Shown here: positions 1 to 64,000 of the stretch, piece by piece
How positions within the stretch are numbered: the first letter of the stretch is position 1
Layout: each line of letters begins with the position of its first letter
DNA from: Haliotis rufescens
Lineage: Eukaryota
NCBI RefSeq assembly: GCF_023055435.1
Contig: NW_025963879.1
Span: 992,001 to 1,056,000, forward strand
Length of the DNA stretch: 64,000 nucleotides
Reading direction: 5' to 3'
Translations under genes and position numbers: made by a program
Notes under the pieces: model-generated
The model's input: only the letters and a program-made list of their open reading frames with translations
Databases searched by the model: none
Told to the model about the DNA's origin: nothing

Positions 1-696
1 TTTAACGCCGCACTCAGCTTTATGACGGCGGTCTGGACCAGACAATCCAGTGACTGACATCATGAGCATCGATCCACACGATTGGGATACGATGACATAT
101 ATCAACCAAGTCAGTGAGCCTGACCACCCGATCCCGTTAGTCGCCTCTTACGACAAGCATACTCGCCTCTTATAACAAGCATACCCATGTAAGGCAACAT
201 CTGTACAGCGAATTGTGTCCCTTGAGATGACATGCACAAATTTTGACAATATTGTACACCTTTCACGTATGGTTGTATTTGCATTGATCTGCATTTCAGG
301 TTTCGTTTTATACGGTAGTGGCTGGTGATATATGCAACGCCTTTTTCAATTGTATTTCAGCAGATCGTGTTTGAAATTAGGAGGAAAGTGTCAACAGTAA
401 TACATGTACAGAAGTTGAAAATCCAGTCCATGGACATTTACCTTTTCGATGAAGCCTAAGAGCACAGGCATGTTCCTTACAGGTCGTAATAGGCCCAAAT
501 CTGGTACTCGAAAACACGTACAGTGGATCCTTAAGCTTGAATGCATGTCATATGCCTCATTCATTTTATTACATGGACAAAATCAACAGGGTCTGAAAGG
601 CAACTGATAAAGTTATGTTGGGTATTTCAATGTACAAACAACCCCTCTCAATTACTATACAGGTGAAACTCAGGAACAAAACAATTAACACAGGTC

Positions 697-1492
697 AGGG
701 GCGCAACTAGGCTAGCTAATTTTAAGTAAAGGCAAGACCAGTTTGTCGAGAGCCCTCTCAAGTGGTTTAGCGGCATGCCCCCCTCCTAGGGATTTTTAGA
801 AATTAGATGTTCTTAAACGCTATTTCCTCTATTTTGAGACCGTTTGAGTTAAGTTGTATTTGTAACAAATACTGGTGATTTATTTATTATAATTTCTTAT
901 GAGTAATACATAGATAAGTGTTTCATTGATACATTTTCGACTTTCATTCAAGAAACATCTATGATCACAAACGAAATTTCAACATTTAAACGAATCTATA
1001 ATATTACTGTGATGTTTTTTCACATTTTATGTCGTAGTATGTGATCTGCATGATGGTTATTTATTTTTTCATATTTTAACGCGAGCCGACCTGTCATTAT
1101 AAAGAAAATAATTGTGAAAGCGCGATATGTTTAAGTCCATAAGTACGTAGTTACTTTGATGAGTTCTCTGCTAGCCTGAGTGAACTACCAGTAAGTTTAG
1201 TTATATGACATTTAAGCTTTGGGATGCTATGATGATCTAAAACAGCCTTTCAATCTTCGTCAACAAAGGGACATAATTCACACAAATTGATAAACCATCT
1301 ACCATCCTAATGTGCGTCATTATAAAATTCCTATTTTCAAGTTAGACAATAAATATCATGTTTGACCTTGTAGAGTTTGAATTAATATTTTACTGCATAG
1401 ATTGTGAATTGAGTTTTTTTATCTGAAAAAAGAAAATGTGCTTTTTTAGGTGTAAGCAATTGCTTGTCAGCTACAATGGTAGTTTCGCTCCT
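697..1492. mobile_element. Possible decayed hAT-type non-autonomous element
   Basis: CAGGGGCGCAACTA at the left versus TAGTTTCGCTCCTA at the right (imperfect TIR); CAGGT on both flanks. Confidence 0.3.
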
Positions 1493-2881
1493 ACAGGTAT
1501 AATTATGCTGACAAATAACGCACCTCTTGCGAGAATTATCACAAACTCAAGAAAAGAATATTGACAATCCCTTAATAGAATCAGAAGAAATATCGATAAG
1601 AGTCCATTGTGCGATTCCGACAAAGCAGACAAAGTTGTAAAGGCCTGTCGCTGTTAGTGATATACATGTATGTGTTGCCTTGTCAGAATGACTTCACCAT
1701 ATAGTTGTAGTGACGGAGTGAGGTTACCGTATTTCATTTTCTTATATGTGACCGCCCGGCCTTGTCAGCATAATGATTGAGTAAAACCCAAAGCGATGCA
1801 GGTCTAATAGGCTTATGTATGGTCAGACCGTGAGGATCCGATGTTTAATCTTTGAATCTTTGAGAGCCGAATGATTTAAAAGGCCATTTCAACGACTCAA
1901 CATAGGATCCAATTGATCTAGCCTGCTAAAGTCATGGCAGACGTTCATTCAAAGCGCCTTAGCCGGTAATATGTCCACACAACATTGTTTCGATAACCGT
2001 ATCTATAAAGAACTATATACTTAAGCCTAATTGTGAGAATACTGGGTGAGACACCCCTGTTGCAANNNNNNNNNNNNNNNNNNNNNNNNNNNNNNNNNNN
2101 NNNNNNNNNNNNNNNNNNNNNNNNNNNNNNNNNNNNNNNNNNNNNNNNNNNNNNNNNNNNNNNNNNNNNNNNNNNNNNNNNNNNNNNNNNNNNNNNNNNN
2201 NNNNNNNNNNNNNNNNNNNNNNNNNNNNNNNNNNNNNNNNNNNNNNNNNNNNNNNNNNNNNNNNNNNNNNNNNNNNNNNNNNNNNNNNNNNNNNNNNNNN
2301 NNNCCCTAGAATATCAAAGGGAATCACACCTTTTGGCCATTGGTCAACCCATGCTTTCAAATCAAGTTCCCTTGGGCACGCCAGTAACCTTTTATTGGAG
2401 CATCGAAACTGTGTCACCATTGTGGTGAATGTCTGAGGCCTGCATCAGTCCGGAATGTCACTCACTCACTCATCACGGGCTTTCCTCCCACAATAAGCTG
2501 ACACGCCGTGATACAGCTGGAATATTGTTGAAAGCGTCGTTTAAACCAACTCACTCACTCAAATTAAAAGGCCAATGAAGATCCGGAGTAGAATAACTCT
2601 TCAGCAACCCATGCTTGCTGTAAAAAGGCGACTATGGTTGTCGTAAGAGGCGACGAATGAGATCGGGTAGTCAGACTCGCTGACTTGGTTTATGCATGTC
2701 ATCGTATCCCAATTTCGTGGATCGATGCTCATGATGTCAATCACTGGATTGTCTAGTCTAGACTCGATTACTGACATCCCGCCGTCATAAAGCTGGAATA
2801 TTGCTGAGTGCGGCGTTAAACAAGAAACAAACAAACTCAAATTGAATTGTAAAAACAGCAAACATTCTTGTGCAAAATTGT

Positions 2882-2887
2882 TTTATT
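2882..2887 (-). terminator. Polyadenylation signal of gene A
   Basis: AATAAA on the minus strand ~110 nt after the stop codon. Confidence 0.55.
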
Positions 2888-2995
2888 CATACGTAATAAG
2901 AAATACATCTGCATTTGCCAATTATGATGCTAATCTCAACAATATCAGTGTGTGGAATGTTGCTGTGCTTATTTACATGTGCTTATGTGTGGTGC

Positions 2996-5900
2996 TCAAT
3001 TAGATCTAATTATCTGTTCGATCCAGTCCATTGCTTCTCTCACAAGAGCGACTCTCATGGGGTTTGAACTGTCGTCACACCGTAACTGTGTCACGGCTAA
3101 TCCCTCCACTGTGCGAGGATCGCTGACGGTGTCTCCCTGGCAAACCACGGGTCCCCCAAAGTCTCCCTGTAAAATTTAGATAGCATATATTTCATCTCGC
3201 AGTACACCATACAATGACGTGTATTTAACACGTTTATGACATGATCCAGAGAATTTGCTTGAAGAAATACAAATGCATAGCCAATGAATACTCTATCGAA
3301 CAAAATTCCTTTGCACGGCAAACTAGTGGTGAAAATGATATGAATGGATCACTGAAAATCACTGATGACACCAGGTGTTCGCGAAATGATTATGCATTTC
3401 CCGTTCTACCGGTAACACCCGTCACATACACGATTTGCTTAAAAAATAAGTGTGTGTTTGTTACCTACGAAATTAAAGCGAAAGGAAAGAAACTAAATAA
3501 AAATAAATAAAAACATATCTCGTTCATTGCACCTACAGTAAAACCAAAGGCGTGTGTAAAACGTGTTTATGAAATTAGTTTGATTCAAATAAATCAAAAT
3601 TGAAATAAATAAAATGTTCTTCATTGCAGTGAAGAAAACTAGTATATATGTATTACGTATTCATAACATTACCAGAAAATGTGATTTATTCAAACAAATC
3701 ANNNNNNNNNNNNNNNNNNNNNNNNNNNNNNNNNNNNNNNNNNNNNNNNNNNNNNNNNNNNNNNNNNNNNNNNNNNNNNNNNNNNNNNNNNNNNNNNNNN
3801 NNNNNNNNNNNNNNNNNNNNNNNNNNNNNNNNNNNNNNNNNNNNNNGCTTCCCCTTTCATTGACAGCACAGCCGGTCCTGGATGGATAGGTTGTCTCAGT
3901 TCCATTCTTGTAGTAATCAAGAGCCTCACAAGCAGTTTGGCCAAACAGGGTCATGTCAGCTTTCTGCAGTCTATCTCTCAGTTCTGCAAAATAAAGCTCA
4001 ATGATAAAGGTTATGATAATTCAAAACCTGACTTTTGCATAGTTTTACAGTATTCTCATCAACGAATTTATAAATAAAAGCGACAAAAGATATCTCTGGC
4101 AAAGCAGAGTCGATTGTACAATTCCGACTTTAGCATGAGCATGTGTTTATGAATGACTATCAAATTTAGTCTTTTAGTAGTTATTCAGTTTTTTGAAGTT
4201 TTTTAGGAGGCAAATATAACAAGTATGTAAGGTAATTTCAGACTATTAATCAATCTTGATTTGAGATGACATAACCATTTAATAAATTCTAACCTTCTAA
4301 AACCATATTGATAAATTCCATTTGGAATGTGTTTCACCATTACCTTTACTCAACCACAATTGCTGGGTGTGGCGTAAACAAAATTCACTCATTTATCTAA
4401 TTTTACTGTATGATAAACAATTTTTTCAATGTGTTTTACTGTATTATATAAGAGAGATACGCGATAATCGCAAAGAACAATGAAGAACGAAGCGTGGTTT
4501 ATTTTACGATTAAACATTGTTCTATCATGACGTCATTTGTGGATATTCGAAATATACATTGGCAACTTGATGACGTCATATATTGGATGACGTTATAATT
4601 ATGTTTCAGGGGGAAGTGTCTGATACGTTGTTCCCCGCAGATATACGAAGTGGCAGAACGATCACATCCAAATTTGGGAGAGACATGACAATCGGTATTA
4701 GGAAAAACGGTAGGATTGTGAAAATACGCGGAAAAATACCACACTTAACCCACCTGTTCGTGAAATGGACTAATCCAACATTCCGAGGTCGGATTCTATT
4801 CAGGGAGTCAGCATTATTCACATATGGGTAAATAGTTTTAAAGAATGACATTTTATCAACATCCTTAAAGAGGCTGTACATCATGTTGATATCTCATATG
4901 AGAATTTTCTTAAGTAATATACAATAGTATACAGTAACTTACGTTCATTCTCATTGGCTCCCCATCCAGTGATCTTACACTGAGCAGATGTACACCTCTG
5001 TGTAGATCCGCTGGGCAGACAAACTGGACGGACGCATTCATTGATGTCCACATCGGTTTCTAGTTCCACAAGGGCAAATGCATTTTCTGAAATTCAATGA
5101 CATTGTATGTATTCTGATATTTGTGATTTTGCGTCACCTGTTTTGTTAGATGTTACCTTCAGTTCCTTAACAGTATATATGTTACAGTCAATGTGTCAAA
5201 TGACTGAAATTTTCACTTAGGCAATTTACAAAACGCCAAATATTTCAGTCATTTTACAGTTATTCTTAATTATTATATTATAATAACGATTTCCAAACAC
5301 TTTTGTGCTCTATTTCATGACTGAAAATAATAGGATTAAAAGAAAAAGAAAATTATGGCATTTTTGTATTTTCCTGGGTTCTAATCCTCGCATAATTAGA
5401 ATTTAGAATATGGTGGTCTTTTTAAGCCTTTTTGAACTTCTTAATAACTTTAAGACAATCTGACGGAAAACCAATTATAAAATTACTGAAATAGTTTGGC
5501 GTTTTGTAAATTGCCTAAGTAAAAAATTCAGTCATTTTACACATTGACTGTAACATATACATATATAAAGCACAATATTAATAAAACTTATGTGAACCCG
5601 TGAAGATCCGGGTTAGAATTGGTCTTCATGATCAGCAATCCATGCTTGCGAGTATGCTTGTCTTTAGAGGCGACTAACCGGATCGGGTAGTCAGGCTCGC
5701 TGACTTTGTTGATGCATGTCTTATGACACCGTGTTGTCTGGTCCAGCCTCGGATTATTTGCAGACCGCCGTCATATAGCTGGGATATTGCTGAGTGTGGC
5801 GTTAAACAACAACTTATATGCTGTATCACTGATGCTGTATATTACGCGTATATCGATGCAATGTGCGCTCCATTGCATATTGTCAATGTATTTTCTAAGA

Positions 5901-8900
5901 AAATCTACACTTGGACGCACTTACCAGAAATATAGTCTACTTGTTCAAATAAGGATAAGCTATCCATCTCATTATCGTCGTGATATTTACCTTGCCATAT
6001 TCTCTCACTTTGGACGAGGGAGATGTTGAGGACGTTGAGGAAGTTGGTGTTGACGTCGAAGTTAAAGTCGGGGTGGAAGTAAACCTGTTTAACTCGCCGG
6101 AGTTGTTCGCCTCCATCCTGGGACTGGTGGTCGTAATCTCCCAGAACGACAAACATCTGATTCTGGAAAGACTCCGATGGTAAGTTCCTACCAGCGCTGA
6201 AAAACAGAATCACGTCCACATGAAACAGCTGCACTCCGAGGACATCTTCGTTCAAGGGACAGCTGTATTGGGGACCAGGCCTATTCCCCCTCGGCTTCTT
6301 GGGGTGACCAACCTGGACACTGGACTGGATCTGACGATGAAATCCCTTGGCTGCATTTCGGCAGGTCTGTTTCAGAGTGTGGTTTTAAGCAGCTTTTAAC
6401 AATACTCAAGCAATATTGTTATAAGGTAAAAAATGGGTACAGTGTGTGAAGCCCATTTGTGGTGTCCCCCGCCGTGATATTGCTGGAATATTGCTAAAAG
6501 CGGCGTAAAACCATACTCACTCACTCACTATAAGGTAAAAATGCACCCAACACGTTAGAAAAATTATGACAAATTCAACCAGAGCGACTTCTTTCGTGAG
6601 TCTTCAATGCTATCACTGCCATTTATTGAATCAGCAGGGACAGAGCACATTAGTGGGGGCTTGCTTCGATGCTGTAGTTGCATGTGGATAAATCAGTACA
6701 GAATATATAAAGTAGACAGAAGTAATAAGATATAGAATTCATAAGATCATTAAGGGCATCACCAGTAAGTAGTTCTCAGTAATTTGCCATCACGAAACAA
6801 TCGCGTGTCCATGGTCTGGTTTGCTATCTTAACGCATGATGCATTAGGACACGTGACAAAAGCGGGTCATGCCTGAAGGATGGTTCATTGTGAGTGAGTG
6901 AGTGAGTTTGGTTTAACGCCGCTTTTAACAGTATTCCAGTCATATCACGGCGTGTCAGCTTAATGTGGGAGGAAAGCCCGAAGTGATGCAGGTCTCAGAC
7001 GTTTACCACGTCGGTGAAACCCTCGAGCACGGGTATGGTGCTGACAAACCTAGAAACATAATTGGGGCGAACCGGGATTCGAACCCACAATCATAGGTTT
7101 CTGGCGTACCCAAGGGACGCAACTCTGCACAGCGAATCGCGGCGCTTTAGACGACTGGGCCACCCGTGCCCCCTGGTTCTTTGTGATTATGTGCGGGTTC
7201 ACAGTCAGTCGATCGAGTCGAATCGCCTCAGCGAGCCTGTCCGGACCTGCATTATCCTGTCCTGTCCGGCCTTATCATGTCCAGTGCGGCCTTATCCTGG
7301 CCTGTCCGGCCTTATCCTGTCCATGTTGGACTGCAGTTTGTATCAAACTTTGTGTAATGTTAATATTTGTATGTATGCGCCTGTATATGAATACTTTTGT
7401 GAGTAATTAGGATCAAAGGTCGTCGGACCCTTCACTCCTTGACTTAGATAGATTCCCCCGAATATGCAAGGTACCGAGTTAGGTCTAACACTGACCACGG
7501 CAACACTGTTGTAGTGCCCCCTGACGCCCCAAACACAACAACATAACGGCGGGTGACACCAGACATTGGCTTCACACATTGTTCCCATGTGGGGAATCGA
7601 ACCCTGCGATACCGGAGGGAGGGGAGGGGGGGACCTGTGGGTAGTCGACCTAGGAGGAAAAAGGCCATAGGGTATTAGTCCGGGGGGATAGGCCTGATAC
7701 CCTCTGTTGTGGAATCGAGCTTCATGACATGCGCTCAGAGATACGGTTCTGATTAAGGATCGCCATCTTGGATTTGAAACCAGGACTAACGGATGCTTGA
7801 ACGGTGCAACATTTAAATACGTAATCTGTGCTATGTAGACGTTCAGGTTACATGCATCCTAAGGGACAGGGTGGGTATCCCAAACTTGTTCGAATACCTT
7901 TACATTGGCATTTCAATATCAAGTGAAATTCCACTGATTTTATACTAACTCATGTTTCAAATTGTCATTGTCAAAGGGAATGGTTTTCGAGGAACGACCG
8001 TCGTCTACTTACAACAACACTGAAAGTGGAGTGGTGAGAATCCACTTTCGCTGAACTAACACACCGCCAGCAACGTGAACGGAATTAAAGATGGACTGAG
8101 GCTGACTGAGGTCGGTGACACGACGTAGCGACGCCTGCCACGGGGACTGACATGGTTCTTCATCCACGGACAGAGCAAGTCGGGCTCGAACCCCAAGCTC
8201 TCCACAGCCTGGGTAGTTCAGTGTAGAGACACCGTCTGAAAGATGGAACGTCTTTAGTCGGGTCTCCCTGGTATTGGCTTCGTTGCGTGAGTTTGGTTAA
8301 CCGTCGCTTTGGACATTATTAATTATGTGACGGCGATTATTCTTACATAAGAAAGAAATAGTAATAATGTTCCTGGAAGTGCTGCGCTTTGGTGAACACG
8401 GGCGTGGTTTTAACACGGAGGATAAGAATGGTGTGAATCTTTTAGCGATCTCTAAGGCTATATCAGTATGTGGGGGCGCTTAATAAGAAACGTTTTGTGC
8501 TTAACGTATGTGTAAATGAAAAGGTTTGTATGGACATCCAGAATAAAGAATTCGGTAAATTCCCATTGTCTGGTTTTAGTTGTTCCAAAAATGAATTAAA
8601 GTATATATTTAATTACTTGGTCATCATATACACGTGAACATGTAGTTGGTCATAACAAATGACATAGTACTTCGTGGGAGATATTTTTAAATTTGAATCT
8701 TGATAAGCTAGTGATTTTTTTCACAACTGATTTATGTTTTGGCAAATTGAATTGGAATTCCACATGCATCTTAATTTACACAGTTTAGGGACGTTGCATG
8801 TTGGTTTGTTCCTTTTTGCTAAGTAGTTCTGAACAAAAAGAGTTATGAAAGCGAAATAATGGAACGTAAAAACGCCCGGGAACACAAGTATTTTAAATTG

Positions 8901-11900
8901 CCTAATTAATATTTCCAGTTAATTTACCTTTTTGTTCACAGCATACGTTGTTCGTCGCCCAACAGAGAAGGTAGTTTTGGGGGTTGACTGCTTGCCAGCC
9001 GGACGGGCAGTCAGATGCGTATCTCCCTGGGTGGCAGCTGCGAACAGCTGGCCCTTTCGCCCCACGAGCACACACTGCAGACAATATATTGCAATGAATT
9101 AAGCATTTTACATTTACCCATATATTGTAAAAGACAATATACACCTTCCGTGAAACCGCATGGCTCAAAGTTCATTTATTTAGCTCGACGTTTCGTTTAT
9201 GATATATGATATATACTTTCCAAAAAAGTTCTGAATATTTGAAAATAACAGATCATTACAGAAATATAAACAGGTATCGAGTTATGGTTAATGGATGGAT
9301 CAAAACATAAGGACTAGGTTAACTTGACAATCAACAGAATATAGCGATGTATTTTGTAAGAGTGCAAAACCAACAAAGATGACAGGGGGGTGTAGTATAA
9401 CAACATCATTGAGATCATCAATATTGGGTCACGTCTGGCTAGAATGTGTCCATTTGTAAACGGCATTACACGTGGTCGTCTAGTTAGCAACTTGAACTAC
9501 GGTGGCCTGGCGCAACTGATCAGCGAATTGTTTGGCTCGATTTCTAATCGATTCTGGACTTGGGAATACACATATGGCGCCCTGTGTGATGGCCGATTAT
9601 TATCATTTTATGTCTGCAGAAAGCTGTTCCAATGTCTGCAAATCGAGACCGAGACACATTGAATATATTGGCTTTATTTCGCTGAGCTCTACCAGTTTGT
9701 AGCATGTCAACATCCCGTAGGCCATCATCATGGATATTTTTGTTTGCAGGTTGTCGTTTGATAAAGTTATCAATATTATGAAAGATCCAAATATAACAGT
9801 ATTCTGGAATAATACAATCCAATTGTTTTACCAAGAGTACATTCCTGGTGCCTCCTGTTAATGAGATAACAACAGAACGACGTAGACGTGTAGTCTCATC
9901 TTTGTTTAGCCAAAATTAAATAATGTGTACAGGAAATGATTACAAAGTAATATTATACACCATCTGTTTTAAAACACTTTCATGTATGATTTCAAATTTT
10001 GTTTGCAGATATTCTCTGATAAGTAAATGTGTCTGATTTCCCCGACGCCATACTCTTCTAAATGTTTCTTATACGTTTATATTTTCATAGGTTAAATATT
10101 TTCAGAACATTGACATTGGTTCTTTGATAATTTAACCCATTTTACTAATTTACTGACAGACACGATTTAACCCATCGTGAAATAGTAAACCTTTATTTGC
10201 GGTCATTAAACATCAACGTATTCCATCAGTTTGTTTGTTCCAAAACTCTCGCCCACAGAGTAGGTATCTGCAAATGTCACATCCACACATCCACACGGTA
10301 CAAGTACATATGCTGGTAACACACACCTACACGACTATACTTACTTTGCCGTCAACTGTTAAGCCTACTCATTAATTTGTGACATTTGCCTTACCTTGCT
10401 TATCTTGAATAACGACTGATTCCACGAAACTTCGTATTAAAAGATAGAAAATACAAATAATACAGACACGATTTCCAACTAAGGTCCAGTTTTACAAGCA
10501 ATTATGTTACAGAATGTTACAGATGACTGCGTGAATGTTACAATTCATTAGTTAACATTAAAGTCATGCTTTAAATTCTTTGCGTTTAGTACCTAAAGCA
10601 AACAATAAACGGTTACAACGCGAAGTCATAAGAAATACACACATTTACAATGATTTGTTGAATGTGATCTGTTAAATCTGAGAGGACAACTTGGCATCAC
10701 TATGAAGAAATTAAATTGATAACAAACTTGGTGTGAAACACACCTATTCTCCTTGAAATTTTCTCATAATCATTTTTTTCGTTTGCGATGTAATATCTGC
10801 CCCACAGAATTGTGAACAATCAAAATTATTCTATGGTAGGAAAATGTTAATATGAATACATTCCGAGATGTGGCTGTTTCACTGGTCTCTTATATTTCTA
10901 GTTCAGGTGGGTAGGTCAGTGGCTATTTTATCATTAATGTATTGAGTGAGGGAGTATGGTTTTACGCCGCTTTTAACAATATTCCAGTGGGGGACACGAG
11001 AAATGGGCTTCACACATTGTATCCATGTGGGGATCGAACCCGGGTCTTCGGCGTGATGAGCGAACGCTTTAACCACTAGGCTACCCGACCGCCCTATTAA
11101 TATATTGAACGATATCGGATCATCAGTATACCAGAAGATGAATTTTAAACTATTTACTAAATTCGCTTGTTTCGATTTTGCAAAGCCGAGCCGAAATTCT
11201 AACTCATATGCATAAAGATACATTCTCTGAGCTTGTTAACTGAAGCTTCATTAAGAAACTCTCGCTGACTTGCAAACAATAATGAAAATGACCCTGAATT
11301 AAAAAAATGACTTATGAAATATTAAAATTTTAGATTTCATATTTATGCTTTGATGTGTTTTCTTTGAGGAAATACAAGAAAACGCTACGTGGGCGTGCCA
11401 TGGCTTTCAGGTCGATAATCGTCTATCACTCTGAAAAAGTGTTTAGATACCTGAATGTGGGATGCATATGCTTATTGGTCAAGGAACAACTGAGTCTCAT
11501 ATCTGTAACATGATATGGAAGAATACCTTCCAGAAAATTCTGGCTGTTGATGTCAAGTCATTAGGTTCAGCCTTCGTTTCATATCTGTATTCCTCTCACA
11601 GTTGTTGTTGATTAACTACACAGGATCTGTTGACGCTTCCCAGAAATCATGGGAAGGGTACAATAGATTACCTCAGGAATGCCAGAGCATATATTTGTTC
11701 GGATTAAAACCTGCTTTGGGTCGTCCTTCTGTTTCAGGACACGTTTAGAAGCAAATCTTCTGGGTTTATTGAAAACGTACATTGAAGGTTCCATGTTCTC
11801 ATACTGATAATAACAAGTTAGACAGTATTACATCGCAACCAGGACATGAGAAACATATTATATGAAAAGACATATTCACAACCTATTTAATTTCCATGTC

Positions 11901-12157
11901 CATGACATAATTTATAAGAAATTTGAAACCCAATTGGAAACGCTTTTCATCAGTGCGTCAGAAGGAGGTATATGACGTAATACGTAGCAAATCTCACTAT
12001 TTAAGAAATATATATATATATAGGTTATATCAACATCTATAATTTTTACTTGTCTATACTTACGACTGTTCCTTTGAAATGCCCATGGAAGCTCCGCAAG
12101 GGAAGGACTTCCTAGAAAGCCAACAAGTAGTACAAGGGTCTGCAGTCTAGTCGCCAT
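2996..12157 (-). CDS. Gene A: secreted six-Cys (beta-defensin/clip-like) domain + non-catalytic chymotrypsin-like serine protease homologue, ~378 aa, 7 coding exons
   Basis: Minus-strand GT-AG exons with compatible phases: 12064-12157 (MATRLQTLVLLVGFLGSPSLAELPWAFQRNS, signal peptide); 8928-9074 (CARGAKGPAVRSCHPGRYASDCPSGWQAVNPQNYLLCWATNNVCC); 8013-8235 (YPGCG..RAR/LALS..SPWQASL..GGVLVQRKWILTTPLS); 5991-6196 (VVLGDYD..VYFHPDF); 4943-5086 (ENAFALVEL..VRPVCLP..CKITGWG); <=3847-3983 (LQKA..ACEAL..GCA, 3' end lost in the N-gap 3702-3846); 2996-3166 (GDFGGPVVC..DWIEQIIRSN*). Triad positions H57>L, D102>A, S195>F. Confidence 0.88.
5176..5558. mobile_element. MITE with ~80-bp terminal inverted repeats
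   Basis: TATGTTACAGTCAATGTG..CTTAGGCAATTTACAAAACGCCAAA at the left end and its reverse complement at 5480-5558; TA-rich flanks. Confidence 0.75.
6891..7173 (-). mobile_element. SINE family 1 copy
   Basis: Full-length match to 40844-41127. Confidence 0.85.
8928..9074 (-). CDS. Gene A exon 2: six-Cys module C-x11-C-x8-C-x14-C-x6-CC
   Basis: Phase 1-1 exon with acceptor ctgcag and donor gtaaat; shares CPxGW..NYLLC..CC with gene B exon 2. Confidence 0.85.
10800..11800 (-). mobile_element. Decayed Penelope-like RT fragment in gene A intron 1, interrupted by a SINE
   Basis: YLYAYELEF...FIFWYTDDPISFN resembles PLE LYxYExEF...FRYIDDxxSxN; a related decayed stretch lies at ~12700-13100; boundaries approximate. 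Confidence 0.55.
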
Positions 12158-12186
12158 TTTGATCCTCAAATCTCGGGTTGATCTCG

Positions 12187-12193
12187 TTATATA
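12187..12193 (-). promoter_or_regulatory. Putative TATA box of gene A
   Basis: TATATAAC, the same motif as in gene B, but only ~30 nt from the ATG, which implies a very short 5' UTR. Confidence 0.4.
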
Positions 12194-15001
12194 TCGGCTT
12201 GGTACACCTTTGCCGGCCCTGCAAACACCTTTCGGGAATGTTGGCCAGGCCTAATTTGTGTGATGTTTCCACACCCAAGTCAAACACTCACACTGTAGCG
12301 GGGATAACCTCCTCGTGCTGAGATTTGGTGGTAGGGAGGTTTAATTAAAATAATGTTACTCTTAGAAACAAACCACAAAAGACACATTGTGTCAGTTCTT
12401 CCTGTTATATTTAACATGTAACAATGAATTGTTCCTTGAAGATATAGTTTTGAGTTACCCAATGATTCAATTAAAATTAAATATATGTATAATATATCAG
12501 AAAATATTTGCATTTTAATTGGAAGTGAGAATAATTATTACCTCACAACCATTATCTTAGAAAAAAATATTTTTTTTAGAATGAAGTAAGAATATATGAG
12601 TACAACAATATTAACATGTGGCTTTTTTCATTGCCCATTACTGATTTATATATGAGAGTTGGAACTGCATCTTCAATGGCTGTACGTGTATCTTATGGAG
12701 AGAGTTTGTTGTCACTCTGAATTTCTATGTCTTTATGTAATTATGAAACAAATGGGATTGTTTCACAGATCTGTTAGATCAGGTGGGTAAGTCAGTTGAC
12801 AATTCTTGAACTCATGAATTGTAAGCATTCTCTGAGATTCCGGCCTACAAACGATCACGAAAATGACACTGATTAAACATATGCCATACAAATATTAACA
12901 TATTAGATGTCATATTCATAGTTTGATGAATAAGAGGTGCCTCATATGTTTTTAAGATATGTTTTACAAAATACACAAATCTCATTGAAACCAAAAGGAA
13001 CTTTCTCTTCGTCATTCAAATATGATTAGCACTTGACACACGTCGCAAATTGTATCAAAATCATTACATATTATTTGATAAATCATACCCAAACTGCCAT
13101 CTGAAGAGGTATAACCAAAATATCAAAACCCGCTTGGGGTCCACACTTTATTGGTTCGGAAAGTATACACCGGCTGTGAGAAATACGATGGAAGGGGGAT
13201 AACTCCTATCACAAATCGTCAATGTTTTTACAAATCGCCCATCAAATCGTGATACTGCTACTTAGCTTTGAAGAATGAGTTGTGCACGGATATCATATTG
13301 GCGGGTCTGGTACTAGGATGGTGCATGGATTGCTGGATTGGATATTTTGATATTTATGTCCATTTCATAACGCTCGTCCCATTCACTAAATAAATGCGCA
13401 TGGCGCTATTAATCATAATTCATTTGAATGTCAGTCTTGTCTTTTTAGAGAATACAACCCCTCTTTCTTATGACAGTCTAACGCTAGGAGGTATTCAGTC
13501 ACAATTACATCCCACCGGGTACCCATTCACTGTTTGATAAACGTGGGCATATTTCGTCACAATATTTCGTCACATGCCCAAAGAGATACCCCAAGTTGTA
13601 ACCTTAGTGTCAATGTGAGGTAGGACAACAGTCCAAGAAACTCTTTCCCAATACCCATCCACCTACTCACCAAGATGGAGGATGGAAAGATGTGGAGGAT
13701 GAGGCAAAGGATAAAGGATGAGAACATCAATTCGTCAATCCATCCAGACCATCAGCTGTAATCGCACCTTAAAGTGTAGTCAAGGAAGAACACAACGTAG
13801 CTCCGTGTCCTTGTGTCGTCTCCATTGTCCTGTGTACTCTTGCACATCATGATGTTAATCAGATACGGGTGTGCATACATGTATCTCCAGAAAAGTGGTG
13901 AGGAGTATGAACAAATACTGCACCTATTTTATTTCATGAATATATTTTCGAAATACTAGCATAATCATACAAACACTTTTCCTCGAGTTTTTGAATAAAC
14001 ATTATACAAAGGCTTTAGCGCTGGTAATTTAAAACATGCGCTGCATGCACTGCTCTGCAAATGACACATTGCATCCTGCACATCTCCCGTCCTTAAAATA
14101 AATATATTTTTAATTTAAAACGAGAGATGGTGTTTACTTTTCGAACCTAGCGTCCTAGCGCGATTATACGACTGTGGCCAACGCAGGCGGGCTACTCGCA
14201 CGAACTAGCGTATTCATTATAAGATGATTCACAGCCAAGACATGCTGTATGTGATGTGTACTTGTATGTTTGAACATCATGTCATTATGAAAAAACAAGC
14301 CGCAGAAACAGACCTGCCATGACTTGCACAAGATGATGGCTTAGTTCTACACCACGTTTGGTCAATTTCCCAAAACACTGTACACAGGGAACACCAAGAC
14401 TTGCCTTCACAAGCCATGTTGTGAATAGATCCCGCTCTTGGCGTCACGAGCGAACGCTTTAACCACTAGGCTCCCGGACGCCCCACAATTAAATCGTTGT
14501 AGACTACAAAACCGATCGCAGCCCGGTTGAAGTTTAATAGATTAATTTACATAAATGCCACGTGCATGTGTGTAACACTTCGCATTTATATAAATCCCTC
14601 GCACATATATTCAAAAGGTTTCGAAAAGTGAAGTGACTCAAAACGTATTTGTTATGGCAGTGTCTGTGTCCCATTAGACTTTACCCTCCGTTTGGAAAAA
14701 TTTTGCCACCCTCTTGAAATCTTCTAATTTCTTTAATATTTTAATATCCATTCCAACATGTCATTTCAATCACTACCACTAATCATGACACGAATAATAT
14801 TGATAGGTTAACAGTAAAATATACGATAATCAATGCTCCCGATGACGTATGTTAGATAAACATAGATCACAAAGAAAAGTTTTGTGCCAAGTATTTTTTA
14901 TAACCTTAAATACAATATACATCTGCAAATGCCAGTTATGATGCAATAACAATATTAATCATGTCCATTTGATGGTGTTCATAATTTTGACGTCACAGTC
15001 T

Positions 15002-18000
15002 TCAGGGATTCTCTCTGAAGATCTGTTCGATCCAGTCCGTAGCTTGTCGGATGTCAGCAATGTTAAACTGTGAACTTGTGGGATCGCTGCTACATGTGAT
15101 CATCTCCATCATAGTCAGACTGTCAGCAACATACTTCCCAGTGGCATCATCCCTGCAGATCACGCCACCACCAAAATCACCCTGAAAGAAAATGGCAATG
15201 AGAGTGTGAGAGAGTTGGTTTTACCGCCGCTTTGAAGTTTGTTTGCTATATAACGCCGCACTCAGCTATAGTTCAGCTATATGACGGCGGTATGTAAATA
15301 ATCGTGTCTTGACCAGACCATCCAGTGATTGGTATCCTGAGCATCGATCTACAATCGGGATACGACGACATGCATCAACCAAGTCAACGAGTCTTACCAC
15401 CCTATCCCGTTAGTCGCCTCTTACGACAAGCAAAGTGGCCTCTTGGGTTGCTGAAGACCTATTCTATCCCGGATCTTCACGGGTCTGATTGGAGGAAAGG
15501 GATGCTGGCCTCAGGTGTTTACAACCAGACTGGGTATGGTGCTGAATAAACTAGAAACATAATCCGGGCGAATCTGCGAATCAAACCCACGGCCTCGGGT
15601 GCCTGTGTTATTGCAATAAAAGCGAAGGTATTTTTCAGCCGTTTGTTTCATTGTGTCTACTAATATGTAATGTCATTTTCAAAAGGGGTGTCGCTTAGGA
15701 AACTGGCAAAACGCAAAAAACACTAAAATGCCACCTCAGTTAAAACTAAATGTGACATGTTGGAGTGAGAATATGTTAGGTGTTTTTTTGCTAAAACAAA
15801 ATTCTGTGAACAGTCGAGTTTGTATTCTGTATGTACAGCACGTTTTAAGAAATGAAACATGTATATCGGTTAATTGCTTTCCTATAAAAAAAACAACAAC
15901 ATATATGGAGAGTATTACATTCATGTTTGTACCATTGTTATTTTATGAAACGGATCTCAGGATTGTCCGAGTGAAAGCGGGAGCAAAACATTATTTCCGA
16001 CAAGTTTCGTAAAATCACGACAGGCAAACAAAGTTAAAACTCAATTGAGTCATCATAATTATTGAATATCAACTGAGGGGATCCAGTTTCCTCTACCGTG
16101 TCAAATGACAGTATCCACGTGATGTCATAATAAAAATGTGAGTCGCTAAATATCACGTCAACAACTATGCTTGTTTCAACAATGGAGTCTGGACTACTTT
16201 GACACAGCGACAACATGTGGAGCGTACGCGTATTTTGAATCGTCCGTGGCTATAGATAATAGTACTCATGATTATGGCTTTCATATGAGAGCAAACGGAG
16301 GTATCTTCTTGGGTGTTCTCTATACTCACGTTGCATGGCGAAGCACCAGTTCCGTTGATGGCACACTTGGTCGTCAGAGGTTGAACAACGGGAACTTGGT
16401 TGTTGCGGTAATAACTGAGGGCTTCACATGCGTCGAAATCAAACACCTGTACCTCAGCCTTCTGGAGAACGCCCGACAGGTCTATAGTAATAATAATAAT
16501 GATGATGATGAATGAGAAACGACCCATACCGTAGGGGTAATATGACACACAATCAGCCAGGTCACACATTGTAACCATCCGATTCTCATTGACCGCCTCT
16601 ACACACAAGAGACACAATCAGCCAGGTCTCACATTGTAACCATCCGATTCTCATTGATCGGCTCTACACACGAGAGACACAATCAGCCAGGTCACACATT
16701 GTGACCATCCGATTCTCATTGATCGGCTCTACACACAAGAGACACATTCAGCCATGTCACATATTGTAACCATCCGATTCTCATTGATCGGCTCTAAACA
16801 CAAGAGACACAATCAGCCAGATCACACATTGTAACCATCTGATTGTCATTGATCGGCTCCACAGACAAGAGACACAATCAGCCATGTCACACATTGTAAC
16901 CATCCGCTTCTCATTGATCGGCTCTAAACACAGAGACAGGAGACACAGTCAGCCATGTCACACATTGTAACCGTCCGATTCTCATTGATCGGCTCACACA
17001 CAAGAGACACAATCAGCCATGTCACACATTGTAACCATCCGATTCACATTGATCGGCTCTTCACACAAGAGACACAATCAGCCAGGTCACACATTGTAAC
17101 CATCCGATTCTCTTTGATCGGCTCTACACACAAGGGACACAATTAGCCAGGTCACACATTGTAACCATCCGATTCTCATTGATCGGCTCTACAGACAAGA
17201 AACACAATCAGCCAGATCACACATTGTGACCATCCGATTCTCATTGATCGGCTCTACACACAAGAGACACAATCAGCCATGTCATACATTGTAACCATCC
17301 GATTCTCATTGATCGGCTCTACAGACAAGAGACACAATCAGCCATGTCACACATTGTAACCATCCGATTCTCATTGATCGGCTCTACAGACAAGAAACAC
17401 AATCAGCCATGTCACACATTGTAACCATCCGATTCTCATTGATCGGCTCACACACAAGAGACACAATCAGCCATGTCACACATTGTAACCATCCGATTCT
17501 CTTTGATCGGCTCTAAACACAAGGGACACAATCAGCCAGGTCACACATTGTAACCATCCGATTCTCATTGATCGGCTCTAAACACAAGAGACACAATCAG
17601 CCAGGTCACCAATTGTAACCATCCGATTCTCTTTGATCGGCTCTAAAGACAAGGGACACAATCAGCCAGGTCACACATTGTAACCATCCGATTCTCGTTG
17701 ATTGGCTCTAAACACAAGAGACACAATCAGCCAGGTCACACATTGTAACCATTGGATTCTCATTGTTCGGCTCTACACACAAGAGACACAATCAGCCATG
17801 TCACACATTGTAACCATCCGCTTCTCATTGTACGGCTCTAAACACAAAGAGACAGGAGACACACTCCGCCTGTCACACATTGTAACCATCCGATTCTCAT
17901 TGTTCGGCCCTAAACACAAGAGACACAATCAGCCATGTCACACATTGTAACCATCCGATTCTAATTGATCGGCTCTACACTCAAGAGACACAGTCAGCCA

Positions 18001-21000
18001 GGTCACACATTGTGACCATCCGATTCTCATTAATCGGCTCTACACACAAGAAATACAATCAGCCAGGTCACACATTGTAACCATCCGATTTTCATTGATC
18101 GGCTCTACACACAAGAGACACAATCAGCTAGGTCACACATTGTGACCATCCGATTCTCATTAATCGGCTCTACACACAAGAGACACAATCAGCCAGGTCA
18201 CACATTGTGACCATCCGATTCTCATTAATCGGCTCTACACACAAGAGACACAGTCAGCCAGGTCACACATTGTGACCATCCGATTCTCATTAATCGGCTC
18301 TACACACAAGAAACACAATCAGCCAGGTCACACATTGTGACCATCCGATTTTCATTAATCGGCTCTACACACAAGAGACACAATCAGCCAGGTCACACAT
18401 TGTGACCATCCGATTCTCATTAATCGACCCTTAAGACAAGCTTGGGGCCGGAATGCAGAGCATACAGTCATAATAATGACAGAAAAAGTTAGTGTTTAGG
18501 AAATTCGTTAATGATTACCTTCTCAGTATTTATAATCAACCGGCAGATTTGATCAAGGTATATGGACTTGACATATGTAAATACAGAATGCATACTTTCA
18601 TCGGTACTGGTACCCCATCCTGTGATCTTGCACGTTGGGGATCCGCACTTCTCTGGGTACTCCTTGGCGATGGGGATGCAAGCAGGGCGAGCGCAGTCTG
18701 TTAGTGTCACCTCTCTTTCAAGCTCAACCAGAGCGTAAGAAAATTCTGGAGAAAGAAATGAACAATGGAAGCCTTACGAATCAACAACATTCACGTACAT
18801 CACAAACTGAGCTTAATGTGGCGGGGCTAAGGGTGAGTTCCTTGCACAACATCATCAGAGAAAGACAATAGTCACATACCTTGGTACGGAAGGGAAATTG
18901 CTGCAGGAGAAATGACTCCGGTCAAGATCAAAGAGAAAAAGTCGGTTGTGATTTGGAAGCGGCTCAGAGGGTGGAATGTGACATTCTTAATTCTGATGTA
19001 TTGCTCATCTCCATTATCTTGGAAGATGTTGTGATCTCCAACCGAGGCAAACAGGGTATGGGAGTAAAAGGGATCTGAAGCTGATCTTCTACCGGCTCTG
19101 AAATAAATGTACAGGAATTGGTTGAAACTAGATGTATATACAATTCTGCTGGTCGTCTACCGGCTCTCAAATAAATGTACAGGAATTGGTTGAAACTACA
19201 TAGCGTCTCGTTCCATCGAACGAAATATCAGAAACATGTAGGGATATAGCAAAGATGTAGCCTCACCTTATAAGAGCAAAAGCTGTGGTTAGAACCCACT
19301 TGCCCTGAATAAGAATGCCAGCGCCTTGATGCTGAGAGTTGGCAAAGTTTGGTACTTGGTTCAGAATTGTTGTGTCAGCAAACCTTCTGAAAGACACTTG
19401 CCACGGGCTAATGCACTTCTGTTCTGCTTCAGAGAATCCTATCCTTATTTGTGGCGTAGGTACAGTACCACAGTCAGGGTGGTTGATTTCAACTGAGGAG
19501 AGAAAAGTGCATGCTCAGATCTATTACTCATCAAACGTTTCAGTGAGTAAAAGATAGTTTTAGGCCTCGTTTAGCAATATTCACGCGATATGGTGGCGGG
19601 GGGGGGGGGGGGGGGGGGGAACATACAGTAAGTCGAGGAGGGGAACATTAGGAAAGATGTGGCTGAGGTGAAATGGGATTTAACGTCGCGTCTAAGATTA
19701 TGCACCTATTTGGCGACGTGCATGCACGTGTGTATATGTGTGGCTGCTTCTACTAGTCCGAGTTTATAGTGCTCGCCCACTAAGATACCATGCCGTAGTT
19801 TAACATGAATACCCCACTAAGACACAGTATACTGTCTCCGAGTGTTCATGACGTCATGGCGATTTTATATGACGTCGTTCCACCATGACAGTAACTGGGC
19901 TGATGTCTCCATTTGAGGTCCGGAAACTCACATTTTTCTACATGGAATGTTGAATGTTAATTCACTCGGGACAGATGATCCGAAATTTCACGTGTCTAGT
20001 AGGTTATTCTCTAAATACACCAGTGTCCGTCGCTAAGACTATCGTAAAGTCCATAACAGAGCCTTATTAAAGTCGTAACGCTGAGATGGCTTTGTTGAAC
20101 GGCGCCCTGGACACTATAGTGGTACATCCAGGTACATACTTGACATTCAAACTACACGGTATCTATCAGGTTTCTATGATATTACCTATGCAACTTGTTT
20201 TTCCATCGCCAGTGTAACCTGCTTGGCAAACACAGGTATAGGATCCAATTGTGTCCACACAATTTGCGTTAGCTGCGCATGTAAAGGTGGCTGCGTTGGA
20301 ACACTCATTAACGTCTGAAAAAGTAATACCATAAAATTAAACAGTTCCTCACACGCTGCTCAAGCTCACCTACCGTCACCATACTTCCAAATGTATTGAC
20401 CTGCGTTTCGGTGCTAATTACCAATTGTAGGCAAAATAAAAGACTTGCGTGTCAATATGTACAGCGAATTTTTATTGAAGCGTTAAAACTCCGTTACATA
20501 AAACCTTAGCTTATACTTTAAATCAGTAATAATACGTTAGGGGAAGACCATTTGAAATTCATGGGGTCAGGGTTGGTTTGTTGGTTTGTTCTTTAACGCC
20601 GCACTAAATTGCTGAATTAATCGTATACAAGTAGCCCCTGTAAATCAGAGACAATCTGTGCACAGATAGAAATTGAAAATATTGAATGCGAATATGTTCA
20701 TTGGGAAATTGGCAAACCAACCTGTCTAGTTCGCGTGCGTGCGTGTGTGCATATATGTGTACCTATAACACAATGGTAGAGTCGAGATCAAAAGCCAAAT
20801 ATCCATACACTACTTAATAATCCTTTTCAAAGTAATGTTTTAAAACATTTTACATATTCCACCCCGGCTCTCCGCGTGTCTTTTCGGGACTGGGAGTGTT
20901 CCACATATCATTTACTATAATATTCCATAAAAATAATTCGTTCCCGAAAACAACACATCAGTTTCTTAATAAAAAAACATCGATAAACTTGTTCCGCTCC

Positions 21001-24000
21001 TCGTGCTGCGAGACTAAAAATATTCATCCAACACAAATCCCAGCCACTGACTGTTCATTGTAAACAAAATAGCACTCACTTGTACAGGTGACTCCATCCC
21101 CAGTGTAGCCGGGATTACATGTGCATGTGTAGGTACCAGGTTGGTTCACGCAGGTGGCTTCAGCGTGGCATGTTCCAGAAATGTCACACTCGTTGACATC
21201 TGTTGAGGAACAATATCATGGCATTAGCAATATATCAGCAAGCTGAAAACAGCGGCCAATGTAGACCAATTATGTCTGTCAACGCTAAACTAGCAAGGTT
21301 AAAACAGCGGCCAGTGTCCACCAATTATGCCTGTCAACACTAAACTAGCAAGGTTAAAACAGCGACCAGTGACGACAAATTATGTCTGTCAACGCTAAAC
21401 TAGCAAGGTTAAAACAGCGGCCAGTTTCCACAAATTATGCCTGTCAACACTAAACCAGGAAGGTGAAAACAGCGGCCAGTGTCCACAAATTATGCCTGTC
21501 AACACTAAACCAGGAAGGTGAAAACAGCGGCCACGGCCAGTGTCCACCAATTATGCCTGTCAACACTAAACTAGCAAGGTTAAAACAGCGGCCAGTGTCT
21601 ACCAATCATGTCTGTCAACACTAAACTAGCAAGGTTAAAACAGCGGCCAGTGTCTACCAATCATGTCTGTCAACACTAAACTAGCAAGGTTAAAACAGCG
21701 GCCAGTGTCTACCAATCATGTCTGTCAACACTAAACTAGCAAGGTTAAAACAGCGGCCAGTGTCGACCAATTATGTCTATCAACGCTAAACTAGCAAGGT
21801 TAAAACAGCGGCCAGTGTCGATAAAGTTTGTCTGTCAACACTAAACCAGGAAGGTGAAAACAGCGGCCAGTGTCCACCAATTATGCCTGTCAACACTAAA
21901 CTAGCAAGGTTAAAACAGCGACCAGTGATGACAAATTATGTCTGTCAACGCTAAACTAGCAAGGTTAAAACAGCGGCCAGTGTCCACAAATTATGTCTGT
22001 CAACACTAAACTAGGAAGGTGAAAACAGCGGCCAGTATAGACAAATCATGTCGGTCAACGCTAAGCCAGCAACAACGGCCAGTGTAGACAAATTACATGC
22101 ATGTCTGTCAACGCCGGTCCAAAAATAATAAAATGTGCCAGAAGGTAATTATTGTTGTTTCTGTTCTTATTTCATCTGACCGAAAAAACTTTTAAACGCT
22201 TAATTTAAAAGTATTATTTTGAATAATAATAATAATAATAATAATGTTTGTACTTCTTTTACGCTAGACTCCATAAACAAAATGCATGCTCAAAGCGATG
22301 ACATTATTACCCCCGTCAATGGAGTCTGAACTCGTTGATCATTCTCAGCTCCCTGGGGAGTATACAACCCAAGACGCCTGTGAGGCGTTAGAAGGTTAAC
22401 TGTCACAATGTATTACATTCTATTCTATTATTATTACCAACGACCCTTGAAACCAAAAAAATTGTAAACTAAAAGCATGAAAGAGAGTCTGCAGTATAGT
22501 TTCATTTTCACATATGTGCCTATGTTAATAGACGGAGATGAAAGTATAAATGTTACACATGGAATAAGACAGAGCTGTTGACTTGAGAGAGACGAGTAGA
22601 CACATGTACAAAAGTTTTGCCAGACACGGGGGCAAGGGACACAACTATAATCTTACCTGTACACGTGAAGCCATTCCCAGTGTAACCGGAATTACACGTG
22701 CAGGTGTACGATCCAAAGGTGTCACTGCAGGTGGCAGCAGAGTCACAGTTGTTAATGTTGGGTGCTGCGCATTCATTAATATCTGTGTGCGAGAATGTAA
22801 AAGTGTGTAAGTTTACTGATCAAACTTTAAAATATATATCCCTAAAACACTTATACACACTTCATATCACACCAGTATTTGGGTGAATTTGGGTTTAACG
22901 TCGCGTCCAAGATTATTGCACTTATATAGCGACGTGCATGCACGTGTGTGTGTGTGTGTGTGGCTGCTTCTACTAGTCCGGACTGATGCCGATTTATAGT
23001 GCTAGCTCACTGAGATACCATGCCGCAGTTTAACATGAATACCCCACTCAGACACAGTATACTGACTCCGAGCCGACCAGTCCTTGTTTTTAGCCCCTTA
23101 ATGCCGAGCGCCAGACAGGGTAGCAACAAGTACCATCTTTTAACGTCTTTTGGTATGACGCGGCCGGGGATCGAACCCCGGACCTTCCGCTCTCCGGGCG
23201 AACGCTCTACCACAAGACCACGGAGGCGGCGTATTAAAATCAAGAAGAGTGAGTGAGTTAAAATTTAATGTTGCATTATTTCAGCCATATAGCGACATAA
23301 CCATGAAGAACACCGTAAAGGAATCGCTGACGCTTCACAACACAAAATGATTACAGTTACTGANNNNNNNNNNNNNNNNNNNNNNNNNNNNNNNNNNNNN
23401 NNNNNNNNNNNNNNNNNNNNNNNNNNNNNNNNNNNNNNNNNNNNNNNNNNNNNNNNNNNNNNNNNNNNNNNNNNNNNNNNNNNNNNNNNNNNTAAGATAT
23501 ATTTTAGGAACAAGGGCATTTTAAATCATGTGTAGTATGTCAGATTATGATGAATTGAAGGTGAAAAGGGTTTATCATCGAGGTCGTTCAAGATTATTTC
23601 ACTATATATAGAGAAGTGTATGCAGGTGTGTGTGAGGCTCATTGTATTAATCCGGATTTATGCCGGTTCAAAAGTGCTAGCGTTTTTTGGCCGAGCGGCA
23701 GGCTGGGTGAGAGCAATTCTCTCACCGTACTTTAAAGTTCTAGGTTGATTGGTTAAGGAGTGGGCAACTATATTCCATGTAGCCCGCTTATGTAGCCCGC
23801 TGAAGAATTACTCGGAACATCTTAGGTTACTTGTACATCTCGAATAAGTATCGCTGAGTGGGAAAGAACCGATGTTTATCCGTTGCATTGGGAAAAAGGA
23901 AACTCGTTTTGTTATGTCGTCTGCTTCGGGTTTTCCTAACTCAGTGAATCTGCGGACATATATTCCGGGCTAAAATGAATGAATGACGGAAGGACAATTC

Positions 24001-27000
24001 GTTGTCAACCGATCGATCCCTCGAGGTATAAGGTGAATGTACCCTGTTTGTGAGCCCATGTGCACTAGTATATGGTGTTTAAGGGGTCTTACTGATACAG
24101 GTAGATCCATCCCCAGAGAAACCGACTCGGCAGGTGCAGGTGAAGGAGCCTACGGTGTTGGCGCAGTCAGCGTTGCCGTCACAGCCCCCGTTGTTGGTAG
24201 CACATTCGTTTACATCTGAAATTGAATAAAAATTGGATGTCAGAAAATCGATATTTTCGAAAAACGATTATTTCTGCATAATCTGAAACATGTAACTCCT
24301 GTAAACCAGTGAACAAAAACCGCAGTTATTTATTTGTTGTTTTCCACCGGAGCAAGAAATATTAAATAAAAAATACGGCGATGTAAACATAACGGGCAAA
24401 CCAGTCGTCCACAGTGTGATCAACGCCCACTACACCAGGGTACAGTGACACGTAACAATCAAAGTTTGGAGTATGCTTCTGGGACCCGTGCCACAAAGCG
24501 ATCTTAGCGCTAACTCGGTCGTAACTCCCATTCTTTAACACTAACTTACGACAGTCGTAGCGCTAAGATCGCTTTGTGGAACGGGTCCCTGGACTCCAAG
24601 CGTAAGTGAGGAACCACATTTAAAGAGGTCTGAAGTATTTAGGAGAGTAACCTCAATGACTCGTCTCAGACATCCACACAAATTCAGTGAGTTTGGAACA
24701 ACGGAAAGAGGCTTCCAAACTGTACTCATTTGGGTATTCGAACTCCGGCCTTCGGCTTCAAGAGCTAAAGCTTTTTGACAAACAACATCGAAGTGTAAAC
24801 TTTTTCGAAGCCTGGTGCTTCTCAATGAAATGTCGTCGTTTTGGCAAATATAGTTTGCATTGATTTTCTTTAATAATCTGTGATTGAGGGTTCGAATCCC
24901 AGTTCGCCCTGATTATGTTTCTAGGTTTGTCAGCACCATACCCGTGCTTGTGGGTTTCACCAAATGGTAAACATCTGGGACCTGCATCACTTTTGGGCTT
25001 TCCTTTCGCATTAAGCTGACACGCCGTGATATAACTGGAATACTGTTCAAAGCAGCGTTAATCCAAAATCATTCACTCATTTTAATAATGTGTAGTTATT
25101 TAATTATTATAAATTTCAAATATTACCTGTGCATCCAACATTGCCATTTCCGCTAAAACCAGTGAAGCAGACGCAGGCGTATGAGCCAAATGTATCAACG
25201 CAATTTGCGTTAGCCCCGCATAAGTTGGTGTTGAGACACTCATTGTTATCTGAGACAGAAATATCATAGGAATAAGAGAGGGTCCAAATACTCCTCAGGT
25301 GCTCACCAGCGGCTGTAACATATATACCCATATTTATTACCTGCGCTTGCTCATATGCCATTGGAGATATGTGAAAAAAAAATGCATCCTCACACAATGA
25401 AACTTCGTTAATCCCGACGATATCGTGTACGGTGAACCCAATAATAAACAATGTCTGGTTTAACGAATCATACAATGCGTTGTGATATAGGTTCAGTACA
25501 GATAAACGTTCCTAAAAGTAATCGCCAAAAAAAGTGAGAAGTCCGTATAAACAAGGTCTTGGCTTTCGGGGTGTGACTTTATACAGGGAATATCCAATGA
25601 ACAGATACAGTGCTCTCAACTTATACCAGATAATAATAATTGTTATTGCATAATAAAATAGGGCCATAATAACAATAAATGCCCGAACCCTAATGTGGTA
25701 ATACAAATAAATGTACATGATGTGTTTAACAATGTAAAAGGAATATGTTTGTATTGACAAAGAAGAATGACACTTACTGAAGCAGTTGAATCCGTCGCCG
25801 CTGAAGCCACTGTTGCAGGTGCAGGTGAAGGAACCAACAGTGTTGTCGCACCGAGCGTTGCCGTCACAGCCACCGTTGTTGGTATTACACTCGTTTATAT
25901 CTGAAAATCGATTTTATTGCTGCGTTAAATATTATACATTTCACACCAGTAAACCAGTGAAATAATAACACAGATATGTGCTTGTTGTTTTATGCCGCAG
26001 TCAACAATATTAAAATATATTACGGTGACCTGTGAATAATTTGAGTGAGGCAAACCTGTGTTTAATAGTGGTAAATGTTGACGCCGCCGGTTACAGTGAC
26101 ACGCATCTGGCGTCAGGATCACGACCAGGCTCAACATTCGCTTGCATCTGCATCATGTACTATTTATGCTTTCCTACGACAAGAATGTACTATTTATGCT
26201 TTCCTACGACAAGAATATTCTATTTATGCTTTCCTACGATTAGAATGACTGTACTATTTATGATTTCCTACGACAAGAATGTATTATTTATGCTTTCCTA
26301 CGACTAGAATGTCATGTCGTTTTCCTACTACTAGAATGTTCAATTTATGCTTTCCTACGACTAGAATGTTCTATTTATGCTTTCCTACGACTAGAATGCC
26401 TGTACTATTTATGCTTTCCTATGTCAAGAATGTTCTACTTATGTTTTCCTACGACAAGAATGTTCTATTTATGCTTTCCTACGACTAGAATGTACTATTT
26501 ATGCTTTCCTACGACTAGAATGTTCTATTTCTGCTTTCCTACGTCTAGAATGTTCTATTTATGCTTTCCGACGATAAGAATGTTTTATTTATGCTTTCCT
26601 ACGACTAGAATGCCTGTACTATTTATGCTTTCCTACGTCAAGAATGTTCTACTTATGTTTTCCTACGACAAGAATGTTCTATTTATGCTTTCCTACGACT
26701 AGAATGTACTATTTATGCTTTCCTACGACTAGAATGTTCTATTTATGCTTTCGTACGACTAGAATGTTCTATTTCTGCTTTCCTACGTCTAGAATGGTCT
26801 ATTTATGCTTTCCTACGTCTAGAATGTTCTATTTATGCTTTCCTACAAGAATGTTCTATTTATGCTTTCCTACTACTAGAATGTTCTATTTATCCTTTCC
26901 TACGTCTAGAATGGTCTATTTATGCTTTCCTACTACTAGAATGTTCTATTTATGCTTTCGTACGACTAGAATGTTCTATTTATGCTTTCCTACGTCTAGA

Positions 27001-30000
27001 ATGTACTATTTATGCTAGCCTACGTCTAGAATGTACTATTTATGCTTTCTTATCATACTAACAGAATGATAATCAAACAAAAGTTTCATCTTCTCCATCA
27101 CAGAAGCTCCAGAAGCTAATCACCTTGGCAGCTGATGGCAGGATCCCCAGTGTATCCTGCGGGACACCCACAAGTATATGACCCTGGGTTGTCAATGCAC
27201 ACTGCGGGGGCCACACAGGTGTGGCTGCCGATGGCACACTCGTTGATGTCTGAAAGAGTGAGTGAGTTGGGTTTAACACCAGTTTGAACAGCTTTTTAAT
27301 TACAACAGCACGAGTCAGCTACCTGTGCAGGAACGTCCAAAGTTAAAAAAAAGGGTGGTGTACATTTACCGATTTGAAAACCAAATGCATTGGCATGGTT
27401 AAGAAAGCCCACGGACCATACACAGGATGCATTTAGGAATTAAACCGATGATCAGAGCGGCGAACTTATGATGATCGTTTAACACTGACTGCCATGCTAA
27501 AAAGCTGGTTTCAAGTGATTTATATGTTCTGTGTATCTGGATTAAACAGTATCCTTATATCCTCCAATATGTTTTAACAACATGTTTATGCATGTTCAAA
27601 TATACCTTGGCTTCTCCGATATTGTTGAGCAACTAGCTCCCTATAAAGTGATCATGAGTATGTGATAATAGTGTGTGTCCGCCTATAGCAATGTTCCAGC
27701 AACATGCCAACACCCCAGAAAGGAGCTTTACACATTGCACGCTAGACTAACATTTACTCCCAGTCTCTTATTTATAAATATATATTTACAAAAAGAAAAG
27801 AAAATCCAAATAGAGCCCATAACAATGCTTAATTTCAGTTGAGGCAATCTAGACTTGAGGTGGGGTCATTTCTGAATATAATCTCTAAGGTTTGGGAGAA
27901 AGACTAACTGCACTAACTGTTTCCCTATATAGGTGACTAATTACACACTACATAGTTCACATATTGGTTCTTTTCTTACTGATGCAAAAGGTGCCAGAGC
28001 CGGTGTAACCAGAGTTGCAGGTACACGTGAAGGAGCCTACGGTGTTGTCGCACCGAGCGTTGCTGTCGCAGCCACCGTTGTTGGTACCACATTCGTTTAA
28101 ATCTGAAAATCGATTTTATTGTTGCATTAATATTATACATGTAGCCCCTGTGAACCAGAGCTACCCTGAACAGGTAGAAATTGAAATTGTTGAATATGAA
28201 TATGTTGATTGGGAAATTGGCAAACCAATCTCTAGTTCGCGTGCGTGCGTGTGTGCGCGTGTGCGTGTGCATATATATGTACCTATAACACAATGGTAGC
28301 AGGGTAGGATCAAATGCAAAATATTCATACACTTCTTAACAAATCTTTTCAAAGTAATGTTTTAAAACATGAATTTACATGACACTTATCAGTGTGTCAC
28401 GCAACTATGTTACAATCTAATGTACGGTCTCTCTACAAAACGACGCTTTTATATATAAAACAAGAAATGAACATACAGTAAGTCGAGGAGGGGAACATTA
28501 GGGAAGATGTGGCTGAGGTGAAATGGGGTTTAACGTCGCGTCCAAGATTATTGCACTTATATAGCGACGTGTATGTACGTGTGTGTGTTTGTGTGGCTGC
28601 TTGTACTAGTCCGGACTGATGCCGATTTATAGTGCTAGCTCACTGAGATACCATGCCGCAGTTTAACATGAATACCCCACTCAGACACAGTATACTGACT
28701 CCGAGCCGATCAGTCCTTGTTTTCTCCCCTTAATGCCGAGCGCCAGACAGGGTAACAACAAGTACCATCTTTTCCCGTATTGGTATGACGCGGTCGGGGA
28801 TCGAACCCCGGACCTTCCGCTCTCCGGGCAGATGCTTTACCACTAGACCACGAAGGCTCTCGCTTGGGAAATAACGGATTTTAGACACTCGTGTCGTGAA
28901 CATACTGTGCCATGAACACTCATATGCTACCCTCTTTATGTGTTGTGACCGGAGAGAGTGAGTGAGTATGGTTTTACGCCGCTTTTAGCAATATTCCAGC
29001 AATATCACGGCGGGGGACACCAGAAAATGGGCTTCACACATTGTACCCATGTCGGGAATTGAACCCGGGTCTTCGGCGTGACGAGCTAACGCTTTAACCA
29101 CTAGGCTACCCGACCGCCCCTTGTGACTGGAGTGAGGGGGTTTGGTATACAGTATTTCAGTCATACAACAGCGTTTCAGCTTGACGTTGGAGGAAGCTCA
29201 TCGTGGTGCAGATCTTAAAGGTTTACCACCTTCTGAAACCACGGGTATGTTGTTGAAAGCGAAAGAGGGCGAATCAGGTACTCCAACACAGGACCATAGG
29301 TTTCTTCACGCCAAAGGTACGCGAGTCAGACAACTGGTAGACACGGCTGGGAGCGAGCCCTTGATAGCATATAATTTTACTGTGTTCCCTTTTTCATTTC
29401 CATCATTATATTATGTATGGGGTGATCCTTTACCTGTACATCCAACAAAGCCATTTCCAGTATAACCTGGCAGACAATCGCAAGTGTAGGAACCAGCCGT
29501 ATTGGAACAGACAGAGTTTGCTTGACAGGTGTCAGTGTTGGCCGCACATTCATTAATATCTGAAACAAGGCAGGGTGTAAAGCATCACCAGTAGATACAT
29601 TCCGAGGGTTTTATACAAACAGATCTAAATTACCTTCACGTTTTGTCATGACGGGGATACCGTCCAGGTATATTCGGGCAGTCCGTACATAATCGAGTCT
29701 GGACAAGACAATACCGTGATTGACATCATGAGCATGAGATGATGACATGTATCAACCAAGTCAGCTAGACTCACCACCCGAACCAGTTAGTCGCCTCTCA
29801 TGACAAGCAATGGTTGCTTAAGAACGAATATTCACGGAGACTGTGCATGTGGACTACATGTGCTAACTATGGCAAAACTGAATATTCATTGGTATTCATA
29901 AAAAGCCTACCCTAGCAGACAGACCAAGCACCATGACAGCGTCGAATTTCGAAAACGCGACCAGTGGATCCTGGTAAAACTAAGGGAGGTAACAGAATCA

Positions 30001-33000
30001 TAAAAAACACACATTCTTTTTTTTTAAGTTAAACACGATTCAATGTGTAACATCAAGCTTCTAAGACAAAATTACCTGTGCAAGCTATGGTCGGAGTGCC
30101 TGTGTATCCGTTCGGACATGCGCAGGAGAAGGAACCAATGGTGTTGGTACATACAGCGTCTGTGCCACAGTTGTCAGTACCAGAAAGACATTCGTTGTTG
30201 TCTGAAAACGTGTTCCCAAATATTTATTGATCAGCCTTTCTAAATCAGTTTTGTGTAAACTAATACTAATGAGATGTGCTTGGGTAGCCTATTGGTTAAA
30301 GAGCTCGCTCGTCACGCCGAAGGTCCGGGTTCGATTCCCCACAAGGCTCCACTGCAAAATTCTGGTTTCCCCCGCCGTGACATTGCTCGAATATTGCTAA
30401 TTGCGACGTAAAACCATACTCACTCCCACTCGCAAATGTACATGTATCTTACTCTCTAATTTCACCAAGTCAGTCAAACAGATTGTCTTCTTAGTATGTT
30501 AAACCTCTGCCTTGGAAAACTACCATCGAGTCAGTTGTTGATACAAGAAGACAACTCGCGATGTTAAAAGTAAAACCACTACCCTGGCTAAATCAGCTCA
30601 TGTGTGCGAAATATTCAAACGAATCTAATAGACGTGTACAGTACTCTTTATTTGAATACTGTCCGTTGACCAGATCGTGGTATTGGTATTTTAAAACTCC
30701 AATTTTTATTACTGCCCTCAAAAAGTACACCGAGTCATCTGTAGAATCGATAAAACCTACATCGACATTTGATATAGAATTATGCCATGAGATAAGTTGA
30801 AAATCTACTACTCAAAAGAAATTCAAGAACACCCGATTTTCTATCATATGACTATAGTTGTTAATCTGTAATGGTCATGACATTAACTATAGTCATAGAA
30901 AATAAAATGTGTGTTCTTTAACTTCTTTTGAGCAGTATAAACATACCACATGACTTTTAAGTTAAATCATTTCGAAAATTATAAGCTGTTAAATGACTAA
31001 TGCCTTCACTTAACGCTATCGTCGCAAAGTTTAATTATTGCTGATTCTCTTCGGGTAGTATGTCCATTGCTTCAGCAGTGATATTCAAACAGTACGTACG
31101 ATCTTTGCAGAGTTTCGGTGAGTGTTTTCAGCCTAGAAGCGTTTGTAATTGTTCGGTCAAATTTATTTTTAAGTGTATTGCTTTCTTTTGCCCCGCATTT
31201 ATATGACAGCAGTCTGTACATAAACGAGTCTGTAACAGACATTCCAGTGATTGACATCGAGAGCATCTATCTACGTAGTGGAGATATGAGGACATGCATC
31301 AACCAAGTGAGCAAGTTTACCCGATCTCGGCACTTGCCTCTTACGACAAGCATGGGTTCCCTACATATACTGGAGGATAGTCATGCCTACAGGCATGTGA
31401 AAATAAACCTATTTATTATTGTCTTGAAATGGAGCATCAGCCGTTATGTCACCCTTAGGTGAAAGCAAATGATTGGTGTCGTTATATAATTTAGCTAGTG
31501 TTTCTATCTTACCTGTGCAGCTGAATCCATTACCGGTGAAGCCAGTGTTGCAGGTGCAGGTGAAGGAACCAACAGTGTTGTCGCACCTAGCGTTGCCGTC
31601 ACAGCCACCGTTGTTGGTAGCACATTCGTTTACATCTGAAAATCGATTTTACTGTTGCATTTGTCTCACACAGAGTAAACCGTGAGTGAGTTGGGTTTAA
31701 CGCCGCTTTTAACTTTATTCCAGTTATATCACGGCGTGTCAGCTTAATGTGGGAGGAAATCCCGATGTGATTGAGATCTCAGACGTTTACCACTTCGGTG
31801 AATCCCACGAGCATGGGTATGATGCTGACAAACCTAGAAACATAATAGGGGCGAACTGGGATTCGAACCCACAATCATAGGTTTTCTGCAGTCCCTAAGG
31901 GACGCAACTCTGCACAGCGAATCGCCTTAGACGACTGGGCCCATGGTGCCCACAATTTGATATTGATTCATAAACACGTTTAATATATTGTCAGAATAGT
32001 ACACTGGACTCTCCTTCTATTTAGTTCACAAAAAGCGGATGGGCTATCATATCAAACCTGTGTCAATCAATCACTGTATTCAACCTATTAATGCAATAGC
32101 TGAAATAATGTTTTCTCGTAACCATCACAACGAAAACCATCATACCAAAGCAAAGTCAAGAATATCATTCTAATAATGCTTTGTAATCTACATGTCTCAG
32201 CAAATGTTGGTGTTGTCATATAATTCTGCTATCGTTTGTATCTTACCTGTGCAGCTGAATCCATTACCGGTGAAGCCAGTGTTGCAGGTGCAGACGAAGG
32301 AACCAACAGTGTTGTCGCACCGAGCGTTACTGTCACAGCCACCGTTGTTGGTAGCACACTCGTTTGTATCTGAAAATCGATTTTATTGCTGAATTAATCG
32401 TAAACATGTAGCCCTGTAAACTGGAGAAAATCTAACGTCGTTAATTGGTTTTTTTGTTTTACGCCGTAGTAGCAATGAAAAAAGGTTATATTACGTCGAC
32501 ATGTTATTAATGCGAGCCAGGCAAACCAGTGGTTGGCCACCATTGTGACTTTAGCGTACTAGGTTTACGGTATTCGTTATTGTTGACGATCGGCGAATCT
32601 CAATGCAAACTACGATGTACCCATGAAACAGGTAAGATTGAGAAACCAGTTGCTTTCAGCTTGGAAACACCTGTATGAACCAAATCAGCTAGAACACGTG
32701 AATGAATGTGCAGCGAATGGTTCTCACGACCAAAAGCCGAAAGAATTTACCAGTTCGAGAGCAAGACCTTGATCTCGTCAGTCTGCGACTGATTTTTATC
32801 GGATGAGATGGATACAAAATGCATTGTTTTGGCACCATAAATGAGCCCTCAATCATTCTACAATCGTACTGTGACCAATTGACCTACCAACACAAGTCTT
32901 TCCGTCACCCGTGAAACCGGCGTTACAAGCGCAGGTGAAAGATCCAATGGTGTTTGAGCAGGTTGCTTGACCGTGACAGTCGTGGGTATTGAGGGTACAC

Positions 33001-36000
33001 TCGTCATCATCTGAAACATACCATTTGGTTATAGCGGGTAGTTCAAGCTTACAAATGGCGTGTAAACGGATATTAAAAATAGTGTTTTCAGTCAATGCTT
33101 CGAACGAGGTATTGACACGCATTTCCTCTCTGTGAAAGGGACAACCACAAGTATGTTTTTTCTAAACATTTGTTTTTAGGACATCCACTAGACTTTGCTG
33201 TTTTGGGGTTAAAACTGAGGTAAAATATTTTATTTCCATATGATTCTCAAACATTGTTTTTTTAATTCAAAAGATCTCACACCCTTTCAGAATATCAAGT
33301 TGTCGGTCCGTACGTTGACCCTTCATGACACAACACGTTTAAGGGGAGGATTCGGGATTTCAAAAAGGTGATGGTGCACCATTCCCCAAAATATGAAAGA
33401 ACTGATACACCAAACAAAGGAGGATGTTCATCTCTTGAAACCTCCTCATTTTCGGAATCCTCCAATGTTCTTATTTTATTTTAGATACCACATGAACAAA
33501 TGCCACATTAATATTATGTGATTATATATTTGCTGGTAACAGTTTTGTACCAGTGCTTTATTACTCTTTCTCAGTATGGACATCTTGTAGTTCTTAAAGT
33601 TGTAAATGTTGTTCCAATAACTGTTGAGCGTAGTTTTTGCAGAAAAAAATGGTAGTTGTCGCAGCTGTCGACGTGATGGTCGCCGCGACGTTGTGTTCAC
33701 TTACCTATCTGTATGCAACATATTCCAGTATAACAAAGGAGGTAATTGTTGCCTCCTGGCGGATCTGATGTCCAACCCGTCGGACAAACACTGGCATAGC
33801 ACTTTCTTGCTGAGTTCGAGACTTGGCATTCTGAAACAAGTCATCAAAGGTATGTTATATTGTACTGAAGGCGTTTTCTATTTTTGGCACACATGAAAAG
33901 CCAAGAGCCTGTAACATTGACATCCTTCATTGAAAATAAATCTGTTTTAGCTATTTATATATTAGTTTGTATTTTTAATCAAATATCCTTATTCATGTCT
34001 TTTGAATACTGTCATTTATATAAAATTGCACCTTGCATCTACATATGTATATGGATAAAGAAACCTTACCTAACTTTATTACGGTTTTATTACGGTTTTC
34101 AAGGCATGAAAATATTGTCATTTTGCGTGTATGTACCAATGTCATCCTTTAAAATATTTATTAATAAGTATTTATTGCGACAAAGGGAAATTGAGATATT
34201 CGGTATTTATACTGAATAATTTATTTATTCAAAAAAATACTTTTAATATATGCTTATTGTCTAACCGTATAATTCGTATTGTCTTGTTTTGACTGCCGTC
34301 CCACTCTGGTATTTTTCTTTGGTAATGATATACAAAGTCCCAAGTTTATAGTACCCGCATATGTTTCAAGTAAATATTTCATTTGACATTTGTCTTCTCT
34401 CTTTTTCTAAATGTCCGTAAGAAAACATTATGTTAAAATCACTGGTCACTGTGAAGAGTGTTTCCGGACAACTGGCTATATTGAATTAAAAAACGACGTA
34501 ATCATTGAAAATTATGTCCAGCTTCGTAAGATTATTCCGGAACACAATTTGATGAAGCGATTTGTATAGATGAATAAATAATTATGATAATAGCGGATAG
34601 AGCAACACTTCTGGATGATCTCAAATGTTTTCGTAATAATCGTTTTTGGACGTTGACACATTTATAATTATACCCCTCTCTAATTCAAAGTATATTCTAT
34701 TTTTACTTGGGCCTCGTGTCACAGTTTTTTTTAGGTAAACAATTGTGTTGCCTTTGCATGTGTTTACGAAAGGGTGCCAGCGGTCGGGCAGGAACTGCTC
34801 ACTTTTTCGCGAACTCCTGGTATCATCTATTTGATAGTGATTCATAACCACATTCTCATGATATGGTCGGAATCATACAGTGGACTCTTCTGTTATCAGA
34901 TATTTCTTATGATTATGGAAAGAGTGTTGTCGCATATATTTATATTAAGTCAGTCATGACACATATCAATCAGCGGTATCAATAAGGAAGGATTCCACGT
35001 TTAAAGAACAAGAACACATACATAGCTCAACTTCTTCTATGAAAGAAGAGACATTTGCATATAATAAAACACAGATGTCACAAAACGCTTGTGTGACTGC
35101 TCAAGAGACGAGTTCATATACTAGTTCGAAAACATTTCTTGACGTGAGATCATTTAATGACAAGACACTTCCAATAATACCACAGCCAAATGTGGCTATA
35201 AAGATTTATGTATGAAAAGAAAAGCCCCTAATAAAATGTATCTTAAAAAGAAGTCCACGTGTTATCAAAGAAAGGCTCCAGTTCGTATTACTATTCATAA
35301 ATGTCGAAATACACACGAAGTAAATATTCATCATCTTAATTATTTACATTCTCGTTGTGTTAGATGTTACCAAGCATATTCAAATACGATGGGAGAGGTG
35401 TGTGTGTGTGTACTCTAAGGGCGACTTACTTCGCCGCCTCTCGGCATAAAGGTTTCAGTCAGACGTGAAATGTTTGAACAAGAAGATACCACCCTCTTCA
35501 CGCAGGTGACTACGTTCAAGTACCTTTTACCATAACGTTAAGATGATGTTTTCTAAAGACCTAGAACTGTCACTGAAATGCTCCCATGAGAACCCTAAAA
35601 TGATCTGAATTAACTTTATCCGCATCGCTGTAATATCCTTAACCCAAGTAACTTAAGAAACATGAATAATCCAAATATTGCAGTGGTTTTGGTACAGAAA
35701 TTGGTATAGCATAATTATTATGGACAAATGTATGATATAAACGGTTAACATTAAAGTTATCCTGGCTGACAGGTCATTGAATACATCCCAATACATCGAT
35801 AATTCATCGATAATTATCACTTTTTGTAAAATATTCTGAAACATCGTTTAATCTTTTAACCAGTTGCTATAATGATTTAGCCACTTTATCATCGCATTCG
35901 GGAACAATAATATGTTTTTACTTACATTGACTTTAAGCCGATAAAGTATCCTTCTTAAATAGACCATTACGATTGTTTTCTCTTAAATAATATCTATCAT

Positions 36001-37908
36001 ATTCCATTACACTCAGAGTTTTGCATTTATAAAATGTATATATAACAATGTATATGTGTCATAACATTATTCTTTGTCGTTAAAAAAATTATTGAATTCA
36101 TATATTTTTCGAAGGTTATTACAGAATGTCTGCAAATGTATATGTTACAGTCAATGTTTAAAATCAGTCAATGTTTATAAATTGCCTGATTTTACAAATT
36201 GACTTTAATATCTGTTATACGTATCGATTTCTCTTGAAGTGATACGATCTGGTGCCTATTACGTGTAGTTCTGGTTAAATGTATGTTCTGTACATGTATG
36301 CACGCACCGCAAACAATTCGGATTCTCTTGAAGAGACAAAGCAAAATATATGGTGCCTATTACGCGTATTTCTGGTTATATCGGAGTGTCTGTATGTATG
36401 CACGCACCGCAAACAATTCGGATTCTCTTGAAGAGACAAAGCAAAATATATGGTGCCTATTACGCGTATTTCTGGTTATATCGGAGTGTCTGTATGTATG
36501 CACGCACCGCAAACAATTCGGATTCTCTTGAAGAGACAAAGCAAAATATATGGTGCCTATTACGCGTATTTCTGGTTATATCGGAGTGTCTGTATGTATG
36601 CACGCACCGCAAACAATTCGGATTCTCTTGAAGAGACAAAGCAAAATATATGGTGCCTATTACGCGTATTTCTGGTTATATCGGAGTGTCTGTATGTATG
36701 CACGCACCGCAAACAATTCGGATTCTCTTGAAGAGACAAAGCACAATATCTGGTGCCTATTACGCGTATTTCTGGTTATATCGGAGTGTATGTATGTATG
36801 CACGCACCGCAAACAATTCGGATTCTCTTGAAGAGACAAAGCAAAATATATGGTGCCTATTACGCGTATTTCTGGTTATATCGGGGTGTCTGTACATGTA
36901 TGCACGCACCGCAAACAATTCGGATTCTCTTGAAGAGATAAAGCTAAAAATCTGGTGCAAAATTCCATGTATTTCTGGTTATATCGGAGTGTCTGTACAT
37001 GTATGCACGCACCGCAAACATATGCAGTTCACGAATAATTAGGGTAGTCATTAACTAATAGATTTATGTTCTTGATTTAATTTGAGTTAAGAAAAAATAT
37101 AATTTGAATGGCTCAATTGAAACCTGCTAGTACAATGACTTATCTCGAACCTAGCCTCCCTTTGAACTATGTTATTAATATGATGACATCAATAATCTTA
37201 ATAACCGTGTGTAAAGTATCTATTCATTTTCATATTTGGATAATGACTAGCCAAACAAAATTTCTTAGACATCATCTTTTTATTACAATGGTGTAGCCAG
37301 ACTGTCTTCAAAATCACACGTTTTGTGTGATCATTTTAAAGAAACCTTTCACAGGGTTCTGAAATCGTACATATTATACATACATTAATCAATATAGTTT
37401 ACGTTGATTAAAATGAAAAATACCATTAGATGTATTTTAATAAATATATAGTCTTTGACGCCATACTGTCGACGCTCTTTAGACGTTGAAGTGCGTAGTA
37501 AGTTCTTATTATATTTATCTTGGCATCACATGGGGAAAAGAATGTGAATACGTTGCTCTTCTAATTAACGTCTCATTAAGATTCATCAGAAGTGTTGTTT
37601 GTACTTGAAAAAAAAAAAATAACCAATTCTTATTTTGATTTAGCGTCATAACTCTGGATCGTGAGCATTGATGTATAGTAACATTTCGTGATAATACGAA
37701 AGCAGTTACAACCTGTAGTACATTTCAACTCCATTAACAGTTTGTAAGACTGACAAAATATCTGAACAAATTTTACTAAAGCACGCCAATAGTCAGTAAA
37801 GTACTCACCACTGACGCTCCACAGCATTTCCATGAGAGTCGCCGAGTTAACTACCGTTATAAAGACAAATAGCAGCCCGAAAACCTTTCCTGACATGACG
37901 GGCGCCAT
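15002..37908 (-). CDS. Gene B: secreted six-Cys (defensin/clip-like) domain + 13 calcium-binding EGF repeats + non-catalytic serine protease homologue, 921 aa, 20 coding exons
   Basis: Exons: 37809-37908 (signal peptide [22 protein letters not shown]); 33705-33830 ([38 protein letters not shown]); EGF exons 32888-33010, 32247-32369, 31513-31635, 30076-30201, 29434-29559, 27980-28102, 27124-27249, 25778-25900, 25127-25249, 24093-24215, 22657-22782, 21080-21199, 20186-20314; protease-like exons 19267-19492, 18880-19097, 18596-18745, 16330-16481, 15002-15181 ([20 protein letters not shown]). All introns are GT-AG and the joined 2766 nt are open. Triad positions H57>F, D102>S, S195>F. Confidence 0.88.
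16544..18425. repeat. 65-bp minisatellite, ~29 copies, in a gene B intron
   Basis: Unit GACACAATCAGCCAGGTCACACATTGTAACCATCCGATTCTCATTGATCGGCTCTACACACAAGA; period checked at 16611, 16676, 16741. Confidence 0.95.
20186..33010 (-). CDS. Array of 13 single-exon calcium-binding EGF domains of gene B
   Basis: Each 120-129 nt phase 1-1 exon reads (D/N)-x-(N/D)-E-C...C-x-(N/D)-x-x-G-(S/T)-(F/Y)-x-C-x-C-x-x-G-(F/Y)-x-G...C, the cbEGF consensus. Confidence 0.92.
21240..22112. repeat. 55-bp minisatellite, ~16 copies, in a gene B intron
   Basis: Unit CAGCGGCCAGTGTCTACCAATCATGTCTGTCAACACTAAACTAGCAAGGTTAAAA. Confidence 0.95.
22883..23230 (-). mobile_element. Full-length tRNA-derived V-domain SINE
   Basis: A box TGGTCTTGTGG, B box GGTTCGATCCC, V-like core GTCATACCAAAAGACGTTAAAAGATGGTACTTGTTGCT..GCATTAAGGG. 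Other copies at 28514-28858, 19663-19840, 40765-40816 + 42859-43140 and 58583-58727. Confidence 0.8.
24482..24588. mobile_element. PIF/Harbinger-like MITE
   Basis: TIR GGACCCGT(G/T)CCACAAAGCGATCTTAGCGCTA at both ends; 3-bp CTG duplication. Confidence 0.7.
26155..27052. repeat. 30-bp minisatellite, ~30 copies, in a gene B intron
   Basis: Unit TATTTATGCTTTCCTACGACTAGAATGTTC. Confidence 0.95.
28514..28858 (-). mobile_element. V-domain SINE copy
   Basis: Near-identical to 22883-23230. Confidence 0.8.
28955..29120 (-). mobile_element. SINE family 2 copy
   Basis: Full-length; flanked by the imperfect repeat TTGTGAC(C/T)GGAG. Confidence 0.85.
30807..30938. mobile_element. Tc1/mariner-type MITE
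   Basis: TIR ACT(A/G)CTCAAAAGAA..AAGAACAC with TA-rich flanks. A similar-type element lies at ~47828-48030. Confidence 0.6.
33705..33830 (-). CDS. Gene B exon 2: six-Cys module C-x8-C-x4-C-x16-C-x4-CC
   Basis: Phase 1-1 exon with acceptor tttcag and donor gtaagt; not present in the ORF track. Confidence 0.87.
   Translation of the reverse strand, partial: NAKSRTQQESAMPVFVRRVGHQIRQEATITSFVILEYVAYR
36225..37020. repeat. 100-bp tandem repeat, ~8 copies, in gene B intron 1
   Basis: The central copies are identical at a 100-nt period (e.g. 36301, 36401, 36501, 36601); the edges are diverged. Confidence 0.95.
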
Positions 37909-37926
37909 CTTGTTGTCTTGCTGTAC

Positions 37927-37957
37927 TGGAGGAACGCAAAGAACTAACCGTTATATA
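37927..37957 (-). promoter_or_regulatory. Core promoter of gene B (TATA + Inr-like)
   Basis: TATATAA at 37951-37957 on the minus strand; a CCAGT Inr-like A lies 30 nt downstream at 37927; ATG at 37908. Confidence 0.55.
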
Positions 37958-38299
37958 CTGAATTATATATATTCATTCAGCTTGATGCGCAAACAATGCG
38001 TCGTGAAGTTCAGGCTGGGTGGATTCCACCCTACTTAAACATCAACATTGAATAGAACTTGTTGGATTAAGCAAATGGGCATATGAGGTCATGAAGGGAG
38101 AAAAGGGCGGAAGGTGTAAAAGAGATCTCTACGCTAGAAACCTCCGCTTGAGGACCCTCTTTGTCAACAATGCGTTGACATATTGATGATGAAACATTTG
38201 TATATAATTCACAAATGTTATTACATTAGTGAACATGTTAATTGTAAGTTCATGACGTCTCGCATTCAGGTTTGCATAAAGTATCTCGTGTAAATTTAA

Positions 38300-39400
38300 G
38301 TACTCTGTATTGAAAGGTGTTTTACGTGGTGTTTTTCTGAATAGCTCCTGTCAATGAAAAGGTTTGGACGTGTTTCACAAGCCTATGTCAAACAACTGCA
38401 CAAAAGTCATGCATATAATAGATACCTGAGCAAGCAGTGATATTTAGTTTTCACAATGATAAATGTTAGGGTGTGGGGTTTGGCTGAAGAGCTTTGATAT
38501 GACGTCTCTGACGTGAGGGACTTGGGGAACAAGCCACAAAGTTGTACACTACCTGTAATAGTCGCGATGTTAGCCTGAGGTCGGACAATATGATGATGTT
38601 GCAATGAAACACCGTCTGACATATTTCACGTATTTGTCCATCACTGATTTCAAATGATTACGTCCTCATTCCTTGAACCATGGGACATTGATACCTAAAC
38701 GCGGTGACCACTGATGTAGTTACATCACTGTCTTAAAGGTTCAGTTCGAAAGTGGCATCTGATGGTGACTGGGAAAAGAGTATGTGAAATGCTGGGCTTC
38801 CTTCTTGGTAACATGTATGTACCATTCGGGGAAATGACATTTTGGCAAGGGGTAGGCATCCCCATGCGCACCAGTTGTGCTCCCCTATATTTCTTTATGC
38901 CAATTAATCGGATTGTGTGCTCACACACAAGGGGATTTGGTCTAGATGTGTAACCTATGATTCAAGCATTTCGATGATATAATATCGTTCAAAATTGATC
39001 AAATAGCCAATTTCTTTTCCACTAAATTTCCTGAACTAGAAATGAAAGTGACCAGTGAAACATCCTCTTCTGTTTCATATTTAGATCTGTGCATACAATT
39101 CAGAATGACAAAAAACTATGCACAGTAAGAGAAAAGGGATGACGTCAACTGTTCCCTTATGTCGAGCAATAATTCCAGTACCTCAAGCCTTTGTATGCGT
39201 GAACTTCCCGACATAATTCCATAGTGCCTCGTCTTAATATTATAATAAGCTACAAATATATATTGGCATCTCGTAACTTCAAATAATATTGTTCTTGGCC
39301 ATGGCTTCATAATTTTAGGCTAGAACCTGATTGTCTTTGTTTGCGTAAACGTTTACTCATTGTAAGAATTGAACCTTTATACAAGACCTTTGATAATAAC
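38300..39400 (+). mobile_element. Decayed Penelope-like element reverse transcriptase fragment
   Basis: MLGFLLGNMYVPFG..QGVGIPMRTSCAPL and FPELEMKVTSETSSSVSYLDL resemble the PLE RT motifs GIPMGTNCAP and YPxELxIKxT..SYLDL; frameshifted; boundaries approximate. Confidence 0.7.
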
Positions 39401-40816
39401 ATCGGTTCAGTGCTAACTTCTTCAATTTGTTAGGAACTACTTTGGGCTGTTTTCTAACACAAATCAATGTACTTAGCCACATAAGAATTGTCAGTTCACC
39501 CATTAGGAGCCTGAATATATAATAGACCTACATGTCAATGTTTTTTATGACTCGTCTTTTAATAATTCGTGCTCATTGGTTGAAGATGTATTCGTCTATT
39601 TCATTAGCACACGTAAGCAGTACCTTGTAACCTGTGTAGATTTAATAGTCATGGGTGACTCATAAAGCGTCTTCTCAGCGTTGTCAATACATGTCGCAAC
39701 CACACTTCAACTGTTAATTTGAGGGTTGGTTCATTGTATCGTTGGTTTGGTATCGTTTGGTAAAACAAATTATGATGTATTTTGTTAATTAATATACTCA
39801 ATATTGCTGAGACGTTTTTGTTTTATCGACCATGTCCACCAGGTAGACGCTAGTCTTAGCGCCAAAGAAGAATGCACCAGCAGTCATTTTATACATTGGA
39901 TATACCCACGCAGACATCATTCAACCTTGGCCCGTTACACGTTCACGTTGAGCTGACGTGGTCAACGATATGGGGAGGGAAACTGTGATTGGTCATCCCT
40001 GGCAAGTGGTCAAGTAGGATCCTGCTAGCCGGAAGGGTGTTATTTTCAGATTACATTAACATAAGATTAGCATATTACAGAATGAAAATATCTCTTGTCA
40101 TTTCGGTTGTGTGATAAGAATTTCCTCAAGTGACGGCTAAAGAACGGGTATAGTGACGCTATTCCTCACATTTTCCTCAACATATGTAAAAATTTCGAAC
40201 ATTTTCAACATTGAAAAAATGTTGCGTGGAAACATAATTGATTTCTCTTATCATATTATGGTCACCATGGACATTAGCAAAAGAAACTAATAACCACATG
40301 TACAATGGTCTTCAACAGTTATTCATCCAATGTAATAGGCTTATTTATATATGAAATCAAAAAAGAAAGCCTTCATTTAATCTTATATAGTAGGCATTGA
40401 AGCACCCATTCCTCCCTTCAATGTAGCGATAGAGAAAAAATACTTCATGGGTAAATTAGCAAATTAGTGTTCTTAGAAATGGAAATCAATAATTTACTAA
40501 TTACAGAATTATATTTCATGGTTATAAGTTTATCAATATTACACCTGTTCAGTCATGATTATTAAATTAGCAATATATTCAAGGAAATTATTCGTATCTT
40601 TCAGACACTACCAAATTTATGTCTAAACTATATGTAAGGATAAAGTTAATTCAGTAATGTCAAGTACCAACATTCAGAGAAATTGTAACCTTTCCTTGTT
40701 TATACACATGCTATTTCATTAGGATTTCCATCCTGACTCTATGCAGCATGGGCCTGTGGTGTGGGCCTGATCCGTGGTCTAGTGGATAGAGCATGTGCCC
40801 GGTTTGACACCCGCCG

Positions 40817-42857
40817 TTGTATTTAAGCATCTTTATATTAATTGTGAGTGAGTGTGTGAGTTGGGTTTAACGCCGCTTTTAACAGTTTTCAAGTTATATC
40901 ACGGCGTGTCAGCTTAATGTGGGAGGAAAGCCCGAAGTGATGCAGGTCTCAGACGTTTACCACTTCGGTGAAACCCACGAGTACGGGTATGGTGCTGACA
41001 AACCTAGAAACATAATCGGGGCGAACCGGGATACGAACTCACAATCATAGGTTTCTGGCGACCCCAAGAGACGCAACTCTGCACAGCGAATCGCGGCACC
41101 TTAGACGACTGGGCCACCCGTGCCCCCTCATATTAATTATTTTCATGTCAATAAAGTGTTGTATAGATACCAGTCAGGCTTTCAAAAAGGCCATTCCACT
41201 GTCCACCAATTAATTGAATTGTATAACCATGTAACTGTTTGTCTATCATTAGACAATAGAGAAAAATATTGCATGTTGGTTTTTTTGTGATGTGTCAAAA
41301 CCAATTGATCGTGTCTGGCATAGAGGGCTTATGTACAAATTAGAATGTATGGTATAAAAGGGAATTTACTTAAATGGCTGTCTAGTTACATAAGCAATCG
41401 TACTCAATCAGTGTTTGTAAGCAGGGCTCTATCCAAACCAAGGATTTTGAAGGCTGGTGTTCCACAGGGGTCGGTATCAGGTCCCGTTTCATTCATTGTA
41501 TTTGTTAACAACATTGCTGATGAATCAGATTGTATAACAAGACTTTTTGCTGACGATACAGCACTCGGCTTTTCTTCACCAGATAACCAACTTGTTGAAT
41601 CAACTCTAAATTTTAATCTAAGCCAGCTGTGTAAATTGCCAAAACGCTGGTTAATTAAACACAACTCAGATAAGGTTATATTTTCATTAAAGGATGAATC
41701 AGACCTTATTACCTTGTACTTTGACGAATGTAAAGTTAAGAATACTCAAAGTCATAAACATTTGGGTATAACGTTTGCATCAAACAGAAAATGGTCCTGT
41801 CACGTAGATAATTAATTCAAAATCAAAAACGAGAAAATTCAATGAGAAAATAAAAATTTACATTGAACAGAATTACATTAAATAAAGTATATACAATTTT
41901 CATAAGACCCCATTTCGAATATGCGTGTGAAGTGTGGGATGGGTGTTATGTAGAATTATCAACTCAGTTAGAAAATCTCCAACTAGAAGCTGCCAGAGTA
42001 GTTACTGGGCTCCCAAAGTATACTTCGCACAAACATCTGTTTTATGAAACAGGATGGGAAACGTTAATAGAACGAAGGAGGAAACGTTAGCTATGTTTGT
42101 TCTACAAAACACAAAGTAATATTGCCCCAACTTATCTTAAAGACATAGTACCAACCACTGTAAGTTCAAATGTATCATATAATTTAAGAAATTCAGACAA
42201 TATTGTGATTCCATACACTAGATTAAAACAATCAAGGTGTTCTTTAATTCCATGAACTGTTGGGTTATGGAACAGTATTCCTGCAGCAGGTAGAAACTGA
42301 ACATCTACATCCCAGTTAAAGTCGTACATACAGAAAGAGCAATGTATTGCACTTCCATATTTTTCCTTTGGTGTTAGAAAGTTGAATATTTATCATACTC
42401 GATTGAGATAAAATGTGATCCAATATGTCAATGTGGTAATCCATGTGAAAACTCATATCATTACTTATTAGAATGTCCATTGTATGTCCACTAAAGAAAA
42501 TCTATGTTAATGATCATTCGGGACATTTTACAGAATGCCGCGAACAACAATGTTAAATTAGATTTAAGTTTTGATGTTAAACGGAAATGATGTTTGTCCA
42601 TTATCGAAAATCAGCTCACTTTAAGGCAGTGCAAATGTTTATAAGTCATACAAAGAGATTTGGGTAACACATTAATGTTAATATACTATTCTCTCTTTTG
42701 TACATTTCTCTTATATCTATACACTCATCTTCCCTTCTGTTTTCCTTGTATATGATTTACTGTACAAGTTTTTGTAAATACCATGGAGATGGAGTCCTAA
42801 GTTGGATAACTTGTTCCCAATCCATTTCAATCTGAATAAAATATGTTTAAACTAAAC
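40817..42857 (+). mobile_element. 5'-truncated decayed CR1-group LINE (reverse transcriptase + 3' end)
   Basis: Motifs YQSGFQKGHSTVHQL, DRVWHRGL, AGVPQGSV, LFADDT, HKHLG, RPHFEYACEVWD; frameshifts and stops; ends AATAAAATATGTTTAAACTAAAC; flanked by CCCGCCG duplication (40810-40816 / 42859-42865). Confidence 0.9.
40844..41127 (-). mobile_element. tRNA-derived SINE family 1 (long head, ACTC tail), inserted in the CR1
   Basis: A box TGGCCCAGTCG, B box GTTCG(A/T)ATCC, TSD ATATTAATT. Other copies at 6891-7173(-), 24887-25080(+), 31682-31951(-), 44128-44381(+), 49817-50231(-), 53998-54275(+), 54525-54792(+), 57815-58072(-). Confidence 0.85.
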
Positions 42858-43737
42858 TCCCGCCGCATCAAACCTACGACGTTACAATATGGCACTTGTT
42901 CTTACACTAACGACGTTAAAATATGGCACTTGTTGTTACCCTCCCTGGCGCTCGATTTTTAGAGGGGAGTCAGAATACTGTGTCTGAGTGGGGGCCCTTT
43001 ATCTCAGTGGGCGGCATGATATCTCAGTGAGAAAAACAGCGTCAGTCCGGACATGTACAAGCAGCCACACACACACATGCGTGGACATCGCTATGTATGA
43101 ATGAATCAAGCATGCAAGCCCATGTCATCTCAACCACCTCGTTCGAGCTGCGCGTTTTAAGTTTGACTGTGTTCACTGTATACACATAGAAAGGATTGTT
43201 ACATAAAATACAACCCGTCTCTGTATGGTAACGAGTTGTAGTAAACCTGTGTTTGTCTGTGTTTACAAAAAATATTGATGGCAATGCTAACATCCAGTGT
43301 AAATGAACATACGTATTTAGATGAATATATATTCTTACACTGTGTTATTAACAAACACAGCAGGTTTAAAGCCAAGCAAAAGGGATCTAATATCTATAAA
43401 TGTTTAAATCAATTATAAAACTGTGACATCAATTCTCGTGATTGCCACATAACAGTTGGTTAAACTCTTGCGATTGTACGGATTTTAAAAAATTGTATAA
43501 GATGGGATTATACCAACTTTGACGCATTTTGTCGGTACTTGTGAAGTTGCTGTTCTGTTCTCTTAAGTTTATAAAAACGTCGCCGAAATAAGATGTGATA
43601 ATGTCAGAGGGAGATATCGCATTTCTTAGTTACGCGACAAAATAATCATATTTAACTCTCCATTAGGTGTTCACACAGTTAGACGTCTTTGGTGGGCCGT
43701 ACTGAGAAAGTGGACAGGTCTGATTACATTCTATATA

Positions 43738-44010
43738 GACCCATGAAGATTCCGGGGTAGAACAGGTCTTCAGCAACCAATGCTTGCCGTAAAAGGCGAC
43801 TATGCTTGTCGTAAAAGGCGACTCACGGGATCGGGTGGTCAGGCTCGCTGACTTGGTTGATGCATGTCATCGATCCCAATTGCGTGGATCGATGCTCATG
43901 ATATTAATCACTGGATTGTCTGGTCCAGACTCGATTATTTACAGACCGCCATCATATAGCTGTAATATTGCTGAGTGTGGCGTTAAACAACAAATCAACC
44001 AACCAAAATT
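43738..44010 (+). mobile_element. Non-tRNA-headed short retroposon (family 3), full length
   Basis: Begins GACCC(G/A)TGAAGAT and ends GGCGTTAAACAACAAA; 11-bp TSD CATTCTATATA (43727-43737 / 44011-44021). Copies at 1-185, 2570-2838, 5594-5812, 15235-15486, 29680-29840, 45040-45205, 46190-46415, 57105-57590, 58890-59085. Confidence 0.85.
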
Positions 44011-45570
44011 CATTCTATATAACGTCTGTTTTGTATTAATTGTAACTGATTAAATAAACTGATGGGGGAATGGAACTAATAGATTACGAAAGCTTACAAT
44101 GTGTTATTTTAAGTCTCTAACGGAATGTGGGGCACGGATGGCCCAGTCGTCTAAGGCGCCGCAATTCGCTGGCAAGAGTTGCGTCACTTGGGCACGCCAA
44201 AAACCTATGATTGTGGGTCGTTTCTAGGTTTGTCAGCACCATACCCGTGCTCGTGGGTTTCACCGGTGTGGTAAACGTCTGAGACCTGCATCAATCGGGC
44301 CTTCCTCCCACATTAAGCTGACACGCCGTGATATAACTGTAATAGAGTTAAAAGCGGCGTTAAACCCAACTCACTCACTCACGTTAACGGAATGTATATT
44401 TAAGTAATTATTATGTTCATTCTTTTGCTATGTATTGCCCATTGCCAAATAAATGAAGCTGTTAGCACACGAACACAGTACTGTGGAAGTAAATCTAAAG
44501 GATCTTACTACGCTTGTTCGTGTGTTGTTTGGCCAAACGCGAGATTGAAACGCTCCCTCAATGGTTAAAGAATGGTGAGAAAATAGATTCCGCACTGTTC
44601 ACGGCGTATGAATTCTTTCATTGAATAGTATGATTTCTCAGTTTACAGCGCGAATACCATGATATTTGTAATGGCAAAATATTCAGTATATATTGAGTTT
44701 GTATACATATTTGACCAATATCTTCCAGAGTAGATATATGAACATCTTTAATCTTTCGTCACGCGAACACAAGCTATAATTCATGTGTAAAACACAATCT
44801 ATAATTCACGTGTAAAACACAACCTATAATTCACGTGTAAAACACAACATTACATCATTGAAGAGATATAATATGACACGTGAACATCAGAGTGCAATCT
44901 GTCTCAATTGTCTGCCAAAACAGATTCTATTTGGCATAAGAGACAGAACAGTGATGACAATTATGTCAATGGATCATTGAAAATCAATGATTAAATGAGC
45001 GAAATGAGTTCGCGAAAAGAGTAGGCAGGTCCTGTCCAGTTGGTTGGTTGGTTGGTTGGTTGTTTAACGCCGCACTCAGCAATATTCCAGCTATGTGACG
45101 GCGGTCTATAAATAATCCAGTCTGGACCAGACAATCCAGTGATTAATATCATGAGCATCGATCCACGCATTTGGGATCGATGACATGTATCAACCAAGTC
45201 AGCAGGTCCTGTCCAGAAGGTGCACATTTAGTTCTATAACTAATCCATGTTAATGCTTCTGTCTGATGTATGTAAAAACCAATTCTTCGAACCTGAAAGC
45301 ACACGATGTTTCTTGTCATTGTACAAGGAAACTTTACTGTAGATCTATTTTACCTTAAATAGCAAAACTTACACAGTTTCTTCTTGCTATGCAATATAGT
45401 TGCAATAACCGAAGTTGTTATTTACTTTTTTCGCTAAGATCTGGTCACAATATATCTTCTTATATGCCCTTGTTCCTCTAATAATCATAATTATTGATAC
45501 ACTTGGTTATGGAATACCGCAAGTATCCTACTCTCCTACCGTTCCATGTGTCTAAACTCTGGCAACATAC

Positions 45571-45738
45571 GGGGCGGTGGGGTAGCCTAGTGGTTAAAGC
45601 GTTCGCTCGTCACGCCGAAGATCCGGGTTCCATTACCCACATGGGCACAATGTGTGAAGCCCATTTTCCGATGTCCCCCGCCGTGATATTGCTGGAATAT
45701 CGCTAAAAGCGGCGTAAAACAATACTCACTCACTCACT
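45571..45738 (+). mobile_element. Short tRNA-Asp-like SINE (family 2)
   Basis: GGTAGCCTAGTGGTTAAAGCGTTCGCTCGTCACGCCGAAGA(C/T)CCGGGTTC head with GTC at the anticodon position, (ACTC)n tail. Copies at 6435-6528, 10945-11094, 28955-29120, 30278-30432, 58426-58753, 59818-59985. Confidence 0.85.
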
Positions 45739-48700
45739 TACTTTGGCAACAAACATGTAGACCATGCAGTAAACGGACTGCAATCCTTCTGATGCCTTCC
45801 AGATTAATCTGAAACGCCGAAATGTAACCCAGATTCTGTTCTTAACAGAAATGAACAATGGGATTGAGGAAACGTGACACTCTTGATGAACAGTTCAACA
45901 CGGTATTGAAGTAAATGGCGCTACACCCATCTTCCTCAATGATTCCTCTTCGTTATGAATACGATAAGGCAAACACACCTTACCCTAACACACCTTCCAG
46001 TGTTGCCAAGTGTTAACAATATCGAGTCAATAATGTGTTGCAAGTAGCCCTAGGACATGCCGACATGATGAATGGTGAAACGTTCAGTCATCACCTATGT
46101 ATAACGACAAAGTGAACGCCTTAGCAGATATTGTTGAGTATACAGTAAATATGGCCGAGGTGGTTCACGGGGGGATGGCAAGGGTAGGGTTTTGTTTGTT
46201 GTTTAACGCCGCACTCAGCAATATTCCAGCTATATAAATAATCTAGCCTGGGCCAGACAATCCAATGATTGACATCATGCGCATCGATCTACACAATCGG
46301 GATACGACGACATGCATCAACCAAGTCACCGAGCCTGACCACGCGTCTTAAGTCGCGTCTTACGACAAGCATGGTTTGCTGAAGAACAATTCTAACCCGG
46401 AATCTTCACGGGACGCAAGGGTGGTTGTAGGGGTCAGGGGTAGTTTAGCTTACTATCAGCTTAGAAGGTTTCATCAACGTAAAATACGAGTGAATTGCAT
46501 CGCTACCTCTTACCAATGAAAGGTGGCATATTATAAACATGAATCGTTCCAAAAAATGCGGTTAACATGTAGCCTCAGCCGAAATTGCTCACGAGACAAG
46601 CTCGAGTAAAGGCGTTATGAAAATAGTTATGGCTTCTCGGGGCCTCCTTTCAGGGAAGAGAATTATGTGCCTCAAAGAAAAATCCCCAACCCCCGAATAT
46701 TAAAAGATTCGGGCCAAAGGTTCGATCCAGAAATCAGCTGTTGTGATGTATGTCTATATCGCGCTGTCAGTTAGTGTGGGCTCGAAATTGAGATAGACAT
46801 ATGGCCAGAACGGCCCTATCAATATACATACATATGCCAACCGTTCACTGTAATTCACTGTTTTCGGATACTTCCTACTTTGTCACCCGATCACAACCTA
46901 CATGTCAGGTGTGAAAGTAATTTCAACATTGAAGAGATATAACAGGAAACGTCAACGTCGGAGAGTAATCAGTATCGATTATCTGCGGAAACAATTCCAT
47001 TCTGCATAAAAGGTAAAACAGTGATTACAATTCTAAGAATGGTCACTGAACAGGAGTTTGAAGAAAAGGCAGGAGTGTCCTGATCGAGAAGACGCAGTTG
47101 AACATTTAGTTAGATCCATGCTTATGATCTACCTGCATGAAAGTGTGAAAGTGTGAAATTAGGATTTGCACGTGCGTGTGGTAGTTACCCTCAAGTTTTA
47201 TTCTACCTCGGGAGGAATAACAAAACCCTACTTGCACTTTGAGCCTTTATTGCTTCATAGGCAATGGCAGGGTCTGCGTTCTACCCAATGTCATTCAGAA
47301 AGTGGTCAAATGTAACAAATGGTATATTTGGGATAACACTTTCTTAGTAAAGTACAGATTCTCATAAATTAAATTTTTTGGGTTGCGGCCGGTCCGGGAT
47401 TCGAACCCACACCTCCACAGTGAGGCACCTTTTCGCCAGCACACAAAAAGTGAAAGTCCGACAACTGGTAGTCTAGATCAAGTACTTTGTGTACCCCTCA
47501 AACAAATGTAAATGTTCACGGCTCCCATGTCCAAAAGCTATGAACACACAATGCAATTTAGAAAGTTGTCAAATATAACAAATGCTATATTTGGGCTAAC
47601 AATTTCTTCGTAAAGTACAGATTCTCTATTTAATCCACAATGATTTGCACACGTAGACATAATGTGGTCAATTTGGAATAAGATAGATTTGGAGATAGGA
47701 GTGTAGCTGTCGGTCACCACAAGCCAGCGGTCAGTATACTCTTTCAGGCCTGGCGGTTGATAATTAGCATTAATTTAGAATTGCATGAAGCCGAAATGAC
47801 CATCAACCCAAACAAGCTGACATGTACACTACTGGGCAAAACAAAGCATACACTCATGTTTCGTGGTGGTTGGAAAAAGCAAGACATGGCTATTCGATGG
47901 TGATGTATTTGATACTTGTATCAAAGTTGTGATTTGGACCTTATGTTTGCAGTGTTTTAAGTCCAGTAACGTTTGTAACTTTTTGGTATAGTCCACATTT
48001 CAAGTGTATACGTTCTTTTGCCCAGCGGTTTAGATTTATTATAAAATATGTTTGAGTGCTACAGATTATTAAATATATATTGTTACATAAAGTCGTCGTG
48101 TGACAGTCTCCAGACAGCGCTGAGTGCCGTGCATGCTATCACATTAATGGTTTGTCTGATCCGGACTCATTTCTTTACAGGATGAAATGATGAAACTGTG
48201 GTGTTGATGAAGCGGCCATAAACGTTCTGAGTCCGGTAATGGGATTCGACCCACGGGCCTTCAGACCCGAGGTCGGACGCCTTCTCCACAAGACCACAAA
48301 GGCAAGCTGAATCGGTAAAGATGTCATCTATGGGATGACTCCACACACTACTTCATAGTGTCCGCCAGGTCCCCATTCTAGAGTACTGAGATTTATTTTT
48401 GCTCAAGCTTGACATGAACGTGCTCGGCTCCACGCTGGGAGCTAATGTACCTGCCACACAGTGTGCAAGGCCCATGCTGAATTCGAAACACGGACCTTCT
48501 GACCGGCACTCGGACGTTTTGTCAACATCGTAAAGGTTAATCCCGTCGGCAAGTTGACAAGGTAAGGATTTCATTCGATATCTCATATCGATACCTCAGA
48601 TACTGTATTAGAATGGGAGTGAGTTGAGTTAAAGGTGCTTTGAATAATAATCCACGACGTGAAAAATCACAAAATGAACATAGTCGTACACGTTTAAATC

Positions 48701-49153
48701 TTTGGTAAAACAATCTACATAGGTATGGTGCTGTAAAACCAATAACCTGAGATTCAAACCAATGATAAACAGATCCTGGCACGACTAAGGAAAGCAACTC
48801 TGTCCACCTGTGGCCCAATCGGCTAAAAGTGCACCGGGCACGAATGCAGCTGTTAGGCGTTTTCCATTTTGGTGAAACACATAGCACATGGGTATGGTAC
48901 AGAGAAACCAAGACACTTCGGATTCAAACCCATCATCATAGAATCCCGGTCCGCCTGAGCGACACAATCCTGCACAGCGAACAAGGCCACCTTTTCTGGT
49001 AGAAGACTCCGGAGTCAACAATCGTTACTTTTTGTGGCAGTGTTTACCGGTGTAGGAAACTAGTGTAAAAGTGTCTACTGAGATGTGTTTTTTGCTATTA
49101 GGATGCAAATATTAGCTTGGAAGGCAGCACAATACGATAATATAAATGCAGAT

Positions 49154-49159
49154 TTTATT
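49154..49159 (-). terminator. Candidate polyadenylation signal of gene C
   Basis: AATAAA on the minus strand ~350 nt after the stop codon. Confidence 0.4.
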
Positions 49160-49504
49160 TCAAAGCAACAGCATACCCTACATCACCCGTTGATACATAC
49201 GGCCGCGATGTGGTAAAAAGCTATTTTAACCAACAGCGTGTTCCGACAAATCAGCTTCCAGATACATACACGACACTCACAAAAAGCGTTTTGCTACGCC
49301 CTTTGGATCAACATACTGCTCGAACAAAACAGCCAATAGTAGGGTACAAAAAAATCTTATGCAAAAAAGTCTCAGTTACACACGACCTCATTTATGTTGC
49401 TGACTTAAACTATGCGTGTCAACACCCCACAGCATTGTGGCCGAATGTCTTCACGGGTGATTGGGGAACGTGGTGTATTCAAGCTCGTGGTGTCGATAAT
49501 GGGC

Positions 49505-52500
49505 TTAAACGCCGTTAATTGTGTCTTGTATCCAGTCCCACGCTCCGTAAATGTCTGTGAAGATGAAAAGCTGATCACTGCAGGCGCCGTTGCCGTTGGT
49601 GTAGTAGGACACGATTCCCTCCGCTGTCCAGAAGCTGGAAGTGTCGTTCTGGCAGACCAAAGCACCTCCGTTGTCACCCTGAAGTACATTAACCACATGC
49701 CCTTATTAAGCAGATGCGATCACGTTCTCGCATTCTGTTTTACCATTATACATTATGTGGAACTGGAACTATTCCCAAAGCAGTGTCATATGATTTATTT
49801 ATTTTAAAACTGCTAGCGAGTGAGTTGAAACATTTATTTCACTCATATCGCGGCGTGTCAGCTTAATGCGGGAGGGAAGCCTGAAATAATGCAGGTCTCA
49901 GACGTTTACCACTTCGGTGAAACCCACGAGCACGGGTATGGTGCTAACAAACCTAGAAACATAATAGGGGCGATTCGGGATTCGAACCCACAATCATAGG
50001 TTTTCTGGCGTGCTAAGGAACGCAACTCTGCACAGCGAATCGTGGTGCCTTGGACGACTGGGCCCCATGGTGCCCACTATTTGATATTGATTCATAAACA
50101 CATGTTTAATATATTGTCAGAATAGTGGGGTTCGAACCCACGATCAAACTTTAGGATTCTGGCGTGACCAAGGGACGCAACTTTGCATAGCAAATTGCAG
50201 CGCCTTAGACGACAGGGTCACCCGTGACCCCAAAACTGCTAGACGTCATGTAATATATACTCTTTAAAACAAAGCAGAGGATAATCGATAATAACAGATG
50301 ATACAGAAATGCAAAGAGGTATGGAGTGGTCATGGATGGATAAGAAAAAGGAAGGGCTATGTGTAACACGATACTCGACAGAACATGTTGACGGTGTATT
50401 TTGAGGGTGCTAGCAACCATGAAAGGTGACAGGGGTGTGTTTGTAAAACATGAACGATTGGTCAAACATTCGTTTGTACAGCTTGGCTTGGTCCGAATCA
50501 AATTTCCAATAATTTGAGTAAATTATCGAGTGAGATGGGTGTAGTGCCACTTACGTCAATACTAAAATGGACTGTCACGTTTCTTCAATCCAATTGTTCA
50601 TTCAGACAAGGAAATATGTTAATAGTTTAGAAAAAGTAGCGGATGGCCTTTGACGTCGGCGTACATGTATCCCCATCACGTCCCCGACTATTGCATTCTG
50701 GCGATGGTTTGCTGCTGGAGGTAGATACATGCACGCTGGCCACGAGCGTTATCGTCTTGAAAGACGTAGGTCAGCATGACGCGAAAACGGCCCATAACCA
50801 ATGTGCACTGGCAGTCATAGTGATCCCGCCCCAACAATACAGACCCATCCCCTATTGTCATGTTGCAATATACTGTGGCACGTGGCCGGGATCCAAAAAC
50901 CATATCGTTATATCCGTCAGTTCGTTTCAACCGTAGTTGACTGTATATCCTGCTATGTTTCGGGTGTGTTGGAGCGTTAGGGTTTGGTAACGAAACGGTT
51001 TTATTCTGACACTCATTTCAAAGCTGATCATTCTTCTGCGACCCGTCATAACATCAATATTTCATGACCTCCTACTTTTTTGGCATATCTTTATGATCAA
51101 TCTGTCTTTCTTCCTCTCATATATCAATATCACCTGGGTTTTTTTCAAAAAATACATTTCTCACACTCTTTACAACTGTTACGTCTTTCAGAAGACAAGA
51201 TTACTGCAACAACTCCGTTCCAAATAAAGGAAAGTTGTTCGTTTCACTTTGAAAACCAGACCCCACTCACGCGACAAATCCCCGTGTCCGTCTTGGTTAA
51301 AACGCCGCAGTGTGTTGTGGGCGGTTGAGGCGTGCCTCGGATGTGCTCACAGGTGCTATCATCAATGATGACGGCATCAACAACCTGGCGGACCCCGGAC
51401 ACCTGAGGATTGGTGGTCTCTGAATGCACAAAACAGATAAATAATTAAATGTAATCTGTTCACTCTTTCTTCTCTCTTTTTTAGAATTGGAGGCCACATG
51501 CCCAAGATTACAATTTATATAAACAATTTGGACAATGGGTTGATACTTTTAACACCAATTATCATAAAGTATATAGTCTAATTTATATCAACTATTTTTT
51601 GTACTTTAGATTATGGGTAAGATTGCCAAATTTGGTTAGCATGTGTGCCAAGTCTGTTCCTATAAAAAGTGCTGTAAGATACAATATTAGGAATTATAAT
51701 AAGACAGAAATGGTGAGTTACCAGTTTTGCATAAATGTAATCTGTACACTGTTCTGAAGTAAAAAGCCTTCTGCACGGTACGGATATATCGCTTTATCAT
51801 ATAATGGGTAGGTTTCTCGGCAGTATTATGCCAACAGATAAAAACGGTTTCCGTTGGGGTCTCATACGGATAAAGATGCAAATATGAAAAGTCAGGCAGA
51901 TACAACTTTCAGTGGAAACAAATAAACATGGCGTCGCCCTTGTCAAGGCTCGCTAAATACAACGTTTATTCCTAATGATGTTTACCTTCCCAAACCACAG
52001 ATGCATGTTTCGGTGTTATTGCAAATTACAAGGACACAAGACCACATCCTCCAACCAACCAACAAGAACTGATCCAGGCGACAAGAAAATGGCGACGTTT
52101 CCTACGTGACGTCATCAGTAACTGACATTTTCTGTGCACCGGAGAGTTTTATGTCTTGTAAGCAGGGGGACTAATACACGCTATTAATGTGACATGTCAT
52201 TGAACATGAGCGATTTTTGATGTGTGTCCTTTTTCCAATAAAGTTTGTTTTTTCTACCTCACCTCAATTCGGGCAAATGCCATGCCAATATCGGATGTTA
52301 TATGACTGTCATTTTATATGCTGATTTCGTTGAGATTTTGAGATTTTCAATACATTTGACTTCATGCATATGCAACTATCTTTAGTTGTGTTTAGAATAG
52401 AATGATTTATAACTATGGCAAAGTTTTCTTTGGATATCAGTTTACCTACAAAAAGCATAGATCTACACACAAATACGGTTTTAAAATGTTTTGTCAAGAT

Positions 52501-55500
52501 TGCTCACCTAACGTGTTCCATACTTTGTGACAAATTTAGGAATGATTTGAATAAAGTAAGTTTGATAAGGACTCCCATTTTGTCTACATTTTTGCTACTT
52601 TCATACCTGCTTGATCTGTATATCCGAAGCCAGCTACTTTGCAGTTTCGTGGTGATCGGAACACATTGTACACATCTGAGGGTGGACACACACGATTGAT
52701 TCTGTCAGAAGGAGTTATAGGAGCAGAAAGTTGTGCAATGGCCACGTTGTTGACTGAAAGTGGAAACATTACAAATGACACATATTTCATTGCGAACACT
52801 GTGGAAAACACTGACAGGGTAATAATAAAAAGGTTCGAATGTCACGTTCTTAAATACATTACAAGACTTACTGAGAACAACCTCTGGATTAAGATTGAAA
52901 AGTGAATCGTATTGGTCGGCTGTTTTGAAGAGGACATCGGGCTGCAGATGCACCACAGTCAGGTTCCTGTGCTGTTCCTGTGTTTCCTCTGCCGCAGCAT
53001 CGTAGTTCCCCATCAACACACGGCAGCCTCCAGCCTTTTCACAACTGCAAACAGAATGCAGAAAAGAAATGAACGGTTTTCAACTTTTATTGATCTGCTT
53101 GATGTTGAAACCTATGTCCAGTTGGAATTACAAGATGAAGAAGCTATGTTGTCATTTTTCTTTGGTGCTGATACTCACTTCTCACAATGTATTGATATAG
53201 TTACATGGGAATCTGTTATACTGATATTTTCTGCTTATGTACTTGCATTAAAGCCTTACCTTGATTATGTCATCTGATCTAACCTTTTGTACTGTGTGAA
53301 TGGCATGACACTGGTGCTACTGTCTTGTATTGTATATATGTACAGGTAATATGAGTTTGTGTGAATACGTTTGATTAATTAATATGTATAATTTTAGGAT
53401 TAACTTCTGGAGGAAATAAAGAATCTATCTGGCTTTCCTCCAACATTAAGCCTACCGCCGTGATATAACCTAAGCAATGTTGAAGGCGGTGTTAAGTCAC
53501 TAACTCACTCACTTAATTCGTAGATGAGACATGCGAAATGCACGGACATGTGTCGAAATCACGAAAAACGCGTTTAACTTTATTATAGTATTTTTATCAT
53601 TTTACATATACACCTTTCGGTCAAATTGTAAGACCACACAAGCTGTTTTCACCTGGGTGAGGAAAGGTAATACCTGCGTAACGAAACACAAAATTCATAT
53701 TTTTCAACATAATTACACAATCAATTCAGCAGAAACTACTTCGACGTCTTATTATTTCATTTAACCAATAATTGCTACTGCTTCGTACTCCATTCCTCAG
53801 TCAACAGAGACAGAAATGTATAGTGCGTGGGTGTGTTTTTAGCAATAGTCCACCAATAACACGGCGAGGGACGCCAGAAATAGACTCCATCCATAAGGGA
53901 AATCGAACCCGGGCCTTCGGCGGGATAATTACATCACAAAGGTACCCGAATTGAATTGTTCTGTACATTGTTTCTTTGTGTGTGTTCTGATAGCACCGGG
54001 GGGCACGGGGGTCCCACTAGTCTAAGGCGCAGCGATTCGCTGTGCAGAGTTGCGTCCCTTTGGCACGCCCGAAGCCTATGATTGTGGGTTCGAATCCCGG
54101 TTCGCCCTGATTATGTTTCTAGGTTTGTCAGAACCATACCCGTGCTCGTGGGTTTCACCGAAGTGGTAAACGTCTGAGACCTGCATCACTTCGGGCTTTC
54201 CTCCCACATTAATCTGCCACGCCGTGATATAACTGGAATACTGTTAAAAGTGGCGTTTAACCCAACTCACTCACTCAGTCACTAATAGCACCAACCTTGT
54301 TGCGCAGTAGGCATCAAAGGCAATCCATGCCATGTCGATGAGGACACCCCCACAGACTAGGTCTCCAGTACCAGTGTCGATGACTTTGACGAGCCATGGG
54401 TTCTCAACGGGACTATCCGGATCTCCGTTGAGGACACGTGGAGTCACCAGTATACCACATGGGGGTGGAGCTGCCAGACATAGAGAGGACAATGTGAAGC
54501 AAATATCTTTCGAAGGTGTGTGATCAAGTCGTCTAAAAACACGCAATTCGCTGTACAGAGTTGCGTCCCTTGGGCACAGCAGAAACTTATGATTGTGAGT
54601 TCGAATCCCGGTTCGCCCTGATTATCTTTAAAGGTTTGTCAGCACCATACCCGTGATCGTTGGTTTCACCGAAGTGGTAAACGTCTGAGACCTGCATCAC
54701 TTCGCGCTGTCGTCCCACATTAAGCAGCAACGACGTCATATAACTGGAATACTGTTAAAAGGCGTTAAACCCAACTCACTCACTCACTCACTCTTCAGGG
54801 CCCCTGTAGTTGTTCAGCTTATTAATGATATACACATGACATGGCACGTGATCCTGTGTACAGCCTATAGACTACACATGCGGGCCTCGATGATTCATAT
54901 TCACGAACAGTTGCTCATATGTTCTCCTTACAATTAACATTTCTTTACACAGGCGCAGTGTCTGAAGTTACTGTTACTGAGAAACTCGCAGGGACTGAAA
55001 GGTATGTTCGAGACAACAAAGACATCCGACATCCGAGATTTGACTGTATTATATAGTGTATGGCAATATGTTCGTTTAACACGTTTGCTGCATTGACTGT
55101 CAGTCTGGAAGAAACTGGAATAAACTGTGACGATAGAAAAATGGGTGGTTATTGCCTTTTTTATTGCCAGTTTAAACGCATAAATCAACCAGATTGTGAT
55201 CAAGATCCTGTATAAGCACAATCACACCTAGTTTGTATGGTAAAATAAGGATATTCAGATTCTGATTCCTGTACGGATGAATAAGGATATACCAACTTGG
55301 AGTTCCAACACAACATAGGGCGTCATTCAGGCAGAGGGATGCCAAAGGCTGGGTACCCGGTGGGCACTCGCTCATATCATAGCATGTATGCTGCTGTATC
55401 TCGCATGCTGAAAAAAAAAATTGAACAATCTTTTTTTCGTATTAACGAATGTATTATCGATGAATAACTGTTTCCTTGTAGGCAAAAAATAACCATCTTT

Positions 55501-56263
55501 CATAAATTCACAGCAGTCTCTGAACCTCGAAACAAAACACACCATTGACATGAAGTCAACGGATGACAAAGTCTAATGTGACAAGAGCAGAAGACGTTCA
55601 ACTGTTGTCAGATTTAGACTGGCAAAAGAAAGCATGCATTTAAAAATCGGATTCGACGAAACAATACTAGGCTGAAAAGAATTATATGTTTGGTGAAAAC
55701 GAAATAATTAGTAAACACTTTTATACATCTACTGTCAAAGTATCACCAATCGTGTTCCTCTATTTCACAACATACTGTGTTTGGATGCTCGAGATCGCAA
55801 TCAAAACAACACACTTTTGATTTGTTACTTCCTTATAACATTTACCGATCGTCAAAATTAGTAAACAGTACAGAAGTATTTGTAATTCATTTGGGAACAT
55901 GCATGTTTAGGATTAAAAAGTTGGAGATTTGTAGTTTATGTATATATGAGTGATAATAACGAAGCAGCCTCCCTGTGTGGACATCGGTCAGATGTGGAAC
56001 ACAAGACTCCACGCTTGATGCACGAGCAGACTAAAAATGCAGTCACGAGATCCGTGTCTTGCACATCACCGTACCCGAATGGCGTGGAGTGTTCATGCTT
56101 TCAATCACTGGTTTTCCGGACCAAACTCCAATAATTTCAGGCCTTCTCGATACAGGTTGAATATTTTTGAAAGAGTAAGTAACTCTAACTTACGTGGTTT
56201 AAAGACAAATCCAACGGTGACCCCAGCAAGGCAACACGCTACGAGAGCGACAGTGATCTTCAT
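49505..56263 (-). CDS. Gene C: secreted beta-defensin-like domain + non-catalytic serine protease homologue, 332 aa, 7 coding exons
   Basis: Exons: 56194-56263 (MKITVALVACCLAGVTVGFVFKP); 55297-55407 (CEIQQHTCYDMSECPPGTQPLASLCLNDALCC); 54296-54470 (PPCG..TPR/VLNG..NPWLV..CGGVLIDMAWIAFDAYC); 52872-53044; 52607-52753 (NNVAIAQL..NRVCPP..CKVAGFG); 51271-51419; 49505-49678 (GDNGGALVC..WDWIQDTINGV*). 999 nt open, with the same intron phases (1,1,2,1,1,0) as gene A. Triad positions H57>Y, D102>N, S195>N. Confidence 0.9.
50560..51060 (-). mobile_element. Tc1/mariner transposase remnant in a gene C intron
   Basis: GDGSV.. and VFQDDNARGQRA..YLQQQTIARM resemble Tc1 GGGSVMVW and FQxDNAxxH motifs; heavily deleted. 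Confidence 0.6.
53998..54275 (+). mobile_element. SINE family 1 copy ~20 nt from a gene C splice donor
   Basis: Full-length; the flanks share TAGCACC (probable TSD). A second copy at 54525-54792 lies on the other side of the same exon. Confidence 0.85.
55297..55407 (-). CDS. Gene C exon 2: six-Cys module C-x6-C-x5-C-x10-C-x5-CC (beta-defensin-type spacing)
   Basis: Phase 1-1 exon with a poly-T acceptor and donor gttggt. Confidence 0.85.
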
Positions 56264-56297
56264 GGTGGACAAGGAAGCTGTGTGCCAACGCTCCGTC

Positions 56298-56327
56298 TGA
56301 ATGTCTCCTGGCGGGTCACAATTTATA
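56298..56327 (-). promoter_or_regulatory. Core promoter of gene C (TATA + Inr-like)
   Basis: TATAAA at 56322-56327 on the minus strand; TCAGAC Inr-like ~30 nt downstream; ATG at 56263. Confidence 0.6.
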
Positions 56328-57215
56328 TCCCTATGTTATGTATGCGCTTCAGTATCTAGCATCTCTTTCTTATCCATACCTTGTATGTTGGGTGAAGATA
56401 TGAGTGTAAACTACAAGTAGGCATTGTCCCTTACAAAGGACAGAGTTGCTTTCAAACCCCAATAAATATATTGAGGTCTTCCGCTGTTGTGTTGTTTTAA
56501 TCAAAAAAACCTCGCATCCGTCTCTATATTGACATTCTTCACACATGGGTGAACATTAATCAAAGATGCCTAAAAAGACAACGCATTGAAGTTTTGCACA
56601 TAGCTATATACAAATCTCCAGTACTTGTATGACAGGTTGCACGATTGTTTGAAAAAAAAACGATAATTATGGAAAAAAACAAGGAACGTGTGACCCACAA
56701 CGCTATGTATAACCTCGTACAAGCTGGGTAAACACATACATGTGTTAACTATATCCACTGGTAATTCAGGACCCCATAGCAAAATATATCCCGTTTCAGA
56801 ATTCTTCAGTTCATACAGGTGATATAGTCACATCCATTCGGTGAATGTACATTTAGTACGCAATTTTTGCAGATGCTGATAAATATTTTCAATAATTTAT
56901 TCATTGAAAATTTATATAATCCACATCAATTGCATCAGTACCAGTGAGTGGCTGTGTCTCCTGCATACGGTATGAGCTGATATCTTGCCATGAGTTTCAA
57001 TTGACAATGTTTATTCAAGGACTTCCTGAGTAGTATCATGATGAACTCACTCTATCAATATGACTCGAAAAACCAAGGAATCGCCTTGAATTTCATTTTT
57101 TGTCTTCAACACAGGCTTGCCGTAAACGGAAACTAACGGGATCGGGCGGCCGCGGTCAGGCTCGCTGACTTGGTTGATGCATATGCATGCCATCAATCCC
57201 AATTGCGTAGATCGA

Positions 57216-57483
57216 GACCCGTGAAGATTCGGGGCAGAATTGGTCTTCAGCAACCCATGCTTGCCGTAAAAGGCGACTATGCTTGTCGTACGAGGCGACT
57301 AACGGGATCGGTAGGTCAGGCTCGCTGACTTGGTTGATGCATGTCATCGATCCCAATTGCTTGGATCGATGCTCATTATATCAATCACTGGATTGTCTGG
57401 TCCAGACTCGATTATTTACAGACCGCCGTCATATAACTGGAATATTGCTGAGTGGGGCGTTAAACAACAAGCCAACTACAAAA
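57216..57483 (+). mobile_element. Family 3 retroposon nested inside an older family 3 copy
   Basis: 11-bp TSD GCGTAGATCGA at 57205-57215 and 57484-57494; the host copy continues on both sides. Confidence 0.88.
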
Positions 57484-59289
57484 GCGTAGATCGATGTACA
57501 TGATGTCAATCACTGGACTGTCTGGTCCAAACTCGAATATTTACATATAGCTAGGATATTGCTGAGTGCGGCGTAAAACAACAAACAAACTGTATCATCA
57601 AACCTTATGCACAAATTGGCGTTGCATGCTCGAATGTCTCGAGAGATCCCTCTCTATCATAGCAAGAAGTGTAGAGATTTGAATATTCACATGATTTAAA
57701 ATATATAGACGTATAGGTAGCTGATACCGACTTTTTAAATGTGTTTACATTTCCGTCATTTCAATATCGCCTGCGACTCCACGCAAACTTTTACAATCAT
57801 CACTCGTGTAGCAGTTAGTGAGTTGGGTTTAACGCCGTTTTTCCAGTCATATCACGGCATGTCAGCAAGATTTGGGAGGAAAGCCCGAAGTCATGCTGGT
57901 CTTCGACGTTTACCACTTTGGTGAAACCCAAGAGCACGGGAATGGTGCTGACAAACCTAGAAACATAGTCGGGCCGGACAGGGATTCGATCATAGCTTTC
58001 TGGCGTGGCCAAGGTACGCAACGTCCCACTGCGAACTGTGGCGCCTTGGACGACTGGGCTACCCGTGCCCCCCATTCGCGTAGTAAATATGAGCAACGCC
58101 TATTGTTTGAATCTGATTTTCAAGGGGAAACAAATTGATGTATCATTTAGTCTGGACATGTTATATTATGTGTTTCCCACAGCACCAATGTGCAGTAACC
58201 AAGCATTCTTTGGAAGTAGATGAATGGCTATTTGTTTCAGTACCGTAAACATATTGAATTTTCTTTTTAACTTAACCTAGCTCGTTAGAGACGCCATATT
58301 TGTTAACAAATGGCCGTAAACCGAGAGGATTCGTGTTAGAATTGATTCCCGTAATAGGCGACTATTAATGATGTTAATCACTAGATTGTCTGGTATGTAA
58401 CTGTATTATTTTTGCGATGTTAATGAGTGAGTGAGTGAGTGAGTATGGCTTTACGTCGCGTTAAGCAATATTCCAGCAATACCACGGCGGGGGACACCAG
58501 AAATGGGCTTCACACATTGTAACCATGTGGGGAATCGAACCCGGTTCTTCGGCGTAAGGAGCGAACGCTTTAAACACGAGCCTGGTACTTGTTGTTACCC
58601 TGTCTGGCGCTCGGCAAAAAGGGGCTAAAACAAGGACTGGTCGGCGCACGCGCGCGTACATGCACGTCGCTATATAAGTGCAATAATCTTTAACGCGACG
58701 TTAAACCCCATTTCACCTCACCTCACCTTCAACACTAGCCTACCCCACCGCCCCTTTGTGATGTGAAACAATAAGCGAAACCAATATGGTTGTAAATATT
58801 ACGTGATTTCGATTGGCTGAAATCGTACAACGCATCACAGGAAAAAATAGTATGCACTAAGTAATACAATCAACGTCCAGCACGTTGCATCAGACAATCC
58901 AGTGATTGACATCATGAGCATCGATCTACGCCTATGGGATACGATGACATACATATACCAAGTCAGCGAGCCTGACCACCCTATCCCGTCAGTTGTTTGT
59001 CGCCTCCAACGACAAGCATACTAGTCATCTCTTACAGCAGGCAAGGGTTGCTGAAGACCTATTCTCAACCCGGATCTTCACGGGGATAACGAGATTTGGA
59101 AGATGAAGGTGTTTTTAGTGATTTGGTTTGCTGCGTTCTATTACAAAGAATAAGATTGTACATATGTTCATGTAAATCAATCACCCAGAAACAACACAAA
59201 CAGAACATACATACCTGAACCAGGAAGAAATGCTGCCTTTTCAACACTGAAACTGACAGGGAATTTCGTAAATATGCACAGTCACTTAC

Positions 59290-60200
59290 CATTGAAGATC
59301 CCATCCATTGATGGGGGCACACAAGGACTCGCATTCCTACCTGTGAGCAAACAGAACATTTTTAATGTATGTTTACCATATACTATAAAGGAAAAATAGT
59401 TTACAACCCTGCAAGTCATGGTAGGTCAGTAAGGCGTTATTATTTGTGAATGTTCTCTCAAACTGAAAATGGAAGTTTCCTATACAGTGAAGGAAAATTA
59501 TTGTTAAAGTAATGTCAGGCCAAGAAAGTTCTCTCAAACAGAAATGGGAATTTTCCAAGAACCTCTTCGTTATGAAACGGGTCATACATGACAGTTTGAT
59601 CATTTAGCACATACCGATTAAAAATTTCAAAATACTGCAAGGTTCCAGTACGAATATTCACAACACATTTTCGCATTCAGAAACATCCTTTGGGCTATTA
59701 ACATATTTCGAATTGTCACGCGTCTGTAAACGTTCATGGTCATATAAGGTCATACATGTTACTGAGTACCATTCACAGACATGTATGTATTATGTATATG
59801 CTGCACTTCCTGTGAAGAGGCGATGTACCTTGTGGTTAAAGCGTTCGCTCGTCACGCCGAAGGCCCGGGTTCGAATCTCCCACATGAGTACAATGTGTGA
59901 AGCCAATTCCTGGCGTCCCCGCCGTGATATTGCTGGTATAGTGCTAAAAAGCGGAGTAAAACAATATTCTCACTCACTTCTCACTCTCATTCCATGTTAC
60001 AAACGTCGTACGGTGGGTGAGATGTCGAAGGTGCCGTATTTCCATTTGTAGAGTTTCGTCCCTCCGGCGTGCCAGGATCCGCTGGTCGTTGGCCCATCGC
60101 TGCTATCAGTGACGACGTAGGACTAAAACTGCAGTCAGTGGTTGGTTTAGAAACCAGTCCTTCTATTGTCCCGGTGCCTGAAGTTTCCTTTTTGTAGACC
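59290..60200 (-). other. Possible spliced exons of an unidentified upstream transcript
   Basis: A 51-nt segment 59290-59340 has strong cacag/gtaagt sites. A GC-richer, S/T/P-rich open segment starts at acceptor ttgcag (60200). No recognisable domain and the phases are ambiguous. Confidence 0.25.
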
Positions 60201-60780
60201 CTGCAATGATTGTAAAGTATGCAAATGTTCACAGAGGCCAAATTCACATTCATCATTTGTTGAAAACGACACTTACATACATCCTTAAGTCTTTGCTAAG
60301 ATGGCAATAGTTTCAGCATCGGATGATTTATATTCACATTACTGCTTAAACCTCTCCGTGGGGAATTTAGTGTAAAAACAAATTGGTTCAATGAAAATTG
60401 ATGAAAGAAATACATTTGCAACCAAATGATCCCAACCATGTTTGAAATGTTGTATATGTGTGCCGAAAGTTTCAAATCAAATAATATTTTGATAAATAAA
60501 TCCATGTAGAAGTATTTGTTGGGTGTTGACAAAGCACCAGTACAGTTTATTGTTTATGGATATATATATTTGTGCCTTTAATGATTTGCATCGATAGAAA
60601 CTACAAGCCTTATGGACTTGTATAATTCCCAAAATTTCACAATACAACTTTCATAATGTTGTTATAATGGAAACCTCAAATAGTTAAAGCTAACTGTTGT
60701 AAAAAGATAGCTGAGTTGGAAAGTTAGCTGTTCATCTGCATAAAAGCGACAAAAACCCTCTCCATACTCATAAGAAATCT

Positions 60781-61481
60781 CAATCTCATTAAAATCAGAT
60801 ATTAGTTCTCGCTACCGCTAAACAAAGATCTGAGGACATCCCTTGAGGGGTCACGTGAGAACGACCAGTCAGAGCGTCGCTTACCAGATCAAGAAAGTGA
60901 CTGTCGGAATCATTCGTCATCACTCGCCCCTTTCCGTAACCTGCAAGAAGACTCGTCCCCCTATCGATGAATGTTATGTGCGAACATTCGTGACCAACTC
61001 GTGTTATTCCGGGACAAGCGACTCGTGCCCCTCTCATAGCCATTTTTGCGACCGGGGTCCGTCTTAGCGCAAACGGGCATACCTAAAACTCGTTGCGTAA
61101 TGGTTCACATATATTTCCCCATAGATTATAATTATATATTTCAAATGCAATTTAAAGCACATCGGGACATGCGAAGTTACACAGTATGATTGAACACATT
61201 CCGATTGGTTTGTCGTATTTTGCACATAACATTCATCGATAGGGGGACGAGTCTTCTTGCAGGTTACGGAAAGGGGCGAGTGATGACAAATGTTGTGCGA
61301 AAATACGACAAACCAATCGGAATGCGCGTATGATTTCAAGTTCTTCGTCAAAGAATCCCTCAGACATAAATTTTGATTTTACATATGTCTTGCATCTAAA
61401 AATATACCCAAGACACAGATAAAGGTGTTCAATCATACTGTGTAACTTCGCGAGAACTTATATCTGATTTTAATGAGATTG
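60781..61481. mobile_element. Foldback/MITE-like element with nested inverted repeats
   Basis: 32-bp outer IR (60781-60812 / 61450-61481, 1 mismatch) enclosing perfect IR pairs of 66, 27 and 25 bp. Confidence 0.6.
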
Positions 61482-61749
61482 AAGAAATCTCTGCCAAAAG
61501 AATGTCATCAATCAAAATGTTAGCTGAGTTAGTTAAACTGAACTTAACTTTCTTGGCCGCTATTAGGGGAATATTTAACAGTATAAAACATCAAGCCTGG
61601 AAATACTGATACAATATTATAAAATTTAGTTCAGCGACTTCAGGTGGATTAAGATCATAGAGATAATCTGATTAGTAACAATTATTGTAATGGTATTTTC
61701 CTTCTTTCTCCTACAACCTAGATTTATTTTCCTTATATGCACTTGTGAG

Positions 61750-64000
61750 TTATTGGGAAACAGGAACGTATGAAAGTGGTCATATTCAACGAGTCCACAC
61801 ATCTGCCCATCGATAATGATGTTAATTATGTGGAAGATAGTAACATCTTGCCCAGGTCTTCACAGGATAGGGTTATTAATAAAAGAGGCCATGCCCTATT
61901 AGACTTCTTCAAACTCACCGGGCCAAGAATGTGTAATGGGCGAACAGGTAAAGATGCAGGGATTGGTATTTTTACCTGCTATGCTAACAACGGTCAAATT
62001 ATGGTTGACTATATTCTAGTTTTTTCATAATTTTCGTTTGCGAACCAAGTGGGATCCAGCCATATACCTCTCATTAAAATTTACAATAATACATGAGTAA
62101 TGTGAAGAAAAAACTCGGACACTCGGACCTTATTGGAAAGAAGAACAGAAAATAAACTTTAATCCTAACTCGAATACTTTACCAGTTTGTAACATTAGTG
62201 AATTCGAATTCTTAGATAATCTTGCCAATTGTACTGCAAGAGCTGTAACCTCATTTGTAAAAAGAATGACAGCCTGTGTTGAAGGCTGTAGAGTTTCTCA
62301 GTCAACTAATGTAGAAATGATGTAAGAAGGGGAGGTAACTGGTACGACACGGAATGTGTTGAAGCACGAGCCGATGCACGCAGGTGGTTGGGCCATGCCT
62401 CTAACAGTAAAGTTGATAGGCAGCTTGATACACCGGCATGGAAATACTATATAAAGAGTTTGGGGTAACTAAATCACATCATTATAGATCTGTGTTGGAA
62501 GGGAAACTTGTGCCTTCTTTACAAATAAATAATGATAAGATGTTTTGGTCTTTAGTCGCAAAAAGGACTTGTGCCCCGTTGAAAGGTATATCTGTTGATC
62601 ACTCGATTAAGCATTTTGAGTCAGTGTTTCTAGGTAGACGAGAAAGTGCAGATATTATTTTTTGTTTATTAATTTGTAGACAACTTTGTCAATTCCTTTG
62701 GTGATGAGTTGATAGAGATAGATACGACTGGTATCAACTCTCTTGTTCAGAAGGCCCGTACATATAATTTTTTTAATATTTGACAGTCAAATTAAGCCTG
62801 TATTATTATACACTTCAGAAATATGGGGCTATTCAAAAATTGCAGCAACTGAAAAATTTCAGATTACATTCTGTAAATTAACTATTGGGAATTGGAAGTC
62901 ATGTTACAAATGTTGCTGCCCTTGGCGAATGTGGTAGATATGGATTATTTATTGATTATCACAAGAGATGTATTAAATATTGGTTGAAATTGTTATCTTT
63001 ACCCAGTTATAGATACCCTAAGCAATGCTATTTAATGCTGAAATCTTTAGATGAAGTTAATCGCAATACATGGGTAACTTGTGTCAAAAGATTATTATTC
63101 AGTTATGGATTTGTCCACGTGTGGATTTCGCAGGAAGTTGGTAATGAGACCCTCTTTATTAATGCATTTATTCAAAGGTTAAAAGACTGTAACCAACAGG
63201 ACTGGTATTGTGAAGTTTTTGAAATACGTAAATTATCAGTGTATAAGGAATATAAGTCATGATTGCTAACAGTTGAAAAGTATCTCTGTGAAATCACAAG
63301 CCGTCATTATAGACGTATGTTTTGTTTGTTAAGAGTTGGCGAGTTGCCATTGATGGTAAATTTAGGTAGAAGATGCGGTACAGAGTACTGTAATAGGCAG
63401 TGCAGATTTTGTAATTTACAGGGAATTGAAGATGAGTTTCATTTTATGCTTGTCTGCCAATGTTACAGATATTTAAGAAATAAGTATTTACCTATTTATT
63501 ACTCTTCCAATCCTACTTTATTTAAATATATTACACTATTATCTTGTAACCGCACTAGTATTGTAACTAATTGTGTTAAGTAAATACTGGAAGCACTTGC
63601 AATCCGAAATACTGTCACTTAATACCCTCTGTCATCTGCCTCATACTGTATTTTTCAATGAGTATTTGTACGTGGGCCTATGGCCTTTATACTGAAATAA
63701 AGAATTGAGTTGATAGAGAATACAGATGTCCCCGAAAGTGAGGTAGAAACTGTAATTAATCTAGGGGAATTGGTACAAGCTCTTTGAAATATGAAGTGTG
63801 GTAAAGCTCCTGGTTATAGTGGAATACTTGAGGATGAGTGCCCCACCCACATGTCTGGACATGTTATTACAATTATTTAATGCAGTAAGTATTCATAAGT
63901 GACTGTTATCCAGATCAGTGGTCTAACGGCGTCATACTTCCCATTTGTAAGTAAGATCGATAATCCAAATGACCCCCCTAATTATAGACTTGTTACACTA
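61750..64000 (+). mobile_element. Decayed RTE-X-like LINE (endonuclease end to RT start), host of a nested insertion
   Basis: DRVINKRGHALLDF..CNGR..FTC..MVDY (end of APE domain). After the insert it resumes with MKCGKAPG..LFN..YPDQWSNGVILPI..NYRLVTL. The clade call rests on motif resemblance only. Confidence 0.75.
62719..63705 (+). mobile_element. 5'-truncated 3' end of an RTE-X-like LINE nested in the older copy
   Basis: FDSQIKPVLLYTSEIWG, LGECGR, IKYWLKLL, CRFC..IEDEFHFMLVC; AATAAAGAATTGA tail; 14-bp TSD TGAGTTGATAGAGA (62705-62718 / 63706-63719). Confidence 0.8.

Follow-up and report, generated by a model that had tools for sequence, protein, structure and literature searches.

Secreted S1-like pseudoproteases encoded in a tandem array of Haliotis rufescens belong to a gastropod family of candidate cleavage-activated adaptors

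Pseudoproteases of the S1 type hold key regulatory, non-catalytic roles in the immunity of arthropods and, in vertebrates, in coagulation and growth-factor signalling. The vertebrate proteins protein Z, HGF/MSP, haptoglobin and azurocidin carry N-terminal modules and reuse the chymotrypsin fold for binding after loss of the catalytic triad. Protein Z has EGF domains in front of its dead domain, and the activity of HGF still requires cleavage at the 15/16 site. To our knowledge, almost nothing has been established about S1 pseudoproteases of molluscs. Arthropods possess clip-domain serine protease homologues (cSPHs; CLIP-A proteins such as PPAF-II, Anopheles CLIPA8/CLIPA28 and Drosophila cSPH35/242), whose behaviour has been described (PMC10643895, PMC6901238) and whose chains are disulfide-linked after cleavage (PMC10643895). 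Three genes of the red abalone Haliotis rufescens, designated A, B and C, resemble the cSPHs in coding for predicted secreted proteins with a six-Cys knot ending in CC, a putative tether cysteine and, where the non-catalytic S1 fold begins, a putative basic cleavage site, and both groups form tandem gene families. In contrast to the cSPHs, all three triad residues and the 214-216 strand are replaced, not mainly Ser195, the CLIP and CLIP_1 models are blind to the module, and EGF arrays may separate the module from the S1 domain. Moreover, the abalone type is so far known from gastropods only, from sequence. A, B and C probably represent gastropod-wide secreted pseudoproteases, which would act as cleavage-activated, disulfide-tethered extracellular adaptors like the arthropod cSPHs.

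The analyzed window of 64,000 nucleotides comprises positions 992001-1056000 of the H. rufescens contig NW_025963879.1. All three genes are located on the minus strand, and each encoded protein starts with a signal peptide, followed by a six-Cys module and an S1A-fold domain. A first-pass annotation had placed the end points of the cluster correctly, as 56263 is the ATG of gene C and 2996 the last base of the gene A stop codon. The same-strand tandem cluster of three genes that it described is present in the window, but the array continues past it and has six same-strand members out of eight module-bearing genes in the genome. Likewise, the layout of signal peptide, module and S1A domain applies to A and C, whereas in gene B 13 phase-1 cbEGF exons are inserted between module and S1 domain.

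Exon-level searches, in which exons were used singly, led to three H. rufescens proteins that were mapped codon by codon onto the window; the full-length proteins used below are the database entries returned, which map exactly to it. P0153 (gene C, 332 aa) and P0166 (gene B, 921 aa) matched exactly, and all their internal junctions have an AG acceptor and a GT donor. P0152 (gene A, 377 aa) matched exactly on either side of the assembly gap 3702-3846, which the database protein bridges with four residues. Exon 6 of gene A is open into this gap, with 137 nt read compared to 152 nt in B and 149 nt in C, and its donor falls in the unread part. As this exon meets the gap at a codon boundary and is followed by an exon of phase 0, the unread part must be a multiple of three. 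A second gap (23364-23492) falls in the gene B intron that separates exons 24093-24215 and 22657-22782; no annotated exon is concealed by it. The starting phases of the S1 exons are 1,2,1,1,0 in both B and C; the four fully read S1 exons of A have phases 1,2,1,1 and its last exon is compatible with phase 0, so that the claim of common exon phases stands. The coordinates are compiled in Table 1.

Table 1. Features of genes A, B and C in the window.
Feature	Position	Strand	Remark
Gene A, RefSeq XP_048254720 'ovochymase-2-like X2', 377 aa	2996..12157	-	codon-by-codon map P0152/P0151
A, signal peptide exon	12064-12157	-	
A, six-Cys module exon	8928-9074	-	
A, further exons	8013-8235, 5991-6196, 4943-5086	-	
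A, exon 6	3847-3983	-	runs into gap 3702-3846
A, last exon	2996-3166	-	includes stop codon
A, extra upstream exon	13768-13850	-	predicted isoform X1
A, His57 position	8024..8026	-	CTT = Leu; alignment to H/D/S domains
A, Asp102 position	5079-5081	-	GCA = Ala
A, Ser195 position	3158-3160	-	TTT = Phe
A, activation-site Arg	8180-8182	-	
Gene B, RefSeq XP_046333440.2 'fibrillin-1-like X1', 921 aa, 20 coding exons	15002..37908	-	exact map P0166/P0165
B, signal peptide	37809-37908	-	
B, six-Cys module	33705-33830	-	
B, cbEGF exons 1-3	32888-33010, 32247-32369, 31513-31635	-	phase 1-1; third absent from isoform X2
B, cbEGF exons 4-8	30076-30201, 29434-29559, 27980-28102, 27124-27249, 25778-25900	-	phase 1-1
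B, cbEGF exons 9-13	25127-25249, 24093-24215, 22657-22782, 21080-21199, 20186-20314	-	phase 1-1
B, S1-like exons	19267-19492, 18880-19097, 18596-18745, 16330-16481, 15002-15181	-	
B, His57 position	19278..19280	-	TTT = Phe
B, Asp102 position	18738-18740	-	TCT = Ser
B, Ser195 position	15173-15175	-	TTT = Phe
B, activation-site Arg	19443-19445	-	
Gene C, RefSeq XP_046333458 'chymotrypsinogen A-like', 332 aa, 7 coding exons	49505..56263	-	exact map P0153
C, signal peptide	56194-56263	-	
C, six-Cys module	55297-55407	-	
C, further exons	54296-54470, 52872-53044, 52607-52753, 51271-51419, 49505-49678	-	
C, His57 position	54307..54309	-	TAC = Tyr
C, Asp102 position	52746-52748	-	AAC = Asn
C, Ser195 position	49670-49672	-	AAC = Asn
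C, activation-site Arg	54436-54438	-	

RefSeq already contains exact models for the three genes under automatic names, which are misleading. An ovochymase (A) or chymotrypsinogen (C) assignment was rejected because triad and CUB domains are absent. Gene B codes for 13 cbEGF domains (Pfam EGF_CA/EGF_3 x13), but lacks the TB (8-Cys) domain and other features of fibrillins and ends in a dead S1 domain, which speaks against a fibrillin or LTBP. The paralogue P0159 is named 'phenoloxidase-activating factor 3-like' by RefSeq. In line with the first-pass annotation, which had not recognised a named family, the family bears no curated name. A literature search for abalone or mollusc clip-domain and serine protease homologue work, the RefSeq accessions and the Lottia gene numbers returned nothing relevant.

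RNA evidence covers gene B. Its last six coding exons were found intron-free in contigs from the runs X1, X2, X5 and X6 (four runs, two studies), which extend on into exon 21080-21199. Four junctions appeared as CT..AC joints on the plus strand, corresponding to GT..AG on the strand of the gene, and the sole exonic difference was synonymous. The label of these runs as RNA is a guess, for which the intron-skipping joints argue.

Alignment with hmmalign against 109 domains carrying H/D/S at the same three columns gave triad replacements exactly as first read from the window: L/A/F in A, F/S/F in B and Y/N/N in C. For gene A, a HMMER alignment to hepsin confirmed the D102 to A and S195 to F exchanges. 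The remodelling of the active site, which had also been proposed, extends far past the triad, with the Ser214-Trp215-Gly216 strand and Gly226 replaced as well. The S1A fold itself was recovered in all three proteins. Pfam Trypsin matched A (1.2e-28) and C (2.5e-21). Full-length B, whose S1 domain is too diverged, had no Trypsin match at E<=0.01; its exon 5 alone reached 22.5 bits, its H. asinina orthologue 1.2e-19, and B shares 41% identity with A across 295 aligned residues. Superposition of the gene C AlphaFold model (pLDDT 77) on bovine chymotrypsin gave Z 30.8 and an rmsd of 2.0 A over 235 residues. A, B and C are thus predicted to be members of the peptidase S1A fold (PF00089) but not peptidases, with an S1-like domain that should be unable to hydrolyse peptides.

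In two phylogenetic trees, A, B and C were placed in a clade of 17 rows (SH-aLRT 98 and 97.9), none of which has a full triad. Its members come from Haliotis, Patella, Lottia, Gigantopelta and Batillaria; a family described as molluscan is therefore narrowed to a gastropod one on present evidence. The fish and salamander proteins P0001, P0002 and P0007, which headed the representative search, are poly-proteases whose triads are mostly intact; they lie outside this clade and rank high because scores sum over many domains. Between module and S1 domain, family members have no insert, a Thr/Pro-rich linker or 2 to 13 EGF domains, and this junction is a hotspot for EGF exon insertion by exon shuffling.

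Within the clade, features of zymogen activation are retained. R or K followed by L, I, V or F occupies the chymotrypsinogen 15/16 column in 16 of the 17 members, the seventeenth having no aligned start; in A, B and C, R stands there before L, I or V. Throughout the family, the Cys1 and Cys122 columns hold nothing but Cys (100%). The GDxGG motif, reported as intact, is invariant save for the residue at position 195, and Asp194 is kept in every member. Disulfide cysteines had been called mostly intact. This is true for Cys1-Cys122, Cys168-Cys182, Cys136-Cys201 and Cys191 in all three proteins, but Cys42-Cys58 is present in C and missing from A and B. In the gene C model, Cys65 aligns to chymotrypsin Cys1 and Val73 to residue 16, and the pLDDT of the linker near the activation site is under 50, as would fit an exposed loop.

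From the retained 15/16 site, the Cys1-Cys122 tether and Asp194 we infer a cleavage-activated, disulfide-tethered adaptor, whose cleavage, conformational switch, binding role and biological setting are all predictions. An upstream trypsin-like protease would cut at the Arg of the 15/16 site, and the freed N-terminus would insert against Asp194 and switch the conformation of the S1-like domain. As Cys1 precedes the putative cleavage site and is predicted to pair with Cys122, the N-terminal knot, together with the EGF array where present, would remain disulfide-tied. The two-chain product may then serve as a non-catalytic extracellular binding or adaptor protein, as the arthropod cSPHs do. The gene B protein would gain a long, multivalent arm from its 13 cbEGF units, stiffened by calcium. 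The retained Arg and Asp194 could, however, be structural leftovers and not a working switch. The vertebrate pseudoproteases differ from the gastropod proteins in their unrelated N-terminal domains (Gla, kringle, CCP). The best matches to solved chains (about 1e-15) were all active proteases, so that the vertebrate pseudoproteases are no closer than the general S1A relationship.

A related reading holds that the genes code for true clip-domain SPHs, with a module homologous to the arthropod clip domain and clip-SP/SPH cascades older than the mollusc-arthropod split. The family would then supply abalone with cofactors for an extracellular cascade of the phenoloxidase-like or Toll-like type. The module had been called clip-like, and its layout and cysteine pattern agree with that term. 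Across 22 modules from nine gastropod genera, it follows the pattern C-x(6-13)-C-x(3-8)-C-x(9-17)-C-x(4-9)-CC, that is, six cysteines in a knot of 30-55 residues with the last two adjacent, as required of arthropod CLIP domains. The family has the clip-SPH layout (a knot ending in CC with C-x(3-8)-C-P, putative tether Cys and cleavage site, and dead S1), and the RefSeq name of P0159 points in the same direction. Profile searches, however, do not place the module in the CLIP family. The CLIP models (PF12032/PF18322) matched neither modules nor full-length members nor module exons genome-wide, whereas the firefly positive control P0023 scored 49.8 bits. A profile of the 22 modules compared with three arthropod clip domains gave an hhalign probability of 2.9%; against solved-structure sequences it found no clip domain, only a chance match to collagen IV NC1 (E 5.3). 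By language-model features, the A and C modules (mutual identity about 36%) lay nearest the same arthropod CLIP_1 clusters, but these Atlas scores (0.79 and 0.82) lie within a range reached by shuffled proteins a third of the time. Foldseek and VIA searches with the whole gene C model returned generic S1 proteases, among which no clip-protease structure stood out, and left the module uncovered. Furthermore, solved clip proteases are no nearer to the S1 domains than hepsin, kallikrein or chymotrypsin are. CLIP membership of the module is thus unsupported at the level of sequence profiles, and we regard homology to the arthropod domain as rather unlikely.

The predicted fold of the module weakly resembles beta-defensins. 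Six cysteines with a terminal CC are common to both, and beta-defensin-like proteins were the best structural matches (helianthamide Z 3.0, hBD-2 Z 2.7, oyster big defensin Z 2.3), with about 2 A rmsd over 33-37 residues. The best Z values ranged from 2.0 to 3.0, and most of the 17 matches listed were defensins or defensin-like sea-anemone peptides. These scores are far below the level of kinship. Foldseek found no match for the module model below E 3, and Pfam Defensin_beta (PF00711) matched one of seven modules (E 0.0039). Unlike a defensin, the module is never free-standing in the H. rufescens genome: each of its eight occurrences adjoins a dead-type S1 domain.

The gastropod Pomacea canaliculata has a module-bearing relative, XP_025084188 (P0020, 'TMPRSS9-like'), which lends the clip-SPH reading some weight. 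A six-Cys module of the family's kind (C..C..CPSG..C..CC) directly precedes the S1 domain, but P0020 consists of two tandem module-S1 units with His, Asp and Ser kept in both S1 domains. Judged by these residues it is probably an active protease. A clade of the dead family with P0020 as sister was not rejected (p-AU 0.57). A gastropod clip-type cascade with active members such as P0020 and an old clade of dead cofactors is conceivable on these grounds, and we hold it to be as doubtful as the clip homology itself.

Less probable still is a static component of extracellular matrix, mucus or shell matrix, in which the dead S1 domain is a structural block that undergoes no activation and Arg and Asp194 are relics. 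The 13 cbEGF units of gene B are reminiscent of matrix microfibril proteins, P0163, P0168 and Gigantopelta P0047 have EGF inserts too, the Thr/Pro-rich linkers of the Patella members are mucin-like, and the depth of the gene B RNA contigs was high in all four runs. An inert block is nevertheless hard to reconcile with an Arg/Lys-hydrophobic site, Asp194 and tether cysteines kept clade-wide in the four gastropod groups sampled. In addition, neither a TB/8-Cys nor another matrix-specific domain is present, and the proteomic literature searched mentions none of the family accessions or Lottia members.

Loss of all three catalytic residues and the interruption of gene A exon 6 by the assembly gap might suggest decaying pseudogenes or annotation artefacts. 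This is very improbable and already contradicted by open frames and canonical splice sites in A, B and C (apart from the unread gene A donor), by the spliced RNA of gene B, and by a clade that extends to Patella, Lottia and other distant gastropods. Constraint was judged by two proxies, cysteine retention and clustering of substitutions. H. cracherodii, H. rubra and H. asinina have intact orthologues that retain every cysteine. The gene B orthologues keep 95 of 95 cysteines at about 71% identity, for which the probability is about 7e-15 under a rate of change equal to that of the other residues, and the S1 domains of the orthologues keep 11/11, 11/11 and 13/13 at 72-80% identity. Between H. 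rufescens and H. cracherodii, 10 of the 18 differences in gene C lie within residues 137-174 (Fisher p 2.7e-6), so the constraint is uneven and does not resemble neutral decay. The original view of maintained pseudoenzymes agrees with the spliced RNA, the intact orthologues, the full set of cysteines in them and the age of the triad-less clade. Cryptic enzymes with non-canonical catalytic residues, to which the retained oxyanion-hole glycine and GDxGG backbone might point, can be practically dismissed, as the residues at the triad positions vary among paralogues (L/A/F, F/S/F, Y/N/N, A/A/F), leaving no conserved alternative nucleophile or base, and the 214-216 strand and Gly226 are replaced.

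The pseudoprotease family defined here is gastropod-wide and combines a private N-terminal module with a retained, predicted activation switch. Names such as chymotrypsinogen, ovochymase, fibrillin, LTBP and delta-like are put right by the analysis. For abalone immunology and aquaculture research, the genes provide concrete candidate extracellular adaptors, and they offer a test case for whether the clip-like architecture arose once or twice. If the module were a true clip domain, clip-SP/SPH immune cascades would date back to the protostome ancestor, and clip domains would be linked to the beta-defensin fold.

Six-frame reading of the window revealed three sets of trypsin-like exon pieces on the minus strand, and pieces of the Pfam Trypsin profile were correctly ordered along each set. 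Searches were run exon by exon, and the full-length sequences used are database proteins retrieved in this way; a profile built from the first S1 exons of genes A, B and C recovered near-identical Haliotis proteins from 1.8 billion representatives. Gene models were obtained by placing H. rufescens RefSeq proteins on the window codon by codon, GT..AG introns being required. P0152 (A), P0166 (B) and P0153 (C) mapped with zero mismatches, A on both sides of an assembly gap. The outer boundaries set in the first-pass annotation were right, 2996 being the end of the A stop codon and 56263 the ATG of C. S1 exon start phases were 1,2,1,1,0 in B and C; A showed 1,2,1,1 in its four fully read exons, and its last exon fits 0. 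Exon 6 of A is open from 3983 to 3847 with 137 nt read, the counterpart exons of B and C measuring 152 and 149 nt. Because the frame stands on a codon boundary at the gap edge and the last exon (2996-3166) has phase 0, the unread part must be a multiple of three; four residues of the database protein fall in the gap. An exon at 13768-13850 supplies an added upstream start in the predicted A isoform X1 (P0151), which would place 48 residues before the signal peptide and so bury it.

Table. Family genes, gene B elements and assembly gaps (window numbering unless prefixed by a contig; C101 is the contig carrying the window)
Feature	Position	Strand	Remarks
Gene A (P0152, 377 aa)	2996-12157	minus	7 coding exons, codon mapping
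Gene B (P0166, 921 aa)	15002-37908	minus	20 coding exons, codon mapping
Gene C (P0153, 332 aa)	49505-56263	minus	7 coding exons, codon mapping
Gene B signal peptide	37809-37908	minus	
Gene B six-Cys module	33705-33830	minus	
Assembly gap	3702-3846		cuts 3' end of gene A exon 6; donor site unread
Assembly gap	23364-23492		within gene B intron; no exon of annotated protein hidden
Minisatellite, B intron	16547-18426		65 bp x 29
Minisatellite, B intron	21237-22072		55 bp x 15
Minisatellite, B intron	26155-27049		30 bp x 30
Minisatellite, B intron	36250-37020		100 bp x 7.7
P0163 gene	C101:1058986-1073610	same as A/B/C	just past window
P0168 gene	C101:1075265-1091740	same as A/B/C	past window
Sixth array gene	C101:1099487-1116737	same as A/B/C	Tyr/Asn/Asn at triad
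P0159 gene	C101:640736-646714	plus	RefSeq "phenoloxidase-activating factor 3-like"; Ala/Ala/Phe at triad; outside tandem array
Eighth member	C24:8139208-8150648	minus	outside tandem array

Whole-genome searches of H. rufescens for further members extended the tandem cluster of three genes originally described. A, B and C are present on one strand as claimed, but further same-strand genes follow, and the genome holds eight members (Table). A profile of the six-Cys module recovered all eight places and no others, so that within this genome the module is confined to the family. About 0.9 kb past the window end, an isolated open stretch of 58 aa (C101:1056880-1057044, minus), located between the genes for C and P0163, shares 65% identity with the final P0168 exon; it may represent either a relic exon or a portion of a member missing from the annotation. 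The spacer between B and C carries an RVT_1 fragment (41345-41815, plus strand; Pfam, E 3e-8), probably from a non-LTR retrotransposon remnant. Many copies of a dispersed, SINE-looking short repeat, whose minus-strand translations share recurring strings, occur in introns and spacers (7053-7271, 24544-24912, 53937-54110, 54274-54621 and elsewhere), one directly abutting the 5' side of gene C exon 3.

The catalytic positions were assigned by aligning 177 near-full-length S1 domains among the search matches with a family HMM. The reference columns were defined by the 109 of these domains that carry His, Asp and Ser within TAAHC, DI and GDSGGP. At these columns A has Leu/Ala/Phe, B Phe/Ser/Phe and C Tyr/Asn/Asn, exactly as first read from the sequence; the Asp102 and Ser195 replacements in A were also seen in a HMMER alignment to hepsin. 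The changes exceed the triad, since two elements that bind the substrate in real proteases, the Ser214-Trp215-Gly216 strand and Gly226, are likewise replaced. Most structural cysteines were kept, as had been noted (Cys1-Cys122, Cys136-Cys201, Cys168-Cys182 and Cys191 in all three proteins), the exception being Cys42-Cys58, present in C and lost in A and B. The dead S1 family also has extra cysteines of its own in common. An AlphaFold model of C (pLDDT 77) superposed on bovine chymotrypsin with a Z score of 30.8 and an rmsd of 2.0 Å over 235 residues.

Splicing of gene B was followed in RNA contigs from four runs of two studies on window positions 15000-20999. The contigs cover exons 15000-15181, 16330-16481, 18596-18745, 18880-19097, 19267-19492 and 20186-20314 without the intervening introns, and four junctions are listed with CT..AC ends on the plus strand, corresponding to GT..AG on the strand of gene B. 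Since introns are skipped at exact splice sites, the contigs must derive from RNA, the runs having been labelled as such by guess. Past 20186-20314 they extend into letters matching 21080-21109. Exons 20186-20314 and 21080-21199 both encode cbEGF domains, and the S1 part is therefore spliced to EGF exons and not straight to the six-Cys module. Protein mapping gave the order signal peptide, module, 13 cbEGF exons (all phase 1-1) and S1-like exons. The three parts initially assigned to B are thus all present, but 13 cbEGF exons intervene. Isoform X2 is without EGF exon 31513-31635, and orthologues of 921 aa (H. cracherodii) and 918 aa (H. asinina) show a matching layout. The four minisatellites in B introns show 86-95% matches, and some appear as repeated ORFs in a mechanical ORF list.

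Several lines of evidence uphold the earlier view that these genes are maintained and are not pseudogenes. Reading frames and splice sites are intact, and the search for spliced transcripts proposed in the first-pass annotation was positive for gene B in all four runs. Between H. rufescens and H. asinina all 95 cysteines of B are kept at approximately 71% identity, for which the chance would be about 7e-15 if cysteines were as changeable as other residues. S1-domain cysteines are kept in A (11/11), B (11/11) and P0159 (13/13) at 72-80% identity. In C, residues 137-174 contain 10 of the 18 differences from H. cracherodii and the remaining 294 residues 8 (Fisher p 2.7e-6); constraint is thus uneven, which is not expected from neutral decay. 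The 38 residues concerned are encoded in exon 4 (52872-53044) and lie between the positions of His57 and Asp102; they may form a recognition surface that evolves quickly. S1-domain identity between the two species is 94% for C, 99% for A and 98% for B. A maximum-likelihood tree built from 85 S1 domains grouped the family in one clade of 17 rows (SH-aLRT 98; 97.9 after removal of four long branches), none of which keeps the full triad. Its genera (Haliotis, Patella, Lottia, Gigantopelta and Batillaria) span four major groups of gastropods, indicating that catalysis was lost long ago and that the genes have been retained since.

The module had been called clip-like, and its pattern C..C..CP.G..C..CC, which 22 modules of 9 gastropod genera share, does look like that of the arthropod clip domain. 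In clip domains and beta-defensins the six cysteines pair as C1-C5, C2-C4 and C3-C6. The description held for layout and cysteine pattern but not for membership in the CLIP family. Pfam CLIP and CLIP_1 matched neither the modules nor the full-length proteins or genomic module exons, while CLIP matched a firefly protein in the same match list. Comparison of the module profile with three arthropod clip domains by hhalign gave a probability of 2.9%, and searching it against sequences of solved structures found neither clip nor defensin. Language-model features placed the A and C modules nearest arthropod CLIP_1 clusters (0.79 and 0.82), scores that serve as leads only. The best structural matches of the A module model (AlphaFold, pLDDT 74.6) were defensins or defensin-like proteins, at weak Z scores of 2.0-3.0 (helianthamide, human beta-defensin 2, alpha-defensins, avian and crocodile beta-defensins, oyster big defensin), and one module matched Pfam Defensin_beta (E 0.0039); the resemblance of a predicted model proves little. 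As judged by these sequence tests, the family appears similar to clip-domain serine protease homologues (clip-SPHs) in layout, and CLIP family membership is not supported.

In the Pomacea protein P0020 a module of this kind occurs twice, each copy preceding an S1 domain with intact triad. A tree joining P0020 to the dead clade was not rejected (p-AU 0.57) and slightly outscored the free tree (lnL +7.2), and the module plus S1 layout probably predates the loss of catalysis. The module exon is flanked by phase 1 introns and every EGF exon is phase 1-1, which makes repeated EGF insertion at the module/S1 site possible; such inserts are present in B, P0163, P0168 and Gigantopelta P0047.

The genes are already in RefSeq under automatic names (chymotrypsinogen A/B-like, ovochymase-2-like, fibrillin-1-like, LTBP4-like, delta-like D), which are wrong in substance, and no paper on these family genes was found in the library searched. 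Secreted S1 pseudoproteases with an N-terminal disulfide knot are already known as a kind. Judged from sequence, what seems new is the combination of a private module, full loss of triad and substrate strand, variable EGF inserts and occurrence in four major gastropod groups.

At the chymotrypsinogen Arg15-Ile16 column, Arg/Lys followed by Leu/Ile/Val/Phe occurs in all clade members whose start is aligned. In the superposition of C on chymotrypsin, Val73, which follows Arg72, lies on residue 16 and Cys65 on Cys1, and pLDDT falls below 50 around the predicted cleavage site, as expected of an exposed loop. Asp194 and the GDxGG glycines are invariant in the family, and no member lacks a cysteine at the columns of Cys1 and Cys122. 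Taken together, the features kept are those that zymogen-type activation would require and that would hold the N-terminal piece in place afterwards. Arthropod clip-SPHs have been described as cleavage-activated two-chain non-catalytic adaptors (PMC10643895, PMC6901238). The best explanation for the gastropod family is a model that mirrors theirs, in which its members, too, may act as cleavage-activated, two-chain, non-catalytic adaptors.

What the first reader, a model, noticed from the sequence alone, without database searches (positions are those of the whole stretch)
55297..55407. Beta-defensin-pattern exon fused in front of a pseudo-protease
Seen: gene C exon 2 encodes C-x6-C-x5-C-x10-C-x5-CC in only 32 residues, essentially beta-defensin spacing. 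The equivalent exons in B (C-x8-C-x4-C-x16-C-x4-CC, nearer the big-defensin C-terminal domain) and A (C-x11-C-x8-C-x14-C-x6-CC) share CPxG after Cys3, and A/B share NYLLC. Established: clip domains and beta/big defensins share 1-5, 2-4, 3-6 disulfide connectivity, but clips usually have a longer Cys3-Cys4 segment. Inference: these modules may be intermediates between free defensins and clip domains. The signal exon + phase-1 intron + six-Cys exon layout resembles a defensin gene captured upstream of a protease. The C module is acidic, so a classical cationic antimicrobial role is unlikely for it.
Basis: partly seen in the sequence, partly recalled or inferred. Interest (0 to 1): 0.8.

Follow-up and report, generated by a model that had tools for sequence, protein, structure and literature searches.

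The report
Abalone six-cysteine module on dead proteases
A real, expressed 111-base exon of a red-abalone gene encodes a tiny six-cysteine module predicted to fold like a beta-defensin, placed ahead of a catalytically dead trypsin-like domain much as insect clip domains are; nothing shows it was ever a free defensin.

Summary
Observation confirmed, on the minus strand. Window 55297-55407 is exon 2 of a Haliotis rufescens gene (RefSeq XP_046333458.1, "chymotrypsinogen A-like"). It is a phase 1-1 exon encoding C-x6-C-x5-C-x10-C-x5-CC, and spliced transcript contigs from four runs in three studies contain it. Its partners B (33705-33830) and A (8928-9074) have the stated spacings.

The module defines a family seen only in Haliotis: seven paralogues in this genome, six of them in tandem. 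The layout is always signal, module, 0 to about 13 EGF domains, linker Cys plus Arg cleavage site, then an S1 domain with all three catalytic residues replaced.

The spacing also fits group-1 arthropod clip domains, so spacing cannot separate the two. No stand-alone copy exists in the genome or among 1.84 billion proteins.

The "captured defensin" and "intermediate" ideas are unsupported. "Beta-defensin-like fold, clip-like position" is supported by prediction only.

The scan had already noted related DNA: double defensin-like modules on dead proteases about 97 kb upstream (s1-805549). These have no detectable sequence similarity to the present modules.

The parts
56194..56263 (-). Gene C exon 1, coding part: start codon, signal peptide and a conserved FVFKP stretch. 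It ends one base into a codon (phase-1 donor). The transcript extends at least to 56313.
   Evidence: ORF. RNA contig pieces 56194-56305/56313 and joint 55407|56194. Translation found at residue 1 of P0012.
55297..55407 (-). Gene C exon 2, the finding: a 111-nt phase 1-1 exon encoding the 32-residue six-Cys module (spacing 6,5,10,5,0) plus VGTP.
   Evidence: RNA joints in four runs. AlphaFold2 model and fold searches.
54296..54470 (-). Gene C exon 3: Pro-rich linker with the conserved linker Cys (PPCG), an activation-type site TPR|VLNG, and the start of the S1 domain. His57 is replaced by Tyr (DAYC).
52872..53044 (-). Gene C exon 4 (S1 domain).
   Evidence: RNA joints. Matches P0012 from residue 120.
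52607..52753 (-). Gene C exon 5 (S1 domain). Asp102 is replaced by Asn (NNVAI). It contains the Cys122 equivalent (RVCPPS), the expected partner of the linker Cys.
51271..51419 (-). Gene C exon 6 (S1 domain).
   Evidence: Donor corrected by one base from the sequence.
49505..49678 (-). Gene C last coding exon. Ser195 is replaced by Asn (GDNGG). The stop codon is at 49505-49507.
   Evidence: Not covered by the laid reads; the boundary comes from the AG acceptor and P0012.
33705..33830 (-). Gene B module exon (phase 1-1), C-x8-C-x4-C-x16-C-x4-CC. About 13 EGF-type exons (33161 down to 20169) follow it, then a dead S1 domain (19514-15005, GDFGG).
   Evidence: No RNA evidence was obtained for B.
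8928..9074 (-). Gene A module exon (phase 1-1), C-x11-C-x8-C-x14-C-x6-CC. A dead S1 domain follows directly (8296 down to 2999, GDFGG). The signal exon is near 12070-12160.

Best explanation
Exon 2 of this red-abalone gene encodes a compact, triply disulfide-bonded N-terminal module of a secreted serine-protease homologue (SPH).

The module belongs to a family seen only in Haliotis, always built as signal peptide, six-Cys module, 0 to about 13 EGF domains, a linker with one conserved Cys and an Arg|(I/V/L) cleavage site, then an S1 domain with His57, Asp102 and Ser195 all replaced.

The module is predicted to adopt the three-stranded beta-defensin-type fold. It occupies the position and meets the operational definition of an arthropod clip domain: six Cys, Cys5-Cys6 adjacent, N-terminal to an S1 domain.

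Inferred mechanism: the protein is cleaved at the conserved Arg. The N-terminal piece stays tethered through a linker-Cys to Cys122 disulfide. The small module then acts as a binding or regulatory surface of a non-catalytic scaffold, as clip domains do in insect SPHs. It does not act as a free cationic antimicrobial peptide.

Shown: the exon, its splicing, the architecture, loss of the catalytic triad, restriction to Haliotis and the absence of free copies. Predicted: the fold. Inferred: disulfide pairing, cleavage, tethering and the binding role.
For: Splicing and exon phase.

Family: a profile of the modules finds seven copies in the genome. Six lie in tandem on the same strand of contig C101 and one lies on C24, all upstream of SPH exons.

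Relatives: eight real hits among 1.84 billion representative proteins. The five looked up are RefSeq proteins of H. rufescens, H. cracherodii and H. asinina, and all eight have the module at the N-terminus.

S1 domain: Pfam Trypsin at 1.9e-22 to 3e-29 on the full proteins. The triad is replaced (DAYC / NNVAI / GDNGG).

Tether and cleavage site: the linker Cys and the Cys122 equivalent are invariant, and Arg before the S1 start is invariant.

Clip-like criteria: spacing 6,5,10,5,0 falls within clip group 1 (PMC1761132). The nearest ESM-Atlas clusters for both the C and A modules are PPAF-2-type clip proteins (0.82 and 0.80; a lead only).

Charge: net -4 to -6 in C-F.

Conservation: in run X9 (a different organism label from X1, X2 and X5) exon 2 shows 0 differences in 111 nt, against 20 in the 645 nt of exons 3-6.
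Against: No HMM support: Pfam CLIP, CLIP_1, Defensin_beta and Defensin_big all miss the modules at E<=10. The PDB sequence search gives nothing.

In the full-length model the module has pLDDT below 50, so packing against the S1 domain is untested.

EGF domains separate the module from the S1 domain in five of seven paralogues, unlike clip proteases.

Tissue, cleavage, partners and disulfide pairing are all unknown.
Confidence: 0.6

Rival explanations
1. Captured defensin. The module descends from a free beta- or big-defensin gene whose Cys-domain exon was shuffled in front of a protease gene, making these modules intermediates between defensins and clip domains.
For: The predicted fold matches only beta-defensin-fold peptides. 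A phase-1 intron lies one residue before Cys1, as in big and beta-defensin genes (PMC7203481). That paper also reports big defensins in abalones. Neighbouring genes about 97-125 kb upstream carry cationic YGGxCR...CC modules, four of five with weak sub-threshold Pfam beta-defensin-type hits (E 0.02-3.6).
Against: No stand-alone copy in the genome or among 1.84 billion proteins. No defensin HMM hit on the A, B or C modules. hhalign of these modules against the neighbouring defensin-like modules gives a probability of 5.6%. The exon is internal and phase 1-1 rather than the terminal exon of a small precursor. C-F are strongly acidic. Phase 1 is the default for shuffled extracellular modules.
Confidence: 0.15
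2. True but highly diverged clip domain. The module is homologous to arthropod clip domains, and these genes are mollusc clip-SPHs.
For: It meets the operational definition used for insects: six Cys, Cys5-6 adjacent, N-terminal to S1, Cys2-3 = 5, Cys3-4 < 16, and a Cys1-Cys6 span at the lower end of the 30-70 range (PMC1761132, which also calls clip sequences hypervariable). A linker Cys, the Cys122 equivalent and an Arg cleavage site are present. The nearest ESM-Atlas clusters are PPAF-2 clip clusters for two modules that are only 31% identical.
Confidence: 0.2
3. Independent, lineage-specific small disulfide module that converged on a C..C..C..C..CC framework, with no ancestry shared with clip domains or defensins.
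For: The family is seen only in Haliotis. No sequence similarity to any Pfam family or PDB chain. The A/B and C-G types are themselves only about 30% identical, mostly at Cys, P and G.
Against: The combination of framework, predicted fold, intron phase and position ahead of an S1 domain is more than a bare Cys pattern. Convergence cannot be told from extreme divergence with these data.
Confidence: 0.3

Closest known systems
Arthropod clip-domain serine protease homologues (cSPH, e.g. PPAF-II / CLIPA type; Pfam CLIP PF12032, CLIP_1 PF18322)
   Same: A secreted protein with an N-terminal six-Cys module whose Cys5 and Cys6 are adjacent. It has a linker Cys and a Cys122 equivalent, an Arg cleavage site before the S1 domain, and an S1 domain lacking the catalytic triad. 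The Cys spacing is within group-1 clip ranges.
   Different: Not recognised by either clip HMM. The predicted fold matches beta-defensins rather than solved clip domains. At 32 residues it is at the lower limit of clip size. EGF repeats are inserted between the module and S1 in most paralogues. It is from a mollusc and has been seen only in Haliotis.
[quoted passage not shown]
   Same: Six-Cys framework ending in CC with similar spacing. The predicted three-stranded fold superposes on hBD-2 at 1.6 A over 33 of 36 residues. A phase-1 intron lies immediately 5' of the Cys domain.
   Different: It is an internal 1-1 exon of a 332-residue protein rather than a free peptide. It is acidic (net -4). 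It has no defensin HMM match and no free-standing relatives.
Double defensin-like modules on dead proteases about 97-125 kb upstream on the same contig (scan finding s1-805549)
   Same: Same contig and strand, and the same idea: small C..C..C..C..CC modules in genes with GDNGG-type dead S1 domains. Two S1 exons are 40-43% identical to gene C.
   Different: Those modules are cationic, occur in pairs, carry a YGGxCR motif and, in four of five, give weak Pfam beta-defensin-type hits. hhalign finds no similarity to the present modules (probability 5.6%).

Membership tests
Clip domain (operational definition of Jiang & Kanost / Zou et al. 2006, PMC1761132) | Six Cys with Cys5 and Cys6 adjacent, located N-terminal to an S1 protease(-like) domain | tested here: met
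   Directly adjacent to S1 in C and A; separated by EGFs in B, D, E, F and G.
Clip domain (operational definition) | Spacing: about 30-70 residues from Cys1 to Cys6, five residues between Cys2 and Cys3, and Cys3-Cys4 <16 (group 1) or about 23 (group 2) | tested here: met
   Module C is 6,5,10,5,0 with 30 residues between Cys1 and Cys6. Cys2-Cys3 is 4 in E and B and 8 in A.
Clip domain (Pfam PF12032 CLIP / PF18322 CLIP_1) | Match to the family HMM | tested here: not met
   No hit at E<=10 on the A, B or C modules. Six-frame genome scans give 0 hits (PF12032) and only three sub-threshold hits elsewhere (PF18322).
Clip domain | Three-dimensional fold of solved clip domains, docked on the S1 domain | tested here: inconclusive
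Clip domain / beta-defensin | Disulfide connectivity 1-5, 2-4, 3-6 | not testable with these tools
   Model coordinates are not returned. The pairing is inferred only from superposition on beta-defensins.
Beta-defensin / big defensin (Pfam PF00711, PF13841, PF14862) | Match to a family HMM | tested here: not met
   No hit at E<=10.
Beta-defensin fold | Three-stranded antiparallel sheet stabilised by three disulfides, superposable on solved beta-defensins | tested here: met
Beta-defensin / big defensin genes | Phase-1 intron at the 5' end of the Cys-rich region | tested here: met
   criterion from PMC7203481. The feature is not specific, because 1-1 is the common class of shuffled modules.
Beta-defensin / big defensin | Small, free, cationic secreted peptide in which the Cys domain ends the precursor | tested here: not met
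   Internal exon of a 332-residue protein. Net charge -4. No free copies.
S1 serine protease homologue (SPH) | Trypsin-fold domain with the catalytic His/Asp/Ser lost | tested here: met
   PF00089 at 1.9e-22. H57Y, D102N and S195N in C-G; S195F in A and B.

The most novel reading that the evidence does not exclude
The abalone cluster preserves, side by side, dead-protease genes carrying defensin-like double modules and genes carrying minimal clip-like single modules. It would then document that clip domains and beta/big defensins are one homologous superfamily, with the minimal 32-residue module as the shared core. It would also show that clip-type SPH systems exist outside arthropods.
Probability: 0.12. 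Interest if true: 0.8.

Novelty: new variant of a known kind. Interest (0 to 1): 0.5.

Why it matters
Clip domains were noted long ago to share their disulfide pattern with big and beta-defensins. They have been studied almost only in arthropods, and whether the resemblance reflects ancestry is unresolved.

This mollusc family has a minimal six-Cys module that is predicted to be beta-defensin-like yet sits where a clip domain would. That gives a concrete, expressible object (32 residues) for testing the question by disulfide mapping and structure determination.

It also flags an unannotated domain family. RefSeq names these genes "chymotrypsinogen-like", "fibropellin-like" and "ovochymase-like". 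They form a tandem array of non-catalytic S1 scaffolds with 0 to about 13 EGF domains, a clean example of 1-1 exon shuffling.

If the proteins turn out to act in abalone immunity, they would be candidates for a clip-SPH-like regulatory system in lophotrochozoans.

Tried and rejected
- Pfam on the single module exons found nothing except one chance hit.
- A PDB sequence search with the module profile gave only chance hits.
- Genome scans for CLIP, CLIP_1 and Defensin_big found nothing over cut-off. The best Defensin_big hit (C35) has an internal stop and no Cys framework, so I rejected it. This does not show that abalone lacks big defensins; PMC7203481 reports them, and split exons escape such scans.
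- The full-length AlphaFold2 model of P0012 had the module below pLDDT 50, so it could not show domain packing.
- hhalign of the modules against the neighbouring double modules gave no similarity.
- A tree of the S1 domains was meant to decide whether gene C lost EGF exons or D-G gained them. C is sister to (D,E,F,G) at 95/95 with A as outgroup, so the direction stays ambiguous.
- A word-index homologue search of the S1 domain returned only Haliotis proteins.
- Literature searches for abalone or mollusc clip proteases and for these gene names found nothing relevant. Piao et al. 2005 (PPAF-II structure) is not held.
- No coordinates of the model are returned, so Cys-Cys distances could not be measured.

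Full report
THE OBSERVATION

The feature lies on the minus strand. Translating 55405 down to 55298 gives a 32-residue stretch with six Cys spaced 6,5,10,5,0, followed by VGTP. The flanks are a polypyrimidine tract plus AG upstream and GT downstream. Two bases precede the first Cys codon and one base follows the fourth codon after CC, so the 111-nt exon is phase 1-1.

A regex for the framework finds five hits in the six-frame translation of the window. The other two are unrelated frames. The pattern alone is therefore not rare; its recurrence in the same gene position is what counts. CPxG after Cys3 is shared by all three, NYLLC by A and B. Module C has net charge -4.

IS THE EXON EXPRESSED?

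Run X1 and three others (X2, X5, X9; three studies, three organism labels) each hold one contig of 983-1332 nt. These lie on 56194-56305/13, 55297-55407, 54296-54470, 52872-53044, 52607-52753 and 51270-51419. Every skipped part ends CT..AC, which is GT..AG on the minus strand. The runs are labelled only "RNA? (a guess)", but intron-less contigs with canonical splice ends are spliced transcripts.

The refutation condition "exclusion of these exons from the mRNA" therefore fails: exon 2 is in the transcript. The last two boundaries were corrected from the sequence to 51271 and 49678.

In X9 (a different organism label from X1, X2 and X5) exon 2 shows no differences in 111 nt, while exons 3-6 show 20 in 645 nt. 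This is a hint of constraint, about 3% likely by chance by my own Poisson estimate.

Each exon was translated and searched on its own and only checked for presence in the public protein P0012. Full-length analyses used proteins that the tools returned.

THE GENE AND ITS FAMILY

An exact look-up names the product XP_046333458.1, "chymotrypsinogen A-like [Haliotis rufescens]" (P0012, 332 aa). Its contig length equals that of the window's contig, so the genome is red abalone.

After the module come:
- a Pro-rich linker with a Cys (PPCG);
- a site TPR|VLNG;
- an S1 domain (Pfam Trypsin 1.9e-22) in which His57 is Tyr (DAYC), Asp102 is Asn (NNVAI) and Ser195 is Asn (GDNGG).

A profile of the three modules finds seven copies in the 1.33-Gb genome:
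- A, B and C in the window;
- D, E and F further along the same strand of contig C101, at about 20-26 kb intervals;
- G on contig C24.

D, E and F are followed by SPH exons, and the RefSeq proteins show the same for G. All seven module exons have the same phase 1-1 boundaries.

Between module and linker the paralogues carry different numbers of EGF-type domains:
- C and A: 0
- D and G: 2
- an H. asinina member: 3
- E: 5
- F: 7
- B: about 13
.

The linker Cys, the Cys122 equivalent (RVCPPS / PVCLPS) and the Arg before the S1 start are invariant in the alignment.

An S1-domain tree puts A outside and C as sister to (D,E,F,G) at 95/95. Whether C lost EGF exons or D-G gained them cannot be decided. 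Either way, direct fusion of the module to the pseudo-protease is not the rule in the family.

RELATIVES ELSEWHERE

HMMER read all 1.84 billion representative proteins with the seven-module profile and found 11 hits at E<=0.001. Eight are real. The five I looked up are RefSeq proteins of H. rufescens, H. cracherodii and H. asinina. The other three are near-identical to window or array genes. Every one has the module right after a signal peptide and ahead of EGF and/or S1 domains, except one read-through model of gene B. There is no free-standing version.

A word-index search with the S1 part also returned only Haliotis proteins. RefSeq names them chymotrypsinogen-like, kallikrein-like, fibropellin-like, ovochymase-like or uncharacterised. 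None is annotated with a clip or defensin domain.

WHAT THE MODULE IS

By sequence:
- No Pfam family matches at E<=10, including CLIP, CLIP_1, Defensin_beta, Defensin_beta_2 and Defensin_big.
- No PDB chain matches.
- Six-frame scans of the genome find no CLIP or CLIP_1 over cut-off.

By predicted structure:
- An AlphaFold2 model of the exon-encoded 36 residues, built from the seven-paralogue alignment, reaches mean pLDDT 75.6 with three short strands. Two of the five models scored 73-76; the other three scored 51-55.
- Foldseek's top PDB hits are beta-defensins (AvBD11, hBD-1, hBD-6, AvBD2, hBD-2) at non-significant E-values.

In the opposite direction, the ESM-Atlas feature search puts both the C and A modules nearest to arthropod "PPAF-2 clip domain" clusters (0.82 and 0.80). 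The tool rates this as a lead only.

SPACING CANNOT SEPARATE CLIP FROM DEFENSIN

Zou et al. 2006 (PMC1761132) report the following for honey-bee clip domains:
- they were identified simply as six Cys with Cys5-Cys6 adjacent, N-terminal to the S1 domain;
- their sequences are hypervariable;
- they span 30-70 residues between Cys1 and Cys6;
- they have exactly five residues between Cys2 and Cys3 (with one exception);
- they fall into group 1 (fewer than 16 residues between Cys3 and Cys4) and group 2 (about 23).

Module C (5 and 10 residues) is a legitimate group-1 spacing. The clip/beta-defensin disulfide resemblance is itself long known; it is cited in PMC11335235, and I also recall it from the horseshoe-crab proclotting-enzyme literature, which I could not read here.

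THE "CAPTURED DEFENSIN" IDEA

In favour:
- Big and beta-defensin genes share a phase-1 intron just 5' of the Cys domain, and abalones are reported to have big defensins (PMC7203481).
- The scan had already found (s1-805549) genes about 97-125 kb upstream with paired modules. I confirmed five C..C..C..C..CC modules there with a YGGxCR motif and GDNGG-type S1 exons. Four of the five give weak Pfam hits to beta-defensin-type families (E 0.02-3.6, all below cut-off). Two S1 exons are 40-43% identical to gene C.

Against:
- hhalign finds no similarity between those modules and the present ones (probability 5.6%).
- No free copy exists anywhere searched.
- The exon is internal and symmetrical rather than terminal.
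- The EGF exons inserted behind it necessarily use the same phase, so phase 1 is not diagnostic.
- Modules C-F are acidic (-4 to -6), G is neutral, and only A (+3) and B (+1) are basic.

MOST LIKELY FUNCTION (INFERRED)

The protein is a secreted non-catalytic S1 scaffold. The conserved Arg|(I/V/L) site together with the conserved linker-Cys and Cys122 pair implies zymogen-like cleavage, with the N-terminal piece remaining disulfide-tethered, as in mosaic S1 proteases and clip-SPHs. The small module, alone or extended by EGF repeats, would be a binding surface. In that sense it works like a clip domain.

Membership in the clip family is met by the operational criteria and not met by the HMMs. 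Membership in the defensin family is met by predicted fold and intron phase. It is not met by the HMMs, by peptide nature or by charge.

VERDICT

I rate the finding a new variant of a known kind, namely an unannotated module family, seen only in Haliotis, on clip-SPH-like dead proteases.

HOUSEKEEPING

- N runs (2066-2303, 3702-3846, 23364-23492) were left as they are. One interrupts an exon of gene A.
- The script held several short typed stretches instead of reading them from file.

Noticed in passing
window 54020-54290 and 54560-54800 (minus strand): Two direct copies of an abundant repeat flank gene C exon 3. Their ORFs are near-identical (QYSSY...RANRDSN..QS). Transcript-contig depth there is 10^4-10^5 times that of the exons, with many repeat-type joints. 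This is a highly expressed retroposon-like element, possibly the one noted as s1-816504.
   Followed up: no
window 36200-37030 (minus-strand ORFs): A tandem repeat of about 100 bp period. The same 71-residue ORF recurs at 100-nt offsets in all three frames. It lies in the presumed first intron of gene B.
   Followed up: no
window 37633-37950 (minus): Candidate signal exon of gene B. It has a Met followed by a hydrophobic stretch, then a motif resembling the end of gene A's signal exon (L.E..W). There is no RNA evidence.
   Followed up: partly
G000:C101:1056880-1057053 (minus), about 1 kb beyond the window end; locus L012: An extra GDNGG-type terminal S1 exon lies between genes C and D, in addition to D's own at 1058986-1059180. 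It may be an orphan duplicated exon or a remnant of a further paralogue.
   Followed up: no
window 20169-33161 (minus): About 13 EGF-type exons (D.NEC...C.C..G..G) lie between gene B's module exon and its dead S1 domain. Across paralogues the EGF number ranges from 0 to about 13 (finding s1-816503).
   Followed up: partly
G000:C101:870282-894421 (loci L025-L027, minus): Five cationic six-Cys modules with a YGGxCR motif, in pairs, in genes with GDNGG dead S1 domains. Four of the five give weak Pfam beta-defensin-type hits (E 0.02-3.6) (earlier finding s1-805549).
   Followed up: partly
protein P0001 (838 aa): A public gene model that fuses parts of two or three paralogues: EGF+SPH, then signal+module+EGF+SPH. 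It is probably a mis-merged prediction across the tandem array in a Haliotis genome.
   Followed up: no
window 3702-3846: An N run interrupts an S1-domain exon of gene A (the ORF ends ...NERGS before the gap).
   Followed up: no
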